Below, piece by piece: positions 1 to 64,000 of a stretch of 64,000 nucleotides of DNA. The notes below the pieces were generated by a model. It saw only the letters and a program-made list of their open reading frames with translations. It did not search any database and was not told where the DNA came from. Position 1 is the stretch's first letter. The number at the start of each line of letters is the position of its first letter. The position numbers and the translations under genes were made by a program. Source of the stretch: a virus; IMG/VR virus record IMGVR_UViG_3300044858_001474, positions 2,465-66,464 of that record; one strand, written 5' to 3'.

Positions 1-25
1 TTGCATGAATATATGCGTAAAACAT
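1..25 (-). CDS. 5' end of a gene running off the window (MFYAYIHA...), possibly a GIY-YIG/NUMOD homing endonuclease
   Basis: ATG at 25-23 with GGAG RBS at 34-37; FYAYIH resembles GIY-YIG N-termini; only 8 codons visible. Confidence 0.3.
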
Positions 26-50
26 TACTCAGTCTCCAATATTTTTAAAA

Positions 51-1817
51 TCAAAGTTTAGACAGATATTCTTTTAATCTAGTGAACGGGGCTTCCCAAT
101 CACCAAACTCCGTTTGACGGAGCAATCGCATACTGTCGTAATATGGAGTAGTTGCCAAGTTATATTCATCAACAGTATCAAGGGCATATAAAAAGTATGG
201 CATAATAGGGCAGATCACGATAGTAGAAATACCACAGGCAGCCGATAAGTGTGACACACTGGTACATGCCGATATGACTATGTCACAACTTGCTACAGCA
301 GCTCTAGTATCTTCCCAACTATCAAGGTGCACTTGCTTAACCCACATCGGAGTAGCCTCTACACCAGCATCTCTTTGCAGACTTATAAACTCGTAGTTAT
401 CGCTCTTAACAGCATCAAACATCAACTGGTAAGGAAACGCTTTGTGGTGCTCATGTTCAAACTGAGTAGAGCCTTGCCATCTTAGACCAATGCGTTTCTT
501 TCTTCCCTTTATTGTAACAGGTTTAGCTATATAAGGTGCACCACTAATATCTTCTAATTCAAAGCCTAACGGTACAATAGCACTCATACCAGCAACCCAA
601 AAGTCATGATAGATACCAAACACCGCTTCGTGCTGAATAACGCTAGATACACCCTCTACATTAACGAATAAAGACGCTAACTGACCAGAGCAAGCCACAA
701 TGACTTTACAACCCTTCTCAGCGATATACTTCGCATATCTTACTTGGTGTATTTGATCGCCTAGACCACCTTCAAGATTTAACAGCACAATGCCTTTAGT
801 CTTTCCATCCCACTGTGGTGTAGGTACATCGGGTTGTTTATTGCCAAAGACTCCAGCAACACGCCCTCTATCTAACAACTGATAACCTTTTTGAATCTGA
901 CCTTGTCTTAAGAGATACCAACCACGATTATAAGCAGCTCTATTGTTACTTGGTTCTGTAGCCTCTAACTTCTGCGCTATGCGCCAGCCTTCAGCAAAAT
1001 CACCTGTGGTAGATGCCGCTAATTGAAGATCCAAGTCATGTAAGTCGGGCATAGTTCTAGGCTTCTCTAACCAAAACTCAGGCTGGCAGAACGAACCGTA
1101 ATAAGAACCTAGCACATCTTTTGGGTGCTCATTGTGTTGTCTTTCAAGAACAGGTTTCACATCATGCATACCTTTAGTACCATGCAACTGCTCATCATCT
1201 TCAGCTACAGTAGAACCATCAATAGCATTAAAGTCGTATTCAAAATCAGGTAATTCTAAAAAGTCATGTATGCGTTGTAGTTGCTCTTTAGGATTAGCGA
1301 TTAAGTCATCATACTCAATAAATAAGAAGTTATCTGGTGCCGCTAAGTAACCGTTCTGTAGCGATATGTACGCAGCTTTTAAATGATCCATCAACTGCCC
1401 AGACTCCATAAACTCATCTAAATCTTCAGGCTTGGCAATACGTACAAACGATGCCGCACAATCAGGTACAGAACGAACAGTTGCAATAATCTTTGGTTGG
1501 TGCCCTAATACTTGAGCCATAGCAGACATTATCTGCGCAATAGGCCAGCCACGAGACTTATCAATAATAACGGGCTTATCTACATCTTCATAAAAGGCAT
1601 CAATCGCACCACGCATAGTTTGCGCTAACTTCTTACGCTCTGGGTCATTTTCATTTAGTAAACCAGCAGAGTGCCATGTGTTCGCCAAACCATCAAGAGC
1701 ATGAACAAGACCTGATGTAGTAGATACATGGGTCTGTGAATTTTGGTTAAGTATAGCTGCAAGTACCGTAGAACCTGAACGTGGCACACCTGATAGGAAA
1801 TGTAGAGTCTTTTTCAT
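51..1817 (-). CDS. Sulfotransferase + TPR-like + GT9 (heptosyltransferase-like) glycosyltransferase fusion
   Basis: N-terminal PAPS-binding GVPRSGSTVL, DKSR and IEYDDL motifs; AYNRGWYLL TPR-like segment; EGGLGDQI, IGLRWQGS and DIVISACTSVSHLSAA GT9-like motifs. Confidence 0.8.
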   Translation of the reverse strand: MKKTLHFLSGVPRSGSTVLAAILNQNSQTHVSTTSGLVHALDGLANTWHSAGLLNENDPERKKLAQTMRGAIDAFYEDVDKPVIIDKSRGWPIAQIMSAMAQVLGHQPKIIATVRSVPDCAASFVRIAKPEDLDEFMESGQLMDHLKAAYISLQNGYLAAPDNFLFIEYDDLIANPKEQLQRIHDFLELPDFEYDFNAIDGSTVAEDDEQLHGTKGMHDVKPVLERQHNEHPKDVLGSYYGSFCQPEFWLEKPRTMPDLHDLDLQLAASTTGDFAEGWRIAQKLEATEPSNNRAAYNRGWYLLRQGQIQKGYQLLDRGRVAGVFGNKQPDVPTPQWDGKTKGIVLLNLEGGLGDQIHQVRYAKYIAEKGCKVIVACSGQLASLFVNVEGVSSVIQHEAVFGIYHDFWVAGMSAIVPLGFELEDISGAPYIAKPVTIKGRKKRIGLRWQGSTQFEHEHHKAFPYQLMFDAVKSDNYEFISLQRDAGVEATPMWVKQVHLDSWEDTRAAVASCDIVISACTSVSHLSAACGISTIVICPIMPYFLYALDTVDEYNLATTPYYDSMRLLRQTEFGDWEAPFTRLKEYLSKL

Positions 1818-1865
1818 ATACTAATCTCGTTATGTTTTTTACAAGGGTATATAGTATACATTAAA

Positions 1866-3077
1866 TTATCTGGTTATCACTATAGTGAAAGCAGTAGCCG
1901 CGCTTATTTTACTCCAGTTAGTAAGAGCGCCTACTTGTTTGGGGCTTGAGTAGTTAGTTATATTGCCTAGACCCAACTGCCCTTGAGCGTTACCTCCCCA
2001 AGCCCAAAGCGCACCATCGGTTTTAACGGCCATAGTGTGGCCATTCCCACATGCTATATTTGACCAAATTGTAAGAGCTCCTACTTGTACGGGACTTGAA
2101 CGGACAGTTGTATTACCTAAACCTAACTGACCACTATTATTTCTACCCCAAGCCCAAAGGGTTCCATCGGTTTTAGTCATTGTGGTAAAGTAAGACCCCG
2201 CACTCATATTAAGCCAAGTAGTAAGTGCACCTACTTGTTTTGGGCTTGAGTAGTAAGTTATATTTCCTAGGCCTAATTGCCCAAAGTTATTTTTACCCCA
2301 AGACCATAATGTGCCATCTGTTTTAGTTGCTAGGGTGTGGAATGATCCCGTTATATTCAACCAAGTTGTAAGAGCACCTACTTGTTTAGGGCTTGAGTAG
2401 TTAGTTGTATTACCTAGACCTAAAACACCATCTAACCCTCTTCCCCAAGACCACAAGGTTCCATTTGATTTTACAGCTAAGGAATAATACCTCCCCCCAG
2501 CTACTTTTGACCAGTTGGTGAGGGTTCCTACTTGCTTAGGGCTTGAGTAATTAGTAGTGTTGCCTAGACCTAATGGCCCCCCATCAATAGCGGCATTATA
2601 TCCCCAAGACCATAGGGTGCCATCAGTTTTAACAGCTAAAGAATGATAGTCCCCACACGCTATATTCGACCAAGTTGTAAGAGCACCTACTTGCTTAGGG
2701 GAAGAATAACTAGTTGTATTACCTAGGCCTAATTGTCCAAAGTTATTTTGGCCCCAAGACCATAGAGTCCCATCTGTTTTAGTTGCAACGGCATAATAAC
2801 TTCCGCATGCTATATTTAACCAAGTTATTAACGCCCCTACTTGCTTCGGACTTGAGTAGTTAGTTATGTTACTTAGGCCTAACTGACCATTATTATTTTG
2901 ACCCCAAGAATATAAACCTCTTACAAAACCATCGGGCCAAGTTCCCGCAGCTACGGCTTGCATTTGACTCTGTGGGGTCCACATGCCTGAATATCGTACG
3001 TAGGTTCCTCCCACAGGAGCAGCCAAAGGGTTAAAGAGACCGTCTTGTATCCAGCCACCGAGATATCTTCGCGACAT
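1866..3077 (-). CDS. RCC1/BLIP-II repeat beta-propeller protein, probably virion-associated
   Basis: Seven repeats of about 52 aa, consensus DGTLWSWGxNxxGQLGLGNTTNYSSPKQVGALTxW. Confidence 0.9.
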   Translation of the reverse strand: MSRRYLGGWIQDGLFNPLAAPVGGTYVRYSGMWTPQSQMQAVAAGTWPDGFVRGLYSWGQNNNGQLGLSNITNYSSPKQVGALITWLNIACGSYYAVATKTDGTLWSWGQNNFGQLGLGNTTSYSSPKQVGALTTWSNIACGDYHSLAVKTDGTLWSWGYNAAIDGGPLGLGNTTNYSSPKQVGTLTNWSKVAGGRYYSLAVKSNGTLWSWGRGLDGVLGLGNTTNYSSPKQVGALTTWLNITGSFHTLATKTDGTLWSWGKNNFGQLGLGNITYYSSPKQVGALTTWLNMSAGSYFTTMTKTDGTLWAWGRNNSGQLGLGNTTVRSSPVQVGALTIWSNIACGNGHTMAVKTDGALWAWGGNAQGQLGLGNITNYSSPKQVGALTNWSKISAATAFTIVITR

Positions 3078-3087
3078 TCTAAGCTCC

Positions 3088-3459
3088 TTAAGAAATTTCT
3101 TCCCATGAAGCTGTTACCACCAAAGCAGTAGATGTGCCCGCAGTAGCGCCAACAGACTTATCTTCAAGCAAATAAAATGTTGTAGTTTTGTCTGTTACGA
3201 TCAATGAAGCATAAGCTGGCACTGAGATAGTTGAAGCTATTGGAAATGCTGTACCACCTAGAGCCGCTGCGCTATACACGTTAATAGTGATGTTAGCTGC
3301 TGAAGCAGAGGTGTTAGCTACGACAATAGAGTCTATTTTATAGACCTTACCACTTGAGGCTGCATTACTTACTAGAGAAGTTGCAGATGTTGTAGTTAGT
3401 GAAGTTGTACTGGTGTTACCGTAGATTGTAGTAACTGCCACTATATTTGGATTTGCCAT
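3088..3459 (-). CDS. Putative tail/virion structural protein
   Basis: Ser/Thr/Ala-rich beta protein ending in WEEIS, in the tail cluster. Confidence 0.6.
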   Translation of the reverse strand: MANPNIVAVTTIYGNTSTTSLTTTSATSLVSNAASSGKVYKIDSIVVANTSASAANITINVYSAAALGGTAFPIASTISVPAYASLIVTDKTTTFYLLEDKSVGATAGTSTALVVTASWEEIS

Positions 3460-3468
3460 CGTTGTTCC

Positions 3469-4569
3469 TTAAAAGCCAAAAATCATAGCCATAGCAATGG
3501 CTTTACCTGTTGTTATACCTGCAGTAGCTGCAGTTGTTTGCGTTGTCCCATCTGGAAATTTAACACCCCCTGTCGTAGATTCTATTGTACCTGCAACCGA
3601 TAACTTTTGAGCAGGACTACTCGTCCCAATCCCCACGTTGCCTGAGGAGTCGATGCGCATGCGTTCTGAGCCACCACCAAAAACAAGTGTTTCTCCTGTA
3701 TCTAAAAACTGTAGGTGTTTTCTTGTATCGGTGACATTTACTAAATAAGAACCACCAACAAAACTTCCAAGGCTCCAAACTTTACTGCTTGTTTTTTGCC
3801 AAGCCACAGCATATTCCGCGGAGTTGGAATTGACTAGAAACCTTTCAGTAGGACTACTCGTCCCAATTCCCACGTTGCCGGAAGCATCTTTATACAACTG
3901 ACCTGAGCCTATGTTCAGTATGCCTGTAGATCCTGTGAGTGTACCTGTGTAAGCTAGGTTAGCGGTATTGACTGTTCCTGTAAATGTGGGGGAAGCACTT
4001 AATACAACAGAACCAGACCCAGTGCTTGTAGTAACTCCTGTACCGCCATTTAAAACGGGCAGTGTGCCTGAAACCTGAGTTGTTAAGCTTACACCTGATA
4101 GGGTGCCACCTAGTGTTATATCGCCTGAAGTAGTAACGGTGCCTGTAAGCGTAATACCATTAACTGTGCCTGTGCCACCTACCGATGTAACTGTACCAAC
4201 AGTATTAGCTATCCAAGAAGGATTAGTCCCGTCAGTAGAGAGAATCTTAGTGCTGTTTCCAGTTTGATCTGGTAGTAAGGCAGGGACAGGAGCCGTACAA
4301 AACACACGTTTAGATACAGAGGTAAATACAACTAAGGCATTAGCATTGCTTGATTCAAGAACGGTAGAGCGTGTCAGCGTTCCAGTACCTACAGTACCAT
4401 AACCTACTTCCCAATTTCCTAAGCCGTCATCTATAGTGTAATAGACTACGTTACCGTTACTAAAAGCTGAATTAAATGTCCTATAACCCGTTAATGCCCC
4501 TGCAAGGGTCAGTGTTCCTGTCCCCGCAGTTATGGATGATTCTAATACTCGATCAGCTAGTAAGGGCAT
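3469..4569 (-). CDS. Tail fiber-like protein
   Basis: Gly/Thr-rich; two SGNVGIGTSSP motifs, FPDGTTQTTA, C-terminal GKAIAMAMIFG. Confidence 0.8.
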   Translation of the reverse strand: MPLLADRVLESSITAGTGTLTLAGALTGYRTFNSAFSNGNVVYYTIDDGLGNWEVGYGTVGTGTLTRSTVLESSNANALVVFTSVSKRVFCTAPVPALLPDQTGNSTKILSTDGTNPSWIANTVGTVTSVGGTGTVNGITLTGTVTTSGDITLGGTLSGVSLTTQVSGTLPVLNGGTGVTTSTGSGSVVLSASPTFTGTVNTANLAYTGTLTGSTGILNIGSGQLYKDASGNVGIGTSSPTERFLVNSNSAEYAVAWQKTSSKVWSLGSFVGGSYLVNVTDTRKHLQFLDTGETLVFGGGSERMRIDSSGNVGIGTSSPAQKLSVAGTIESTTGGVKFPDGTTQTTAATAGITTGKAIAMAMIFGF

Positions 4570-4584
4570 TTATATACCTACAGA

Positions 4585-5019
4585 CTAATTTAAAATTAAA
4601 ACAGCAGTTGTGGTTGTAGCTGGCGGGAATATAACTGAGAAGTCCCCATTAGTAGAAGTAAAGTCTCCACCAAAGTTAAATACCGCTACGGCTTTATTGC
4701 TGCTCGAAGTGTCATATATTAAAGCACCTGCAGCTGTAAACGTAGCTGTAGTCCAAGTAACATCGTCAAAGTCAATAAATGCAATCGCACCTGATAGTGT
4801 TATACCAAGATTAGTTAGAGTCTTACCCCCAGTTGTATAGCCTGTACCAGAGCTTGAAACTTCACCTGTCGCTGTGTATACAGTAGTAGCAGAATCTAAA
4901 CTAGCCGCTGAAGTATATAAAGCTATTTTAAATGTGTTACCGCCGACCGCTTTAAAGTTGTGTTCTGCGCCTAATAGTTCACTTTTGAACGTGCTACAAA
5001 TTGCCTGTGTGATAGCCAT
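4585..5019 (-). CDS. Conserved phage structural protein
   Basis: MAITQAIC..FKIALYT..GYTTGG..GALIY pattern typical of tail-region proteins. Confidence 0.65.
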   Translation of the reverse strand: MAITQAICSTFKSELLGAEHNFKAVGGNTFKIALYTSAASLDSATTVYTATGEVSSSGTGYTTGGKTLTNLGITLSGAIAFIDFDDVTWTTATFTAAGALIYDTSSSNKAVAVFNFGGDFTSTNGDFSVIFPPATTTTAVLILN

Positions 5020-5021
5020 TG

Positions 5022-5120
5022 CTATTCTTCCTCTTCAATAACTTCCTCAACCACTTCTGGCTCAGGGTTTGTAATTACGATAGCTACGCTGTTTAGCATA
5101 ACCTTTGCTTGTTCACTCAT
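5022..5120 (-). CDS. Small acidic hypothetical protein (32 aa), not in ORF track
   Basis: MSEQAKVMLNSVAIVITNPEPEVVEEVIEEEE*; fills the gap between flanking genes. Confidence 0.45.
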   Translation of the reverse strand: MSEQAKVMLNSVAIVITNPEPEVVEEVIEEEE

Positions 5121-5130
5121 TCCACTCATA

Positions 5131-5793
5131 TTAAACTACCTTATCTCTTACTTGGGTTACACGATATGTATCTTGTCGATCTTTGCCATCACCTAATTGT
5201 TTGAGGAGACCCATAGCTTCTTGGTACTTCTGTTGGTAAGCTTGAATAAGATCTGGCTCGCCCTTCATGTATATATAAGCTTCGACCAAAGACCCCCACA
5301 ACAATACGTTAGGAAAGTTATTACCCAGCCAGCTTGTACCTGCGTCTACTATAGACTGCGGATACGCGTAATAGTGCATCTCAACCGAGTACTCTTCATC
5401 AGGTGTAGGACCTAATATAAAAGAAGAATTATCAAATATGCCATAGTATTGAGGCACTCCAGAAACACCCGGATAAGGATAGGCTTCTCTTATGTATTCA
5501 ACATCTTTTTGGTATAAGTAAGTTTGAGTAGTTTGAGGTACTAGATTTACTATAGTTGTAGTAAATACGGATAAGGCATATACTGACAAGAAGTCAGGAG
5601 GAAGCGCTACATAAGGAAAATTGGCTGTTGTCACACCCGTAACATTAGTACGAAAAGCAGGTAACTGCACAGAGTTATTAACCAAAGTCTCTGCATTTTG
5701 TACAAAGTTAGGTATGTTAGCTACAAATGTAGCTTCTGTTACTTCAGTGTATTGCTGTATAGCCGTACTAAGTTGCGTGTATGTAAGACTCAT
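5131..5793 (-). CDS. Head-tail adaptor/tail tubular-type protein
   Basis: GVPQYYG..ILGPTPD..Y..HYYAYP and LLWGSLVEAY motifs; position. Confidence 0.65.
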   Translation of the reverse strand: MSLTYTQLSTAIQQYTEVTEATFVANIPNFVQNAETLVNNSVQLPAFRTNVTGVTTANFPYVALPPDFLSVYALSVFTTTIVNLVPQTTQTYLYQKDVEYIREAYPYPGVSGVPQYYGIFDNSSFILGPTPDEEYSVEMHYYAYPQSIVDAGTSWLGNNFPNVLLWGSLVEAYIYMKGEPDLIQAYQQKYQEAMGLLKQLGDGKDRQDTYRVTQVRDKVV

Positions 5794-5795
5794 TA

Positions 5796-5963
5796 TTAGC
5801 CCATTTTACTAGAAGCCATAGTGCCTTTAGTAGCAGCACCTGTACCACGTACTTTAATAGTTTTTTTGTTTTCTATTTGCACAGGGTATCCATTGCCTAC
5901 AGGAGTAGGTACAGACTTAACGCCTTTATACTCAGCAGACCCTTCAATATGTTGCTTAGCCAT
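5796..5963 (-). CDS. Small basic virion-type protein (55 aa), not in ORF track
   Basis: MAKQHIEG...KVRGTGAATKGTMASSKMG*; start overlaps the upstream stop. Confidence 0.65.
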   Translation of the reverse strand: MAKQHIEGSAEYKGVKSVPTPVGNGYPVQIENKKTIKVRGTGAATKGTMASSKMG

Positions 5964-6205
5964 TATCGACCTCTACCTGAACTTTTTTGATTCATAGCAC
6001 GAGCTACATTACGACCCATTTTCTTAGCATCCATAGATGTGATGCCGCCTTTTTTAAGACCCTTCATAGATTTTTGTTTGTCATGCTTAGCGTCTTTTGA
6101 GCTTTTCTCCCAGTCAGACATAGACATCTTGTTTTTCTTTGCAAGGACTTTGTCTTCTTTAACGTCTTTAGCTGAACCTTCAAAACTAGCCATATTATAC
6201 CTCAA
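5963..6205 (-). CDS. Small Lys-rich protein (KKGG motif)
   Basis: ORF track; real start probably MASFEG. Confidence 0.6.
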   Translation of the reverse strand: MRYNMASFEGSAKDVKEDKVLAKKNKMSMSDWEKSSKDAKHDKQKSMKGLKKGGITSMDAKKMGRNVARAMNQKSSGRGR

Positions 6206-6537
6206 TCAATTCTAATAAACACGCTATTCAACGTGGTGTTAATGGTCTGTGTTGCCACAGGGTTATAAGCAAATAGGCCTCTGGAGGCATTTAAGTTTAC
6301 GTCTGGTCTTGGGTTGCGTAAAGCCTGTGGATCATTTGCTACTTTTTGAGCGCCTATTATACCAACCCAATTTTGTGGGTGGTCGCCACCAACTTTGTCC
6401 ATGCACTCTGGACATACACGCATATTTACCCGTTTACCTATAATAACATAGGTTTTTATCTTCTTTAACGCGTATCTAAACCCGCAACGATCACAAAAGC
6501 CAAATGCCCGTTTTTCTCCAGCAAAAGGAGTACCCAC
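6202..6537 (-). CDS. Zn-finger (CDRC...CPEC) conserved phage protein
   Basis: CxxC pairs and DPQALRNPRPD motif. Confidence 0.65.
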   Translation of the reverse strand: MGTPFAGEKRAFGFCDRCGFRYALKKIKTYVIIGKRVNMRVCPECMDKVGGDHPQNWVGIIGAQKVANDPQALRNPRPDVNLNASRGLFAYNPVATQTINTTLNSVFIRID

Positions 6538-7242
6538 TTACCAGCCCCCGCCGCCTACGCTACCTATATTAGGTACAAATCTAAAAGACACTCGTTGACG
6601 ATCTTCATCAGCCGCCAGTTCAAAAGCCTCATCATAGAGTTGTTTAAGCATAGGAATTTTACTTTCTGCTTCTGGTGTTTTAAGAGCCAAGTTGTAGGCT
6701 AGTCCAGCAGTCATAGCTTCTAAGAATCTAAAGGGTATATCTAATGTATTAGACCCCGGAGCGCCAGTGTCTTGAAGTCTACGTAAGCGCCAATAAACTA
6801 AAGTGTATCCAGTTTGACTAGGTAAAGGCCATATCTTAGCTGTGGGTGTAGGAGTCTGCCTATCAACAAATATCTGTATAGGTCTGCCCTGAGTTAGTTT
6901 ATTTGGTATTGTTGCGTATGTAGAAACACTTATACGGCCTATCTGTAGGTCTACTTGATTAGAAGTACTACCGGGGTTTTGACGTATCACAGTCTCTATT
7001 AAATCAACCGTATCATCAGGTAAATCATACGTACCAACACCTACTAACAAAGGGAACTCCCCTTGCTCAATAGTCCATAGGTTCAAGCCTTTATTAGCCC
7101 AAGAAGCCAACAAGTAATTTAAAGACCTTCTAGCCGTTCTAAATTGATAGCCTGTACGTACTTCTATACCAACACGTTCGTATGCCTCTTCGACTATTTC
7201 AGCTATATCTGGATTGAATGTGGCAAGTCCTGAAGTGCTCAT
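6538..7242 (-). CDS. Head-to-tail connector / tail tubular A-like protein
   Basis: EEAYER..ARRSLN..WANKGLNLWT..IWPLP..PFRF..GLAY pattern; position. Confidence 0.65.
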   Translation of the reverse strand: MSTSGLATFNPDIAEIVEEAYERVGIEVRTGYQFRTARRSLNYLLASWANKGLNLWTIEQGEFPLLVGVGTYDLPDDTVDLIETVIRQNPGSTSNQVDLQIGRISVSTYATIPNKLTQGRPIQIFVDRQTPTPTAKIWPLPSQTGYTLVYWRLRRLQDTGAPGSNTLDIPFRFLEAMTAGLAYNLALKTPEAESKIPMLKQLYDEAFELAADEDRQRVSFRFVPNIGSVGGGGW

Positions 7243-7247
7243 GGTTT

Positions 7248-7529
7248 TTAAGCCCAGAAAGCAGTGATTGCATCTACATTGGACATCTGAACATATATAC
7301 TAGTAGGGAATAAAACACCTTCACCGGGAACCAATACATAAATAGTAAATGTGTCGCTAGTACCTACATCTAATTCTACAAGAATCGTACCGGATGCACT
7401 ACCGTCTCTAACCCTAACATACCCTGCTGTACCATTTCCGCGGTAAGAAATAGACTTTAATCTAGCTCTATCAGTAGTTACCGCACCGCTTGATGCCCTG
7501 TGGGTAGAATTTACATCTGTCTGTTGCAT
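7248..7529 (-). CDS. Small structural protein
   Basis: Beta-rich, VPGEGVLF motif. Confidence 0.55.
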   Translation of the reverse strand: MQQTDVNSTHRASSGAVTTDRARLKSISYRGNGTAGYVRVRDGSASGTILVELDVGTSDTFTIYVLVPGEGVLFPTSIYVQMSNVDAITAFWA

Positions 7530-7535
7530 GTTCTT

Positions 7536-7976
7536 TTACCTTTGTTGTGGTCGTTGTACGGGCATCGAAGTAGGATTGCCCTGAATTTGTAGTCCTTGTT
7601 GAGGCATGTACTGAGACAGACTTGGTGGTTGTCCTTGCAATGGGGTTTGCATTTGAGTCACTGGCTGTCCGCCTATACCTGCATCACTACCGCTATTATC
7701 ATACCCCATATTATTAACAGGAGACATTCCGCCTGTATCGGGACTAGGTTCGCTTTGTACAGGTGGAAGTGTGTTAGACATACCTTGTGGTTGATTAGGT
7801 TGCCCTTGTTGCGGGTAACTCATAAAATTGGAATTAGGAGAGGCAAAGTTATTGTACGCACTCTGAGTATTAAACTGAGGTGTTGGGTTTGCTTGCCCTA
7901 ACTGTGGAGGTTGTGGACCTCCAAACCCTTGACCTATAATTCCACCATCTGCGTAACCTTGTCCTCCCCCAGCCAT
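7536..7976 (-). CDS. Gln/Pro/Gly-rich low-complexity protein (YADGG motif)
   Basis: ORF track; coupled to upstream gene. Confidence 0.55.
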   Translation of the reverse strand: MAGGGQGYADGGIIGQGFGGPQPPQLGQANPTPQFNTQSAYNNFASPNSNFMSYPQQGQPNQPQGMSNTLPPVQSEPSPDTGGMSPVNNMGYDNSGSDAGIGGQPVTQMQTPLQGQPPSLSQYMPQQGLQIQGNPTSMPVQRPQQR

Positions 7977-8257
7977 TAGATCATCCTACCTTTTGTATGA
8001 CCTTTAATAGCACAACCATCACCACGAGAAGCTGAACCGCCTTTAGCATAGCCTTTACAAGAACCCCCAGCTTTTTTACCTTTGTAGTAGTCTGGACCAC
8101 TAAATTTTTCATACGGTGAATCGCCAATACCAAACTTCTTGCTTACACCTGCCTCATACTTATCTCGTTTATCAAGCATCTCTCTATCAATGTCAGCTTG
8201 ACCATAAGCAGTTTTAGCTTGGTCTTTTTTTACTTTGTCTTCTACTTTAGTAGCCAT
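7976..8257 (-). CDS. Small basic protein (KAGG/YAKGG, RGDGCAIKG)
   Basis: ORF track; coupled start/stop. Confidence 0.65.
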   Translation of the reverse strand: MATKVEDKVKKDQAKTAYGQADIDREMLDKRDKYEAGVSKKFGIGDSPYEKFSGPDYYKGKKAGGSCKGYAKGGSASRGDGCAIKGHTKGRMI

Positions 8258-8562
8258 TAGCAGATCTTCCCACGAGTTCGGCCTTTCTTAACAATGCCAT
8301 CGACACTGCCACCTTTGTACATACCTCTGCAAGCAGATCCACCTTTCTTCATAGCTGAAGTTGGAGAACCCGGAACAGCACCTAAACCCGCAGAACGCAT
8401 AGCACCTATTTGAGCCATATCTGGAGTTGGAGCTCGTTTAGTTACTTTAGCTTTAAGTGTATCTTTTTTCTTTAATGGGGCCATGCCCGCTTTTAACTTA
8501 GTCATTTTGTTTCCTCTAGCCTTTTCTTGTATATCAGAAATACCGCGTGATGGGCGAGTCAT
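8257..8562 (-). CDS. Small basic protein (MKKGG/MYKGG)
   Basis: ORF track; C-terminus resembles that of 7976..8257. Confidence 0.65.
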   Translation of the reverse strand: MTRPSRGISDIQEKARGNKMTKLKAGMAPLKKKDTLKAKVTKRAPTPDMAQIGAMRSAGLGAVPGSPTSAMKKGGSACRGMYKGGSVDGIVKKGRTRGKIC

Positions 8563-8579
8563 ATTACCTTCCCGTTAGT

Positions 8580-8846
8580 TTACTTACTACCACAGTTCCA
8601 CCTTTTTAGTGAGGCTGCTTTGCGTGTAGGTTTGCCGTTCTCATCTTTCATAGGCCCCGGCATTCCACTCATACGTGCGCAGAAGGACTTTTTACGCGGT
8701 CCCCCTTGTGGTTGTGGGGCTTTAAGATTAGATCCTGTAGCTGCATTGTACTTGGCTCTGCCTTTTGCGGTCAAACCTGCACCTTTAGATACTGGAAGTT
8801 TTTCACCTCTACCAACAGCTAAATTTGGAGCTTTTTTAGTAGCCAT
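8580..8846 (-). CDS. Conserved small basic phage protein (DUF6321-like)
   Basis: GLTAKGRAKYN..KSFCARM..SLKRWNC. Confidence 0.6.
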   Translation of the reverse strand: MATKKAPNLAVGRGEKLPVSKGAGLTAKGRAKYNAATGSNLKAPQPQGGPRKKSFCARMSGMPGPMKDENGKPTRKAASLKRWNCGSK

Positions 8847-8847
8847 A

Positions 8848-9105
8848 TTAACTCCTTGCGAGATCTATTATCCAAGACATACTAGCCCCTATTGCAGCAC
8901 CTATACCACCAAAGATCATGAACATACGCCACCCACCTTTAGCTTCAGACAGGGTTTTACTGATTTCTTTTATGGCTTCTTTTATCTCATCCATATCTTT
9001 AATCATTTTGTCCATGTCATTTTGCAAGTGTTTTATGTCCGCACTGTGGGTAGCGAGCTCCCGCGCCGTTTGTATCACTGGATCTGAAGCTCTTTGATGT
9101 TCCAC
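8848..9105 (-). CDS. Coiled-coil protein with C-terminal transmembrane helix
   Basis: Heptads followed by GGWRMFMIFGGIGAAIG. Confidence 0.6.
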   Translation of the reverse strand: MEHQRASDPVIQTARELATHSADIKHLQNDMDKMIKDMDEIKEAIKEISKTLSEAKGGWRMFMIFGGIGAAIGASMSWIIDLARS

Positions 9106-9123
9106 AAGCTACCTACCTATTTC

Positions 9124-9582
9124 TTATGCAGAAGCAGGATCTTGAGCACCACTAGATGTTTTTTGTATGTAGCTGATAGTAATAAAACCATCACCTGCAG
9201 TTGCAGTTGTACCAGCCATAGTTACTACTATTTGCATGTCAGTAGTACCAACATTACTCATTGCTGTAAGTTGAGCTGCAGTTGGGGTTAACGCTTGGCG
9301 ACCTGCTGCTGGAGTTGTGATTGCAGTTACATAAGCAGCTGCTGTTGTGCTGTTACCAACAGCTAAGGTTGCACCTGATGTGAAAGTAGTAGTTACATCA
9401 ATAAAGATGTTTACAATTTGTGAACCTGCGGGGAGTACGAAAGGAGTACTAGTAGTTAAACTTAAAGCCGCAGATTGCGCTAAAACTACAAGACCAGTGT
9501 TATCAATATTGCCAACAGTAGTACCAGTAGTATATCTAACTGTACCTGCGCGAACTGGACCAGAAAAAGTTGAAAAAGACAT
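9124..9582 (-). CDS. Putative structural protein
   Basis: MSFSTFSGPVRAG..LPAGSQIVNI; downstream of the capsid gene. Confidence 0.6.
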   Translation of the reverse strand: MSFSTFSGPVRAGTVRYTTGTTVGNIDNTGLVVLAQSAALSLTTSTPFVLPAGSQIVNIFIDVTTTFTSGATLAVGNSTTAAAYVTAITTPAAGRQALTPTAAQLTAMSNVGTTDMQIVVTMAGTTATAGDGFITISYIQKTSSGAQDPASA

Positions 9583-9595
9583 ATTTAATTCCTTA

Positions 9596-9668
9596 TTGCA
9601 CTTGCGCCTATCGTTGTGTGCGGATCTGCTGAGTCAGTCGAGTAGGCAGTTAAAAATATTCTCAGATA
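9596..9668 (-). ncRNA. Candidate pseudoknotted 5' leader RNA
   Basis: GCCUA-CUCG/CGAUAGGC stem encloses a CUG/CAG stem whose loop ACUCAG can pair with upstream CUGAG. Confidence 0.35.
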
Positions 9669-9675
9669 TGTACTC

Positions 9676-9705
9676 CTTATAACATTTATTTTGGTGGAGT
9701 GTCAA
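9676..9705 (-). promoter_or_regulatory. sigma70-type promoter
   Basis: TTGACA-18 nt-TATAAG with extended -10 TG, overlapping the endonuclease 3' end. Confidence 0.5.
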
Positions 9706-10648
9706 TTAATTTGTTGGACTTACGTCTATCATTATCTTTCTTATAATCCGCCTTCATACAGGCTATACAGGTGCCTTTTGTCTTACGTGGCGATAGGTGT
9801 CCTCTCTCACAAGGAACACCTGTGTAGTACTGCTTTTCGCCTTTATCTTTAGCATCTTGCCTAGTACGTGGCAAATTTATATATTCTTCAGGTATTTTTG
9901 GAGCCGCATTGAGTTCTTTGTCCGCATAAGATAATACCCATCCTGCTAATACCCCAAATTTTATAGGTTTGCCTGATTTACAAGCACGTATAATAGACGC
10001 TATTCCTACTCCTAAAGTGTCACGCATATAAGTTAAACTTACAAAAGTCTGTGTAGTTCTATCTGGTAATATCGCATATATTTCTTTTTGCATATCGTCC
10101 GCATTTGTAGGACGTTTTCCATAGAAGTGTGATTCTTCCCCTCGTTTAACAGAGGCCGCCATATTAGCTTTGCTTTGCTCAGAATGAGTTTTGCCTTTCA
10201 TTGGATTTGGCAGTCCTTTACATTTCTCTGATATTTTTGCTTTTGTTTCTTCGCTTCGTTTTAACCCATACCCATAATGTAATTCTCCTTTAGGGGGGGT
10301 TCTGTTTTTTGCTATTTTATTTAAGGTTTCTCCTGTGTGTTTTTTACCCCGCATAGGTGCGCTTGCGTCAGTAGCCCAGTTATAGCAATAGGGTTTACCT
10401 GCGTGTTCGTCTAACCACACCTGCTCCACACTAAGTAGTTCAGCTGGATCATCAATATGCATCAATACTTCAAACTTAAAGCATTCCTCCCCATATTTAT
10501 TCCAAGCTGCTTGCATATGAGGACTTTGGTGATTCCCTGCCCGTAGGCGTCTTCTATGGGCTTTAAACCTAGACTCTGTATTTATGGTGCTACCAACATA
10601 AAATTTATTGTTTACTACATTTCGTATTCTATATATTACATTTTCCAT
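9686..10648 (-). CDS. Free-standing GIY-YIG homing endonuclease with NUMOD3 repeats
   Basis: VIYRIRN..FYVGST..RFKAH; repeats GKKHTGET, RSEETKAKIS, GKTHSEQSKANM; ATG at 10648 has a GAGGG RBS. Confidence 0.88.
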   Translation of the reverse strand: MENVIYRIRNVVNNKFYVGSTINTESRFKAHRRRLRAGNHQSPHMQAAWNKYGEECFKFEVLMHIDDPAELLSVEQVWLDEHAGKPYCYNWATDASAPMRGKKHTGETLNKIAKNRTPPKGELHYGYGLKRSEETKAKISEKCKGLPNPMKGKTHSEQSKANMAASVKRGEESHFYGKRPTNADDMQKEIYAILPDRTTQTFVSLTYMRDTLGVGIASIIRACKSGKPIKFGVLAGWVLSYADKELNAAPKIPEEYINLPRTRQDAKDKGEKQYYTGVPCERGHLSPRKTKGTCIACMKADYKKDNDRRKSNKLIDTPPK

Positions 10649-10727
10649 TATGCTACCCTCGTTATTAAGCTTACGAAGGTTAATATACATTATTTGTCCG
10701 ACTCGGACAAGTTTTATTTTAAGACAT

Positions 10728-10752
10728 AAAAAAGGCCCCCGAAGGAGCCTTT
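10728..10752 (-). terminator. Rho-independent terminator after the major capsid gene
   Basis: AAAGGCTCC-TTCG-GGGGCCTTTTTT on the minus strand. Confidence 0.85.
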
Positions 10753-10776
10753 AATTTACTCTAAGTTACTGATTTA

Positions 10777-11691
10777 TCAAGCGCTTCCGGCAGAGCCAAA
10801 AACACCCAATGGATCACTAAAGCCGAACGAGTACCGTTCACGAGCCTTGTACCTAGAGTTGCCCGTGTCAAAGTCACTGTCCATGGAAGTAGCTAATGGA
10901 GTTCTAACAAAATGTTTCAGACCGTTTGGAACGTCAGTTAACAAGAACCAAGCATTTGTATCAGTCAACCATGGGTTAACAGTATAGCCGCCGGGAATTG
11001 AACCGTTGTTCTTAAGAGCGTTCACATCATTGTCAGTAGTACCAACACGCAATTCAGTTTCTAACAAACGAGTTGCTACGAATTGTAATGCAGGAGGTAG
11101 AACCAATTTTTTAGGTTTAGCAGCAATCAATAAACCACGTTCGTCAACCCACAAGGCAATTTGAATAACCGCATTTTCCAATGAAGTTTCGTTCAAATCG
11201 GCTGGTGTAGATGGTACGTTAGAAATTGTTGAGCCATAAACTAAAGGATGTGCACTGTTACATAAAGATTTGCCGTCACCACCAGTATAGTTGGAGTTGA
11301 ATGCATTGTTTAGTACAGCAGCGCCTTTAACTTCTTTGGTGTACGCCATAGCGCGAGCCAATGCTTTTGTATAACGAGCAGACAATGAGTCATACAAGTT
11401 ATCTTCAATAGCTTCTTCAGTTAAAGAAAAGCCCAGAGCGATAGTTTCGTGGGTGTAGCGAGTAGACCAAGCTTCTTGCGCATTGTCATACGTAATACCT
11501 GAGCCTTCGTTTTTAACCGCAGCGGCACCAAAGCCAGACAGTTTTTGTTCTTCTTCGAAAGAACGATCAGATGATTCAGTTTCGAAGATTTCTTTATACT
11601 TCTCACCATAACGCTCATATTCTAAACCGAACAGAGCATTAAGACCGGGAAGTAGTTCTTTTAGTAGTTGCGCGCGTGAAATAGCAGCCAT
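10777..11691 (-). CDS. Major capsid protein
   Basis: MAAISRAQLLKELLPGLNALFG...KARERYSFG.SDP signature; followed by a strong terminator. Confidence 0.9.
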   Translation of the reverse strand: MAAISRAQLLKELLPGLNALFGLEYERYGEKYKEIFETESSDRSFEEEQKLSGFGAAAVKNEGSGITYDNAQEAWSTRYTHETIALGFSLTEEAIEDNLYDSLSARYTKALARAMAYTKEVKGAAVLNNAFNSNYTGGDGKSLCNSAHPLVYGSTISNVPSTPADLNETSLENAVIQIALWVDERGLLIAAKPKKLVLPPALQFVATRLLETELRVGTTDNDVNALKNNGSIPGGYTVNPWLTDTNAWFLLTDVPNGLKHFVRTPLATSMDSDFDTGNSRYKARERYSFGFSDPLGVFGSAGSA

Positions 11692-11703
11692 TAGTTAAAC
11701 TCC

Positions 11704-12426
11704 TTAAATGCCGACAGGGTTGCGATATGCGTGACCACCAACGACAGTAATAGCCACAGCTGAAACAGCAAATGGAGTAGTACCTGATTGAGTCACAGCC
11801 GCAGTCATTGTTGGTGCTGTATAAGCTACGAAAGCTTCTACAAACGTACCGTCAGATAATGCAGTTTCTTGAACCATACTAACAATGCGCAAAGGCAGTG
11901 TTGCAGTAGTGTTTTTAGAAGCCAAATCAACTGAAATGGCGCTGTTACCAGTAGCAGTATTAACGCCATCAACAATAGAACCTGAGTTAGTAGGGATGAA
12001 GTAACCAATGTTTTGACCAACATCAGCTAGAGTAGCAGCACCAGAAGTGTAAGCTGTACCAGCATTAGTCAAGTTAACCTTCATTAAAATTTGTGGGTCG
12101 TCAGCAACAATAGCAACGGCATCAGAAGCAGAAGTTCCAGTAGGCCAGTATTGTGAGAAAACTTTGTATTTTAAAGTTGGGCTAGTGTAAGAGCAACCTA
12201 AGAAGATACCGATTGGGTTAATAGCCCAAGCAGTTTTAGCTCCCGTAGATGAATCTACACGTGCGATAGTACCATCAGCTAATAGAGACACAGGGTCGCC
12301 ATAACCAATATTTTTTGCGTAGCCAGACGCAATCGGTAAATACCGAGTTGCACCAGCGTAAGGCTGAAAGCCTTCTAAGGTATTCGGTAGAAAACCGTAG
12401 GGACCGACGTTGCTAGGATATGCCAT
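11704..12426 (-). CDS. Capsid-associated (decoration/minor head) protein
   Basis: PYGF.P..GDPV..GIFLGCSY..DDP pattern directly upstream of the MCP. Confidence 0.6.
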   Translation of the reverse strand: MAYPSNVGPYGFLPNTLEGFQPYAGATRYLPIASGYAKNIGYGDPVSLLADGTIARVDSSTGAKTAWAINPIGIFLGCSYTSPTLKYKVFSQYWPTGTSASDAVAIVADDPQILMKVNLTNAGTAYTSGAATLADVGQNIGYFIPTNSGSIVDGVNTATGNSAISVDLASKNTTATLPLRIVSMVQETALSDGTFVEAFVAYTAPTMTAAVTQSGTTPFAVSAVAITVVGGHAYRNPVGI

Positions 12427-12465
12427 AAAAAACTCCTAAATAAGATTCAACACGGCCCTAATTAT

Positions 12466-12927
12466 TTAGGAACCGCGACCAAAAGACACTTTAGATGCTT
12501 TTTCAGAGAAAAGGGGCATCCGAGGATCATTTTCGCGCAAGAAGTTGTTATCAACAGACTCCACAGACGCTCTGGACATATTAGCATAATACTCTTTACG
12601 AGAGTTTGAGTTCTCGACAGTAGTCTTACACAAAACAAGTCCACCAATTTCAATCAACCCTTGGGGTTTTAAACCAAAGGCAGCAAAGTCAGACAATAAC
12701 TCAGGATGATCTTCCGCTTGACAAGGTATCCACCCCTCGCGTTTGGCCTTAGCCATATTCGCTGGATCAGGCACCCCCATCATAGAAACTCTTTTCCAGT
12801 GAAACACGTAGCCATCTTGTGGGTCTGGAGCTGGCAAATCATGCGCAGGTTTCCATGATACTGGACGAACTTCTTTTTCGCGTGTTTCTGTAGAGCGTGG
12901 TGCTCTGTCAATTTGTACGTTAGCCAT
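12466..12927 (-). CDS. Conserved head-module protein
   Basis: WKP..LPAP..REGW.P..IGGLVLCK. Confidence 0.6.
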   Translation of the reverse strand: MANVQIDRAPRSTETREKEVRPVSWKPAHDLPAPDPQDGYVFHWKRVSMMGVPDPANMAKAKREGWIPCQAEDHPELLSDFAAFGLKPQGLIEIGGLVLCKTTVENSNSRKEYYANMSRASVESVDNNFLRENDPRMPLFSEKASKVSFGRGS

Positions 12928-13819
12928 TAAGTTGTTGCTCCTTTACTTTGTACTTGGCGTATACCTCTAAAGGTACTCCAAGACGTTTTGCTATAGCGAC
13001 TTCAGATGTGTTCAGAGTGACTTTTTTAGGTGCAGTAGTTCTACCTACCGATGCCACTGGTGAAGATTTCTTTTTGTCGAAGTTCTTTGGGAATACTTCC
13101 CGTATGCGGGAGTCTACTCGCTGATAATACTCGTCAGAGGTAGGGTCTACACCGGATTTAACCAATTTTTCGTGCAGTCCATAAGCGAAGGCGGTCATCT
13201 CTTCATCTTTACCAAACCATGGATTCTTTCCAGCCCAGCTCTCGGCTTTATAGTCTCTTGGTGGCGCTTCTGGCACTGATGGTGGAATATATACATCATT
13301 ACTTTGTGGTTGTAAAGCTTTTTGTTGTACAGGTGATGCTAAGTTAGCTAATTGCCGTTTTTGATTGGCTAGTTCGCTTAACTCTTCCTGTGCTTCAAGT
13401 ACTCCATCTGTATCGCCCGTTTCAAAAGCTTGACGGTATTTATCCTGCGCAATTTTATGTGCGTATTCTAAACGACCTTGAGCTTCCTTCGTATACTCTT
13501 GATGCCCCCAGTTAAGTGTGCTTTTTAACTGTTCGTTTTCTGCAAGAATAGCCTGAGCAATACGTATAGCTTCAGCATTTTGTCTTTCTAAAGCTTCTTT
13601 CTCACGTTTAGCATCGTGGTACTTATGGTTTATCTGATTAATGCGCTTTTGAACGCCCTTAGAGTATGACTCTAACTCATCATCGTCATCGTCCTCTGTA
13701 TCAGCTAACTTAGTTCTACCTCGATCTTCTTCAGGAGTATCGTCTACGATATCAACTTCGTAATCATCGCCCTCATCAAGATCTACATCAATATCTTCGT
13801 TTTCGTATTCTTCAGCCAT
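12920..13819 (-). CDS. Capsid scaffolding protein
   Basis: Acidic N-terminus, coiled coil, KNPWFG and AKRLGVPLEVYAK C-terminus; position. Confidence 0.75.
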   Translation of the reverse strand: MAEEYENEDIDVDLDEGDDYEVDIVDDTPEEDRGRTKLADTEDDDDDELESYSKGVQKRINQINHKYHDAKREKEALERQNAEAIRIAQAILAENEQLKSTLNWGHQEYTKEAQGRLEYAHKIAQDKYRQAFETGDTDGVLEAQEELSELANQKRQLANLASPVQQKALQPQSNDVYIPPSVPEAPPRDYKAESWAGKNPWFGKDEEMTAFAYGLHEKLVKSGVDPTSDEYYQRVDSRIREVFPKNFDKKKSSPVASVGRTTAPKKVTLNTSEVAIAKRLGVPLEVYAKYKVKEQQLNG

Positions 13820-13827
13820 TTATCCTC

Positions 13828-14226
13828 CTAGTATGCGCGGCTAATGCCACGTGGGTCAGCAACTGTACCTTCAATCATGTCATCATTTACTAAGATGAAC
13901 TCTTCCCCATCAACAGAGAATCGTGAACCACGGTATGCTCCAATTAATACGAAATCACCTTCTTGACACCAAGGACCTGTTGGAAATTTTACTTTATCTT
14001 CATAAGCCATGTTGCCTACTTTAAGCACCATACAAACTACAGCACCTGCCTCTTCTTTCTTTTTGAAAGCGTCTGGCATTTCAATACCGCTTGCTGTTTT
14101 ATCCACTATCTTAGGTTTAATCAATAAAAGCTTGTATCCTACCGGATCTGGTAAGCGGTCAGCTAATGACTCCCCTTTTTCGATAGTAGCATCCGTATCT
14201 ATATTTCCTATATCTTTGGTACTCAT
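13828..14226 (-). CDS. groES: Co-chaperonin GroES-like protein
   Basis: PVGYKLLL, KTASGI mobile loop, GDFV..YRGSRF, LVNDD. Confidence 0.85.
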   Translation of the reverse strand: MSTKDIGNIDTDATIEKGESLADRLPDPVGYKLLLIKPKIVDKTASGIEMPDAFKKKEEAGAVVCMVLKVGNMAYEDKVKFPTGPWCQEGDFVLIGAYRGSRFSVDGEEFILVNDDMIEGTVADPRGISRAY

Positions 14227-14411
14227 TAATTTTCTTCCTCAATTTTTTGCAGGTCTTTTAAACGATTAAGAGCTAAGGACAGACCCGATAAAGTCCCTAC
14301 CAATAATTTGTAAGCTGGAAAGTCCTCAACACGCCCTTTTGCAAGGGCGTCCATGTGAGCAACTATCTCATCTTCAAGATCTCTACGCAGTACATCTAGT
14401 ACAGTTTTCAT
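14226..14411 (-). CDS. Conserved hypothetical protein
   Basis: ORF track; coupled; LAKG..DF..YK..VG pattern. Confidence 0.6.
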   Translation of the reverse strand: MKTVLDVLRRDLEDEIVAHMDALAKGRVEDFPAYKLLVGTLSGLSLALNRLKDLQKIEEEN

Positions 14412-14599
14412 ATGTTATAAGGCTCAAGTTTTTGAGGGTTGTATATTACCTCTGATATTGGGTAGCTGTAGTGTTCTCTTGCCTGTTCTTTTGCAAATTG
14501 TTCAGCGGCCTCTAATGTATAAAATATCTGAAATTGTCTTTCAGGCTCATCTTCAAAACGCTCTTGGACTACATATTGTTTTTTATATTCTTCACTCAT
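14408..14599 (-). CDS. Hypothetical protein
   Basis: ORF track; overlapping start/stop. Confidence 0.5.
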   Translation of the reverse strand: MSEEYKKQYVVQERFEDEPERQFQIFYTLEAAEQFAKEQAREHYSYPISEVIYNPQKLEPYNI

Positions 14600-14602
14600 T
14601 TG

Positions 14603-17080
14603 TTACCCCATAGGTGGTTGTGGAGGTGGTGTAGGTGCTGGCGCTCCTTGTGGTGGTGCAGGTGCTGAGGCCGCTTGTGGCGGGGCCTCTAGGTTATTTT
14701 TTGCGTTTTGCGCACTTATTTGTTGAGTCGCCATATCTAACCCTTTAAACAACCCTTGAACCTTAGCGTCTTCGCCTTGAAGCATTAATTTAGCCTCATT
14801 GTTTAGCATCGCTATCTCTTTACTAGCGTCAATCTTCTTAAGCTCGATCTCTTTTTTGTTATTGATCTCTTGCTCTTTCAGTTGTAACTCTTTCTGTTGC
14901 ATCTGTACTACAGGGTCTTGAGCTTGCTGTTGAGCCGTTTGTTGGGCTTGTTCAGCTTGGTTCGCTTGTAGTAGTTGTTTAGCTGCATCAGCAGATAGTT
15001 TTGCCAGTTGTACTGCCATTTCAGGGCTTAACTCTGTATCTTCTGGAGGTAGTGTAGTACCTAACTGAGTCTCTATACCTCTACGGTATTGGAAGCCCAC
15101 ATGCTCCATGATATGTGCCATTAACGCCTGTTTTATGACAGAAGCTTGAGGGTTTTGCCCCATTGCTGCCGCTATCTTAGGGTCAGTTAGCATACTGTTA
15201 TGCACTGTTAAGTGCGCATCGTGGTCTTGTTCTATGAACGCTTTGACAGGTTTAGCTTTAAGAATGTCCATATTCTCTGTTACAGGGTCAGTGGGCTTTT
15301 GGTCTTCTTCCACAATAACTATCTTATCCGCGTCTTTAATGCCCATAACTTCAAGCATTTGACGATGTAATACAGGTAAGTTGTATATTTGTGGAGATTG
15401 TTGAGCTAACTGAATAGCTGCTTGGTACTGAATGATCCTTTGTGCCATAGTACTAGCGTTTGGATCAGAGACTGGAATAATATCAACTTTATCGTAGTCT
15501 TCTTTCTTAGCTGAGGGTTCAGCATCAAACTCTGGCATGTAGTCATAAGCAGGGGCAGTATAGTCTCTTACTAACGCTGCAATTAACTTAAACTCTTGCT
15601 CCATCGAGTAGTGAACACGAGCCTGAACAGCCGACATCACCTTTAGAGTTCTTTCCAAGATAGCCAGTGTAGTACCTACTGGCGCCTCTCCATTCATGTT
15701 ATCCAGCTTAACATCAGCAACTGCAGCTAATCTACGGCCTTCTTCTACTACGTTTTGTAGTAATGTGAATAATGTTTGGCTTGGCTCTTTATAAGGAAGC
15801 GGTAAGATGTTGTCTTTAATATTAGCTGACGGGACATCAACGTCTCTCCACTCACCCGGCATGATCGGAGTATCATCACCTTTAATCCTCATACCTCTAG
15901 ATTTTAAGCCTCCGGGTAGGTTACTTAGTGTACCTGCATCAATTAACTGTCTGACAATAGAAGTTGCAGATTTAGCAAACCCACCAATAAGATGTATAAG
16001 ACCGTAGCCATAAGCACCGAAACCGGGGATATAAGTATACTGTACAAAATGTTGCTTAGCTTGTTTAAGAGGGTCATGTTCATCCCAGTTGCGTCTAATG
16101 GATAAAATCTCTTGTGTACCTTGTTCAATGGTCACAACATATGGCAGGGCTATGCCTGTCTCTTCACCTGAGTCATCATCGACATCTTCAAACCCAACAA
16201 GGTCTAACTCAACCTGCATCTCTAATAGTCTGTATCTATTGTCGTATGTGGCTTTATACCCATCAGCTTCGTCTTTGCGCTTCTGAATATCGTCAAGATC
16301 TTTTGTTGGCTCACCAAGGTCTATATCACGATAGAACTCCGCATACTGTAGCTTCTTAACATCATTCTTGGTTTTACGCATGACATGAGTTAGTCGCTCT
16401 GAAGTACGTGCATCAGAGGCTCCATAGGGGATATACAGATCTTCCGCAGGTACAAACATACTTACCTGACGGTTTAGTGAGGGGTCAAAATATACTTTCT
16501 TAAACGCGGCTCCTGCCAATGCTAAGGACCACAACATCTTTTCGTGTTCAGGTCTAAACTCAGTCATTTTTTCCGTAAGCTGGTAGTTCATGTCTTCTAC
16601 AACACGTTCCGCAGACTTCTGGGTATCAGGGTCATCTTTACCGATTATTCGGGCTTTTACAGGTCCCTGAGCAGGAAATGTTTCAGAGATCATCTCAGAC
16701 TGAAAGCGGATAGCCGCTTCTGTTAGCATGGGGTGGTATACACCACAAGCGCCTTGCCAAGGTTCTGAACGCTCTTCAATTTTTAAACCTAACAAATCTA
16801 AGCCGTCTATATAGGTAGACTCCCACTCTTTACGAGCGTTCTTGTCATTGTTAAAGTCATCAAGTAAGTCAGCTACTAGTGAGGCCATATCCGCCTCATC
16901 CATGTACTCCGCGAGGTTCGCATCAAAACCCGGCTCTTGTTCCACCTCTACATCAACCTCAGTCTCAATAGGGTCCATCGGATCCCCTATATTAACCTCT
17001 ATTGGCGCTTCATCATCTTCTGTTAAAAAGGGGCTCTGCGGTTGCATTGCCTTAAATATGTTGTTTGGAACTTCAGCCAT
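14603..17080 (-). CDS. Portal protein
   Basis: PWQGACGVYHP, FKKVYFDP, QLIDAGTLSNLPGGLK; Gln-rich tail; follows terL. Confidence 0.88.
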   Translation of the reverse strand: MAEVPNNIFKAMQPQSPFLTEDDEAPIEVNIGDPMDPIETEVDVEVEQEPGFDANLAEYMDEADMASLVADLLDDFNNDKNARKEWESTYIDGLDLLGLKIEERSEPWQGACGVYHPMLTEAAIRFQSEMISETFPAQGPVKARIIGKDDPDTQKSAERVVEDMNYQLTEKMTEFRPEHEKMLWSLALAGAAFKKVYFDPSLNRQVSMFVPAEDLYIPYGASDARTSERLTHVMRKTKNDVKKLQYAEFYRDIDLGEPTKDLDDIQKRKDEADGYKATYDNRYRLLEMQVELDLVGFEDVDDDSGEETGIALPYVVTIEQGTQEILSIRRNWDEHDPLKQAKQHFVQYTYIPGFGAYGYGLIHLIGGFAKSATSIVRQLIDAGTLSNLPGGLKSRGMRIKGDDTPIMPGEWRDVDVPSANIKDNILPLPYKEPSQTLFTLLQNVVEEGRRLAAVADVKLDNMNGEAPVGTTLAILERTLKVMSAVQARVHYSMEQEFKLIAALVRDYTAPAYDYMPEFDAEPSAKKEDYDKVDIIPVSDPNASTMAQRIIQYQAAIQLAQQSPQIYNLPVLHRQMLEVMGIKDADKIVIVEEDQKPTDPVTENMDILKAKPVKAFIEQDHDAHLTVHNSMLTDPKIAAAMGQNPQASVIKQALMAHIMEHVGFQYRRGIETQLGTTLPPEDTELSPEMAVQLAKLSADAAKQLLQANQAEQAQQTAQQQAQDPVVQMQQKELQLKEQEINNKKEIELKKIDASKEIAMLNNEAKLMLQGEDAKVQGLFKGLDMATQQISAQNAKNNLEAPPQAASAPAPPQGAPAPTPPPQPPMG

Positions 17081-17106
17081 TGATGGATCCTTAAGTTATT
17101 TGTTCG

Positions 17107-18597
17107 TTAGTAGTAGTTAGCACGTTTCTTTATTAACCAGCTGTCTTCATCAATATCCTTATCTTTAGCTGAACCAATGAAGCCTCCTGACCTAAACCGC
17201 GCAAGAGCTAGGGTTACAGCATCTACAAAGTCATCATTCCTACCTGCTGGAAACGAAGCCACCTCGTCTATCACTTCTTCAGCCCATCGAGTAGATGGAG
17301 CCCATACCTTTCCAGAAGCAAACATGTCAGATACTGCATTTAGTCGTGATATCTTATCTTGTCCGCGTGAAGGTGTAAACTCTTGGACAGGAATGCCCAT
17401 ACGTCTTAACTCATATATTAGCGGAGCTCCTGATGCTTTCTTCTCAATAATAACACCATCTGGCTCCCACTCTTGATAAAACTCTAATGTCCGTTGCTTT
17501 AAATCAGGAAACTCTAGCCGTTCTCGCCAAGCTTCTAACAGTATTAAGTTCGGTTGATCTCCGTCTTCAGGGTTGTTCCACACACCAAATATCACGATGG
17601 CGCTGTAGTCAGCACTGGTCTTTTTCTCAAACGCCGTATCCATCGACATCAACAGGAAGTCACAGTCAGGGGGCTCTTTCCCCTCCCACTCTTGCCACCA
17701 CTCTCTCTTAACGATAGCCGTAGACTCAGATGTGGGTTGCTGCTGGTACTGTGCTTGCCATTTGCCGCTAGGTATCTCAGCCTTTACCGCCATTAACTCT
17801 TCAATGGGCCAGAACTCAGGCCAAAGCGGTTTGCCACTAGGTAATATGGCTGGAAACTCAATCACTTCCCACTTGTCGCCACCCATTGCTGCAGACTCTA
17901 ATATCTGCCCTGTAAGGTCACGTAGACTCCAACGAGTCATAACTATAACAATAGCCCCACCGGGCTGTAACCGCTGACGAGGACCAGATGAGTACCAACT
18001 ATACACCTTATCGTACACTTCAGGGTTGTACTGCGCTATAACCGCATCGCCTTCAGAGTGTGGGTCATCAATTATCAGTAGGTCAGCACCTTTACCCGTT
18101 ACAGCACCGCTGATCCCGATAGCGAAGTAGTCCCCTCCCGCGTTTGTGTTCCATCGCCCCGCCGCTTTAGAGTCTGTTTGTAGCCCTACACCCGGAAATA
18201 TGGACTGATACTCGTCCGACCCTACTAAGTTACGTACCTTACGACCAAAACCTACCGCAAGCTCTGCCGTATGCGAACACTGAATGACTTTCTTCTCTGG
18301 AAAGCGCCCTAAAAACCACGCAGGTAACAAGTAAGAAGAGAACTCACTCTTAGTATGACGAGGACCTAAGTTAATAATCAGTCTTTTGCACTCACCATTA
18401 GCCACCCGTTCAAATTCTTTCGCTATACGCGCATGGTGCCGCCCATAAATAAAACTAGGCCACACTTCCTGCACAAAAGATAAGAAGCTTGTCTGTGCAT
18501 CTTCCCTAGCCTTACGCTTTTTTAGCTCTTTTATAAGCTGCGCAAGGTGTATACGGTCAGATTCAGGTAAAGCTGCTAGTCTATCTTTCATCAACAA
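17107..18597 (-). CDS. terL: Terminase large subunit
   Basis: Walker A GPRHTKS, Walker B IIDDPH, RNase-H-like MDTAF...DDFVDA. Confidence 0.95.
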   Translation of the reverse strand: MLMKDRLAALPESDRIHLAQLIKELKKRKAREDAQTSFLSFVQEVWPSFIYGRHHARIAKEFERVANGECKRLIINLGPRHTKSEFSSYLLPAWFLGRFPEKKVIQCSHTAELAVGFGRKVRNLVGSDEYQSIFPGVGLQTDSKAAGRWNTNAGGDYFAIGISGAVTGKGADLLIIDDPHSEGDAVIAQYNPEVYDKVYSWYSSGPRQRLQPGGAIVIVMTRWSLRDLTGQILESAAMGGDKWEVIEFPAILPSGKPLWPEFWPIEELMAVKAEIPSGKWQAQYQQQPTSESTAIVKREWWQEWEGKEPPDCDFLLMSMDTAFEKKTSADYSAIVIFGVWNNPEDGDQPNLILLEAWRERLEFPDLKQRTLEFYQEWEPDGVIIEKKASGAPLIYELRRMGIPVQEFTPSRGQDKISRLNAVSDMFASGKVWAPSTRWAEEVIDEVASFPAGRNDDFVDAVTLALARFRSGGFIGSAKDKDIDEDSWLIKKRANYY

Positions 18598-18678
18598 TGC
18601 ATTAGAGGGTTAAAATAAAGGGCAACAAGCCCTGCAACTAATACCGCCCAACTTATAATCGCTAAACGTACGTCATCT

Positions 18679-19266
18679 TCAGGCCTCATCATGCACTTCT
18701 CCTCGTAATTCTTCGTCAGTAATCTCTTGTGGGGCTTCTTTAACCTCTCTAGCAACTAAATCCCCTAGTGAATACGTGGCTAATAAGCTTGAAAGCTCTG
18801 TCTCTAACTCTTTTGTAGGCTTATCAGTCGTTGCTATTTCTATTTTGGTACTGAACAGCCCAATCTCTGACACCTTACCTAGCATCTCTAGGGCTTTTAT
18901 AGCTAACTTAGGGTCTTCACTCTCTGCCAATTCAAACATCTTAAAGATTAGATACTGCCGCATCTTGTTTGTTGCATTGGGGAGATTATAGTCGAACCGT
19001 TTTAATAGTTTCTCAAGGGCTTTCGCGGCGCCGGATGTAGTAGGTGCAAGAGGTGCATCGGGTTGTTCAAGAAAAATGCTCAAGGCTTCGTTCTTTTCTT
19101 GGGCTGTAAATTCAGGGGGAAGTTTTGTATAAGGTACGCCGTTGTTCAGTAAGAATGATCTGTCGGCAAACACTTCTTGGGCTTGTAAAAAGGTGCTCTC
19201 AGCACTTCGCTCAGACGGAGCTAAAAGGGCTTCTAATTCTAGAATTGTTTCTAATTCAGGATCCAT
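18679..19266 (-). CDS. Terminase small subunit-like protein
   Basis: Upstream of terL; IKALEMLGK..IGLF motif; start moved to MDPELE because the upstream extension looks non-coding. Confidence 0.55.
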   Translation of the reverse strand: MDPELETILELEALLAPSERSAESTFLQAQEVFADRSFLLNNGVPYTKLPPEFTAQEKNEALSIFLEQPDAPLAPTTSGAAKALEKLLKRFDYNLPNATNKMRQYLIFKMFELAESEDPKLAIKALEMLGKVSEIGLFSTKIEIATTDKPTKELETELSSLLATYSLGDLVAREVKEAPQEITDEELRGEVHDEA

Positions 19267-19404
19267 AATATACCAGTATGCGCAGAACTCAAAGGTCCAG
19301 ATAATCTCTAGCCTATCATGGTTTTCTAAATTTTTGTAGAAAAATTTTTTTGCTTTGGCACTTATTTTAGTGACGGGGGGTGTTTTGGCGGGAGGAGGTG
19401 AAAA

Positions 19405-19430
19405 TTGATAAGCTGTGCACAGCTTATCAA
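19405..19430. repeat. Perfect 26-bp palindrome
   Basis: TTGATAAGCTGTGCACAGCTTATCAA equals its reverse complement. Confidence 0.9.
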
Positions 19431-19624
19431 AAAATAAATTGGAGGTCAAGGGGAATTTGAAAAAATTAGGAATTGTTTGTGTGTAACATAGTATTAGCGC
19501 AGTACGGGACTCCAAACTGAAAAGGGGGCTTCCCCGCCCCGTACCTTCAGCCCACTCGACTTAGACGTTAGCCCACGGAATTCAAGGGCTGTGGAGACCT
19601 GTTTCCCCTCAGCCAAGACGTTAG

Positions 19625-19652
19625 TTGACATCGTCGTACAATATGCTACAAT
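19625..19652 (+). promoter_or_regulatory. Early sigma70 promoter P1
   Basis: TTGACA-16 nt-TACAAT with extended -10 TG; followed by a perfect 10-bp hairpin at 19659-19684. Confidence 0.75.
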
Positions 19653-19684
19653 GTAGTTCAGTTAAAGCAATTCCGCTTTAACTG

Positions 19685-19710
19685 GCTAAGATATAACGTT
19701 ATAACTTAGC
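19685..19710. promoter_or_regulatory. GCTAAG palindrome, copy 1
   Basis: GCTAAGATATAACGTTATAACTTAGC. Confidence 0.8.
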
Positions 19711-19729
19711 TAACATACTTTATTTATAG

Positions 19730-20656
19730 GTGATTCAAATGGCTACAACTACACAAGAAAATAACAATGTTAAAGCGGCACAACTATTATCTACTTTATT
19801 AGATAAAGTAGATAACTATGACGAGGGCTTTTCTACTTTATCAGAGTTACACGCGGCTAGGATTAAACCACTAGAGGCTTTAAGAGCGGCGGGTTTTAAA
19901 GCAGTACAATCTGGTAAAGCTGTTAGATATAACCCTAACGCCGCACCATTGGCTAACGAGTATCCTTATACAGTAGCAATTAGCGAGTTCGAGGCAAGAT
20001 TTAATAAAAGATGGGATAGTAAACTAACGCCTAGTCAACTAGAAGCAAGAAGATTAGGCGACCCAAAATACAGCCCAACTAAAAAGCAGTTAGATGACAA
20101 TAACAAACAAAAAATTGCTAGTCTTAACTATTGGCTACTTAATGGTAAATTTACTACTAACATAGGTAAAGATAAGCCTAAGCTAGAAGCAGAGTTAGCG
20201 GCGGAAAGATTTTCAGAGGCAACACTAGAGGCTGTAAGAGCCAACACAAAAGCTAAGATTGCCATCAGGCAATCAGCTGAAAATAAAAAACTGGTTGAGC
20301 AAGCGACTAAAACACTAGCTAAAACAGTAGCTAAGGTTAAAGAACTATCAGCATCAGGTGACATCGAAGCGTTAAAGGTAATTGAAGCGAAAGCTAAGTT
20401 AGAACGTTCTAACTTAGCCAAGCTAAAAGATAATCTTAAGATAGCAGAGGTTGAATCCAAAAAAGCGGCTACCGCTAAAAATAAAGCAGATAAAGCGGCA
20501 GAGGCGACAAAACAAGCGGCGGCAGATAAAGCGGCGGCAGAGTTAGAAAAGAAAAATAAAGCGGCAGATATGAAAAAATTGGCTACTGAGCTCAGCAATA
20601 AATACACCGCTGAGCAAATAACCAAACTGATTGTCGAACTACAAAAAACAATCTAA
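19730..20656 (+). CDS. First early gene; Lys/Ala-rich helical protein of unknown function
   Basis: Own promoter and terminator; C-terminal KAA-rich coiled coil. Confidence 0.8.
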   Translation: MIQMATTTQENNNVKAAQLLSTLLDKVDNYDEGFSTLSELHAARIKPLEALRAAGFKAVQSGKAVRYNPNAAPLANEYPYTVAISEFEARFNKRWDSKLTPSQLEARRLGDPKYSPTKKQLDDNNKQKIASLNYWLLNGKFTTNIGKDKPKLEAELAAERFSEATLEAVRANTKAKIAIRQSAENKKLVEQATKTLAKTVAKVKELSASGDIEALKVIEAKAKLERSNLAKLKDNLKIAEVESKKAATAKNKADKAAEATKQAAADKAAAELEKKNKAADMKKLATELSNKYTAEQITKLIVELQKTI

Positions 20657-20667
20657 CCTGTAACACT

Positions 20668-20697
20668 AAGCCCACTCAATTGAGTGGGCTTTTTTTT
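20668..20697 (+). terminator. Rho-independent terminator
   Basis: AAGCCCACTC-AATT-GAGTGGGCTT followed by a T run. Confidence 0.9.
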
Positions 20698-20782
20698 GTC
20701 TTGAGTTTTTGAAACCTGTTCTTGATACCTGTTACGTCTAAGACGTTTAGTAAATTACGTCTGGTCTAGCCCACATTTAGCG

Positions 20783-21144
20783 AAAACCACCTGTAACGAT
20801 GAAATGGAGGGTTAGCCCAGCAAGGGGATAAACATAATTCCTGCAAGCCCAGCAGTGGTGCGGGTTAGAAAAAAAAGGTCTTATTATTATTATTATTATT
20901 ATAATATATATATAGAGAGGAAAGTTTTTCAAAATTTCTTCTTTTTCCCTGTGACACGTGTTGTACAGGGGAATATATGTTTTTTTACTTCTTTTTGTTC
21001 TTCCTCTCTCATAATTCCAAATCTTTAATAACACTATTTTTTGCCTTACCTTTTTCGCTCCCGTCCCATTCTGTGTGCCCTCACAGGAATTATGTTTATC
21101 CCCTATCTAACCTAAAGCCTATATTTGTCGTTACAGCTGGTTTT
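20783..21144. repeat. Large imperfect inverted repeat around an AT-rich core (candidate origin)
   Basis: 21-bp perfect IR 20823-20843/21084-21104 and 16/17 IR 20783-20799/21128-21144 with equal 23-nt spacing; (TTA)n/(TA)n core. Confidence 0.75.
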
Positions 21145-21212
21145 TTATTTTTGCTTGGTTTACACTATAAATCCCAAAACACCCCAACCACAAAATAAGA
21201 AGGTAAACACCC

Positions 21213-22469
21213 ATGCTAACAATAGACCAATACCAAATAGGGTTAGATGAAGCCTTAAGATTGAACCGAATTCATGCAAATGAATACAGACGTTACAGAT
21301 ACGCCCTAAAGAAACACCTACGATTAAAACAAGAATCCTGTGTGCAGATACAAGGTCAGGTAGTGACCAAAGATAAACGCAATGTGGTAATAGACGAACT
21401 AACTGCAATAGCTAACTACATATACACCAATCCCAAGACGGGCAAGGAGACCCTACTACCCAAATATTACATAAAGAAAGCAATCGAAGATGCAATACAA
21501 GAGGGTTATAAAAGAAAGGAGCAGGAAAAAGCTAAGTTATACCCGTATAACTTACCTCAAAAACCGCAAGTAGACCCAGAACCGCAAGAACCGCTAACAC
21601 AAGAGCGACTGCAACAACATCTATACTACGACCTAGAGGAAGGCACGTTTGAGTGGCAGACAGGCTCACTAGCAGGTAAAAGAGCGGGTAGCATCACTAT
21701 GCCACCTAGTAAGCCTCCAAAGCAGTACAATGCAAAGGGTAAAGCGAATGACAAGAGTAAGCTACCACGCAAGCCAGTAAGTCCATCAGGATACTATATA
21801 GTGAGTGAGGAGGCGTATTTAACAGCACAAGCTCAGAATCCACGCCAAACAAACATATACCGACTGTTCTATGCAAAGAAAGCACCACAGGGAGCGACAG
21901 ACGAGCTGATAAGAGTGCCATACTACCTTAAGAAGAGTAGACCCAGCATACGCATAGTGCTGTTAGGGAGAGAGTATAGTGCCAGCCAACTAGCATACCT
22001 TTATATGGGTGCAGGAGGCGACTGGAACTACACTCGCGGCATTGATAACGCATACAGGGTAAATACCACCATAGCACCAGAGGGTCTGAAGCTATACGAC
22101 CACAAGACCAACAAGCCCAGACGCAAGCCGTGTAGAGATGGCGACCCACTCAACTTAAGATGGGACAACATCAAGCCTGACGCTGTCAGTACGGCGACTA
22201 TCACTAAAGACCCGACGGTGAAGCGGGAGGGGAAACCTCCAAGCAAGAGAGTGTATGGGTACACACGCAACATAAAGCATATTAAAGGGCAATGGGTGGT
22301 GCAAGGAGTGGTAGAGAGAGGCAAGATACCAGACTTTTATGCGTGGAGTGAGGCTGATGCCATACGAGAGTTCGAGAAACGAGTAGCTAAGCTGAAAGGG
22401 TTCAAACAGAAGCTAAGGAACGGCGACATACTGGTAACAAAGAAACAGGTCTCGCGGGCGGGCGAGTAA
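21213..22469 (+). CDS. Degenerate HNH(-AP2-like) endonuclease-derived protein
   Basis: LTQERLQQHLYYDLEEGTFEW..AGKRAGS and YSASQLAYLY..CRDGDPLNLRWDNI resemble phage HNH nucleases; catalytic His not evident. Confidence 0.55.
   Translation: MLTIDQYQIGLDEALRLNRIHANEYRRYRYALKKHLRLKQESCVQIQGQVVTKDKRNVVIDELTAIANYIYTNPKTGKETLLPKYYIKKAIEDAIQEGYKRKEQEKAKLYPYNLPQKPQVDPEPQEPLTQERLQQHLYYDLEEGTFEWQTGSLAGKRAGSITMPPSKPPKQYNAKGKANDKSKLPRKPVSPSGYYIVSEEAYLTAQAQNPRQTNIYRLFYAKKAPQGATDELIRVPYYLKKSRPSIRIVLLGREYSASQLAYLYMGAGGDWNYTRGIDNAYRVNTTIAPEGLKLYDHKTNKPRRKPCRDGDPLNLRWDNIKPDAVSTATITKDPTVKREGKPPSKRVYGYTRNIKHIKGQWVVQGVVERGKIPDFYAWSEADAIREFEKRVAKLKGFKQKLRNGDILVTKKQVSRAGE
21531..21556. promoter_or_regulatory. GCTAAG palindrome, copy 2 (intragenic)
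   Basis: GCTAAGTTATACCCGTATAACTTACC. Confidence 0.7.
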
Positions 22470-22491
22470 AAAAACTAATTAAATCAAACAC

Positions 22492-22520
22492 TTGACAAAC
22501 ACATAAAAAGGGCGTATAAT
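22492..22520 (+). promoter_or_regulatory. Consensus sigma70 promoter P2
   Basis: TTGACA-17-TATAAT with an A-rich UP-like tract upstream. Confidence 0.92.
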
Positions 22521-22541
22521 ATGTCCTGTAGTTTAAAAGAT

Positions 22542-22561
22542 TCACCGCCTCAAGCGGTTGG
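22542..22561 (+). promoter_or_regulatory. Promoter-proximal CUYAA hairpin, copy 1
   Basis: TC-ACCGC-CTCAA-GCGGT-T-GG. Confidence 0.65.
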
Positions 22562-22571
22562 CAACCAGAGA

Positions 22572-22596
22572 GCTAAGTTATACCGTATAACTTAGC
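22572..22596. promoter_or_regulatory. GCTAAG palindrome, copy 3
   Basis: GCTAAGTTATAC-C-GTATAACTTAGC, perfect 12-bp arms. Confidence 0.85.
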
Positions 22597-22626
22597 AACA
22601 ACTTAATAATAAATAGGAACAAGACA

Positions 22627-23193
22627 ATGACAATGTTTAAACCACAAACTTACAATTCACTAACTGCTTTGAGAGAAGCAAACGTGCTAGAAGCACACAG
22701 CGACACAGTATTTCAAGGCTTAGATGTCTTCGGCTACTTCGAAGGCAATGCGTACTCAGTTGAGTACGTTTATGATGAAGTATCAGAGGCGAACTATGCA
22801 ATAGCTGGGGATTGCATAGATGAAGAGCCCGTAGTAACACCTACTACGCCAAGAAAATATACCATAAGCCATGTAGCTACGTGCTGTATGGACTATTTTA
22901 GGGGGCATCACTTGCCCAACTTCTCTGTGATGGTAACAGGAGGGTCAACATATAAAGATGTTAGAGATGCCATGCTCGACTGGCAGACTACAGACCACCT
23001 AGACCGCGAACTGTTCAGGGATAGTGAGGACTACAACAACTTTCGTGATGCAGTTGAGGAGCTGTTTATACGAATAGATTTAGATAAGGTGTTCGATGCA
23101 AGACTAGAAACACCACAAACAGAAGAAGAGTGGGACTACTGGGACTACTGGGCGTTCTTTGTTGTAGAGATGGAGGAGGAAGGCGATGAATGA
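22627..23193 (+). CDS. Acidic early protein
   Basis: ORF track; AGGA RBS; D/E-rich. Confidence 0.7.
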   Translation: MTMFKPQTYNSLTALREANVLEAHSDTVFQGLDVFGYFEGNAYSVEYVYDEVSEANYAIAGDCIDEEPVVTPTTPRKYTISHVATCCMDYFRGHHLPNFSVMVTGGSTYKDVRDAMLDWQTTDHLDRELFRDSEDYNNFRDAVEELFIRIDLDKVFDARLETPQTEEEWDYWDYWAFFVVEMEEEGDE

Positions 23194-23212
23194 GCAAACT
23201 ATAGCCTGAAAA

Positions 23213-23238
23213 GCTAAGTTATAACAATCTAACTTGGG
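23213..23238. promoter_or_regulatory. GCTAAG palindrome, copy 4 (degenerate)
   Basis: GCTAAGTTATAACAATCTAACTTGGG, then a TGGGTAGG/CCTACCCA hairpin. Confidence 0.6.
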
Positions 23239-23282
23239 TAGGTAAACCCTACCCATCACACAACATACAATAGGACAATCAG

Positions 23283-23603
23283 ATGGAAAAATTAATTAGA
23301 GATGGTAAGGTAGCTGTGTTAATTTCAGAAGGGTACGGTGGAGGTTGGAGCACATGGGATAGTCAGTACCCAGAGTTGTTGTTGTTTGATGCAACAGTAG
23401 TATTAGCAGTAGATAAGGGCTTACCCTTTGTTAGTATCGAGGAGTATTTAAGGGTTAAGTACCCTGAAGCGTATTTATCCGCAAACGCCTATGCACAGCT
23501 AGTTGTGTATTGGTTAGAGCAAGGTACGGAATTTATTGTTGAGGAGTATGACGGGGCTGAAACAATAAAATTAAAATGTGAAACTAAGTGGGTGGTAGCA
23601 TGA
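23283..23603 (+). CDS. Conserved phage hypothetical protein
   Basis: VAVLIS.GYGGGWSTW...F.VEEYDGAE. Confidence 0.7.
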   Translation: MEKLIRDGKVAVLISEGYGGGWSTWDSQYPELLLFDATVVLAVDKGLPFVSIEEYLRVKYPEAYLSANAYAQLVVYWLEQGTEFIVEEYDGAETIKLKCETKWVVA

Positions 23604-24181
23604 ACTACAATGAACTATCAGACGAGGCAAAGGAACGTGCCTTTAATGACTTTAAGAATAGGGAATTATATGACAACCATTGGGCACATCATGTGCTAGA
23701 AGATTGGGTTGAGCGGTTGGAGGACATAGGCATTGATACTGGAGTGTATGACATACATTGGAGTGGGTTCCACTCACAGGGAGATGGTGCTAGTTTTCAA
23801 GGTGCTATAAACTTAAAAGAGTTCCTTGAGGCACACCCAGAGTTAAAGGCAAGACATAGTGAGCTGTACCTAAGCACAGTACCATTCGATACATTGTCAG
23901 ACGACTATGCGGAGTACATGGTGCTCCTACGAAGAACACAGCACCACAGTTATTACCACGAGAACACCATAACTCTTGAGTGGGATATAGGAACTCACGA
24001 TGATGGAAAGTTCGATAAGGTGATGACCGATGCTGAGCCTGATATATTAGAGCAATGCAGGGAGCATATGCGTAGCTTGTATAACGACCTGCAAAATGCC
24101 TATGAGCACGAGCTAGGACTAGATTGTTTCCTTGAGGGCGTAGAATACATGGACTTTGAAGAGGACGGGTCGCTGTCATGA
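23600..24181 (+). CDS. Acidic conserved early protein (SGFxSQGDGASF family)
   Basis: ATGA overlap with the upstream stop; WSGFHSQGDGASF motif. Confidence 0.7.
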   Translation: MNYNELSDEAKERAFNDFKNRELYDNHWAHHVLEDWVERLEDIGIDTGVYDIHWSGFHSQGDGASFQGAINLKEFLEAHPELKARHSELYLSTVPFDTLSDDYAEYMVLLRRTQHHSYYHENTITLEWDIGTHDDGKFDKVMTDAEPDILEQCREHMRSLYNDLQNAYEHELGLDCFLEGVEYMDFEEDGSLS

Positions 24182-24363
24182 CAGAGGAGGAGCGTAAGAA
24201 GGTTATGGATATATTGATAGAGCGTATGCTAGAAGAGAATAGTATTGCATGGTCTAACCTTAGTAGTGACTATAAGACTGAACTGTATATAACCTTTTAC
24301 CTAAACAAATATAGCGATGAAAAACTGATAGCTGAGCTATTGGGAGTAGACAATGACAAGTGA
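24178..24363 (+). CDS. Small hypothetical protein (paralog A)
   Basis: ORF track. Confidence 0.6.
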   Translation: MTEEERKKVMDILIERMLEENSIAWSNLSSDYKTELYITFYLNKYSDEKLIAELLGVDNDK

Positions 24364-24523
24364 AGAGCGTGTAAAAATGCTAGAGATATTATGTGAGAGG
24401 GTGTTAGCTGAGAAGCGATGCAGAGGGGACTATACAGATACTAGCTGGGTGCTAGACTACCTATCGCATTACCAAGCAGACGAGGTATTAATAGCTAAAG
24501 TATTGGGAGTAGACAAAGATTAA
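24353..24523 (+). CDS. Small hypothetical protein (paralog B, 56 aa), not in ORF track
   Basis: MTSEERVKMLEILCERVL...DEVLIAKVLGVDKD*, similar to the preceding gene; GGAG RBS. Confidence 0.65.
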   Translation: MTSEERVKMLEILCERVLAEKRCRGDYTDTSWVLDYLSHYQADEVLIAKVLGVDKD

Positions 24524-24537
24524 ATGTGTGACCTAAG

Positions 24538-24655
24538 CTGGGTAGGTGAATAAGCCCAGACGCCGTATATCTGTGAGTGGGCGTTTGAATTAACCGCAGA
24601 GGTATCAGGCAGGGCAGCCTATTAATATGTACGCTTTACCGCCTTGTGCTGATAC
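24538..24655 (+). ncRNA. Candidate structured RNA (hairpin + H-type pseudoknot + long stem)
   Basis: GC-richer intergenic region with four predicted helices (see findings). Confidence 0.4.
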
Positions 24656-24686
24656 ACCCCAACCATACAACTAACAGGATAAAAAC

Positions 24687-24968
24687 ATGAAAGCACAACA
24701 AGAAATGAGAGCAGAACAAGAAACTAAACTAAGAAGTGAGGCATTGAACCGCATTATGAAACAACATGAGGAAGAGGTGGACATACTAGCAGACGCGGTT
24801 GACCACTATAGGAATATATGTGCAGGGCTGGTGTTAGCTCTTGTGTTGACCCTATCAGGTGCAGGGTATAGTCTGTACTATTTAAGTAAGCCCTGCGAGA
24901 AGCCTGTGCAGGTAGCTAAGGTTGAGAAAGTTAAGAAAGGAGGTGAACAATATGTTCTAACCCCTTGA
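24687..24968 (+). CDS. Small membrane protein
   Basis: Single hydrophobic helix ICAGLVLALVLTLSGAGYSLYY. Confidence 0.65.
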   Translation: MKAQQEMRAEQETKLRSEALNRIMKQHEEEVDILADAVDHYRNICAGLVLALVLTLSGAGYSLYYLSKPCEKPVQVAKVEKVKKGGEQYVLTP

Positions 24969-24993
24969 CATATAAGGAGTTTTACTGTATAAT
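24965..24993 (+). promoter_or_regulatory. Consensus sigma70 promoter P3
   Basis: TTGACA-17-TATAAT; downstream ATGTTCTGTAGTTTA nearly identical to P2's. Confidence 0.92.
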
Positions 24994-25016
24994 ATGTTCT
25001 GTAGTTTAGTAAAGCC

Positions 25017-25036
25017 TCGCCCCCTCAAGGGGCTGA
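25017..25036 (+). promoter_or_regulatory. Promoter-proximal CUYAA hairpin, copy 2
   Basis: TC-GCCCC-CTCAA-GGGGC-T-GA. Confidence 0.7.
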
Positions 25037-25041
25037 CCAGA

Positions 25042-25066
25042 CCTAAGTTATACAGTATAACTTAGC
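25042..25066. promoter_or_regulatory. GCTAAG palindrome, copy 5
   Basis: CCTAAGTTATAC-A-GTATAACTTAGC. Confidence 0.85.
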
Positions 25067-25085
25067 TAACCATTAGGAGAATCAA

Positions 25086-25382
25086 ATGAGAAACATAACA
25101 TCATTAGCGGCTGACCACTTTCATAGTGGGGCATATTTTAGTCGGGGTAATACAAAGGTTACTGTAGAAGGTAACGTAATTAAATTGTTATTGCATGGCA
25201 ACTGCATAGCACAGCGTACACCTCTAGCTTACACCATCACCAACTGCGGTTGGTTCACGCCCACTACTAAGGAACGGTTGAATGGGTTAGCTGGTGTGAG
25301 CATAGTACAGAAAAAAGGAGATTGGTATTTGAACGGTGAGTATTGGGACGGTGAGAATATTATTATTGGGTGTATGTCATGA
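25086..25382 (+). CDS. Conserved phage early protein
   Basis: LHGNCIA..GWFTPTTKERLNGL; AGGAG RBS. Confidence 0.7.
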   Translation: MRNITSLAADHFHSGAYFSRGNTKVTVEGNVIKLLLHGNCIAQRTPLAYTITNCGWFTPTTKERLNGLAGVSIVQKKGDWYLNGEYWDGENIIIGCMS

Positions 25383-25690
25383 GCGAGTTAAAGATTATAA
25401 CTGATAACAAATACCGCCCTGTATTGTATTGGTACGACCTATTGCCAAAAGAGCAGGAGGAGTATGCATATCTTAATGATAGCGAGAGTGGTGAAGAGGT
25501 AAACGATTGCTCGTTCTTTAGATATAGGAAGTGGTGCTACTTTCTGGGGGACTTCATGCGGGTGGATAACAACGCGCCTTTACCGCTCAAAGGGTGGGAC
25601 GGATACCACAACGATTCATTCTTTAGTGGGGTATTAGTAAGATACAGCGAGTGTGGTGATGCAGTTAAGGTTGCCACATATATTAGTTAA
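25379..25690 (+). CDS. Hypothetical protein (paralog of 31822..32121)
   Basis: TDNKY..LYW.DL..KE.E..Y shared; WDGY..DSFFSG. Confidence 0.7.
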   Translation: MSELKIITDNKYRPVLYWYDLLPKEQEEYAYLNDSESGEEVNDCSFFRYRKWCYFLGDFMRVDNNAPLPLKGWDGYHNDSFFSGVLVRYSECGDAVKVATYIS

Positions 25691-25745
25691 GCAACAGGTT
25701 TCTTTTTCGGGTACAAGTACCCACCTTTTAATTTTGGAGAACATC

Positions 25746-26615
25746 ATGTCAAATACAAACACAAACGTAAAAAGCCTTTCATCATCAGCTATGCTGGTTT
25801 CTCTTAGCATCAGCCTGTGGACAGCTCGCAAGTTAGACAAGAAAGTATCTAACGATGTAGACATATCAAATAGTACGAGAACAAAAGCGGGCAACTACCA
25901 CAAGAACTTACTCGCTGGTGATGACTCACTTGCGGCAATCCAAAAGCTGGCAGGGCTTATCAGAACTTACCACATGACACAGACATCACCGTGGAACGAC
26001 AATGGCGACCGCTTGCTGACTACTGCTCAGTTCTTTACTTATAAGAGTGAGATGGCACGACTTGAGAAGCAGTATTGGGGCTTAGTGAATGACTTTATTG
26101 CAGATTACAACTTAAGGGTAAGTGCGGCGGCGTTCCAGTTAGGTACGCTCTTTGATAGAGCTGAGTATCCTGATGCACAGGAAGTTATAAGTAAGTTCGG
26201 CTTTGTAGTACGGTACAACCCATTACCAGAGTCAGGAGACTGGCGTATAGATATAGGTAACGAGGGGCTTAACGACCTGAAAGACCAGTACGATGCAATG
26301 TACAATGCAAACATAGAGAAGGTACATGCTGACGCATACGACAGGTTGCACAGGATACTTACCCAGCTCAGCTTTGGGTTGCGTACTAACGAGGACGGTA
26401 GTAAAGGCAAGATATATGACAGTGTGTTGGAGAACACACGTGAGTTGTGTGGGTTGCTTACGCATTTCAATATCAAGGGTGACACTCAGCTAGAGGCTAT
26501 GCGTATTAAGTTAGAGGACAGCTTTACTGGCATTGATAGTAAAGACATTAAAGACAGCGACTATGTACGTGTTACCTTGAAGCGTGACGTAGATGCCATA
26601 TTAGATTTGTTTTAG
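25746..26615 (+). CDS. DUF3150-like protein
   Basis: AMLVSLSISLWTARKLD..PWNDNGDRLL..YP; GGAG RBS at MSNTNT; upstream of the AAA/VWA pair. Confidence 0.6.
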   Translation: MSNTNTNVKSLSSSAMLVSLSISLWTARKLDKKVSNDVDISNSTRTKAGNYHKNLLAGDDSLAAIQKLAGLIRTYHMTQTSPWNDNGDRLLTTAQFFTYKSEMARLEKQYWGLVNDFIADYNLRVSAAAFQLGTLFDRAEYPDAQEVISKFGFVVRYNPLPESGDWRIDIGNEGLNDLKDQYDAMYNANIEKVHADAYDRLHRILTQLSFGLRTNEDGSKGKIYDSVLENTRELCGLLTHFNIKGDTQLEAMRIKLEDSFTGIDSKDIKDSDYVRVTLKRDVDAILDLF

Positions 26616-26625
26616 GAGAAGAGAG

Positions 26626-27033
26626 ATGGGATATAGAAGTGAGGTAGCGTATGCAATACGCTTTAAAAATAAAGAACATAGAGTTAGGTTCATGGCGGTT
26701 CAATTTATGAATGAGTGGATTAAACCAGAAGAGTTCTCATTAGTAGATGACGAAACTATTCTATTTAATAAGAGCGGTCTTAAATGGTACGATGAATATG
26801 AAGATGTTAAACAACATAGCCAGATACTTATAGATGCTAAAGAGCAAGGTTGTTCATATGAATTTTGTAGAGTAGGTGAGGATATAGGAGATATAGTTTA
26901 TGATGGGGAGTATGGTACAGATGACAATGGGAAGCATATAGATTCCCCCGATATAGTATGCCCCACTCAGTACATATATGTAGAAACAGAAGGCGAACCA
27001 TACCCCATAGGGGAGACGCTGGACACAGCGTAG
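26626..27033 (+). CDS. Conserved acidic phage protein (MGYRS-EV family)
   Basis: MGYRSEVAY..KWY..F.RVGED..D. Confidence 0.7.
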   Translation: MGYRSEVAYAIRFKNKEHRVRFMAVQFMNEWIKPEEFSLVDDETILFNKSGLKWYDEYEDVKQHSQILIDAKEQGCSYEFCRVGEDIGDIVYDGEYGTDDNGKHIDSPDIVCPTQYIYVETEGEPYPIGETLDTA

Positions 27034-27048
27034 CATGTAGCGTATAAT
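27020..27048 (+). promoter_or_regulatory. sigma70 promoter P4
   Basis: TGGACA-17-TATAAT. Confidence 0.8.
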
Positions 27049-27069
27049 ATACCTGCAGTCGAAGAAGCA

Positions 27070-27089
27070 TCGCTCCCTTAAGGGGCTGA
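27070..27089 (+). promoter_or_regulatory. Promoter-proximal CUYAA hairpin, copy 3
   Basis: TC-GCTCC-CTTAA-GGGGC-T-GA. Confidence 0.7.
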
Positions 27090-27100
27090 CAACTATAACA

Positions 27101-27126
27101 GCTAAGTTATAACAACCTAACTTAGC
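27101..27126. promoter_or_regulatory. GCTAAG palindrome, copy 6
   Basis: GCTAAGTTA-TAACAACC-TAACTTAGC. Confidence 0.8.
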
Positions 27127-27146
27127 ACAACAACTAGGAAACAATT

Positions 27147-28223
27147 ATGAAAAAGCCATATAGCAGTATATCAATGCAAGAGTGCATTAAACTTATCTCA
27201 GCAGTAGGAGATAAGATATCTGTCCTTGTACAGGGTGAGATGGGTTGCGGTAAGTCATCTATATTAAAAGAGTTAGCATTACTTCACCCCAACCATGTGC
27301 CTTGTTATGTCGACATCACCACTAAGGATGTGGGAGACTTTCTTATTCCACAGATACGTACACTAGATGGCACACCAGTGTGTAGCTTTATCCCTAATGA
27401 GGAGTTCGGTCTGCACTTAGGTAAGCCCGTTATACTAATGTTCGATGAGTTAGGTAAGGGTAGCAATGCTGTAAAGAACGCATGTCTTACAGCGATTCAG
27501 GAGAGGAAGTTAGGTATCCATAAACTACCAGAAGGTTCAATCGTATTTGCCACAACTAATCTGTCAGTCGAGGGTGTAGGTGATAGCATACTACCCCACT
27601 CAAGAAACCGTATGTGTACCGTCAAGATGCGTAAACCTACTGCGGAGCAATGGCGATGGGACTTTGCCCAAAATGCGGGGATTGACCCTGTAGTTATAGC
27701 AACTGCTATAGAGTATCCAGCTATGCTGGCATCATTCGAGGACTATGAGCGCCCCGATATGAATGAGTACATCAATGACCCTCGTGTACCAAGAGCGGCG
27801 TTCGTTACGCCACGTTCATTAGAGAAAGCGTCATTCATACTACAGAGTTGCCGTGATATGCCAGAAGATGTATTAACCCATGCGTTGTTTGGGGTTATCG
27901 GTGAGAGGGCTACGATGGATATGATGAATGTCTTGAAGTTAAGCAACACCATGCCTAGCTGGGCTGAAATCATCAACAACCCGACTACTACTGTAGTCCC
28001 ACATAACGGTGCGTCCACCTGCTTGATAGTATCAAAGGCACTAAGTAACGTAGAAGATACTACCTTTGGTAGCTGGATGCAGTATATGGCACGACTGTCT
28101 AAAGAAGCACAGGCTCTGTTCGCTATGAGTGTTATGAGTTCTAAGAGTCCTAAGCGTAGCATAGCAGCTACTAATAGAGTCTTTACTGAATGGGCTGTGA
28201 ACAACGGCTACCTTTTTAATTAG
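27147..28223 (+). CDS. MoxR/dynein-related AAA+ ATPase
   Basis: Walker A GEMGCGKS, Walker B LMFDE, ATTN sensor, TPRS. Confidence 0.88.
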   Translation: MKKPYSSISMQECIKLISAVGDKISVLVQGEMGCGKSSILKELALLHPNHVPCYVDITTKDVGDFLIPQIRTLDGTPVCSFIPNEEFGLHLGKPVILMFDELGKGSNAVKNACLTAIQERKLGIHKLPEGSIVFATTNLSVEGVGDSILPHSRNRMCTVKMRKPTAEQWRWDFAQNAGIDPVVIATAIEYPAMLASFEDYERPDMNEYINDPRVPRAAFVTPRSLEKASFILQSCRDMPEDVLTHALFGVIGERATMDMMNVLKLSNTMPSWAEIINNPTTTVVPHNGASTCLIVSKALSNVEDTTFGSWMQYMARLSKEAQALFAMSVMSSKSPKRSIAATNRVFTEWAVNNGYLFN

Positions 28224-28232
28224 GAGAGTGAG

Positions 28233-29387
28233 ATGGTACTAAGTGCAGAGGATAGAATAACCAAAGCTCACATAGCTTTGATGCAAGACAAGCGTACCCT
28301 AGCATACTCAGGGTTGTTGATGGTAGGTAAGGTAGAGGTGAAAGATGACTGCCCTACAGCAAGTACCAATGGGCGTGATGTTACATATGGTAGGGCTTTC
28401 GTTGAGAGTCTTAAGGATAGTGAGTTACGGTTTCTTATACTACATGAGACCAAGCATAAGTTATATCAGCATCTATTTGTGTGGCGTAAGATTCATGAGG
28501 AAGATGCTATGTTAGCTAACATGGCGTGTGATTACGTTATTAACCTAGAGATACAAGACCTTAACAAGTGGGGCGACTTCCTTGTTATGCCAGAGGGAGG
28601 GTTAGTAGACGAGATGTATCGAGGGTTAGATAGCGGCGAGGTGTTCGCTAGGTTGAAGGAAGATAAGAAGAACGGTAAGGGCAACGGTGGTAAGCCTATG
28701 GACGAGCATGACTGGGACGGTGCTAAGAGTTTAGACGAGGCAGAGAAGGAGGCGTTAGCTAAGGAGATAGATAGTGCTGTACGTACTGGTGCACTGTTAG
28801 CAGGTAAGCAGGGGGGTGAGGTAGACCGTAGCTTTGATGCTGTGATGCAGTCTAAGGTTAATTGGGCTGAGCAGTTACGTGAGTTCGTATCGACAGTATG
28901 TGCAGGTAAGGGGGACAGCACATGGGCTAAGCCTAATAGACGCTGGTTACAGCATGACATCTACATGCCCAGTCAAATCAGTGAGAGCATTGGTAGTATC
29001 TGTGTAGGTATAGATACATCAGGCAGTATATCAGGCGAAGATATTGCAAAAGCATTGGCAGAGTTAGTTAGTATATGTGATAATACAACTCCCGAAAAAG
29101 TAGATTTACTTTACTGGGATACAGAGGTTGCCGCTCACGAGCAGTATCGTGAAGAGAATTACAGTGGGTTACTCACATCTACCAAGCCTAAAGGTGGAGG
29201 TGGCTCTAGTTCCCTGTGTGTATTTGACTATGTCGTTAAGAATAAGTTAGAGCCACAGTGCATTGTAATGATTACAGACGGATGGATTGAGTTTCCACAG
29301 ACAGCCCCACTGTACCCTACTATCTGGGTAATGGTAGATAACAAACACACTGTGCCCCCATTTGGCTCAGTAATACGGGTGGACTAA
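28233..29387 (+). CDS. Metallopeptidase-like + VWA domain protein (DUF2201-like)
   Basis: TASTNG, HETKH (HExxH), NMACDYVIN; MIDAS DTSGS, GGG, TDG. Confidence 0.88.
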   Translation: MVLSAEDRITKAHIALMQDKRTLAYSGLLMVGKVEVKDDCPTASTNGRDVTYGRAFVESLKDSELRFLILHETKHKLYQHLFVWRKIHEEDAMLANMACDYVINLEIQDLNKWGDFLVMPEGGLVDEMYRGLDSGEVFARLKEDKKNGKGNGGKPMDEHDWDGAKSLDEAEKEALAKEIDSAVRTGALLAGKQGGEVDRSFDAVMQSKVNWAEQLREFVSTVCAGKGDSTWAKPNRRWLQHDIYMPSQISESIGSICVGIDTSGSISGEDIAKALAELVSICDNTTPEKVDLLYWDTEVAAHEQYREENYSGLLTSTKPKGGGGSSSLCVFDYVVKNKLEPQCIVMITDGWIEFPQTAPLYPTIWVMVDNKHTVPPFGSVIRVD

Positions 29388-29602
29388 TGACAATACGAAT
29401 AGATTTAACTTCCAATAAAGCTACTCATTTAGATAACGTGGTTCTGAAGGAGGGAGATGTCATATCGTTTAGTGATGTTTCTGAGCTAGACCCCCCAGTG
29501 CCAGAGAGGGTGGCACTACTTAGGTTAAGTCCTCATGGGGAGCATGTAGAAGGTATTGGTATGCGGATAGACGAGCATACCTATGTAGTGAATGAGATGT
29601 AA
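29387..29602 (+). CDS. Hypothetical protein
   Basis: ORF track; coupled; ERVALLRL..VEGIGMR. Confidence 0.6.
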   Translation: MTIRIDLTSNKATHLDNVVLKEGDVISFSDVSELDPPVPERVALLRLSPHGEHVEGIGMRIDEHTYVVNEM

Positions 29603-29757
29603 AGGTTAAGCTCCTGCCTTTCAGGGGTTATTTAAAGAGGAAGTAAAAATGCAAGGTACTCATGAACAAGATAGTTTGGTATAGCTTGGGATTAGTTGTA
29701 ATCGTAGGGCAAGTATTAATTATATTGGTAGATATAGTAAAGGGTGTTCATTAAAAA

Positions 29758-30465
29758 ATGGGGTTACGTATTTACCGTAACCCCTATGAGCGCAAAACCA
29801 ACCCAACCAATAACAATAAAAGGAAACACATTATGCAAGACAAAGATACCACAGATATGCAATACCGCAAAGATTATTATCAGCTCAATAGAGAAAAGTA
29901 TAGGGCGAAAGCTTTGGAGTATTACCACAAGAATAAAGAGCGGCTTAACGAAAACAAACGCGCGTTAAAAATGGAGGAGGTACAAGCTCAAATGACTCTG
30001 AACCCGAAACCTGTTTCCTTTAAAGCTGTTGAGCCCGCCCCAATCAAACGCAAAAAAACGCCTAGACGTACCAAACCTACAAGTGTGTTTAATCCTGTAA
30101 CCCCCCTTAACGGAGAGAATGGTGCATATACCATGATAGATATAGCCAAGATGATAGGTATAACATACGAGAGGCTACGTTCTAGGGTGGCAAAGGATAA
30201 GCGGTATATGATGCCAGCCCATATGTACACTAGGCTAGACGGTAGTAAGTTATATAACAAAAAAGAGATAGATGACTGGCTACCTTATATCATAGACCTA
30301 TTAGCATTTGACCCGTCAGCACATAAGAAAGCCCGCATAACATTATCAGGAGATGCAGTACATATAGTTAATTTCATGCGTAAGAATAAAAAAGTAATAG
30401 CTCACTGTGATAAAGAACGAACTAGATTGAGGGGTTTATGGTTAGACAGCTTGACTTCGCGCTGA
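29758..30465 (+). CDS. Basic protein with probable HTH
   Basis: YTMIDIAKMIGITYERLRSRV; start uncertain. Confidence 0.55.
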   Translation: MGLRIYRNPYERKTNPTNNNKRKHIMQDKDTTDMQYRKDYYQLNREKYRAKALEYYHKNKERLNENKRALKMEEVQAQMTLNPKPVSFKAVEPAPIKRKKTPRRTKPTSVFNPVTPLNGENGAYTMIDIAKMIGITYERLRSRVAKDKRYMMPAHMYTRLDGSKLYNKKEIDDWLPYIIDLLAFDPSAHKKARITLSGDAVHIVNFMRKNKKVIAHCDKERTRLRGLWLDSLTSR

Positions 30466-30686
30466 TGTTAAAAGTGTTGTATAAGAGAGGACACACTCTA
30501 GCTGATATAGCTAGAAAGACTGATACAGCTATGGGTACACTGAGTTGTGTTAAACAAGAAACTAAAGCCCCACCAGCAGGATGGTTAGAAGGCATCGCGA
30601 TGCTAGATTACTGGCTTAAGGCGACAGGCGAATCCCCACCACGTATAGGGGACTATATAGATGTAGGAGAATTTACAGATGAATGA
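30438..30686 (+). CDS. Small HTH (Cro-like) protein
   Basis: [19 protein letters not shown]. Confidence 0.6.
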
Positions 30687-31371
30687 GCATAAAGATTACC
30701 GAGTAACGGTACGAGTAAGGAATAACAATATACTTAAATTGATTGAGGCTAAAGGAGTATCTGTGGCTAAGGTAGCTGAAGATATAGGTATGTCTTATAC
30801 TACATTGTTGGGATACATCCAACTACGTGATTCTCCAATAGACGCAAAAGGCACTCTAAAACTGTCAGCACAAAAAATATGTGCCTACTTTGGTGTGCTG
30901 GTTGAAGAAGTATGGTCGCTAGAACAGCTTACCCCTATAGAGTCTAATACACGAGAGCTTGAGTTCTCCTACCATGAGCTAACACGGCTTGAGAATATCT
31001 CTGACCCTATACTAAATCTTGAGAACGACCAATTAAAAGAGGTTATAGACTTTACCTTAGACACAAAACTAACCCCTAGAGAATCTAATATATTAAAGTT
31101 AAGGTTTGGATTTGAAGGAGACCCTCTATCATTAGAGCAGGTAGGAGACGTATTAGGAGTAACAAGAGAACGTGCAAGACAGATAGAAGCTAAGGCTCTT
31201 AGGAAGCTAAGACACCCTTCTAGACTTAATAGAGTCCGTGTTTGTTTGGGGGAGCGCGAAGTTGGTCCACAACGTTGGGACGACCCTAAAAAACTAGCAG
31301 AAGAAAAATTAGCAGATGACTTAGCGTTTTTAGAATACAGAAGTAGTAAGGAGCTCGTAGATGAGGACTAA
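30679..31371 (+). CDS. XRE-type HTH fused to a sigma70 (RpoD) region 4 domain
   Basis: N-terminal [16 protein letters not shown]; C-terminal [45 protein letters not shown]. Confidence 0.85.
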
Positions 31372-31684
31372 AGAAGGTGAGGTTAAAGATAAAGTTAAGA
31401 AGGCACTAACTGATGCAGGTGTATGGCATTTCTTTCCAGCGGCTAATGGGTATGGTAGGTCAGCTATACCAGATATAATATGTTGTGTGCAGGGTAAGTT
31501 CTTAGCTATTGAGTGTAAGGCAAACGACTTAAAGCCTACGGCAATCCAACAACGTGAGCTAGATAGAATCACTCAAAGTGGTGGGGCTGGCATCTGCATA
31601 AACGCTACGAACGTAGATAAATTAGTTGAGCACTTGAGGAGAATGTCAAATGGTGAGGAAGATGTATGCGAAAGGTACAAGTAA
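31361..31684 (+). CDS. VRR-NUC family nuclease
   Basis: [22 protein letters not shown]. Confidence 0.85.
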
Positions 31685-31821
31685 GTTAGAAGGGCTGTGC
31701 TTTTGGTTGTTAGTAGGGGTGGTGTTCGTAGTAAGCAGTATCTTTATAGCCGTGTTTGTACCCTTAGCATTATTCGGAGAGCTATTTAACCTTTGGGGAG
31801 ATAAAAAATGAGGGCTAAAGA

Positions 31822-32121
31822 ATGAAAGCGGTTGTAAAAACTGATAATAAATATAAGAAGTTTTTATACTGGGAAGACCTAACAGAGAAAGAAAAGGAGG
31901 ACTTTACCTACGATGAAGGAGAAACATTCATAAGGCTCTTTGATTATGTTTACTTAGTTCCTTATGATTTTATATCTGCCGAAGGGTGGAGTTTAGCTAG
32001 AAAGCATAAATGGGATTTGATTGAGCAAATAGACTACCCTATGAATGACATAGACTACGTAGTAATTCTCAAATATAACTATCATAAAACTGCCGTTAAA
32101 GTAGGAGTGTACTGGGTATGA
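31822..32121 (+). CDS. Hypothetical protein (paralog of 25379..25690)
   Basis: KTDNKYKKFLYWEDL..AVKVG. Confidence 0.65.
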   Translation: MKAVVKTDNKYKKFLYWEDLTEKEKEDFTYDEGETFIRLFDYVYLVPYDFISAEGWSLARKHKWDLIEQIDYPMNDIDYVVILKYNYHKTAVKVGVYWV

Positions 32122-32315
32122 AACTACAACAAATGCAGTATCCACTAGCAACAACCAGTGCTAGATGTATGGGTACTAACTGCAACCAGAAGAACCTATG
32201 TCAGAGATACCTGACCATTGAGATAGACACACAGAACTACGTGTGGCATATGGACGTAAAGAAAGAAATAGATGATGACGAGATATGTGACTTTTTTATT
32301 GAGTGGGGTGTGTGA
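32118..32315 (+). CDS. Small Cys-rich protein
   Basis: RC.G..C.....C.RY...C..F. Confidence 0.6.
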   Translation: MKLQQMQYPLATTSARCMGTNCNQKNLCQRYLTIEIDTQNYVWHMDVKKEIDDDEICDFFIEWGV

Positions 32316-32524
32316 TGAACAGAGAAGTAGTGGTGAACCTATTTAAAAAAGTAGCAAGGATACTAGAAGACGACAAGGAATACGAATGGTTAGCTGATGA
32401 GGTCAAAGATTACTTAAATGAAATACATGTTAATGAAGAAGCAGAACTTGAACAAGCATTAAAAGATACTATTGACGATGAAAGAATAAGGCAAATAATG
32501 ATAAATTGCATCGCATATAATTAA
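32315..32524 (+). CDS. Hypothetical protein
   Basis: MNREVV start coupled to the upstream stop. Confidence 0.55.
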   Translation: MNREVVVNLFKKVARILEDDKEYEWLADEVKDYLNEIHVNEEAELEQALKDTIDDERIRQIMINCIAYN

Positions 32525-32538
32525 AGTGGAGAAGAAAG

Positions 32539-32886
32539 GTGAATAAAGAAAGAGAATTGCTTAAAAGAATAGCGAACTATGGGGATACTATATCTCCACA
32601 TTTTATTTACGAGATAAATGAACTACTCGCCCAACCTGAGCAAGAGCCTGTGGCTTGGATGCAAGATAGTATTGAGTTATATGTACTAGAAGAAAAATCC
32701 GCAATAAGAGGTTATGTAATACCCCTATACACAGCACCACCAACCCGTGAGCCTTTAAGTGATGGTGAGATACGTGATGGTTTAGATGGTAAAAATGGTT
32801 TTGAAAATTGGTATGATGATAGGTTTGTGGATGGGGTTCGGTTTGCAGAAAAAGCACACGGCATAACTGGAGTAGATGATGAGTAA
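32539..32886 (+). CDS. QPEQEPVA-family phage protein (paralog 1)
   Basis: [35 protein letters not shown]. Confidence 0.7.
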   Translation: MNKERELLKRIANYGDTISPHFIYEINELLAQPEQEPVAWMQDSIELYVLEEKSAIRGYVIPLYTAPPTREPLSDGEIRDGLDGKNGFENWYDDRFVDGVRFAEKAHGITGVDDE

Positions 32887-33283
32887 GGAAAGAGATTTGT
32901 TATTAGTAGCATTAGACTTTTTAGACCCAAGAAGATGGTCAGACCCATCTGACCAACATGTTTTAAATATTATTTCTAGGGATATTGAATTGTTACTCGC
33001 CCAACCTGAGCAAGAACCTGCGGCTTGGATAATTGAAACAGAAATTCATGGAAAACTTAGTGAATGGGTATGCACTGATAAAAAACATTACATGGAAGAG
33101 CATGATTCTATTAAAGAACCAATACCTCTCTACACAGCGCCACAAAAACGTAAACATTTAACTGACATAGAAATATCAAAAGGGTTTAAAGCTGATGATG
33201 AAGCCACACACCTTTACAGTTATTGGGCAGGTGTTGAATTTGCTGAGAAGCATCACGGCATTGGAGGTGGATGCGATGAGTAG
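32876..33283 (+). CDS. QPEQEPVA-family phage protein (paralog 2)
   Basis: Same motifs as paralog 1. Confidence 0.7.
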   Translation: MMSKERDLLLVALDFLDPRRWSDPSDQHVLNIISRDIELLLAQPEQEPAAWIIETEIHGKLSEWVCTDKKHYMEEHDSIKEPIPLYTAPQKRKHLTDIEISKGFKADDEATHLYSYWAGVEFAEKHHGIGGGCDE

Positions 33284-33292
33284 GGAAAGCAT

Positions 33293-33592
33293 ATGAATAT
33301 CTATGAAGCTAGATGGAACAATGTTTTGAGCTGGGCAAAGAAAGTCAAGGAATATTACGATACTGGCAAGTATATGATTAAGTGGGATGATGATTTTTAT
33401 CCAAATGAGTATGACTTTGTTATTGATGAAGAAAACAGATTAATTTCCATCGATTCGAAAGATGGAACAACTGGAAATCAGATATACGAATATGATTTAA
33501 ATTGGGATCACGGCTCTTATACATCTATCACTGAAACCAATAAAATATTATCAGAAATTAATTTATATAGGATGGAAAAGGTGAAGATATGA
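33293..33592 (+). CDS. Hypothetical protein
   Basis: ORF track; AT-rich. Confidence 0.55.
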   Translation: MNIYEARWNNVLSWAKKVKEYYDTGKYMIKWDDDFYPNEYDFVIDEENRLISIDSKDGTTGNQIYEYDLNWDHGSYTSITETNKILSEINLYRMEKVKI

Positions 33593-33631
33593 CCGAACAA
33601 GGAGCGTTAAAAGCAAAACAGATGAGGCTAT

Positions 33632-33856
33632 ATGATATTTGAAGAAGAACCAACGCTAAAAGAATTTTCCGATAAATTTAATGAGTATGTAAATGACCTC
33701 ATGACGACTGACGGAAATGTAGCAAGTCATACCTTTCCTGCCGCAATCTATTTTGAAGTGGAGGGTTCAGATCATCAATATTCTATATCAGAATGGTGCG
33801 GATCAGTTTACAGAAATCCCACAAAGATACCTACAAAACATCAAGGAGGTTATTAA
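33632..33856 (+). CDS. Hypothetical protein
   Basis: ORF track; GAGG RBS. Confidence 0.45.
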   Translation: MIFEEEPTLKEFSDKFNEYVNDLMTTDGNVASHTFPAAIYFEVEGSDHQYSISEWCGSVYRNPTKIPTKHQGGY

Positions 33857-34167
33857 TGAGTAAAGAAAGAGAGTTGTTGAGAGAAATAATGTGCTATATA
33901 GCATCGGGCGTAGTGTCTATTACAAGTAATGATCTTGGTGATGCCGCAGAAACGTTGCACGAAATACAAGAACTCCTCGCCCAGCCTGAGCAAGAGAACT
34001 TTGGGGTCTTTAAAGCCTTTTTAGAGCAGCTTGAATTTGATATACAACAAGACAATATAAAACGCCTAGTGCTATGTATGAGGCAAGATAATAAAAGTGT
34101 TTTAGCACAAGCGGTTTTAGATTATATGAAAGAGATCAATGCACCTATTGATATGGAGAAAGAGTAA
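33856..34167 (+). CDS. QPEQE-family protein (paralog 3, different C-terminus)
   Basis: [16 protein letters not shown]; GGAGG RBS. Confidence 0.65.
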
Positions 34168-34565
34168 TGAATACAAGAGATAAGATAGCTATAGCGGCTA
34201 TGAATGGGTTAATGACTAAGAAGACTTGGAACTTGCAAGAGTTTGCACAAGACCCTATGAGGATAGCAATGTGGTCATACGATATAGCTGATGCAATGAT
34301 AATAGAGAAAAAAAGAAGAGAGCTGGCGGAGAGGAACAAACTAGAGGAGGCACCTAACCCACACCTTAAAGTTTTGATAAGAGACCTTGACCTTACCACA
34401 CGTGCCCAAAACTGTTTAAAAGCAGAGGAGATAGTATCTATTGAAGACTTAGCTCAACGGACTGAAGTTGAGCTATTAAAAACACCTAACTTAGGTAAAC
34501 ATACTCTACGTGAGATAAAAGATATGCTTACTCTTAGGGGTTTAAATTTACAAGAGAGACACTAA
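34167..34565 (+). CDS. Phage protein with an RNA polymerase alpha-subunit C-terminal domain
   Basis: [40 protein letters not shown] closely matches RpoA CTD. Confidence 0.9.
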
Positions 34566-36400
34566 TGCAACTAATGACAATAGACTTCGAATCTTTCTAC
34601 AGCAAAACATACAGCCTATCAAAGCTGACCACAGAAGAATATATAAATGGGGAGGAGTTTGAAGTTATTGGAGTGGGTATTAAGCTAGGAGATGCAGAGA
34701 CTACGTGGCATACAGGAGATCGAGTAGAGATAAGTAAAGTGCTTGGTCAATATAATTGGAGCGAGATTACTTTAGTAGCACACAACTGTTTCTTTGATGC
34801 GTCTATCCTTAGCCTTTACTTTGGTATCTTTCCAGCTAGGTATATGGACACTCTATCTATGGCACGTGCTATACATGGTATATCGGTAGGAGGTAGCTTA
34901 GCTAAGCTGGCAGAGCATTATGAGCTGGGAGTTAAGGGCACTGAGGTTGTTGATGCATTAGGTAAACACAGAAGAAACTTTACTGCGGGAGAACTAGCTA
35001 GGTACGGTGAGTATTGTATTAATGATGTTGAACTGACTTATGCACTGCTACAAAAACTACTAAGCCATTACGGGAATACACTTGAGCTACGTCTGATAGA
35101 TATAACAGTTCGTATGGGGGTTGTTCCTAGATTACAGGTAGACATGGGGATACTTGAGAGCCACTTATATGAGGTGAAGAAAGCAAAAGAGGACTTATTA
35201 GATAAGATAACAGTCGATAAGTCTGAGATTATGTCCAACCCTAAGTTTGCTAAGTTACTAGAAGATTGCGGCGTTGAACCACCTATGAAGATATCGCCTA
35301 CTACAGGTAAGATGACGTATGCATTTGCCAAGACTGATGATGGCTTAAAGGAATTACTTGAACATCCTAATCTTATGGTACAGGCGTTAGTTGCGGTTAG
35401 GCTAGGGGTTAAGTCTACTATTGAGGAGACACGTACTGAACGCTTTATAGGTATAGCAAACCGCATGGGGAGAATACCTATCCCACTTAATTATTATGGA
35501 GCGGCTACAGGTAGGTGGTCTGCAGGTAGTGGGCAGAAAGTAAACTTCCAAAATATTCCTAGAGGGTCTAAACTTAAAGAAGCAATCATCGCACCACAAG
35601 GATACGTTATAGTAGGAGCTGACTTATCAAACATCGAGCTACGTGTAGGTATGTGGGTAGCAGGTGAGACAGAGGCTTTGAGGACACTAGGCGAAGGTGG
35701 GGATTTATATAAGGAGTTTGCTAGTATGGCATTTGGTGTGCCTTATGATGAGGTAACTAAAGACCAAAGGTTTATTGGTAAGACATCGCAACTAGGACTA
35801 ATTTTTGGGGTCGGTGCGGCAAAGCTAAGAGGTGCTGTGAAGGCAGGGTCAGGTAAAGACTTAGGGGAGGCAGAGGCTAAGCGGATTGTTGACTTGTATC
35901 GTGCAACTTACACAGGGGTTACTGGTCTATGGAGAACGTGTAATGATGCTATTAAGTGTATAGCAGATGATGTACTAGGGTTTACATTTGGTACTAAAGG
36001 TATATTTATAGTTGATGGAAAGAAAGGAATAAGACTTCCTTCTGGTATGTACATGCAGTACCCGCAACTAGCTAATGGAGTAGATGAAAAGACAGGCGAG
36101 CAAGGATATAAATATAAACTTCGTAATGGTTATGATAGACTATACGGCGGTAAATTAACAAACAATCTAGTGCAGGGCACAGCCCGATGCATTATGTCAG
36201 AAGCAATGGTTAGGGTAAGTAAGCGGTATGACATCGTGCTTACTATTCACGATGCTTTATATATCCTAGCTCCTGAAGCAGAGGCAGAAGAAGCACTAAA
36301 GTTTTTAATGGAAGAGATGACCAAACCTCCTATATGGATGCCTGATATACCACTAGCGGCTGAGGGTGGATATGGTAGAAGTTTAAAAGATGCAGGATAA
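34565..36400 (+). CDS. polA: Family A DNA polymerase with 3'-5' exonuclease
   Basis: ExoI DFES, AHN..FD, YC.ND; ATGRWS, NFQNIP, DLSNIELR, R..GK...LG..FG, IHD. Confidence 0.95.
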   Translation: MQLMTIDFESFYSKTYSLSKLTTEEYINGEEFEVIGVGIKLGDAETTWHTGDRVEISKVLGQYNWSEITLVAHNCFFDASILSLYFGIFPARYMDTLSMARAIHGISVGGSLAKLAEHYELGVKGTEVVDALGKHRRNFTAGELARYGEYCINDVELTYALLQKLLSHYGNTLELRLIDITVRMGVVPRLQVDMGILESHLYEVKKAKEDLLDKITVDKSEIMSNPKFAKLLEDCGVEPPMKISPTTGKMTYAFAKTDDGLKELLEHPNLMVQALVAVRLGVKSTIEETRTERFIGIANRMGRIPIPLNYYGAATGRWSAGSGQKVNFQNIPRGSKLKEAIIAPQGYVIVGADLSNIELRVGMWVAGETEALRTLGEGGDLYKEFASMAFGVPYDEVTKDQRFIGKTSQLGLIFGVGAAKLRGAVKAGSGKDLGEAEAKRIVDLYRATYTGVTGLWRTCNDAIKCIADDVLGFTFGTKGIFIVDGKKGIRLPSGMYMQYPQLANGVDEKTGEQGYKYKLRNGYDRLYGGKLTNNLVQGTARCIMSEAMVRVSKRYDIVLTIHDALYILAPEAEAEEALKFLMEEMTKPPIWMPDIPLAAEGGYGRSLKDAG

Positions 36401-36468
36401 TATGGCTAACAAAACAAGTAATAAGAACCGTAAGAAAAAACCAAACCCTTTTAGAGCGAGAGAGAACT

Positions 36469-36672
36469 ATGGCTGACATTGCAGATAAAGCCAACGAGCA
36501 AGCCCAGTTAATACTGGAGAAACAAATAGCACTACAACGTGGCAAACCACTGGATATATACCAGAACGAGTCTAATAGATGTTGGTTCTGTGATGGTGAT
36601 GTAGTTGATGGTAGACGGTGGTGTGATGAGCAGTGCCGTGATGACTATGAACGTGAGGTAGGGAATGAGTGA
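36469..36672 (+). CDS. TraR/DksA-like C4 zinc-finger protein
   Basis: N-terminal D-x-x-D-x-A (MADIADKA); CWFC...WCDEQC. Confidence 0.65.
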   Translation: MADIADKANEQAQLILEKQIALQRGKPLDIYQNESNRCWFCDGDVVDGRRWCDEQCRDDYEREVGNE

Positions 36673-36806
36673 AGCAATAAGTACATTAGAAGAATTGGAA
36701 ATTCAAATACGTAGTGAAACAATAATAGCTATGTATTTAATGGATCAACTCAATTTAAAGAAGAAGCTTATACATGAGTTATACGAAAAAGAAAGAGCTT
36801 TGAAAA

Positions 36807-37124
36807 GTGAAGTGGCCTAACTTTTATTTTCCACCTATAAACCTTTGGAGCTACCCTAATATGATAAACGAAGAATCAAATGTAAAACCTGTATGGAAGC
36901 CTAAAGAAGTTCCAGCTGACCCTATTAATAACCCAAGTCATTATACGCATGGTGGGATTGAAGTGCTAGATTACCTAGAAGCTAAAGGGTTGGATAAGGA
37001 TTTTCACTTAGCTAATGTAATTAAGTATGTGTCTCGTGCAGGATACAAGATCAATAAGCTAGAAGATTTAAAGAAAGCTAGATTCTACTTAGACCGCAGG
37101 ATTAAACTTTTGGAGATTGAATGA
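36807..37124 (+). CDS. DUF3310 family protein
   Basis: DPINNPSHYTHGGIE..NVIKYVSRAG.K..EDLKKARFYL; start may be MINEE. Confidence 0.85.
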   Translation: MKWPNFYFPPINLWSYPNMINEESNVKPVWKPKEVPADPINNPSHYTHGGIEVLDYLEAKGLDKDFHLANVIKYVSRAGYKINKLEDLKKARFYLDRRIKLLEIE

Positions 37125-37267
37125 CTCGACTATTAAGAAAGTGGTTTTGCCCGCCACACAGGTGTACAAAGTTTAGGCAGTATTACGGTTTGAACTTAAA
37201 GATATGTGATGAGTGCAAAAAAGAAAGCCCTTTGTGGGAAGCGAACATAATAAAACATCAGAGGTAG
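37121..37267 (+). CDS. Small Cys/His protein (48 aa), not in ORF track
   Basis: MTRLLRKWFCPPHRC...ICDECKK..*; ATGA overlap. Confidence 0.5.
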   Translation: MTRLLRKWFCPPHRCTKFRQYYGLNLKICDECKKESPLWEANIIKHQR

Positions 37268-37269
37268 CT

Positions 37270-37464
37270 ATGATAAACGGTTTAGGGCATGACGATAGTG
37301 GTGAGAATGAGTGTGATGTATGTAGCACAGATTTTACTGATGATGAAGGTGGGATTACAGGATACTTTGGTATCTTGCCAGTAGCGTTTTGTCCTGACTG
37401 CTTGAGTAGCATGTGCGACATGGTTAGTCAGCTTATGGGTTGGGGTGAGGAAGAGGACGAATGA
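37270..37464 (+). CDS. Small Zn-finger protein
   Basis: CDVC..FCPDC; GAGG RBS at MINGLG. Confidence 0.6.
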   Translation: MINGLGHDDSGENECDVCSTDFTDDEGGITGYFGILPVAFCPDCLSSMCDMVSQLMGWGEEEDE

Positions 37465-37937
37465 ACGAGAATGACATACAAAGATTCTGGGCTAAGGTAG
37501 ATAAAACTAACGAATGCTGGGAATGGGCTGCCTATAAACAAAAGAATGGGTACGGTCAATTTGGTATAGGTAGACACTATATAGTATATGCCCATCGTGT
37601 ATCTGCATATCTAGCTGGTATAACTACATCACTTAAAAGCAAAAGTACTAACGATCAAATATGCCATACTTGTGATAATAGGGGGTGTGTAAATCCAGCG
37701 CATTTGTTTAAAGGTACAGCTAAAGATAATGCGTTAGATAGAGATTTAAAGGGGCGAACAAATAGTGCTAAAGGGGAATATTCAGGTAGAGCTAAATTAT
37801 CTGCACAAGATATAAATAATATTAGAAGTTATTATAGTGAAAAAGAAGCTACACAAAAAGAATTAGCTACACAATACCAAGTGCACCCATCTCATATATC
37901 TAGGATAGTGAATAATAAAAAATGGGCTTGGTTATGA
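37461..37937 (+). CDS. HNH homing endonuclease with C-terminal HTH
   Basis: RFWAKVDK..CWEW..GYG..AHRVS..ICHTCDNRGCVNPAHL. Confidence 0.9.
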   Translation: MNENDIQRFWAKVDKTNECWEWAAYKQKNGYGQFGIGRHYIVYAHRVSAYLAGITTSLKSKSTNDQICHTCDNRGCVNPAHLFKGTAKDNALDRDLKGRTNSAKGEYSGRAKLSAQDINNIRSYYSEKEATQKELATQYQVHPSHISRIVNNKKWAWL

Positions 37938-38626
37938 AAGCCCCTCCATTTAGTTACTCTAGTTTATCGCAGTTTATAACCTGCCCAAAAAATTACGAAG
38001 CACACAAGGTTTTAAAGTACATACCGTTTACTGACACAGATGCCACACTGTACGGTAAGGATGTCCATTTAGCAGCAGAACACTATATAGGATCAGGCAC
38101 CCCGTTGCCTGAGAAGTACAACTATATTAAGGGCTATCTTGATACATTAAATAATATCAAGGGCGATAAGTTCTGTGAGCTTGAACTGGGCATTAAGTTA
38201 GAAGGTGGCGAGTATAGCCTATGTGATTTTGAGGCGAAGGACAGATACTGGCGCGGGATTGCTGACTTAGTAATTGTAGACGAAGCGGCAGGTAAGGCGT
38301 ATATTGTGGATTACAAGACAGGTAAATCTGCCAAGTATGCGGATACCAAGCAACTTGCACTACTAGCGGCGGCTGTATTTTTAAAGTACCCAGCAGTTAA
38401 AACTATTAAAGGAATGCTGTTATTTGTAGTGTCCCAAGAAGTAGTGAAAGCTGAGTACACGTATGACAGGCGCTTTGAGATATTTGATAACCTGAAAGAA
38501 GTTTTAATGCAACGTGAAGTAGCATACGAAACAGGTATCTTTAATACTAAACCTAATGGGCTTTGTCGGCAGTGGTGTCAAGCAGTTAGGTGTGTGCATA
38601 ATGGGAGGTATGATGGCGACAAGTAG
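37934..38626 (+). CDS. PD-(D/E)XK (RecB/Cas4-like) exonuclease
   Basis: SYSSL..CP, GIADL, DYKTG, QL, LCRQWC. Confidence 0.88.
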   Translation: MKAPPFSYSSLSQFITCPKNYEAHKVLKYIPFTDTDATLYGKDVHLAAEHYIGSGTPLPEKYNYIKGYLDTLNNIKGDKFCELELGIKLEGGEYSLCDFEAKDRYWRGIADLVIVDEAAGKAYIVDYKTGKSAKYADTKQLALLAAAVFLKYPAVKTIKGMLLFVVSQEVVKAEYTYDRRFEIFDNLKEVLMQREVAYETGIFNTKPNGLCRQWCQAVRCVHNGRYDGDK

Positions 38627-38772
38627 AAAGGCAGGGAAGTCAATTATGGATGAAATAATGTGGAAATATTATGATAGTCGTACTGATTCGTACGACTACA
38701 AGAGAATGGAAATTGACTTAAAGATTGACCTGATAATGTTAGATGATTTAAAGAAAGCAGAGGAGTTAAAAG

Positions 38773-39054
38773 ATGGCATACAAGAACAAAGCTGATAGAA
38801 ACGTAGCACGTGAAGTAGAGCTGGAGAAGAAGCGCCCCGGAGCTCATGAGGCTAGGATGGAGAGGCAACGTGCAAGACGAGCGGCAGACAAAGCGGGTAT
38901 AGACAGAACGGGTAAGGACATAGATCACATACATGGTACAAAGGCAGGTAATGGGAAAGCTAACTTGAGACTTAGAACACCATCACAGAACCGATCTTTT
39001 ACCCGCAACTCTGACCACACCGTAAAGATCAATGAGCCTAAAAAGAAAAAATGA
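38773..39054 (+). CDS. Small HNH-family protein
   Basis: GKDIDHI..N...NLR...NR. Confidence 0.7.
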   Translation: MAYKNKADRNVAREVELEKKRPGAHEARMERQRARRAADKAGIDRTGKDIDHIHGTKAGNGKANLRLRTPSQNRSFTRNSDHTVKINEPKKKK

Positions 39055-39257
39055 AGATATCTGTAAAATCTGTGCGGGTAATGGCGGCAGATGCTGGTTT
39101 ACCTGATACTTTAATTGATAGGCATTTAGACGCGTTATGTGGAATGGCATTACGCCTTAGAGCAGCAGAACGAAAACTATGCCAGAATAAAATACGTGGG
39201 TGGTATAGTGATCGAAACTTGAACAAGGCGCAGTTATTTGATATACTAGACGACTAA
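39051..39257 (+). CDS. Hypothetical protein
   Basis: ORF track; ATGA overlap. Confidence 0.5.
   Translation: MKISVKSVRVMAADAGLPDTLIDRHLDALCGMALRLRAAERKLCQNKIRGWYSDRNLNKAQLFDILDD
39219..39247 (+). promoter_or_regulatory. sigma70 promoter P5
   Basis: TTGAAC-17-TATACT with extended -10 TG. Confidence 0.7.
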
Positions 39258-39271
39258 ATAGAAGAAACGAG

Positions 39272-39291
39272 TCGCTCCCTTAAGGAGCTGA
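39272..39291 (+). promoter_or_regulatory. Promoter-proximal CUYAA hairpin, copy 4
   Basis: TC-GCTCC-CTTAA-GGAGC-T-GA. Confidence 0.7.
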
Positions 39292-39303
39292 ATGAGGTAT
39301 GCA

Positions 39304-40848
39304 ATGCAAATAGATGTAATAAACGACAAGATATTGTCGATAAAAACGGACGACCCTGACAGTATTCTGTCGGTAATAGAAAGAAGTAAGCAGGTAGCTG
39401 AGGATGAAGTCTGGGTGAATTTTGGTTTGGGTGAAACATATATCCTAAACAACCTGAAGATACCAAACGTGCCATCACCTATCCGAACTCAATATAAATG
39501 GACAGGCATGTACAAACCGTTTGAGCATCAACGGGTAACAGCAGAGTTCTTAACTCTGAACAAAAAGGCTTTCTGTTTATCTGAGATGGGCACAGGTAAA
39601 ACTAACTCTGTAATATGGGCGGCAGACTATCTAATGAATCTAGGCGTGGTAAGACGTATGCTAGTAATCTGCCCACTATCTATTATGGACGCCGCATGGC
39701 GTAGGGATTTATTTAGAACAACTATGCACAGGTCTGTAGAGATAGCACATGGGAGTCGTGAGAAGCGAGCCGCGATTATAAGCGGTAGTGCTGAGATAGT
39801 CATCATTAACTACGATGGTGTAGAGATAGTAGAGAAAGAGATAGATGCAGGGGGGTTTGATCTGATTGTAGTAGATGAGGCAACACACCTTAAGAACGTA
39901 GCTACTAAGAGATGGAAGACACTGAATAAATTAATTAAGGATGATACATGGTTGTGGTTGCTGACAGGTACACCTGCGGCACAGTCTCCAGTAGATGCGT
40001 ATGGGTTGGCTAAGATAATGAACCCTAAAAGTGTACCTAGAGCGTTTAATGCTTTTAGAGACTTAGTACAGATACGCCAGTCTATGTTTGTATTTAAGAA
40101 CCGACCTGAAGCTGAAGAGATAGTACATAGCATCCTACAACCTGCTATACGTTACACAAAGGAAGAGTGCTTAGACTTACCAGAGTTAGTGTATCAGACT
40201 AGAGATGTACCGTTATCTGCACAGCAGGAGAAGTATTATAAGTTGCTCAAGAAAGAGATGCTTATGATGGCAGGGGGTGAGGAAATATCAGCGGCGAACG
40301 CAGCGGTGGCTTTGAATAAGTTACTGCAGTTATCAGCAGGGGCTGTGTATTCAGATACAGGAGAGATAATAGAGTTTGATGTTAAGCACCGATCCAATGA
40401 GCTACTAAGTATTATAGACGAGACACCACATAAGGTAATCGTGTTCGTTATGTTTAGACATACTATCGAGTTAGTTCAGAAAGTATTACAGGATGAGGGG
40501 CACACTGTAGATATAGTACATGGTGGCATAAGTGTGGGTAAGAGGGCGGAGCTATTCAATCAGTTTCAAACTAGTAAAGACCCCCGCATACTGGTCATCC
40601 AGCCGCAAGCGGCGGCGCATGGTGTTACTTTACATGCGGCTAATACAATTATCTGGTGGGGTATGACCCTATCATTAGAGACTTATATGCAAGCCAACGC
40701 TCGCATACATAGAGCAGGGCAGATTAATAGGTGTACGGTTGTGCATTTAATAGGAAGTCCAGTAGAGAAAAGGGTACTTAATGTACTTGAGAGTAAAGGG
40801 GCTTCGCAAACGAAGTTATTAGATTTATTTAAAGAGGCAATACAATGA
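39304..40848 (+). CDS. SNF2-family DEAD/H helicase
   Basis: EMGTGKT, VDEATH, LTGTP, HGVTL, QANARIHRAGQ. Confidence 0.92.
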   Translation: MQIDVINDKILSIKTDDPDSILSVIERSKQVAEDEVWVNFGLGETYILNNLKIPNVPSPIRTQYKWTGMYKPFEHQRVTAEFLTLNKKAFCLSEMGTGKTNSVIWAADYLMNLGVVRRMLVICPLSIMDAAWRRDLFRTTMHRSVEIAHGSREKRAAIISGSAEIVIINYDGVEIVEKEIDAGGFDLIVVDEATHLKNVATKRWKTLNKLIKDDTWLWLLTGTPAAQSPVDAYGLAKIMNPKSVPRAFNAFRDLVQIRQSMFVFKNRPEAEEIVHSILQPAIRYTKEECLDLPELVYQTRDVPLSAQQEKYYKLLKKEMLMMAGGEEISAANAAVALNKLLQLSAGAVYSDTGEIIEFDVKHRSNELLSIIDETPHKVIVFVMFRHTIELVQKVLQDEGHTVDIVHGGISVGKRAELFNQFQTSKDPRILVIQPQAAAHGVTLHAANTIIWWGMTLSLETYMQANARIHRAGQINRCTVVHLIGSPVEKRVLNVLESKGASQTKLLDLFKEAIQ

Positions 40849-41135
40849 TTAGAGAAGACATTATAACTGAAGAAGAGTTTGAAGAAATAGCTGAAGATGA
40901 TGAGGAAGGGGTGCTTGTCCTTGTAAAAATAGTAGAAGGCGAATTAGGCGTAAGTCTTATGGTGGCGAAGGATGAACCAAACGGAGAATATTTTATGAAT
41001 TTCTTGGATACGATTTATAGAACATCTGCATTTGAAGCGATTGAATTATTAATTAGGACTTGTGAAAAACATGAGAGAGGTGTACTCGCTAAAGAGATAC
41101 GTGCCTTTTTAGAATCCCCCCAAGTTCTACACTAG
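40845..41135 (+). CDS. Acidic hypothetical protein
   Basis: ORF track. Confidence 0.55.
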   Translation: MIREDIITEEEFEEIAEDDEEGVLVLVKIVEGELGVSLMVAKDEPNGEYFMNFLDTIYRTSAFEAIELLIRTCEKHERGVLAKEIRAFLESPQVLH

Positions 41136-41144
41136 GAGAGAGTT

Positions 41145-41432
41145 ATGAAAAATATTATGTTTCTAATGTTATTAGCACCAACAGTATCTATAGCGGCGGC
41201 TCTTATACTAACTCCGGGGCAAGCTATGAAAGCGGTTATACCTACAGCTAATGGGTATGCTATAGCTGACATGGGCGGTGAAGGGGTTACACAAGTTATG
41301 GATGTAGGTGGCATGACAGCTATCGTAGGACCAAACGCACCAACTACACTCATAATTCCAGATGCTGGTGTTGCAACACCTGAGATGCTTATCCCATTGC
41401 CGGGGACTGATGTAGGCTTACCTGTAGAATAG
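41145..41432 (+). CDS. Exported/periplasmic small protein
   Basis: Signal peptide MKNIMFLMLLAPTVSIAA; AGGAG RBS. Confidence 0.6.
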   Translation: MKNIMFLMLLAPTVSIAAALILTPGQAMKAVIPTANGYAIADMGGEGVTQVMDVGGMTAIVGPNAPTTLIIPDAGVATPEMLIPLPGTDVGLPVE

Positions 41433-41441
41433 GAGACAGAA

Positions 41442-41825
41442 ATGAACGCAGAACAACTAGTAACAATATACATAAAAATGCGCGATGCACGAGTAAAGCT
41501 CCAAAGAGAGTTTGATGAAGCAGATGGAAGAATAAAGGAGCAACAAGAGCAAGTTACACAGGCTTTACTAGAGATGTGTAAAGAGACTGGAGCTGAAGGA
41601 TTACGAACACCTGCAGGTAGTGTGTTTAAAACCATTAAAACTAGGTATTGGACATCGGATTGGGGCAGTATGAAACAGTTTATTAAAGATCACGATGCAT
41701 TAGATTTAATGGAGCAACGAGTACACCAAACCAATATGAAACACTTTTTAGAAGAAAACCCAAACCTCATGCCTCCCGGTATGAACGTAGATAGCCGTTA
41801 TAGCATTACTGTAAGGAGAAAATAA
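41442..41825 (+). CDS. Conserved replication-module protein
   Basis: YIKMRD..T..G..DW..PPG pattern. Confidence 0.7.
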   Translation: MNAEQLVTIYIKMRDARVKLQREFDEADGRIKEQQEQVTQALLEMCKETGAEGLRTPAGSVFKTIKTRYWTSDWGSMKQFIKDHDALDLMEQRVHQTNMKHFLEENPNLMPPGMNVDSRYSITVRRK

Positions 41826-41826
41826 A

Positions 41827-42036
41827 ATGGTTGATGAAGAAACCGATCAAGTTTACTTGACGGGAAAAGAAGTTAGTAAGATACTAGGCGTCTCTCGAGA
41901 TACCTTATACCGATTAAGAAAATCAGGAGCCCTTGATACATACCGCAAGGGAGGGAGAAATGTGCTCTATAACGCAGCTGATGTTAAAGAACTCTTAACC
42001 AAAAGAAATACAATAACCAAACAACCAACCAACTAA
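41827..42036 (+). CDS. Excisionase/MerR-like HTH protein
   Basis: YLTGKEVSKILGVSRDTLYRLRKSG. Confidence 0.8.
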   Translation: MVDEETDQVYLTGKEVSKILGVSRDTLYRLRKSGALDTYRKGGRNVLYNAADVKELLTKRNTITKQPTN

Positions 42037-42046
42037 GGAATTATTT

Positions 42047-42922
42047 ATGAGCAACGAATTAAGTATTTTTAAAAACGGCGGTGCAGTACCTGCACACTTC
42101 AGAAACACAGAGTTAAGTGCAACTACTAAAGCTCTTATGGGGGGCACTAGCTCTAGACGTATCTCTATCAAGGGTAATATCTTCCGTATGGTAGTGGGTG
42201 GGCAAGAGATTGCTAAGAATGAAGATCGCGCAATGAACATCATCATTGCGGCGGCGGCTCCTAAAACATCAAGACAGTATTACTCGGCAACGTATCAAGA
42301 GGGTGTAGTTACTGCACCTGTATGCTGGAGTAATGACGGGGAACGCCCTGATAGAAGCAGTGAAGCACCACAGTCTGTGAGCTGTGCAACATGCCCACAG
42401 AACATTCAAGGTTCAGCAAAACAAGGTAATGGCAGAGCTTGCCGATATACGCATAGACTGGCAGTTTTGTTAGAGAATGATGCAGTTAGTGGTGAGTTGT
42501 ATGAACTGTCTTTAGCGGCTACTTCTCTATTCGGTAAAGGTGAGAACAACAAAATGCCTTTATTCCAATATGCTAAATTGCTAGGAGCAAATGGGCTTAA
42601 CATCACAGACGTAGTTACTGAGATGCGCTTTGATACTGACTCTGCTACACCTAAGATGGTATTTAGAGCGGTACGTGCTTTAGATATCCCAGAGCTAGAA
42701 GCTATTAAGAAACATGGGGAATCCCCAGAAGCTAAACTTGCAGTTACTATGTCTTTCCAACCACCTGCGGCGAGGTCTTCAGAGCCTGAAGAACTTACAT
42801 TTGTACAGAAACCCGCACCTGCTCCTACACCTGAAGCGACAGTAGAACCTACTGTTAGGGAAAAGAAACCAGCGGCGGCACCAGCCTCTATGGAATCGGT
42901 ATTAGCTGAATGGGCTGATTAA
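42047..42922 (+). CDS. Putative single-stranded DNA-binding protein
   Basis: RISIKG..P.CWS.DG..CATCP.N..GRAC; C-terminal EWAD; next to the primase. Confidence 0.7.
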   Translation: MSNELSIFKNGGAVPAHFRNTELSATTKALMGGTSSRRISIKGNIFRMVVGGQEIAKNEDRAMNIIIAAAAPKTSRQYYSATYQEGVVTAPVCWSNDGERPDRSSEAPQSVSCATCPQNIQGSAKQGNGRACRYTHRLAVLLENDAVSGELYELSLAATSLFGKGENNKMPLFQYAKLLGANGLNITDVVTEMRFDTDSATPKMVFRAVRALDIPELEAIKKHGESPEAKLAVTMSFQPPAARSSEPEELTFVQKPAPAPTPEATVEPTVREKKPAAAPASMESVLAEWAD

Positions 42923-42941
42923 CCTACTCTCCTGTGCTTAC

Positions 42942-42968
42942 GGGGCGGATAATACCGCCCCTTTTTTT
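42942..42968 (+). terminator. Rho-independent terminator
   Basis: GGGGCGG-ATAATA-CCGCCCC-TTTTTTT. Confidence 0.9.
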
Positions 42969-42990
42969 CCCGTAAATTCAGGTATGTGCC

Positions 42991-45792
42991 ATGAATAGGC
43001 TAGATTTTTTAAACACTGTTTTACCGTCTCAGGGGGTGTACTGTGTAGCTGCTATGCAAAAAGGTAAAGCGTGGCAGGTATTTTTTGACTCCATAGAGGC
43101 TATAGATAAGTGGGCTGAAGAGCAACCACCGCAAGGGAGAGATGCGTATTTTTCTCCTTCAACATATAACAACAACAAAAGTAGAAACACAAAGAACGCT
43201 AAAGAATTTAAAAACTTATTTATTGATTTAGATATAGGTAAGAATACAGATTACCCTACTCAACATGATGGGTTAGTTGCTTTAAAGAATTTTGCAGCGG
43301 CGTTAAAGCTCCCTGCTCCCACTATCGTATCGTCTGGCTATGGGTTGCACATCTACTGGACTTTTACTGAGGCTGTAGGTTATGACACTTGGAAGCCTCT
43401 AGCTAACTCCCTTAAAGAACGTATTATGTCCTCGGAGTTTAGTGTAAAGGATTTAGGGATAACGACAGATGCAGTTAGGATTTTAAGACTCCCCAGCACG
43501 ATTAATTTCAAAGGTGGTCTGGAAGCTGATGTAACACTCTTAAAGCTGAGCCCGCCAAACCCAGTAGAGATGTTTAAGCAGTTACTAAGTACAGGTGATC
43601 TATCTCCTGTAGCTATGATGGAGTTGTCAGGCTCAGGGTCTATATCAGGTAATGGGTTAAATGACACTACAAGAGCATTACTTGGCAATACGGTTTACAA
43701 GTTTTCTCGCATTATGGAGAAGAGTTTAGAGGGTAAAGGTTGTGCACATCTAGCCTACATATTTAATAACCCTGATGACATAACGGAACCTCATTGGAGA
43801 GCTGGACTATCTATTGCTCAATACTGCACTGATAGGGAGACAGCTATACACAACCTGTCTAATAAACATGCTGAATACAATCCTGTTGAAACAGAGATAA
43901 AAGCTACGAAATGTGAAGCTCCACAACTATGCAAGACGTTTAGACCTTTTAATGAGTCTTTATGTGATGGGTGTTCTTTTTGGGGTAAGATACGCACCCC
44001 TATCGTATTAGGGAAAGAGATACTAGAAGCTACACCTACTGAGAATATAGTAACTGCGGTTAGCCCTGACTTGGGTGTAGTAGATATAGAGATACCAGAA
44101 TACCCTTTCCCTTATTTCAGAGGACCGAAAGGTGGCGTATATGTCAAGAAGCCGCTAGACGATATAGAGGAAGGAGAAGATGATAAGAACCTCGTGTATG
44201 AGAACGACTTATATGTAGTGGGTAGACGTACAGATCCTGATGCAGGGGAAGTTATCCACATGAGACTTATTAGACCCCATGATGGGGTTAGTGATTTTAC
44301 AGCACCTCTTGCTACGGTAACAGCAGGGGATAAATGCAGAGATATGTTATCACAGCGTGGTGTCGCCGCAGGTAGCAATCAGATGAGAAATCTAATGAGC
44401 TATTTGGTGATATGGACTAAACATTTACAGAATACATCTAAGGCGGAATTAGTGAGAGTACAATTTGGTTGGAATGATAGTGACAGATCTTTTGTTATAG
44501 GTACACGGGAGCTCACAAAAGACGCTCCTCCTAAGTATAGCCCTCCATCGGCGGCTACTGAAAACATAGTGCACATATACTCTAAGGCAGGGACCTTAGA
44601 CGAGTGGAAAAAGGTAGCGAATTGCTATGCATTGGAAGGTAATGAGGTAAGGGCTTTTGCTTTGTTCCTTAGCTTAGGCGCACCGATGTTTAAGTTTTTC
44701 TCTTTAGGCGGTGCTATTGTGCACTTAACTAATGCATCTTCTGGGGTAGGTAAATCGACTGTTCAAAAGGTAGCTAATAGTGTTTGGGGGCATCCTGATT
44801 TAGCAATGCTGGTGAGAGATGATACAGTGCAGTCTAAGTACCATCGTATGGGTGTAGTGCAGAATATGATTCTGTGTATGGATGAGCTTACTAATTTACA
44901 CCCTACCGAAGTAAGTAACTTGGCATTTGGTGTTACTAATGGGCGTGGTAAAAACAGGCTACAAGCATCAGCTAACTCAGAGCGAGTGAATAACACAACA
45001 TGGTCTCTACCTTGCATCACCTCTGGGAACAACAGTTTGCACGAAGTATTACAGACAGATAAAGCTGACCCAGAAGGCGAGCTGTTGCGTGTGTTGGAGA
45101 TAGAGGTAGTACGTAGTGATAGTATGACTAAGCAAGAGACTGACCAGATATTCTCTAGAGACATGATAAAAAACTACGGACATGCTGGCGAGGTAATGAT
45201 GCAGTATGTACTAGATAACTATGATGACTGCATTAAAGACTTGGAGCTTATACAAATAGAGTTTGATAAGGCGGCAGGGCTTGGACAGCCTGACAGATAC
45301 TACTCAGCATTATGTGCAACAGCTCTATGGGGCGGTAAGGTAGCAAACGATTTAGGGTTAGTAGATATCCCAGTTAAACCTGTGTTTGATCGTATGGTTA
45401 AGCAGTTAAATAGGAAAGCACAGATACCTGCTGAGTCTTCTCTTGAAAGATCGAGTGCGTTCTTAGGTACATTCTTATCTGAGCATATACAGAATCAACT
45501 GGTTATAAATCAAAAAGCACCGACTATAGAGGGTATGATGACACTGCCGATAGAATCACCTCGCGGCGCACTGATCGTTAGGAGGGAGCCTGATGTACAA
45601 CGAGCCTATATTATATCTTCGGTGTTAAAATCATGGTGTGCTAAGAAGCAGATATCGTATAGTTGTATGACAGACGACTTATCTAAAATGGGGATTCTCT
45701 TAGATATATCCAGAGTACGGATGTCAGCAGGTACGCCACAAGACAGCCCTGCAGTATTAGCATTAGTATTAGACGCATCAAAAATCCAGTAA
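42991..45792 (+). CDS. Primase (RepB/AEP-like)-DUF927 helicase fusion
   Basis: DLD, SSGYGLHIYW, RILRLP; SGVGKST Walker A, MDE Walker B. Confidence 0.88.
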   Translation: MNRLDFLNTVLPSQGVYCVAAMQKGKAWQVFFDSIEAIDKWAEEQPPQGRDAYFSPSTYNNNKSRNTKNAKEFKNLFIDLDIGKNTDYPTQHDGLVALKNFAAALKLPAPTIVSSGYGLHIYWTFTEAVGYDTWKPLANSLKERIMSSEFSVKDLGITTDAVRILRLPSTINFKGGLEADVTLLKLSPPNPVEMFKQLLSTGDLSPVAMMELSGSGSISGNGLNDTTRALLGNTVYKFSRIMEKSLEGKGCAHLAYIFNNPDDITEPHWRAGLSIAQYCTDRETAIHNLSNKHAEYNPVETEIKATKCEAPQLCKTFRPFNESLCDGCSFWGKIRTPIVLGKEILEATPTENIVTAVSPDLGVVDIEIPEYPFPYFRGPKGGVYVKKPLDDIEEGEDDKNLVYENDLYVVGRRTDPDAGEVIHMRLIRPHDGVSDFTAPLATVTAGDKCRDMLSQRGVAAGSNQMRNLMSYLVIWTKHLQNTSKAELVRVQFGWNDSDRSFVIGTRELTKDAPPKYSPPSAATENIVHIYSKAGTLDEWKKVANCYALEGNEVRAFALFLSLGAPMFKFFSLGGAIVHLTNASSGVGKSTVQKVANSVWGHPDLAMLVRDDTVQSKYHRMGVVQNMILCMDELTNLHPTEVSNLAFGVTNGRGKNRLQASANSERVNNTTWSLPCITSGNNSLHEVLQTDKADPEGELLRVLEIEVVRSDSMTKQETDQIFSRDMIKNYGHAGEVMMQYVLDNYDDCIKDLELIQIEFDKAAGLGQPDRYYSALCATALWGGKVANDLGLVDIPVKPVFDRMVKQLNRKAQIPAESSLERSSAFLGTFLSEHIQNQLVINQKAPTIEGMMTLPIESPRGALIVRREPDVQRAYIISSVLKSWCAKKQISYSCMTDDLSKMGILLDISRVRMSAGTPQDSPAVLALVLDASKIQ

Positions 45793-45817
45793 AAAAGAGG
45801 GGGCATAACGCCCCCTT
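45791..45817 (-). terminator. Terminator at the convergence of the two arms
   Basis: AGGGGGC-ATAAC-GCCCCCT hairpin with an A6 run, giving a U-tract on the minus strand. Confidence 0.8.
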
Positions 45818-45819
45818 CC

Positions 45820-48800
45820 TTATCTCTCTACACCAATCGCATCACTTCTTTTAACTGCCTTTCTTGCAGCTATATTAATCTTTTTTTCCAACTCACGTAT
45901 ACGTGCAGCTTTCTCGTCTGGTGACATATTCACATCAGGTGTGTGTTTTATACGAGCTATTTTACTCTGCAAGGTTGCAATCTGATCCCCTGCAGTCCCT
46001 AGAGCTGGAGCCGCTCTACGTAGTTTTACGTTTTCTGGCTCCCCTCGCATAGTCTTAGCTTTTTCCATCTCTCCTGCTTTCTTATAAGCTCTAACTCCAT
46101 TGACTATCTGTTCCGCCGATTTAGCTAGGGCGTAATACTTACTGAGATGTGTGTCTTTATTAGGAGCTGTATATACACCCTTCCATAGAAATTTCTCCCC
46201 TAATGCTTTTGTAGGGGCTGACACACCCGAAACACTAGAAAGGTAAGCGTCAGCTAGAAGTGAGGATAATGCCCAAGCTTCTGTAAACCAACCTTTACCT
46301 AAGTGCTCTATCTTATCAGGGGACATATTTAAGAAATCTGGTATGCCTTCTCCTATCTTTTCAGCAAGAGCTGACGCATGTGCTGTACGTTGGTTTAAAG
46401 GCAATCTACTCTCTGTAAAGCTCTCAATGTTATTACCTGTGTGGAAGTCATGGTTAGTTATCGTTTCTAGTATTGGTTTTAACAACTGGGGTAGCATTGG
46501 AGGGAGTAGTAAATCTTTACCTCCTTTACGAAGTGCCTCCCAACCCTCTGCAGGTGTGAGCGAATATTTAGATACTCGTACTAACAGCTCAGGAATAACT
46601 TTAAAGAAGAACCCTGCCTCAAAGGGGATAGGTATTTTAAAGAAAGGGGCGTTCTTATCTCCTGTAGGCACTAACCAGCTATTCATCCAGTCAGGAGAGT
46701 TTCTGTACTCCTCATCGTCATCCATCTGTAGAGCGTACAGTATAGATGCTGTAGTTATCATTGCCGCGTTAGCATAGAAATGCTTTCTAACTAATCGAGC
46801 TTCTTGTTGGTTGAGGTTGCCGTAGCTTCCGGGAAATGCAGCTCTAGCAAGGGTGTCCATACCATTTAACTGAGCGGAGAAGAACGGTACAGTAGCTCTG
46901 ATAGCCGCAAGTCTTCTGTTGTTACCTTTTTTAGAAAAGTTTATTACCTCTCTAGCTTGCATAGCAGCATAGTTCTCACGTTGCTGTGGATCTACTATAC
47001 CTTTTTTAGGAGCCGCTTTATAAGCTGCGTTATATACAGCTACACGAGTAGCCGCATCGGTAGATTCATGGATATGCATGAGGCCGTCAATAGCCCACTT
47101 TACTATTCCTCTCTTAGCGGCTATACCTTGCACGAATTGTTTTGGGTCGGTTATTGAATCTACAGCCCCTACAATACCGTGTCTCTTTAAGGTTTTATAC
47201 TCTTTTGAAAAGCCTGTTAATATCTTAGCCATGTGGTATGCAGCGTGTAGAGGGGTGATAAGCCCTGACTGCGTTACCAAACTTGCCATCATAGGGTCTC
47301 GTATAAGCTGACGATACCAATATAAAGGGTTAATCAATGTAACAGCCCTAAACACTTTAGTATGTGCTTGAGCGGTTTTCATAATCCAGCCCGGTGTAAG
47401 AGGTAGCAGAGATTGAAATGCTTCAAATGCTACAGGATCATCTATATGGTAATATACTGCTTCACCATTAACTCTAAACATGGTTGCTTGCGGATCATCC
47501 GGTCCTGACTCATACACACTACTTGGGCTTACTTTTGCCATGTGTGTAACTGCTATACGTCTCGCAGTATTTTGTGCTGCTGCACCAGCCATAAAGGATT
47601 GGTGCCTAATTAAATTCTCACCCACATTTACTTTTTGTAAGCTACCTTTACGAGTCTCAACTTTACCCAGCTGCTTAGCACCTACTTTAAGTATCTCTAC
47701 GTAATCTGAAGGGTTATCTACGAGGTCATCCATACTCTTATATAACGGGATATAGGAGGGGTTGTCACGCCAATCATTAGCTGTAACTGAATCAACAAGA
47801 CCCCCAACCTCCCATAAGTCTACCAACTTGCGAAGACCTTCCCATATATCATGCATGATGGGTTCTAATCTGGCGTCTTTAGCTAGTAGTTCTTTAACCT
47901 CTGCAATCTGTTCAGGAGTTACAAGTTTTTCAGTGCCGACCCCTTCCTCCAAAGTTTTTGTCATTTTATCTGCAGCTTCCCTAAGAGCCGCCGCTTGATC
48001 TAAAAGAGCATCACGTTTAACTTTGTCTGTAGCCTTAGCAGCTAGGTCTTCTTTCTGTTGAGCTTTTGCTTCTTTAGCTGTTATATCTGCCTGTATATCC
48101 GATGCAGACTGCCTACCATGTCTAGCATAAAGTTTATTAGACGCCTCTTTTAGTTTTGTCATTCTACTATTGAGGGTTTTAAGTTCTTTATTGATGTCTT
48201 TTATGGCATCTTTTAGTGTCTGTATCTGAGCTGTATCGTTAGCAGATTTAGCGGCTTCTAGGCTTCTTCTAGCATCTACCAGAGCTTCTGTAAGTTTGTC
48301 TGAATCTTTCTGTAGGACATCTGCAAAATCTTTATACAACTTAGCATTAACTCGCTGCTCTGCATCTTTACGTAGGCTTTGTTCCCCAGTTAGTACACGC
48401 ATTGCCGAGAAGAATGTTTTACGGGAATCTTTATAACCGAGAGCATCAATACGTTTAAAGATATCTTCAAGAGCTAACCTTTTCTCAGTAACAGACATAA
48501 GAGTACCGTCACCTGCATATACTAAGTACCCATCACTATTACGTATTACGTTGTATAGTTGCTCATTTGCTTGTATCACCATATCAGCACGTAAAGCACC
48601 GCTCTTATCAAACATAGGTAAAGGTTTTAATAGCCTACTTAGCCCCCCTGTTTTATCTATCCAGCTAGTACGTATTTTAGATAGGAGGTTCCCCTTTGAT
48701 GCTTCTTCAATACCTTCTTTGATAGATGTACTCATGCTCTTATCTGAGGTTTGAACCAGATCAGCTTCATTAAGAGAAGTACCTAGAGCCTGTGCATCTT

Positions 48801-51800
48801 TGTTAGGCTTAACAGAATAGGAAGTACCTTCTTTACGTGCAGTACGCTTAGTAGTTTTAGACTCTTTACGTAGAGCTTTAACAGCTAGGTGCCTAGCATC
48901 AGCTTCAGTTAATTGCAGTCTCATACCCAAGTGCATACGGGCAAAGTTCCTAACTGCAGATACTATCTTTTTAACAACAGGAAGATGTGGGGCGTTCTCT
49001 ACTAGGTAAGCAAGTGCCTCATGGTGACGCAAATGTGTTGGTGTGTCTTTAGGAATAGCAGCGCGAGCTTTATCAAAAACTTCCCCTACATTGTTCAGGG
49101 CTTGATGTGCAATGTCTTTGTATACTTTAGCCCCAACTAAGTTCTCCATACCTACATGGGTTCCCACCTCATGCAATGCTACGTTCTCTAAAGTCTCAGG
49201 CGTTAGCTTGTTAGCTACATAGTGAGTTACACCTTCAGCAGTAGTAAGACCTTGCACATTCTCAGGGTGCTTGCCTTCAGGCAGAGTCTCAGCAGTATCA
49301 TGTATAACAGCTTTACCAGATGCCACTAGACGTTTCATCTCAGGTGATAGGGTCTTAGACAACGAAGCGGCGGTGTGTTCGGTAGTTTCAGAAGTAGGCG
49401 CTACTGATTCATAGTCGTAACCGCTGTAATCAAAATCACCAAAATCAATTTGCCCAGATATATCGTTATCATCACCCTCATCAATCCCATACAGAGAGTC
49501 ATCTGATAGCGGTTTAGTTGTATCTTCTATAACCTCATCTTCATCCCCATCTTCAGTTTTACTTGTATCTTCTACAACTTTTTTAGTTTTCTTACCTTGT
49601 TTTTTTAGCCTTAGTTTATTTGCAGCGTCTTGTTTAGCTTGTAATAATAGAGCTGCATTGTCCGCTGCTATTTTAGCATCAGCAGCTTTTTTCTTATCTA
49701 TAGCGTCCTGTAATTCCTGTATACGTAATTGTTCTTTTTCATACTCGCCAGCCTCACCTTCAGTTTCAGCAACCTCGCCTTCTCCCTCATCTTGTTTAGC
49801 AGCTTTACTTATTACGCTATTAAGCCCTAATTGATTTTCGTTTATTTGTAGTCCCCTACCCAACTGCTGGCTTGGTGGTAGTATAGCCGCCTCTATCTGA
49901 TTAGCTACACCTGAATGAGGCATATCTGGATCTACATCTAAGCCCAACCTTGCAGCTATGTTATATAAGGCGTCTATATTATTTTGAGACGGCTCTCGAG
50001 TTTTTGATTTTCTTATACTAGCATCGTACTTATCTAATACGGTTTGTGCTGCTTTTATTAGAGGCGATGTTACTTCTTGACCGCCCGCTTCAGTAGCTTG
50101 CTCCCCTTGTCCGCTTGATTCCATTCCTTCGCCAGCTTGGGTGATATTTTTAACTGCTTTGCCTTTTTTGGGTTGTGTGCTGCCATTGCCATTAGGCGGG
50201 CTTGTGCTGGTGACTTGCTGGGCATTAATAAAGTCCTCTATAGGTAGGGTTTCTCCTTGTTGTATAGCATCCATATATTTTAATACAGTGTTTGCTCCAC
50301 CTGCTGGTAGCTTCTTAGAACTTCTAGAGCCCGTCATAACAGGTATCAGTATCTCTTCGATGGCTGGATGGTCAGCCGGATTCATAATGTCTAAACCTTT
50401 AGACGCAATCTTCCTATAAGCGCCGCTAGTTTCGTCAAGGTTTAACGTAGATGTAAGCCATGTAGGTTCAGTGCGTACAGGCTTTTCAGCCTTTCCTTTT
50501 ACTATAGGAGCCGCTACTATCTGCTCTCCCCCTCCCCCTACTACTCCATCTGCCGCTGGTACATCTACAGTTGCGGCTTCGCTTCCTACTACTTCATCTG
50601 CCGCTGGTACATCTGCAGTTGCGGCTTCGCCTCCTACTACTCCCTCTGCCGCTGGTACTTTAATAGCTGCTTCAGCTACACGTGCTCTTTCTTCAGGGGT
50701 AATATCTAAAGGGTTTGGTGCTACAACTGTTTCGCCCTCTGGTGTTACTGGGGTTACTGGTGCGGCAGGTGGTGGAGGTGGTGGAGGTGCTTGTTCTGTA
50801 GTTCCAGCTAATTGGCTAACGGCGTTTGTACCGCCCCCCATAAGAGCGCCCATAAGAGCACCTTTTACACTTTCATCTTCTACGCCTTCAAATAGAGGTT
50901 TATCTGTAGCATAGTTTTGAGACATCTGCTCTATTGCTGATTGAGGGGCTTCTTGAAATACGCCTTCCCCTATCATAGACACTAACGTAGACCTGAAGAA
51001 TCCCGGAGTATTAGCAGCGTCACCAAACTCTTGCAATGCCATTTTCCTAGCATTACCTGAGAGAAGCAAGTTGGGATCAATACCACCTAATGCTGTAGTA
51101 AGCTTAGCACCTGCAGCTCCAACTACACCTGTCCCTAACCCTGTCATTAACGCCGCTTCAGTATTTGCTCCTGTCGCTTCTCCTTCTGGGTTAGTAACCC
51201 GTAAGTTCTCTTTTTGGGCACCTGCACCTATCCCTGCTTCACCTAAACCCGCGGCTATGTATGGAGCGGCTGCTGGTACTTTAGTTAGGACTTTACCTAA
51301 CCCCATTAACCCTGCTTTAGCTATACCTGCGCCGCCTACCATTTGAGGAGCAGACTCACCTATAGCCGATACTAATGCTGATGGGTTATCTATAGCAGCT
51401 TGTAGGATAGCTTTCCAACCGTGAGCTGCAGCTAAGTTCTTAATAGCTTCTTGTTGTTGAGGAGAGTATTGTGTACTTAAGTACTCTTGCACTTTGTTTA
51501 GGTCTAGCCCTGCATCTTCAACGGCTTTTCCTAAATCTCCCGGTGTAATAAGATCAGCTAACCCTATAAAAGATTGCCCTAACCCCACGCCACCCTTCAT
51601 GGCACCTACACCGATATCTTCTAATACCTTAGTACCACGACCTTCTGTCTCCTTTCCTTCTTTCTTAGGTAGGGTGAAGTCCATGTCAGGGTGTAAAGCG
51701 GAAACTTGTTTAATAGCCTCTTCATCAGTTAAGTTTTCAGGGGCGTGTAAGATGTCCCCATTAGCTAACGGGATGTCTCTTAAACCAACAGCGTCTATGC

Positions 51801-52446
51801 CTTTAGATCTAGCATAAGCAATCGCATCTGCTTTAGATACACCTATAGGTGCATGAAGTATATCTCCATTAGATAATGGGATATCATATGTTTCCCCTTG
51901 AGGTTCTTGTGCTGGAGCACGTTCTCCACCTAATATATTAGCTACGTAGTTTTGTGTTTCTGTAGGAACGACTGACATCCAGTCTGCACCTGCTTTACGT
52001 ATAGCCTTATTAAGATTCCCTTCGCCGTAGTTGTAAGCAGCAACAGCCTTAGCCATATCACCATTATAATATTTGACTAGCCCCGCCATTTTCTTACCAG
52101 CAGCGTCAATAGACGCGTAAGGGTCACGGGCGTTAACCCCATATTCCCTAGCAGTAGGAGGCATTAACTGCATCAAACCAGTAGCGCCTTTAGGACTTAC
52201 TGCATTAGGGTTGTACCTGCTTTCTTGAAACCCTATAGTAGAGAGTAGGCCACTAGGGAGCCCATACTGGTCTTCAGCTTTTTGAAATGCTTCCCCGTAA
52301 GAAGAAGGTGCCGCCTGTGAAGGTTGAGGCAGGTACGGGGATACATCAATTTCGGAGGGTGTTTGCTCGGGAGCTGGTTGAGCTCCAAAAAGTTCTGCGT
52401 TAGCAGTAGGGTTATAAGCAAAAGGGTTTGTCTCTGTATTAGCCAT
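45820..52446 (-). CDS. Giant internal virion/ejection protein: lytic transglycosylase, metallopeptidase-like HEVGTH, LPD38-like C-terminus
   Basis: QES..NPNAVSPKGATGLMQLMP..AAYNYGEG (SLT); PFFSAQLNG..IPIPFEAG. Confidence 0.85.
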   Translation of the reverse strand: MANTETNPFAYNPTANAELFGAQPAPEQTPSEIDVSPYLPQPSQAAPSSYGEAFQKAEDQYGLPSGLLSTIGFQESRYNPNAVSPKGATGLMQLMPPTAREYGVNARDPYASIDAAGKKMAGLVKYYNGDMAKAVAAYNYGEGNLNKAIRKAGADWMSVVPTETQNYVANILGGERAPAQEPQGETYDIPLSNGDILHAPIGVSKADAIAYARSKGIDAVGLRDIPLANGDILHAPENLTDEEAIKQVSALHPDMDFTLPKKEGKETEGRGTKVLEDIGVGAMKGGVGLGQSFIGLADLITPGDLGKAVEDAGLDLNKVQEYLSTQYSPQQQEAIKNLAAAHGWKAILQAAIDNPSALVSAIGESAPQMVGGAGIAKAGLMGLGKVLTKVPAAAPYIAAGLGEAGIGAGAQKENLRVTNPEGEATGANTEAALMTGLGTGVVGAAGAKLTTALGGIDPNLLLSGNARKMALQEFGDAANTPGFFRSTLVSMIGEGVFQEAPQSAIEQMSQNYATDKPLFEGVEDESVKGALMGALMGGGTNAVSQLAGTTEQAPPPPPPPAAPVTPVTPEGETVVAPNPLDITPEERARVAEAAIKVPAAEGVVGGEAATADVPAADEVVGSEAATVDVPAADGVVGGGGEQIVAAPIVKGKAEKPVRTEPTWLTSTLNLDETSGAYRKIASKGLDIMNPADHPAIEEILIPVMTGSRSSKKLPAGGANTVLKYMDAIQQGETLPIEDFINAQQVTSTSPPNGNGSTQPKKGKAVKNITQAGEGMESSGQGEQATEAGGQEVTSPLIKAAQTVLDKYDASIRKSKTREPSQNNIDALYNIAARLGLDVDPDMPHSGVANQIEAAILPPSQQLGRGLQINENQLGLNSVISKAAKQDEGEGEVAETEGEAGEYEKEQLRIQELQDAIDKKKAADAKIAADNAALLLQAKQDAANKLRLKKQGKKTKKVVEDTSKTEDGDEDEVIEDTTKPLSDDSLYGIDEGDDNDISGQIDFGDFDYSGYDYESVAPTSETTEHTAASLSKTLSPEMKRLVASGKAVIHDTAETLPEGKHPENVQGLTTAEGVTHYVANKLTPETLENVALHEVGTHVGMENLVGAKVYKDIAHQALNNVGEVFDKARAAIPKDTPTHLRHHEALAYLVENAPHLPVVKKIVSAVRNFARMHLGMRLQLTEADARHLAVKALRKESKTTKRTARKEGTSYSVKPNKDAQALGTSLNEADLVQTSDKSMSTSIKEGIEEASKGNLLSKIRTSWIDKTGGLSRLLKPLPMFDKSGALRADMVIQANEQLYNVIRNSDGYLVYAGDGTLMSVTEKRLALEDIFKRIDALGYKDSRKTFFSAMRVLTGEQSLRKDAEQRVNAKLYKDFADVLQKDSDKLTEALVDARRSLEAAKSANDTAQIQTLKDAIKDINKELKTLNSRMTKLKEASNKLYARHGRQSASDIQADITAKEAKAQQKEDLAAKATDKVKRDALLDQAAALREAADKMTKTLEEGVGTEKLVTPEQIAEVKELLAKDARLEPIMHDIWEGLRKLVDLWEVGGLVDSVTANDWRDNPSYIPLYKSMDDLVDNPSDYVEILKVGAKQLGKVETRKGSLQKVNVGENLIRHQSFMAGAAAQNTARRIAVTHMAKVSPSSVYESGPDDPQATMFRVNGEAVYYHIDDPVAFEAFQSLLPLTPGWIMKTAQAHTKVFRAVTLINPLYWYRQLIRDPMMASLVTQSGLITPLHAAYHMAKILTGFSKEYKTLKRHGIVGAVDSITDPKQFVQGIAAKRGIVKWAIDGLMHIHESTDAATRVAVYNAAYKAAPKKGIVDPQQRENYAAMQAREVINFSKKGNNRRLAAIRATVPFFSAQLNGMDTLARAAFPGSYGNLNQQEARLVRKHFYANAAMITTASILYALQMDDDEEYRNSPDWMNSWLVPTGDKNAPFFKIPIPFEAGFFFKVIPELLVRVSKYSLTPAEGWEALRKGGKDLLLPPMLPQLLKPILETITNHDFHTGNNIESFTESRLPLNQRTAHASALAEKIGEGIPDFLNMSPDKIEHLGKGWFTEAWALSSLLADAYLSSVSGVSAPTKALGEKFLWKGVYTAPNKDTHLSKYYALAKSAEQIVNGVRAYKKAGEMEKAKTMRGEPENVKLRRAAPALGTAGDQIATLQSKIARIKHTPDVNMSPDEKAARIRELEKKINIAARKAVKRSDAIGVER
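50537..50658. repeat. 48-bp tandem repeat, about 2.5 copies, in frame
   Basis: Units start at 50537, 50585 and 50633; encode VPAAxxVVGxEAATxD. Confidence 0.85.
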
Positions 52447-52489
52447 ACTGCTTCCAGTTAATAAGTATATTGGGGAATATTATATAATA

Positions 52490-54037
52490 CTACTGCCCTT
52501 TAGATATTCCAAAACCGTTTCCAAGAGAGTTAAAAGGTTGGCTAGAACTACCGCCTCCCATTTTATTTTGGCGCATAATCGCTAATAAATTATTTACTGC
52601 GTCTTGTGTTTCTTTGGGATCACTTCCACCCTGCATACTACGTCCAACAACCTCTGCTATTTTATCCGCAGATAAAACCCCTGCATCAAATTGCTTCCTC
52701 TCCATTTCAGACATATCTTTCATTATTTGTATGGCTTGTTCGTTATACATCCTTGCTTTTAGCTCTTGCATACTGTTAGCACCTTTAACTCGCTCTAAGC
52801 CTAAGTTGCCTTGAATACCAAGCATAGTCTCTTCTCTTTTCGCTCTAGCTTCAGCTTCAGCTTCAGCAACCTTAGCTTGTTGAGCCAGATACATAGACGC
52901 AGCTGTTTTATGTCCTTGTAGTTCAGATGTTTTCTGAGCGGTTCGCAGCGCTCTTTGTTCTTTCTCTGCAGCGGCTTCGTCTTTAGCACCTGACTGATAA
53001 CCTGATACACCTGATAACAACCCTGCACCTAAGGCTTGACTCATATATGGAGTCTGAGCAGATAACATACCACCTATACCTTGGGTTAAAGCCATTAACC
53101 CTTTATCTCTTCTAGCATTTGCAGTTGCTTCTTTAGCTGCATTGACCTCTTCAGATAAGTCTACTTCAGGGCCTAACAGTTTTTGGATGTTTTCTATAGA
53201 CTCTTCTTGTGTAAGTTTAGGAGTAGTATTTTTATTTAGCATTGAAGCTATTGCAGCATCTGCACCGTATGCGTTAGGGTCAACTTCCCCTTTAGATAGG
53301 TAGTCTTTTAATCCTTGATATGTCTCTCCTTTAGCTGTTGGAGAAGCCTCATTACGTGCAGCTGAGCTTGTTGCTGCAGGTGCGTGTACCACGCTGTTTT
53401 TATTTACAGGGTGCTTTTTAACTTTGTGTGTTACAAAGTCTGACAGTCTTGGTTCAACTTTAGGGCTAGTTGCGCTACCAAAATCTTCATCTATAATAGG
53501 GTCTGTCTCTTGAGGTATAGCTGCTGGGATACCGCTACCAGAAGATAGTTGGTTGTCCATAAACGAATTAAGCCAAGAAGTAGGCAACTCACCATCATCA
53601 CCATCATCAGCTTCAGGAGATCCTCCATTCGCAAACCGTTTAACCTCACCACCTTGAGCCAGTGCAACTAACCCACCTGTAGCCGCTTGTTGTGGAGCGG
53701 GAGTATTTTCAGGGGCTACGCCTATTCCTGCACCTCGCATTGGGTCTACTTGTTGCATAGCCATTTGGTTCCCACCTACTGAAGGTAGTCCTTGTGCTGA
53801 AGTCTGCGCAAACTCACCTAACTTTTGCTCCATTACAGTCTTTTGTGGAGCCTGTGGGTGTGGAGCCCTAGCTTGTTGTTGGTATTGGACCCCCATACCT
53901 ATAGCTAATAACAGAGGAGAGTCTTTTGGTAGCCCTTGTTTAGCCGCCTCTATCTGCTGTGGGGTAGCTGTTTTTGCCCAATCAAAAAGCTGGTTATTTT
54001 GCTGGATATAAGATTGATTAGTTACTGGAGCACTCAT
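52490..54037 (-). CDS. Internal virion (ejection) protein
   Basis: Gln/Ala-rich; ATGG/AQGG/ANGG motifs; hydrophobic Gly-rich segment. Confidence 0.7.
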   Translation of the reverse strand: MSAPVTNQSYIQQNNQLFDWAKTATPQQIEAAKQGLPKDSPLLLAIGMGVQYQQQARAPHPQAPQKTVMEQKLGEFAQTSAQGLPSVGGNQMAMQQVDPMRGAGIGVAPENTPAPQQAATGGLVALAQGGEVKRFANGGSPEADDGDDGELPTSWLNSFMDNQLSSGSGIPAAIPQETDPIIDEDFGSATSPKVEPRLSDFVTHKVKKHPVNKNSVVHAPAATSSAARNEASPTAKGETYQGLKDYLSKGEVDPNAYGADAAIASMLNKNTTPKLTQEESIENIQKLLGPEVDLSEEVNAAKEATANARRDKGLMALTQGIGGMLSAQTPYMSQALGAGLLSGVSGYQSGAKDEAAAEKEQRALRTAQKTSELQGHKTAASMYLAQQAKVAEAEAEARAKREETMLGIQGNLGLERVKGANSMQELKARMYNEQAIQIMKDMSEMERKQFDAGVLSADKIAEVVGRSMQGGSDPKETQDAVNNLLAIMRQNKMGGGSSSQPFNSLGNGFGISKGQ

Positions 54038-56046
54038 TATTTCACACCTCTTTTGCTTACTTTACCGTTTTTAATGAGTCCACCACGAGCCTTAAAAGGA
54101 TTAGCTGGAGTACCTGTGGTTTGATTTGTTGAGGGTCCTGAAACTGGCATACCTTGACCTGATGCTGCATTAACAGCTCCAGCGTTAGCTGTATTAGTAA
54201 AGTTAAGATTAGCATTAGCAGTGTTTTGAAGGTTTCCAACGCCTTGTTGACTTAGGGCTTGTTCCGCTTGAGTGACTTGACCTTGTGCACCCATATTGGC
54301 TAAGTTAGCTTGGTTTTGTTGAGTAGCTATGCCCGCTAGACCTTGACCTTGTTGCCCTGCTGCGGATAGCGCAGTTATATTTTGAGCATTAGCCTGAAGC
54401 CCTGATTGAACATTAAACTGGTTAGTAGCATTTTGTGCTGCTTGATTGGCTTGCGCCGCAGTTAGTTGCCCCCCGTAATTTACTTTAGCCGCATCAAGCG
54501 CTTGTTGTACGTATTGTGAGCGTTGTTGATTAATAGCTGCTTGGTTGGCTAGATCGGTTTGTTGTGCAGCTGTTAAGTTAGCTTGCCCCGCTTGTAATCC
54601 TAGACCTTGTTCTGCAGAGAACTGCCCCATACCTGACTGATATGCTTTTTCTAACCCTTGCGCTTCTATATCACCTAATCTCATAGCTTGGTTACGAGCT
54701 GCTTCAGACCTTTCAATAGCTTGACGAGATCCACCATAAGCACCTGCAGCTGTAGCTTGTTTGTTTAACTCTTGTAGTTGCTTAGCGTAGTCTCTATTGG
54801 CTTCTCTTTTTTGTATGTCTACTACGTTCTGCATATAAGGAGACATATAAGCTTCTGAAGTGCCTTGATCTATCCATGATTTAGGGCCTTCCATTTGGTT
54901 CTTTTGAGCTACTTCTGCTACATAATCTTCAGCCGATACGTTGGCAGGAGCATTCATTAATGCGGCATCTATTTCTTTAGGGGTATAGTTAGCTTTCTCC
55001 ATGAGCCCTTTAATAGAGGCTTTAACAGCATCGGACGCAGCACCATAACCCGCTCTAGCTGCATCGGCTTCAGCACCTATTTGCTCTGGGGTTCCTAACT
55101 TCCTAGCGGCCTCTTGTAGAGCTAAAAAATCTTTGTTTGTAGATTTGTATCCTACTATATTTCCATTAGCATCATACGTAGGCTCAGTATCAGCAGTTAT
55201 AAAGGTGTTTGCCGTACCAATAGTGTTTTTTAAGTTATCTGAAGCAGTTTGTTCCGCCGCAGTTTTTACACTAGGGAATTTTTTTGCTACGTTAGCTGGA
55301 AGTGTGTATCCCGCTTGAGTGAAAGCTGTTAACAACTTAACGTAGTCCGTATCAGTCATTGTTCCTTGAGCTGGAGGACCTAACTTAGGATGACCGTTAA
55401 CCATAGTTATAACACCGTAACCCCCCATTTGCTGATTTGTGTTATAAGCACGTATTAAGTCTACATCTTTAGTAGACAGCTTTTTGTTGTTTTTTTGTTT
55501 ATCTAAAGCTTTGTCAATCTCTGTTTGTACCTTTGCAGATTGGGTCGCTGGGGTTAGTTTATATCCCTCATCTTTAGCAGTATCTCCACCGCCAGCGTAC
55601 CCTTTTAAAGACATAAGACCGCCTCTAGCACTTCCAGCAACAGCTTCGTTAGCCTTATCACCCTGAGATGGTTGTGGTGCTATAGCTGCAGGTAGTGTGT
55701 ATGTAGAAGCAGCAGTGCCTGTGGGAGTATAAAAATCAGTCGGTGCTTTAATTGGTGCGCTGTATCCACTATACTGGCTTTGTGTAGGCACAGGAGAATA
55801 ACCGCCCTTAAGCATGTCATTGTAAGCCGCTGTTTGTTCAGCGCTTGATCGTAGCATACTGGTAACAGGACCCGGTTTGTCTTTAGTACCTAACATAAGA
55901 GCTTGGTATACTGGGTTCTGCCACGGCGACTGATTGACCGTTGTTGTAGATGTGGTGTTTGAAGGAGTAGCTGGCGCACCGCCATAGAATCTAGGGCAGA
56001 TGTAAGTAAAAAATAGTTTTGGAAGACTACTTGGTTTGAATATCAT
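54037..56046 (-). CDS. Internal virion (ejection) protein
   Basis: YMSPYMQNV..AGAYGGSRQA, Gln/Ala-rich. Confidence 0.72.
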   Translation of the reverse strand: MIFKPSSLPKLFFTYICPRFYGGAPATPSNTTSTTTVNQSPWQNPVYQALMLGTKDKPGPVTSMLRSSAEQTAAYNDMLKGGYSPVPTQSQYSGYSAPIKAPTDFYTPTGTAASTYTLPAAIAPQPSQGDKANEAVAGSARGGLMSLKGYAGGGDTAKDEGYKLTPATQSAKVQTEIDKALDKQKNNKKLSTKDVDLIRAYNTNQQMGGYGVITMVNGHPKLGPPAQGTMTDTDYVKLLTAFTQAGYTLPANVAKKFPSVKTAAEQTASDNLKNTIGTANTFITADTEPTYDANGNIVGYKSTNKDFLALQEAARKLGTPEQIGAEADAARAGYGAASDAVKASIKGLMEKANYTPKEIDAALMNAPANVSAEDYVAEVAQKNQMEGPKSWIDQGTSEAYMSPYMQNVVDIQKREANRDYAKQLQELNKQATAAGAYGGSRQAIERSEAARNQAMRLGDIEAQGLEKAYQSGMGQFSAEQGLGLQAGQANLTAAQQTDLANQAAINQQRSQYVQQALDAAKVNYGGQLTAAQANQAAQNATNQFNVQSGLQANAQNITALSAAGQQGQGLAGIATQQNQANLANMGAQGQVTQAEQALSQQGVGNLQNTANANLNFTNTANAGAVNAASGQGMPVSGPSTNQTTGTPANPFKARGGLIKNGKVSKRGVK

Positions 56047-56456
56047 AGGGGTTTACCTGTAATTATGTATTTTTGACGCATACCGTATCGAGACCATAGC
56101 TTAACTATAGATTCACGACCAGCACCTTCTAAATAAGTAGCACCGTTTGACCGGAGTATGTCTTCAAATTGAGCCCATGTAGCTCTGTTAGATACTAGTT
56201 TACCACCAATAGCAACCACAAATCCAACTCTGTTAGCAGGTCTATTAAAATAAGACACAACTAAGGCTCCGTGTATAGTATTTTCTTCATCAGTAGCAAC
56301 AATAAGCTGCCATGACCCTAGTGATACCATCACTCTTACTTCTTCAATATTGTAGTCCCCACAAGCATACTCAAGGGCTGCTTCTAAGAAATGCTCCACA
56401 TGGTCCCATGTTTGGTTTACGTATTCTAGGGGGACTTGCTGTACTTTAAGAGGCAT
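56043..56456 (-). CDS. GNAT-like protein in the ejection-protein cluster
   Basis: W..VE.FL..AL..IGG..LEGAGR..LW.RYG. Confidence 0.55.
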   Translation of the reverse strand: MPLKVQQVPLEYVNQTWDHVEHFLEAALEYACGDYNIEEVRVMVSLGSWQLIVATDEENTIHGALVVSYFNRPANRVGFVVAIGGKLVSNRATWAQFEDILRSNGATYLEGAGRESIVKLWSRYGMRQKYIITGKPL

Positions 56457-57501
56457 GTTTCTTAGCCGCTCCTAAGCCTTGTATGTTAACTGCTTCTTTA
56501 CGCACTTCCATCATAAGGTGTCTTAAGAACTCTGCACCTGCTTTAGAGGAGCCATTACCCAAAGCACTTACTACATCAGCAGGGATAATATAGGCGCCAT
56601 CTTTAAGGGGGATTTGACCTCCATGTGCAAGAGCTGTAAGACCTCCAGTAGCTTTACCAATACCACTTAATGAAGATAAAGGTCCTGAAGGAGAACCAAA
56701 CCCTAAACCTTTTAAATTTGCCATACCCGCCTGATTTTGATTTGCAAAGTCTATAGCTCCTTGAGCGTTTTGTTGTTCTGCTTTCTTAGCGGCGTCTTGA
56801 GCGTCTACTATGCTCTGTCCTGCGTAATCGGTTACAGCCCCTGCACCTAATGCGTTAAGTCCTGTACTTAGTTGATCGCCTGTTATAGGGACTCCAGCTT
56901 TACTTATCCCAGATGCAGCACTATCTGCTAGACCACTTAAAGCCCCTCCTGATTCAGGAGTTGCTGAAGCTAAACCAACAGTGTTTCCGGCGCCTCCGGG
57001 GACATTAGTACCTATTTCTGTTAAAGAAGGCATAGGTGTTTGTGCGGGTAAAGGAGTCCCGGCAGTTGCGGGAGTCCCGGCTACAGGACTAGGTCCAGCA
57101 GCACCAGCCGCTCCACCAGTAACAGCACCAGATGCGCCCCCAATCATAGCTCCTTTACCAACATCTTCACCGCCTGCGGCTGCACCTGCGGCACCACCAG
57201 CAGCACCAGCAACCCCTCCAATTACAGCTCCCGTAGCTGTAGAACCAACTGCAGAAGTAAGGGGTGCGGCAACTGCCGAACCTAATCCCGGAGCTACCCC
57301 GCCAGTTACTGCGCCACCAACTCCTCCCATAAGGGCGCCTTTACCTACATCCTCTCCAGAGGCTGCCGCTTTTATTGCCCCTATACCAGCACCTGCGGTG
57401 CCTCCAACAGCTACCCCTCCAAGTATAGCAGCTGCCGTGCCTGATAAAGCCCCTAAAGAAATTGTCGTTCCTACTGTTGCTAACGCCGCTATAAGACTCA
57501 T
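56446..57501 (-). CDS. Gly/Ala-rich internal virion protein
   Basis: Glycine-zipper N-terminus; LKDGAYIIPADVVSALGNG domain. Confidence 0.7.
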   Translation of the reverse strand: MSLIAALATVGTTISLGALSGTAAAILGGVAVGGTAGAGIGAIKAAASGEDVGKGALMGGVGGAVTGGVAPGLGSAVAAPLTSAVGSTATGAVIGGVAGAAGGAAGAAAGGEDVGKGAMIGGASGAVTGGAAGAAGPSPVAGTPATAGTPLPAQTPMPSLTEIGTNVPGGAGNTVGLASATPESGGALSGLADSAASGISKAGVPITGDQLSTGLNALGAGAVTDYAGQSIVDAQDAAKKAEQQNAQGAIDFANQNQAGMANLKGLGFGSPSGPLSSLSGIGKATGGLTALAHGGQIPLKDGAYIIPADVVSALGNGSSKAGAEFLRHLMMEVRKEAVNIQGLGAAKKHAS

Positions 57502-57944
57502 TGTTCTGTTCCTATTCTTAACTGATTATCCAAGTACTCCGCCATAGTATTAAACGAAAGCACTTCAACTATATTATTATCATCTTGTTCAGTACATGCA
57601 TGTATAGTAGCAAATTCCACTTCTTCGTGCACATAAACTACACGGTGCGTTCCAGCTGGTGTTACAAACATATCAGGGGCAATTACTTCTTTAGACTCAC
57701 CCTCAGAGTTAAGCATTGTTATACGTCCTCTAAAAGCCACAGATATATGATCTGTTTTGTGCACTCTTGTAGTAAAAAAGCACCCTGCGGGGACAATGAT
57801 CCTACGCCCGTATAACTCTTTTGTGTGGTAGTGCTTTAGGGGAGTTTCTACAGATGGTAATTCACCACTGTCCACTTTAGCCTGTATACACACTGCCAGC
57901 TCATCAATAGAGTTTACGATTCCTTGGGTCTGAACGGAGTTCAT
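57498..57944 (-). CDS. Cupin-like protein
   Basis: LY.R.I.VPAG..VHKTDH..G..AP..F..PAG..R....HEE..FATIH. Confidence 0.65.
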   Translation of the reverse strand: MNSVQTQGIVNSIDELAVCIQAKVDSGELPSVETPLKHYHTKELYGRRIIVPAGCFFTTRVHKTDHISVAFRGRITMLNSEGESKEVIAPDMFVTPAGTHRVVYVHEEVEFATIHACTEQDDNNIVEVLSFNTMAEYLDNQLRIGTEQ

Positions 57945-59353
57945 GCTTTACCTTTTACTGCTCTAGCCAACATCTTTTCAGCAGCCAATTTACCTGCGTT
58001 TTGTTTAATCTGTTCTTTTTTACCATGCGCCGCTTGTCTTACTATAGGCAGTAGATTATCTAATAACTTAGCGCCTTTTTCAGGGTCGCCAAAACCTAAT
58101 ATACGCACTAGATCTGGAGGTACAACATACTCACCATCAGCCAATCTGATCTCTTCTTCACCGTCTATATTAGCAGGGATGTCATCAGACATACCATCAC
58201 CCGGACCATCTAGCATACCACCGTCTTCAAACCCTTGGATAACCTCATGACGTTGTGGAGTAGATGCTGGGTAAGGTCTAGCACTGGCTATTTGAGATTG
58301 TGGGTAAAAAGCATTTGGGTTTATAGGTTGTGTATTAACATAACCGCCTGTTGCCAACCCAAGCTCATTTTTAATTTCGTTTTGTTCATAAGGAACGTCT
58401 AGTTTTTCTATCATAGAGCTATATTTAGGAGGCAACGTGAATGATACAGGAGTACCCCCCATTGGGATTTGCACGTTCATAGACCCCCCAGTTGCGGCAC
58501 CTCTAGGCGTAATTATGTCTTTATAGTAGTTAAACTGTGTTTGAGTATCAGGGCTATTAAGGCTAGAAAGTGACGCTAAGGGGTATCCTAAGTCTTTAAA
58601 ATATTGTTGCTGCTGTTGTTCATTAGCGTCAATTTGAGCTTGTTCTTGCTCAGCTTGTTTTTTATAAGCGGCGTTTTGCTGAATCATATCAGTAGCCGCT
58701 GTACCTAGTGCAGTGCCTGTGCCTACAGGGTAGAGTAAAGACTCCATACCTGCTTTAGAACCCATAGCGGAGGCTTGTTGACTAAGTGCGTCCTCAGCTA
58801 CAGCTCCATAACCCCGTGCAGGGATAGCCGCACTTAGTCCGCCGGGCGTACTTACTCCGTTAGATACATTAGTAATAGCAGTGCTAGGAATAGCGTCACT
58901 AACACCCGGTACAGCTTTACCCAATCCTGCTTTACCTGCGGTGTCTAAACCTGCTCCAGAGGCATCAAAACTACCTACCCCACCATAACCACTCACACCA
59001 CCAGCTAGTGCTCCGCCTATTGCGCCAGAACCAAAACCTTTACCTTCAGCTGCGCTTGATACCCCTCCAAGTAAAGCCCCAGTACTAGCACCTACTCCTA
59101 CTCCTGTTAGAGCCCCACCGCCTAAAGCAGCTGCACCTACGCCTCCTGTATACGCCCCAGCAATACCTATAAGTGCCGTTTCTAGTACTTTTTTCCAAGA
59201 AAATGCTTCTGGAAGACCTGTGTGTGGGTTAGTTGATACAGGGCCTAATAATGATTGAAGCCCAGCTAGTTCGTCTTTGCTTACGTGTATTAAGGTGTTA
59301 TCGCCTTCACGCCCTAGAGCAGCTAAGCCTTTTGCAGTTGTGTTATATGCCAT
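57941..59353 (-). CDS. Internal virion protein
   Basis: GR.GD..L.H..E..STNPHTGLPEAF; GPGDGMSDDIPA..LADGEYVVP. Confidence 0.72.
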   Translation of the reverse strand: MAYNTTAKGLAALGREGDNTLIHVSKDELAGLQSLLGPVSTNPHTGLPEAFSWKKVLETALIGIAGAYTGGVGAAALGGGALTGVGVGASTGALLGGVSSAAEGKGFGSGAIGGALAGGVSGYGGVGSFDASGAGLDTAGKAGLGKAVPGVSDAIPSTAITNVSNGVSTPGGLSAAIPARGYGAVAEDALSQQASAMGSKAGMESLLYPVGTGTALGTAATDMIQQNAAYKKQAEQEQAQIDANEQQQQQYFKDLGYPLASLSSLNSPDTQTQFNYYKDIITPRGAATGGSMNVQIPMGGTPVSFTLPPKYSSMIEKLDVPYEQNEIKNELGLATGGYVNTQPINPNAFYPQSQIASARPYPASTPQRHEVIQGFEDGGMLDGPGDGMSDDIPANIDGEEEIRLADGEYVVPPDLVRILGFGDPEKGAKLLDNLLPIVRQAAHGKKEQIKQNAGKLAAEKMLARAVKGKA

Positions 59354-59362
59354 GATTAATCT

Positions 59363-59695
59363 CTATACAATTTTAAGGGTGCCAGCACTATTCCAAACAT
59401 CACCAGAACTTAACCCAGTAGCGGAAGTTGGAAGGTCCGCAATATTAACAATCGTTTTATTCACTAAGGCACTAGCAGGGTCTATTATATGTTCTATAGA
59501 AGCTACAGGCTGTACGGCACCCGCCCCCGTTAGAGTAATCACAAGATCAGTACCACGTAAATGCCCCGGATTAGCTTGCTGTTGTATGTAGTAGTTCAGT
59601 AGCCGTATCAAAGAGTTCATATACTGCACATCATACTCAAGCGGTGGCAGTGGAAGTACGTCAGGAGTTGGAATACTAAAGCCGGGATTTTTCAT
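59363..59695 (-). CDS. Tail accessory protein
   Basis: LPLPPLEYD; LPTSATGLSSGDVWN..GTLKIV. Confidence 0.6.
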   Translation of the reverse strand: MKNPGFSIPTPDVLPLPPLEYDVQYMNSLIRLLNYYIQQQANPGHLRGTDLVITLTGAGAVQPVASIEHIIDPASALVNKTIVNIADLPTSATGLSSGDVWNSAGTLKIV

Positions 59696-59697
59696 AT

Positions 59698-61941
59698 TTA
59701 CCTACGTCCATCAGGTTGCACTTCGAGTCTAGGGGTTCCTAACTGCCACTTTATACCTAAATCTTCACTACCAATTCTAAAGGCTACCTGTCTACCTCTT
59801 AAGCGTATCCATATTTGATCGGTGTAATCATACACCTGAGTAGTCACTTTATTACCTGCAACTACAGGAGCGTCAGCAGAAGTAAAAACACCTTGCCCCG
59901 GAAAGTTTCTAGCAGATATAGTCATAACAACTGAAGGAGCAGGTACGGTAGAACCAATAAAGTCAACGTCAGGAATAACCCGCTTAACAAAAGAAAACTG
60001 ATCGCCCTCACCAATATCAAAATCGGCACTCTCTATATAACTTACAATCGCACTAGGAGGATTAGTTAACCCATTGTCCACACTACTTTCATGCTGCACC
60101 AACATACCATCAACAGTAGCCCAAGGAAGTCCCTGTATATGTGAGTCTAGCCACGCAGTGCGTTCCATTTGCCCGTAGTACCAAAGCTTTTCAAGGTAGT
60201 TGTAAATAACATAACGGTCAATGACTTCAGAGTCTGCAGAAGGATAAAACCACCAGATCTCATTATACTTTTCATTAGTGCCAGAGCATACTTGAGCTGA
60301 TTGGTCGGTGTTAAAGTCATCAAATATATACTGTCTTAACGAACAAGGAAGCGTGTCTACACGCCCAGAATAAGCATAGAATTTATCAATACCCATCCAG
60401 TAAGTAATGCCGTTAGCCGTAGTAGCCGCATTTGGAGAAGCTATAGTTATTTCAGCAGAGACAAGATTAAACCCGAATATAAAAGGCTGCCCTTGATACT
60501 GCATAGAGTAGATAGCAGAGTCTGTCCAAATTAAAACTTCTTTACGTGTCTTCTCTGAAGTAACTATCTCACTACCATTAGTGAGCCTATAAAATCCCGC
60601 AGTGTTTGTTATATCTGCAGGGTCCCAGATAAGTGGGTTTTCTTGGTCGCACCATTGTACTAATAAAGGGTCTCTCACAGCGTTAATCGCTGTTCCTGTA
60701 GTGGCTCCTGAGCCCGCCCCTGTAGCTATAAAGTACTGCCCTATTTCGTTTTTAGCTGCACCAAGAAGTGTAAAGTCTGTAGTCCCTACACTATCAATAA
60801 CATAAGCTGTTCCTAGTACAAAACTACCTGCAGAAACAACAGGAAGCGTAGGGTCATTAGCCCCTAGTACAACAACATGGCGCTCTTCAGTAACAAACAC
60901 CCGAGTACCCACAGCAGGAGCAAACCCATCAGTCCCCCCTATATCACGAATATTAATCCCCCGCCCCGATACTTGACCACTTAAAGAAACATTAGACCCT
61001 GCATAGTAATAGATAGGGCCGTACTCAGCATTAAAGAATAAGTCTTGCCCAAAGGTATCAGCACTCCACAAACGGATCTCATCTTCAATTCCATTACTTT
61101 GATAGGGGGTATTCCACCCATGATTTCCATTCCAAGGCCCTGCACCCCAACCAGCACCAAAGCTAGTAGTATTTAACCCAGTAGTTGCTTGATAAGCCGC
61201 TACAACAGGAGCAGAGCCACCGCCCGCAGTTACTGAAGTAGATTGAACCCCTGTGTCTATATTGATATAAGCAGCATCAGTGTATTTGATTTCGTATTCT
61301 TTATTAAGGTCATCTACTGTATAAGGACCGAACGCCGTAGCGCCACTAAAAGTTACAAAGTCATTAGGTGTTGCATGGTTATATGGAGAGTCTACCGTTA
61401 CCCAAGAGCTTGTTACCGGAGTGGTTGCACTATGTGCAGCTGCAGTAGTTCCGTTATACCCACGAATACAACCTGATAAAGTGTTAATAGATGCAGTGCT
61501 TACCCATATCTCTTCGGAGTCAATCTTAATAATATACGGTGCTAAACGAGTAAAAGACGTACCACTAACGACATCAAAAGACGTATCTGTAGCCGTAATA
61601 CTAGCATTTAAAGTAGAGTATATAGGTAGAAAAGGGTTTGTAGGGAGGTTTAAAGTAACTCGTATTGGGGTTATATCAAAGTACGCACCGCCAGAATATA
61701 TGTAGTATTTTAAGTTAGTCCCCAGTCCTAGCAGATAGAACCCAGATAAAGTAACCCATTCTACAATGTGTTTGCAGTCCCCAAGGAACGTAGCTGACGT
61801 AGCTGGCGCCCAACCTCCTAACTTTTCAGGCATACCTGAACGGAAGCGTATCTTATCACAGGCATACCAACCACCTGAGTTAGCTAAATCTGTAGACTCT
61901 CTTGATACGCCCGGCCTAAATTGTAGGTATTGTAAAGGCAT
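59698..61941 (-). CDS. Tail tubular B / DNA stabilization-like protein
   Basis: RFRSG.PEKLGGW, WCDQE, EIWWFYPS, RTAW, RLRGRQ..QPDGRR. Confidence 0.75.
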   Translation of the reverse strand: MPLQYLQFRPGVSRESTDLANSGGWYACDKIRFRSGMPEKLGGWAPATSATFLGDCKHIVEWVTLSGFYLLGLGTNLKYYIYSGGAYFDITPIRVTLNLPTNPFLPIYSTLNASITATDTSFDVVSGTSFTRLAPYIIKIDSEEIWVSTASINTLSGCIRGYNGTTAAAHSATTPVTSSWVTVDSPYNHATPNDFVTFSGATAFGPYTVDDLNKEYEIKYTDAAYINIDTGVQSTSVTAGGGSAPVVAAYQATTGLNTTSFGAGWGAGPWNGNHGWNTPYQSNGIEDEIRLWSADTFGQDLFFNAEYGPIYYYAGSNVSLSGQVSGRGINIRDIGGTDGFAPAVGTRVFVTEERHVVVLGANDPTLPVVSAGSFVLGTAYVIDSVGTTDFTLLGAAKNEIGQYFIATGAGSGATTGTAINAVRDPLLVQWCDQENPLIWDPADITNTAGFYRLTNGSEIVTSEKTRKEVLIWTDSAIYSMQYQGQPFIFGFNLVSAEITIASPNAATTANGITYWMGIDKFYAYSGRVDTLPCSLRQYIFDDFNTDQSAQVCSGTNEKYNEIWWFYPSADSEVIDRYVIYNYLEKLWYYGQMERTAWLDSHIQGLPWATVDGMLVQHESSVDNGLTNPPSAIVSYIESADFDIGEGDQFSFVKRVIPDVDFIGSTVPAPSVVMTISARNFPGQGVFTSADAPVVAGNKVTTQVYDYTDQIWIRLRGRQVAFRIGSEDLGIKWQLGTPRLEVQPDGRR

Positions 61942-61954
61942 CTATATGCCCCCG

Positions 61955-62527
61955 TTATAGGCTTAAAATAAAATTAGCGGCGAACTTGGAGTTTAACTGA
62001 TCTTGTACTGATGATGTAACCCCACTTAAATAACCTAGTTCCGTATCTGTAACTGCAGAGCCTGTCAATATACCAAGAGCATCTGTAATAACCGCAACAT
62101 TAGGCGCATAGGTAGCAAGCACATTGTCGTTAGCTGTAAAAAAGTCAACCCCATCACTATAGACCATAGTGGCAACGCCCGGAGTAACCGTAATGCCCGA
62201 ACTACCAACTGCCGTAGTTATTATCTCAACGTCACTATCAGAGTCATTAGCAACTACATACACCTTAGATACAGCAGGGGCTAGTATCTGTCTTGAAACT
62301 CCCGGAGTTCCCGTTATGCTAAGAACCATTTGTCTAGATTGGTCAGATACCCCATTCAAAGCAGTTAAGGTAACATTTCCCGCAGTAACATCTATACTGG
62401 CTAAACCCGCAATGGCTTGCTCTATAAGAGTCCCTAAGTTGGTATTAGTTGTAATACCCCATTGATTGGCTTGCTCGCCAGAGGCGATTAGTTGTATGCG
62501 TAAATTAGAGCTATATGTACTCGGCAT
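61955..62527 (-). CDS. Tail fiber-related protein
   Basis: MPSTYS..GEQ..WG..TNTNL..EQAIAG; ELGYLSGVTS.VQ.QL. Confidence 0.65.
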   Translation of the reverse strand: MPSTYSSNLRIQLIASGEQANQWGITTNTNLGTLIEQAIAGLASIDVTAGNVTLTALNGVSDQSRQMVLSITGTPGVSRQILAPAVSKVYVVANDSDSDVEIITTAVGSSGITVTPGVATMVYSDGVDFFTANDNVLATYAPNVAVITDALGILTGSAVTDTELGYLSGVTSSVQDQLNSKFAANFILSL

Positions 62528-62538
62528 CTTCGTATCTC

Positions 62539-63168
62539 TTAAGTAGGTATTTCAGTCCAATCGGGATTCTGAGCAGTGTTTATTTCAGTCCAACCTGATG
62601 ATTGCGTTGTATTTATGCTCGTCCAATTAGGGTTCTGCGATGGGTCTATTTTGTTCCACATACGCATAGAATGCAAGGTTAATTGCATGTTTTGGCTGCC
62701 TAATGTAGGCGCTACAGCCTCTTTTGTGCTATTTTGTGTTAGTGTTAGAGACTGGCCTATTAATTCGTAGTTAGATGCAGCTGTTACAGCTACATCGGTT
62801 TGAGTCAGCACAAGGGCTGTTTGCCCTGTTAATATTGCATTTGCCGCTGCTGTAGCCTCTACTGAATTGAGAGCTAAGTTCATTGCTACTTGACCTAAAA
62901 GCAACTTTACACTACTAGCTGTTATACTTAGGTTGTTTTGAGTAAATGCTAGGCTTTGGCCTACCAGCGTGTAGCTTGCTGTGGCGGTTACGGATGTAGA
63001 GTTTTGAGTCAATACAAGGGCTGTTTGCCCTGTAAGGTTTATGGTAGCTGATATTGCAGCTGAGACAGAGGATTGTGTTAAGGTTAGGTTTTGCCCCGCT
63101 AGAGTGACAGTGTTTCCTAGCAGTATGTCCGCTATTGGTATAGTCGCAAGAGGAGCAAACCCAAGCAT
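62539..63168 (-). CDS. Repetitive structural protein
   Basis: Repeats of LxGQxLxLTQ; C-terminal WT.I repeats. Confidence 0.65.
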   Translation of the reverse strand: MLGFAPLATIPIADILLGNTVTLAGQNLTLTQSSVSAAISATINLTGQTALVLTQNSTSVTATASYTLVGQSLAFTQNNLSITASSVKLLLGQVAMNLALNSVEATAAANAILTGQTALVLTQTDVAVTAASNYELIGQSLTLTQNSTKEAVAPTLGSQNMQLTLHSMRMWNKIDPSQNPNWTSINTTQSSGWTEINTAQNPDWTEIPT

Positions 63169-63344
63169 TATGTTTTGTTCTTAGTTATAACAGCAATAAA
63201 GCCAGCAGCACTTACACCGAAGCTTACAATTTCTTTACTAAGAGCAGGATCTAAGTTTAACCCTGCAGTTGTTAGTATAGCCGCTAGGCCGTACCATGTT
63301 GAGCTTTCTTGCAATCTTGCTAGTACCCACGAGAAAAACGCCAT
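63168..63344 (-). CDS. Holin-like small membrane protein (58 aa), not in ORF track
   Basis: MAFFSWVLARLQESSTWYGLAAILTTAG..GVSAAGFIAVI; two hydrophobic segments; GGAG RBS; next to the endolysin. Confidence 0.7.
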   Translation of the reverse strand: MAFFSWVLARLQESSTWYGLAAILTTAGLNLDPALSKEIVSFGVSAAGFIAVITKNKT

Positions 63345-63357
63345 TGTTAACTCCTAA

Positions 63358-63729
63358 TTATCTATGTATCTGCCAGTGAGGACCGTCTTTAAAAGTCTTC
63401 CAGTCTCCACCCCATTCTATAAAAACCCCGACATCTTGCGCAGCCTCTTTAATGAAGGCAGATAAGGCATTATAGTACTTCCAATCCCATGAAACTTCTC
63501 CCCCCACTATAGGTGCTATATCCACTGCATGACCTGTAATATGGTAAGAGTCCATCGTTTTAGAAGCACCTTTATCTACCAAATAGCGTTGTCTTTCTTT
63601 AGAGCGTAAACCTTCAAGTACCACAAAATCTAAAGGCGTTATAGTAATGGCATGTTGTACTACCTTTACCAAATCAGGGTGCACCCCCTCTAACCGCTTT
63701 AAAGACTTCTCGCTTAACTTAAAACTCAT
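63358..63729 (-). CDS. Endolysin, peptidase M15 (L-Ala-D-Glu peptidase)
   Basis: EGLRS..RQ, S.H.TG.AVD, WGGDW..DGPHWQ. Confidence 0.92.
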   Translation of the reverse strand: MSFKLSEKSLKRLEGVHPDLVKVVQHAITITPLDFVVLEGLRSKERQRYLVDKGASKTMDSYHITGHAVDIAPIVGGEVSWDWKYYNALSAFIKEAAQDVGVFIEWGGDWKTFKDGPHWQIHR

Positions 63730-63741
63730 TATACATCCCTT

Positions 63742-64000
63742 TTAGTTAGACGGTGGTACGAAGTTGTTTAGCTCTTGTTGTATAACATCTAACTGATCTT
63801 GTGTAGTTGCTGCAGTAATCTCAACATTAATTCTTTCATAACGTGTTTGAGCATCTGCAACGACTTGAGCATCGTAGTGCGTATTAGGGTTGCCGTCAGT
63901 TTCAGTTTGCGCTTCATAAGCTACAACTTGGTTGAATTGGCCTGAGTTCTGACCCTTCATATTAGACTTACGGCTATCAATAGAGATGTTATAAACTGTC
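63742..64000 (-). CDS. 3' part of a hypothetical gene entering from beyond the window
   Basis: Frame stays open to the window edge. Confidence 0.5.
   Translation of the reverse strand, partial: TVYNISIDSRKSNMKGQNSGQFNQVVAYEAQTETDGNPNTHYDAQVVADAQTRYERINVEITAATTQDQLDVIQQELNNFVPPSN

Follow-up and report, generated by a model that had tools for sequence, protein, structure and literature searches.

The HK022 put RNA, two adjacent stem-loops of about 70 nt, brings about antitermination in cis without a protein, and the coat proteins of MS2 and PP7 recognise operators made of a short stem in which a single base is bulged, closed by a loop of specific sequence. The Mu Com protein controls translation of mom mRNA at the RBS, and stabiliser hairpins are known to sit at the 5' end of RNA. 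In lambda, the boxB of nutR is agcccugaaaaagggc (PMC2724277). The PeSL stem-loops of the T4-type phages RB49 and phi1 are described as terminators that lie upstream of the transcription start site: inside the -35/-10 boxes, across them, further upstream, or immediately ahead of the start (PMC2839356).

Here we describe an RNA hairpin, hairpin 1, that recurs in the early transcripts of an uncultured freshwater phage group, always next to one small orphan gene. Like the lambda/P22 nut sites, it is a 5-bp stem with a pentaloop on the coding strand, the stem free in sequence and the loop fixed; the copies are of two kinds, some in promoter-proximal leaders and others after a small first gene, and beyond all of them comes a terminator with essential genes behind it. 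Unlike the nut sites, it has a conserved bulge, UC...G flanks and a CNYAA loop and is without boxA, and the host and lineage of its phages are unrelated to those of the lambdoid phages (the nearest cultured phages, at ~33% DNA polymerase identity, are Pseudomonas KPP25/Rollin and Rhizobium phages). Like put, it is found a short way past early promoters, where it could affect the polymerase during transcription, but its conserved part is one 20-nt hairpin and not two stems: the second stem ("hairpin 2") differs from genome to genome and is absent at the copy before the helicase gene. With the MS2 and PP7 operators it shares the short stem, the single bulged base and the sequence-specific loop.

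Four copies of hairpin 1 in the window

The window, the whole stretch of DNA that we analysed, comprises 64,000 nt (positions 2,465 to 66,464 of IMGVR_UViG_3300044858_001474). A preliminary description had reported four boxB-like hairpins, each 22 to 25 nt after a -10 hexamer, and both statements were confirmed. The pattern TCNNNNNCTYAANNNNNTGR (TC-N5-CTYAA-N5-TGR), which makes no demand on stem pairing, has exactly four matches in the window (22542, 25017, 27070 and 39272), all on the + strand, and every one of them forms five of five stem pairs (ACCGC/GCGGT, GCCCC/GGGGC, GCTCC/GGGGC with one G-U, and GCTCC/GGAGC). The same four forward matches and none in reverse were found in the whole 66,464-bp record, while shuffled sequence gave a mean of 0.6 matches and reached four in 1 of 100 shuffles. 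The "UC" begins at the 22nd, 24th, 22nd and 25th nt past the -10 hexamer in copies 1 to 4. Three of the four best sigma70 matches within 17-37 kb precede sites 1-3 (12/12, 12/12 and 11/12), and the centroid fold of all four leaders contains hairpin 1. The start codon comes 60-85 nt downstream of copies 1-3, beyond a further hairpin. The elements are:

22492..22520, + strand: promoter P1, sigma70-type, TTGACA-17-TATAAT, 12/12
22542..22561, + strand: hairpin 1 copy 1, UC-ACCGC-CUCAA-GCGGU-U-GG
22573..22595, + strand: genome-specific palindrome (hairpin 2), CTAAGTTATA-N3-TATAACTTAG, between copy 1 and the RBS
24965..24993, + strand: promoter P2, sigma70-type, 12/12
25017..25036, + strand: hairpin 1 copy 2, UC-GCCCC-CUCAA-GGGGC-U-GA
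25043..25065, + strand: palindrome (hairpin 2) after copy 2
27020..27048, + strand: promoter P3, sigma70-type, TGGACA-17-TATAAT, 11/12
27070..27089, + strand: hairpin 1 copy 3, UC-GCUCC-CUUAA-GGGGC-U-GA, in the leader of an ATPase gene (27147-28223)
27102..27125, + strand: palindrome (hairpin 2) after copy 3, 8-bp arms
39219..39247, + strand: weak promoter-like site (9/12; TTGAAC-17-TATACT, with TG) in the final part of the 68-aa gene; most relatives have not conserved it
39272..39291, + strand: hairpin 1 copy 4, UC-GCUCC-CUUAA-GGAGC-U-GA, the universally conserved copy, before the helicase RBS

Conservation and covariation of hairpin 1

The relatives hold 35 distinct copies with 15 stem variants. 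Within their alignment 99% of cells pair and both sides have changed in four of six pairs; the observed score was reached in none of 500 shuffles, and slid registers pair at only 27-58%. Five co-varying pairs and an invariant outer C-G make up the stem. The loop is CTTAA in 23 copies, CTCAA in 10 and CATAA in 2 (CGTAA occurs in one extra case, among loci chosen by protein homology), and its C1, A4 and A5 are never altered. Co-varying stems and a conserved pentaloop, as described earlier, are thus borne out; the bulged U, also described as conserved, is usual (31 of the 35) but not universal. In two genomes, G011 and G012, the leader copies differ in their loop and their stem is longer, and the helicase copy stays canonical.

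Pairing was also assessed in wider searches. Of 32 unique + strand matches to TC-N5-CTYAA-N5-NG in the close clade and the window, 27 pair at all five positions; none of the 15 matches on the - strand does so, nor does any of the 21 in 662 kb of distant relatives. When IMG/VR was scanned with two stem pairs fixed and the three remaining pairs free, all three free pairs were formed in 23 of 81 matches, and the other 58 had 0-2 of them. Context assigns 19 of those 23 to this phage group (17 with an upstream -10 hexamer, plus L171 and L190), the other four lying in unrelated GC-rich contigs. Three tests without selection for pairing agree that hairpin 1 is a genuine RNA-level structure. It had been called undescribed, in keeping with which no Rfam family matches: there were none at the gathering score across the whole window, and at E <= 10 none between 22480 and 27160 overlapped any hairpin.

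Every copy lies on the coding strand of an early/replication operon. This bears on whether the element could instead work at the DNA level, as a protein-binding palindrome or a hot spot at which copies of a promoter cassette recombine, or serve as an intrinsic terminator of the - strand, a reading we consider very improbable. A scan does flag site 1 as terminator-like on the - strand (stem ACCGC/GCGGT, then GAATCTTTTA), and the promoter and leader modules repeat in the genome, as PeSL cassettes do. Against this, the element is asymmetric and confined to one strand, its CTCAA loop is not palindromic, and its stem bases co-vary, whereas those of a DNA operator would be conserved; moreover, between 19.7 and 45.8 kb the - strand has no genes to terminate, and its T-run begins about 4 nt past the stem. 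Hairpin 1 can be written G-N-N-U-C-[5 bp]-C-N-Y-A-A-[5 bp]-(bulge, mostly U)-G; it acts in cis, as part of the early RNA, and only the coding strand carries it.

A structural hairpin with no dedicated factor might insulate the RBS from the sequence before it, block exonucleases or RNase E scanning, or hide an SD-like AAGGRG. Leaders of this phage group are generally structured: in all relatives the early promoters are followed by genome-specific palindromes, and one leader that lacks hairpin 1 (P19625, below) has a 9-bp hairpin. The 3' half of 27 of the 35 copies is an SD-like AAGG[AG] paired to the C-rich 5' arm. Such a passive role is nevertheless unlikely: structure alone would need neither a fixed loop nor fixed flanks, yet G8, U11, C12, C18, A21, A22 and G29 are the same in all 35 copies against 15 versions of the stem, and position 24 is G, C, U or A, changing with its partner, so that pairing outweighs SD-likeness. 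A stem that pairs but is free in sequence, together with a fixed C1/A4/A5 and fixed G/UC/G flanks, has the features of a small protein-recognised RNA operator, in which recognition would run through the loop, the bulge and the base of the helix. Hairpin 1 is probably a regulator-binding element, its regulator acting on transcription or translation.

Position of hairpin 1 relative to promoters

A fixed position after sigma70 promoters, as first proposed, does not extend to the relatives, where in 26 of the 35 distinct copies the start falls anywhere from the 19th to the 34th nt past a sigma70 -10 hexamer and the most conserved copy, at the junction of the 68-aa gene with the SNF2 helicase gene, usually has no promoter nearby (the junction copy L092 has 0 promoter-like sites within 200 nt). 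Several consensus promoters of hairpin-bearing genomes are without hairpin 1. The hairpin is not tied to promoters.

The PeSL cassettes offer a parallel in their repeated modules of a strong sigma70-like early promoter and a G/C-rich stem-loop before small early genes. Their stem-loops lie upstream of the start site and act as terminators, unlike hairpin 1, which is transcribed (at about +12 to +28), has a fixed loop and no U-tract or T-run, and also occurs without a promoter.

The helicase junction and the 68-aa orphan gene

The universal copy lies between two genes:

39051..39257, + strand: 68-aa orphan gene, directly upstream of hairpin 1, a candidate binding partner
39304..40848, + strand: SNF2-family helicase gene, with ATG 39304 as its corrected start

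Site 4 is followed first by the ATG at 39292, which is probably not the helicase start, relatives aligning from ATG 39304 (MQIDVINDK). The 68-aa family is present in 8 of 8 hairpin-bearing genomes versus 0 of 7 hairpin-less ones, and the protein has only 34 relatives among 5.8 billion proteins, none with a name. At 69 loci picked by protein homology alone and not by the hairpin, the hairpin is fully paired in 68, in 67 cases within about 45 nt of the 68-aa stop codon; at L322 a fully paired hairpin lies slightly further away, and one other locus has four of five pairs. The protein is basic, is without an arginine-rich stretch and has only two invariant Cys, and is therefore not a zinc finger. 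Its AlphaFold model has four helices (pLDDT 77.8), and fold comparison of this model returned no significant match. The linkage makes it the best candidate for the factor that would bind hairpin 1; other proteins specific to the clade are encoded at 36469-36672, 21213-22469 and 37121-37267. A small protein gene directly upstream, followed by a short hairpin beside the RBS of the next gene, recalls Mu com-mom, from which this locus differs in that its small protein is not a zinc finger and in that most window copies are far from any RBS.

This arrangement also counts in favour of a post-transcriptional operator, in which a phage or host protein would bind hairpin 1 and set translation and/or mRNA lifetime, acting at the helicase junction on the adjacent RBS and serving in leaders as a 5'-proximal shield or RNase target. 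Such translational or stability control is possible, and nearly as likely as the nut-like operator considered below. The one universal copy sits between the 68-aa stop codon and the helicase RBS, with a gap to the Shine-Dalgarno of 0-5 nt as read off the locus sequences, and at L322 and L190 the closing G of the hairpin belongs to the SD itself; L190, another copy that has no promoter and belongs to G013, has GAGAACGAC-ATG behind it. Leader copies number 0 to 3 per genome, which suggests that hairpin 1 first served at the helicase junction. In every leader, hairpin 1 precedes all other structured elements past the start site, which would matter for a process dependent on the 5' end and not for antitermination. 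However, leader copies begin about 12-28 nt from the presumed transcription start site and not at the 5' end, three of the four window copies are, at their distance of 60-85 nt with a hairpin between, too far from the start codon for direct RBS occlusion, and intergenic spaces are so short that any intergenic element would abut a stop codon and an SD.

Comparison with lambda-type nut sites

Hairpin 1 was earlier termed boxB-like, and this holds only for its geometry, a 5-bp stem and 5-nt loop on the transcribed strand. No GNRNA-type loop occurs in the 35 copies (CTTAA, CTCAA, CATAA), and the CNYAA loop cannot adopt the GNRA-like fold of the lambda/P22 boxB. No boxA (CGCUCUUA / UGCUCUUUA) lies a few nt 5' of the hairpin; GCTCTTTA with up to 1 mismatch occurs at chance (78 observed, 78.1 expected), with no + strand match within 400 nt of any hairpin, and the 35-copy alignment has no conserved single-stranded block except G-N-N-UC. 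Among the real genes of the region, just one has an arginine-rich stretch; it encodes a 93-aa protein (38773-39054) with a weak HNH match, which is also found in hairpin-less relatives (13 of 15 genomes). Hairpin 1 is thus very probably no lambda nut site: it is without boxA and a GNRNA-type loop, and no arginine-rich protein specific to the clade was found in the region. Membership in the lambda/P22 N-nut system proper, with boxB, an N-type arginine-rich protein and host NusA/B/E/G, has in its favour the stem and loop lengths and the location between early promoters and a terminator; the points just named and the non-lambdoid nearest cultured phages make it extremely improbable.

A terminator before the primase gene

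The hairpins had also been placed upstream of a terminator at 42942, which the hairpin-bearing relatives have kept:

42942..42968, + strand: strong intrinsic terminator (7 G-C pairs and T7); the primase start follows after 22 nt that contain no promoter
42991..45792, + strand: DUF927 primase gene, downstream of the 42942 terminator

All nine hairpin-bearing genomes examined (G000-G005, G011-G013) carry a strong intrinsic terminator right before the primase gene, so close that a promoter would not fit between the two, and in the five hairpin-less genomes examined (G006, G008, G009, G010 and G015) no strong terminator is found from the early promoters to the end of the primase gene. The co-occurrence of terminator and hairpin fits antitermination, yet it was within one clade that hairpin 1, the terminator and the 68-aa gene arose, as did a DksA-like gene, and because the clade is single their co-occurrence is one evolutionary event with no independent replication.

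The reading we tentatively put first is that hairpin 1 is a protein-recognised RNA operator, most likely nut-like. From the observed structure, conservation, strand, positions, 68-aa linkage and terminator co-occurrence, we infer protein binding, a factor and an effect on termination. Hairpin 1, on emerging from the host RNA polymerase, is predicted to recruit a phage factor, for which the best candidate is the 68-aa protein encoded right upstream of the universal copy; the polymerase would become termination-resistant in the fashion of a lambda nut site; and modified complexes would read through the terminator at 42942, while transcripts from hairpin-less promoters would stop at terminators. 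It is rather doubtful that all of this holds as a new two-part RNA switch of uncultured freshwater phages, in which binding of the 68-aa protein to the CNYAA hairpin on nascent early RNA yields a termination-resistant RNA polymerase and so times primase expression behind the strong terminator. If true, N/nut-like logic would have been invented independently, without boxA and with a new protein fold. Besides the absence of boxA, a loop unable to take the GNRA-like fold, an arginine-rich stretch shared with hairpin-less relatives and the single-clade origin, several points count against antitermination: the leader copies of G011 and G012 depart from the canonical form, the strong terminator may be leaky enough to supply primase, the universal copy abutting the helicase Shine-Dalgarno suits translational control equally, the four-helix model gives no sign of RNA binding, and in G002 and G003 no terminated unit accounts for the hairpin-less consensus promoters. 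In its favour, a hairpin-less consensus promoter in G000 and G001 feeds a unit of ~1 kb that is shut by a strong terminator (P19625 to T20668, P7848 to T8777). The first of these units is bounded by:

19625..19652, + strand: consensus promoter P19625 without hairpin 1, 11/12, TG; one-gene unit whose leader opens with a different, 9-bp 5'-terminal hairpin
20668..20697, + strand: strong terminator closing the hairpin-less P19625 unit

The phage and its early region

The source record is 66,464 bp long and rated 100% complete, the window being its bases 2465-66464, and DNA runs containing the window sequence come from lake, freshwater and estuary metagenomes; no RNA run containing it was listed. 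Comparison of 22000-28000 with 50,697 deposited phages, in near and distant modes, detected no DNA similarity, and the family A DNA polymerase has its best cultured relatives, at ~33% identity, in Pseudomonas phages KPP25 and Rollin and in some Rhizobium phages. The + strand carries an early/replication block between ~19.7 and 45.8 kb, with genes for a MoxR-like ATPase, a DUF2201/VWA protein, DNA polymerase A, an SNF2 helicase and a DUF927 primase; on both flanks the − strand encodes portal, terminase and tail genes. Most early proteins had no PHROGs or Pfam match, and no phage RNA polymerase was found in the genome. The phage belongs to an abundant, uncultured freshwater lineage which uses the host RNA polymerase.

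A conserved RNA hairpin in the early transcripts

We searched the window with the pattern TC-N5-CTYAA-N5-TGR, in which pairing is not demanded. There were four matches, all on the + strand and all with 5/5 stem pairs, and these are the four sites at which the preliminary description had placed a covarying hairpin (hairpin 1). They are listed here with the gene that adjoins the last of them:

22542, + strand, copy 1, in the leader after promoter P1
25017, + strand, copy 2, in the leader after promoter P2
27070, + strand, copy 3, in the leader after promoter P3
39051-39257, + strand, orphan gene for a 68-aa protein, directly upstream of copy 4
39272, + strand, copy 4, the helicase copy, before the SNF2 helicase gene

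Shuffled sequence gave a mean of 0.6 matches, and four were reached in 1 of 100 shuffles. The whole record holds the same four copies, and the centroid fold of each window leader contains the hairpin.

The covariance-model search across related phages that had been envisaged was run on loci gathered via the ATPase gene (80 of 108 kept), using a model built from 20 copies. Matches were confined to loci L005-L024, the close relatives with an ATPase at least about 69% identical, and always lay on the gene's strand. The model did not find hairpin 1 in L025-L084. Five complete distant genomes gave no significant match, the best having E 0.76, and neither did the distant contigs G014 and G015.

When 35 distinct copies, pre-filtered for pairing, were aligned, 99% of cells paired, both sides changed in 4 of 6 pairs, and the covariation score was reached by 0/500 shuffles; slid registers paired at 27-58%. 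Alignments A1 and A3 were drawn from copies pre-filtered at ≥4/5 pairs, so the percentage paired is partly built in, and the weight is therefore carried by three unfiltered tests. The searches free of a pairing pre-filter were the window pattern, the close-clade pattern, an IMG/VR-wide scan and the loci of 68-aa homologues. Across the close clade and window, 27 of 32 unique + strand matches to the unpaired pattern paired 5/5, as against 0/15 on the − strand and 0/21 in 662 kb of distant loci. The IMG/VR-wide scan held two stem pairs and the flanks fixed, and 80 of 108 matching stretches were listed, the other stretches being read separately; among the matches listed, all three remaining pairs formed in 23 of 81, and 0, 1 or 2 pairs formed in 18, 30 and 10 of the other 58. 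By context, 19 of the 23 were assigned to this phage group (17 that follow a -10 hexamer, and also L171 and L190), and four lay in unrelated GC-rich contigs. Finally, 71 loci were picked solely for a homologue of the 68-aa protein, and two with <45 nt after the gene were dropped. Fully paired hairpins were present in 67 of the 69 usable loci; one more (L322) has a paired hairpin just past the scanned stretch, and L326 has 4/5 pairs, GCTCC/GAAGC, the intermediate to be expected between GCTCC/GGAGC and GCTTC/GAAGC. The three tests made without selection for pairing agree on an RNA-level structure.

The 35-copy alignment contains 15 stem versions, to which the homologue loci add ATCAC/GTGAT and GTTAC/GTAAC. 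Seven positions never vary across the 35 copies: a G lying four nt upstream; both bases of the UC; C1, A4 and A5 of the loop; and a closing G, whose partner is the C of UC on the other side of a one-base bulge (U in 31/35). Loops are CTTAA (23), CTCAA (10) and CATAA (2), with CGTAA once among the homologue loci. Hairpin 1 is thus a selected RNA structure, conserved and strand-specific. Hairpins recognised by proteins usually look like this, with a stem free in sequence and a constant loop, bulge and helix base. That the element is instead a passive structural one is improbable, given the fixed loop; with every model match on the gene's strand, a DNA-level element or a terminator for the opposite strand is very unlikely.

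Rfam returned no match at gathering score and none overlapping the hairpins at E ≤ 10. Generic word searches, which do not prove absence, found no description of the motif in the literature. The motif is restricted to one freshwater phage lineage and tightly linked to one orphan gene, an unusually clean case of covariation in so small an RNA element, and it is well supported as a candidate new RNA family even if its mechanism proves ordinary.

Position relative to promoters and the helicase gene

In window copies 1-4, hairpin 1 begins with nt 22, 24, 22 and 25, respectively, downstream of the -10 hexamer. Of the four best sigma70 matches in 17-37 kb, three precede copies 1-3; copy 4 follows a weak promoter-like site. 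Over all 35 distinct copies, 26 have a sigma70-like promoter ahead, with the hairpin starting anywhere from the 19th to the 34th nt after the -10. The preliminary description had proposed a fixed position after sigma70 promoters; the offset is short, but it is not fixed. Nor is the hairpin an appendage of promoters. Copies with no promoter are mostly those before the SNF2 helicase gene: in G002-G004 and G013 this copy begins one nt past the upstream gene's stop codon, and in L092 there is no promoter-like site within 200 nt. Conversely, hairpin-bearing genomes have consensus promoters with no hairpin, namely P19625 in the window (promoters are named by position), P7848 and P11001 in G001, and P58871 and P11624 in G002, with equivalents in G003.

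The copy found universally is the one at the helicase gene. The number of leader copies varies, with three in the window and in G005, two in G001 and a single one in each of G002-G004 and G013. In G011 and G012 the helicase copy is still canonical, with a CATAA loop; the leader copies sit within the same GGATTC...TTGG flanks and have a longer stem of 6-7 bp (ACTCTC(G)/(T)GAGAGT) and a different, 8-nt loop, and they follow the leader palindrome described below instead of preceding it. This leader element is a diverged hairpin 1; it lies at ~892 and 3437 in G011 (L239) and at ~144 and 2875 in G012 (L241). As to the helicase gene itself, its longest ORF runs from 39292, but in the alignments every relative begins at the ATG at 39304, whose Shine-Dalgarno sequence is GAGG.

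An orphan gene linked to the hairpin

The 68-aa gene (pI 9.2) stops 14 nt ahead of copy 4, and the gene, hairpin 1 and the helicase form an invariant triad. By iterated profile search of 15 related genomes, the family is present in 8/8 hairpin-bearing versus 0/7 hairpin-less genomes. Among 5.8 billion proteins it has just 34 relatives, all of them unnamed and devoid of Pfam domains, and the ESM Atlas yielded unnamed viral clusters only. An AlphaFold model has four helices (pLDDT 77.8), for which Foldseek found nothing in the PDB at E ≤ 0.001 (best matches E ~4-6). Through this linkage, the 68-aa protein is a candidate partner of hairpin 1.

The sole other protein with the 8/8 versus 0/7 pattern is a 67-aa four-cysteine protein (36469-36672, + strand) which matches PHROG 54, "DksA-like zinc-finger protein" (E 1.6e-9), has no Pfam match, and may bind the RNA polymerase secondary channel. 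Proteins encoded at 21213-22469 and 37121-37267 occur in 6/8 hairpin-bearing and 0/7 hairpin-less genomes, the two misses being the partial contigs G011 and G012 (47% and 40% complete).

Two further early proteins carry transcription-related domains. At 34167-34565 (+ strand), the C-terminal half of a 132-aa protein matches the RNA polymerase alpha-subunit C-terminal domain (PF03118, E 4.3e-20). The protein is present in 0/15 related genomes compared; as a phage-borne alpha-CTD copy, it could disturb the contacts that host polymerase makes with UP elements or NusA. At 30679-31371 (+ strand), a 230-aa protein combines an N-terminal HTH with a sigma-70 region 4 domain (PF04545, E 1.6e-18), and G009 is its sole carrier among the relatives compared.

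Comparison with known RNA signals

Protein-recognised hairpins in nascent RNA underlie the lambda N/nut and Q systems, and such hairpins have yielded widely used tethering tools (boxB/N and MS2). To our knowledge, a few coliphages account for nearly all described examples. If hairpin 1 acts in antitermination or as a translational switch, the hairpin and its orphan gene would add an independent, minimal RNA-protein module, and an orphan gene family would gain a function.

The likeness to boxB noted in the preliminary description holds for geometry, which hairpin 1 shares with lambda and P22 boxB, and goes no further. Using nut-site reference sequences from PMC2724277, we found no boxA accompanying hairpin 1; the loop of lambda/P22 boxB is GNRNA-type, which the loop of hairpin 1 cannot be. 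Only three candidates came out of a scan for arginine-rich motifs: a helix of sigma region 4, a spurious 31-aa ORF, and a 93-aa HNH-like protein. The last (38773-39054, + strand; HNH_3, weak match, E 0.016) is very basic, with a strongly conserved arginine-rich stretch, GAHEARMERQRARR. It is found in 13/15 related genomes, hairpin-less ones included, and was rejected as a clade-specific arginine-rich factor on that ground. True membership of the N/boxB family is, on these results, extremely unlikely. Hairpin 1 is also unlike put RNA, because a single short hairpin is conserved. The idea that the loop resembles a NusA-binding boxC oligonucleotide was set aside, the literature search for the motif having found nothing. 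Identity with PeSL stem-loops was rejected as well: according to PMC2839356, these act as terminators and are placed ahead of the transcription start site, inside the promoter boxes or beside them.

Terminators and possible function

The sole strong + strand terminators in the window's early block are:

20668, + strand, terminator T20668
42942..42968, + strand, pre-primase terminator

The latter has 7 G-C pairs and T7 and ends 22 nt ahead of the primase start, with no promoter between. The same arrangement, its stem bearing compensatory changes, occurs in G001-G005 and G011-G013. Five genomes with neither hairpin 1 nor the 68-aa gene (G006, G008, G009, G010 and G015) have no strong terminator from the early promoters to the end of the primase gene. 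In the window genome and G001, a hairpin-less consensus promoter drives a ~1 kb unit ended by a strong terminator. This pattern is what an antitermination signal would predict, and nut-like antitermination via hairpin 1 is a reading we hold tentatively. The co-occurrence of hairpin and terminator counts as one event, because all traits arose together in one clade, and a leaky terminator which merely lowers primase expression accounts for the terminator equally well. The helicase copy, adjoining the ribosome-binding site after a small gene, is reminiscent in this of the Mu com-mom operator. Given this position, a post-transcriptional operator with a translational or stability role, although itself doubtful, is nearly as likely as antitermination.

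Other features of the early leaders

A second stem, the near-perfect palindrome CTAAGTTA-N6-8-TAACTTAG, has seven window copies, all on or near early leaders:

19686-19709, palindrome
20394-20417, palindrome, inside an ORF
21532-21555, palindrome, inside an ORF
22573-22595, palindrome
23214-23235, palindrome
25043-25065, palindrome
27102-27125, palindrome

Equivalent palindromes follow the early promoters of every relative, but their sequence differs genome by genome (GTAGGAC-N3-GTCCTAC in G001, GGTGCAATGCACC in G002/G003, TTCCCTATGATAGGGAA in G006). A stem kept constant within a genome but not from one genome to the next suggests that each genome has its own protein-operator pair, working on DNA or RNA. 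We rejected palindromes with 3-nt loops as virion RNA polymerase promoters: by family matches, the 2208-aa ORF at 45820-52446 (− strand) is not an RNA polymerase, its matches being to lytic transglycosylase, internal virion protein and DarB-like families.

The P19625 leader (19653-19709) opens with a different, 9-bp hairpin (AGUUAAAGC...GCUUUAACU) at or next to the expected start site, directly followed by the palindrome (z-score -3.4); this hairpin looks like a 5'-terminal stabiliser. GTAGTT directly follows the -10 hexamer at P19625 (19653-19658) and in distant hairpin-less genomes, and lies ~7 nt further downstream in hairpin-type promoters (ATGTYCTGTAGTTT; 22521-22534, 24994-25007). TAGTTT resembles a -10 hexamer at ~+2 to +7, presumably the layout of sigma-dependent promoter-proximal pause sites, and is not conserved at sites 3 and 4. 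After terminator 20668, ~520 bp (20690-21212) with no credible ORF contain (TTA)n/(TA)n simple repeats and T-rich runs and may be an origin or other cis site. The motif AGACGTT(T)AG is repeated at ~19562, 19617 and 20737.
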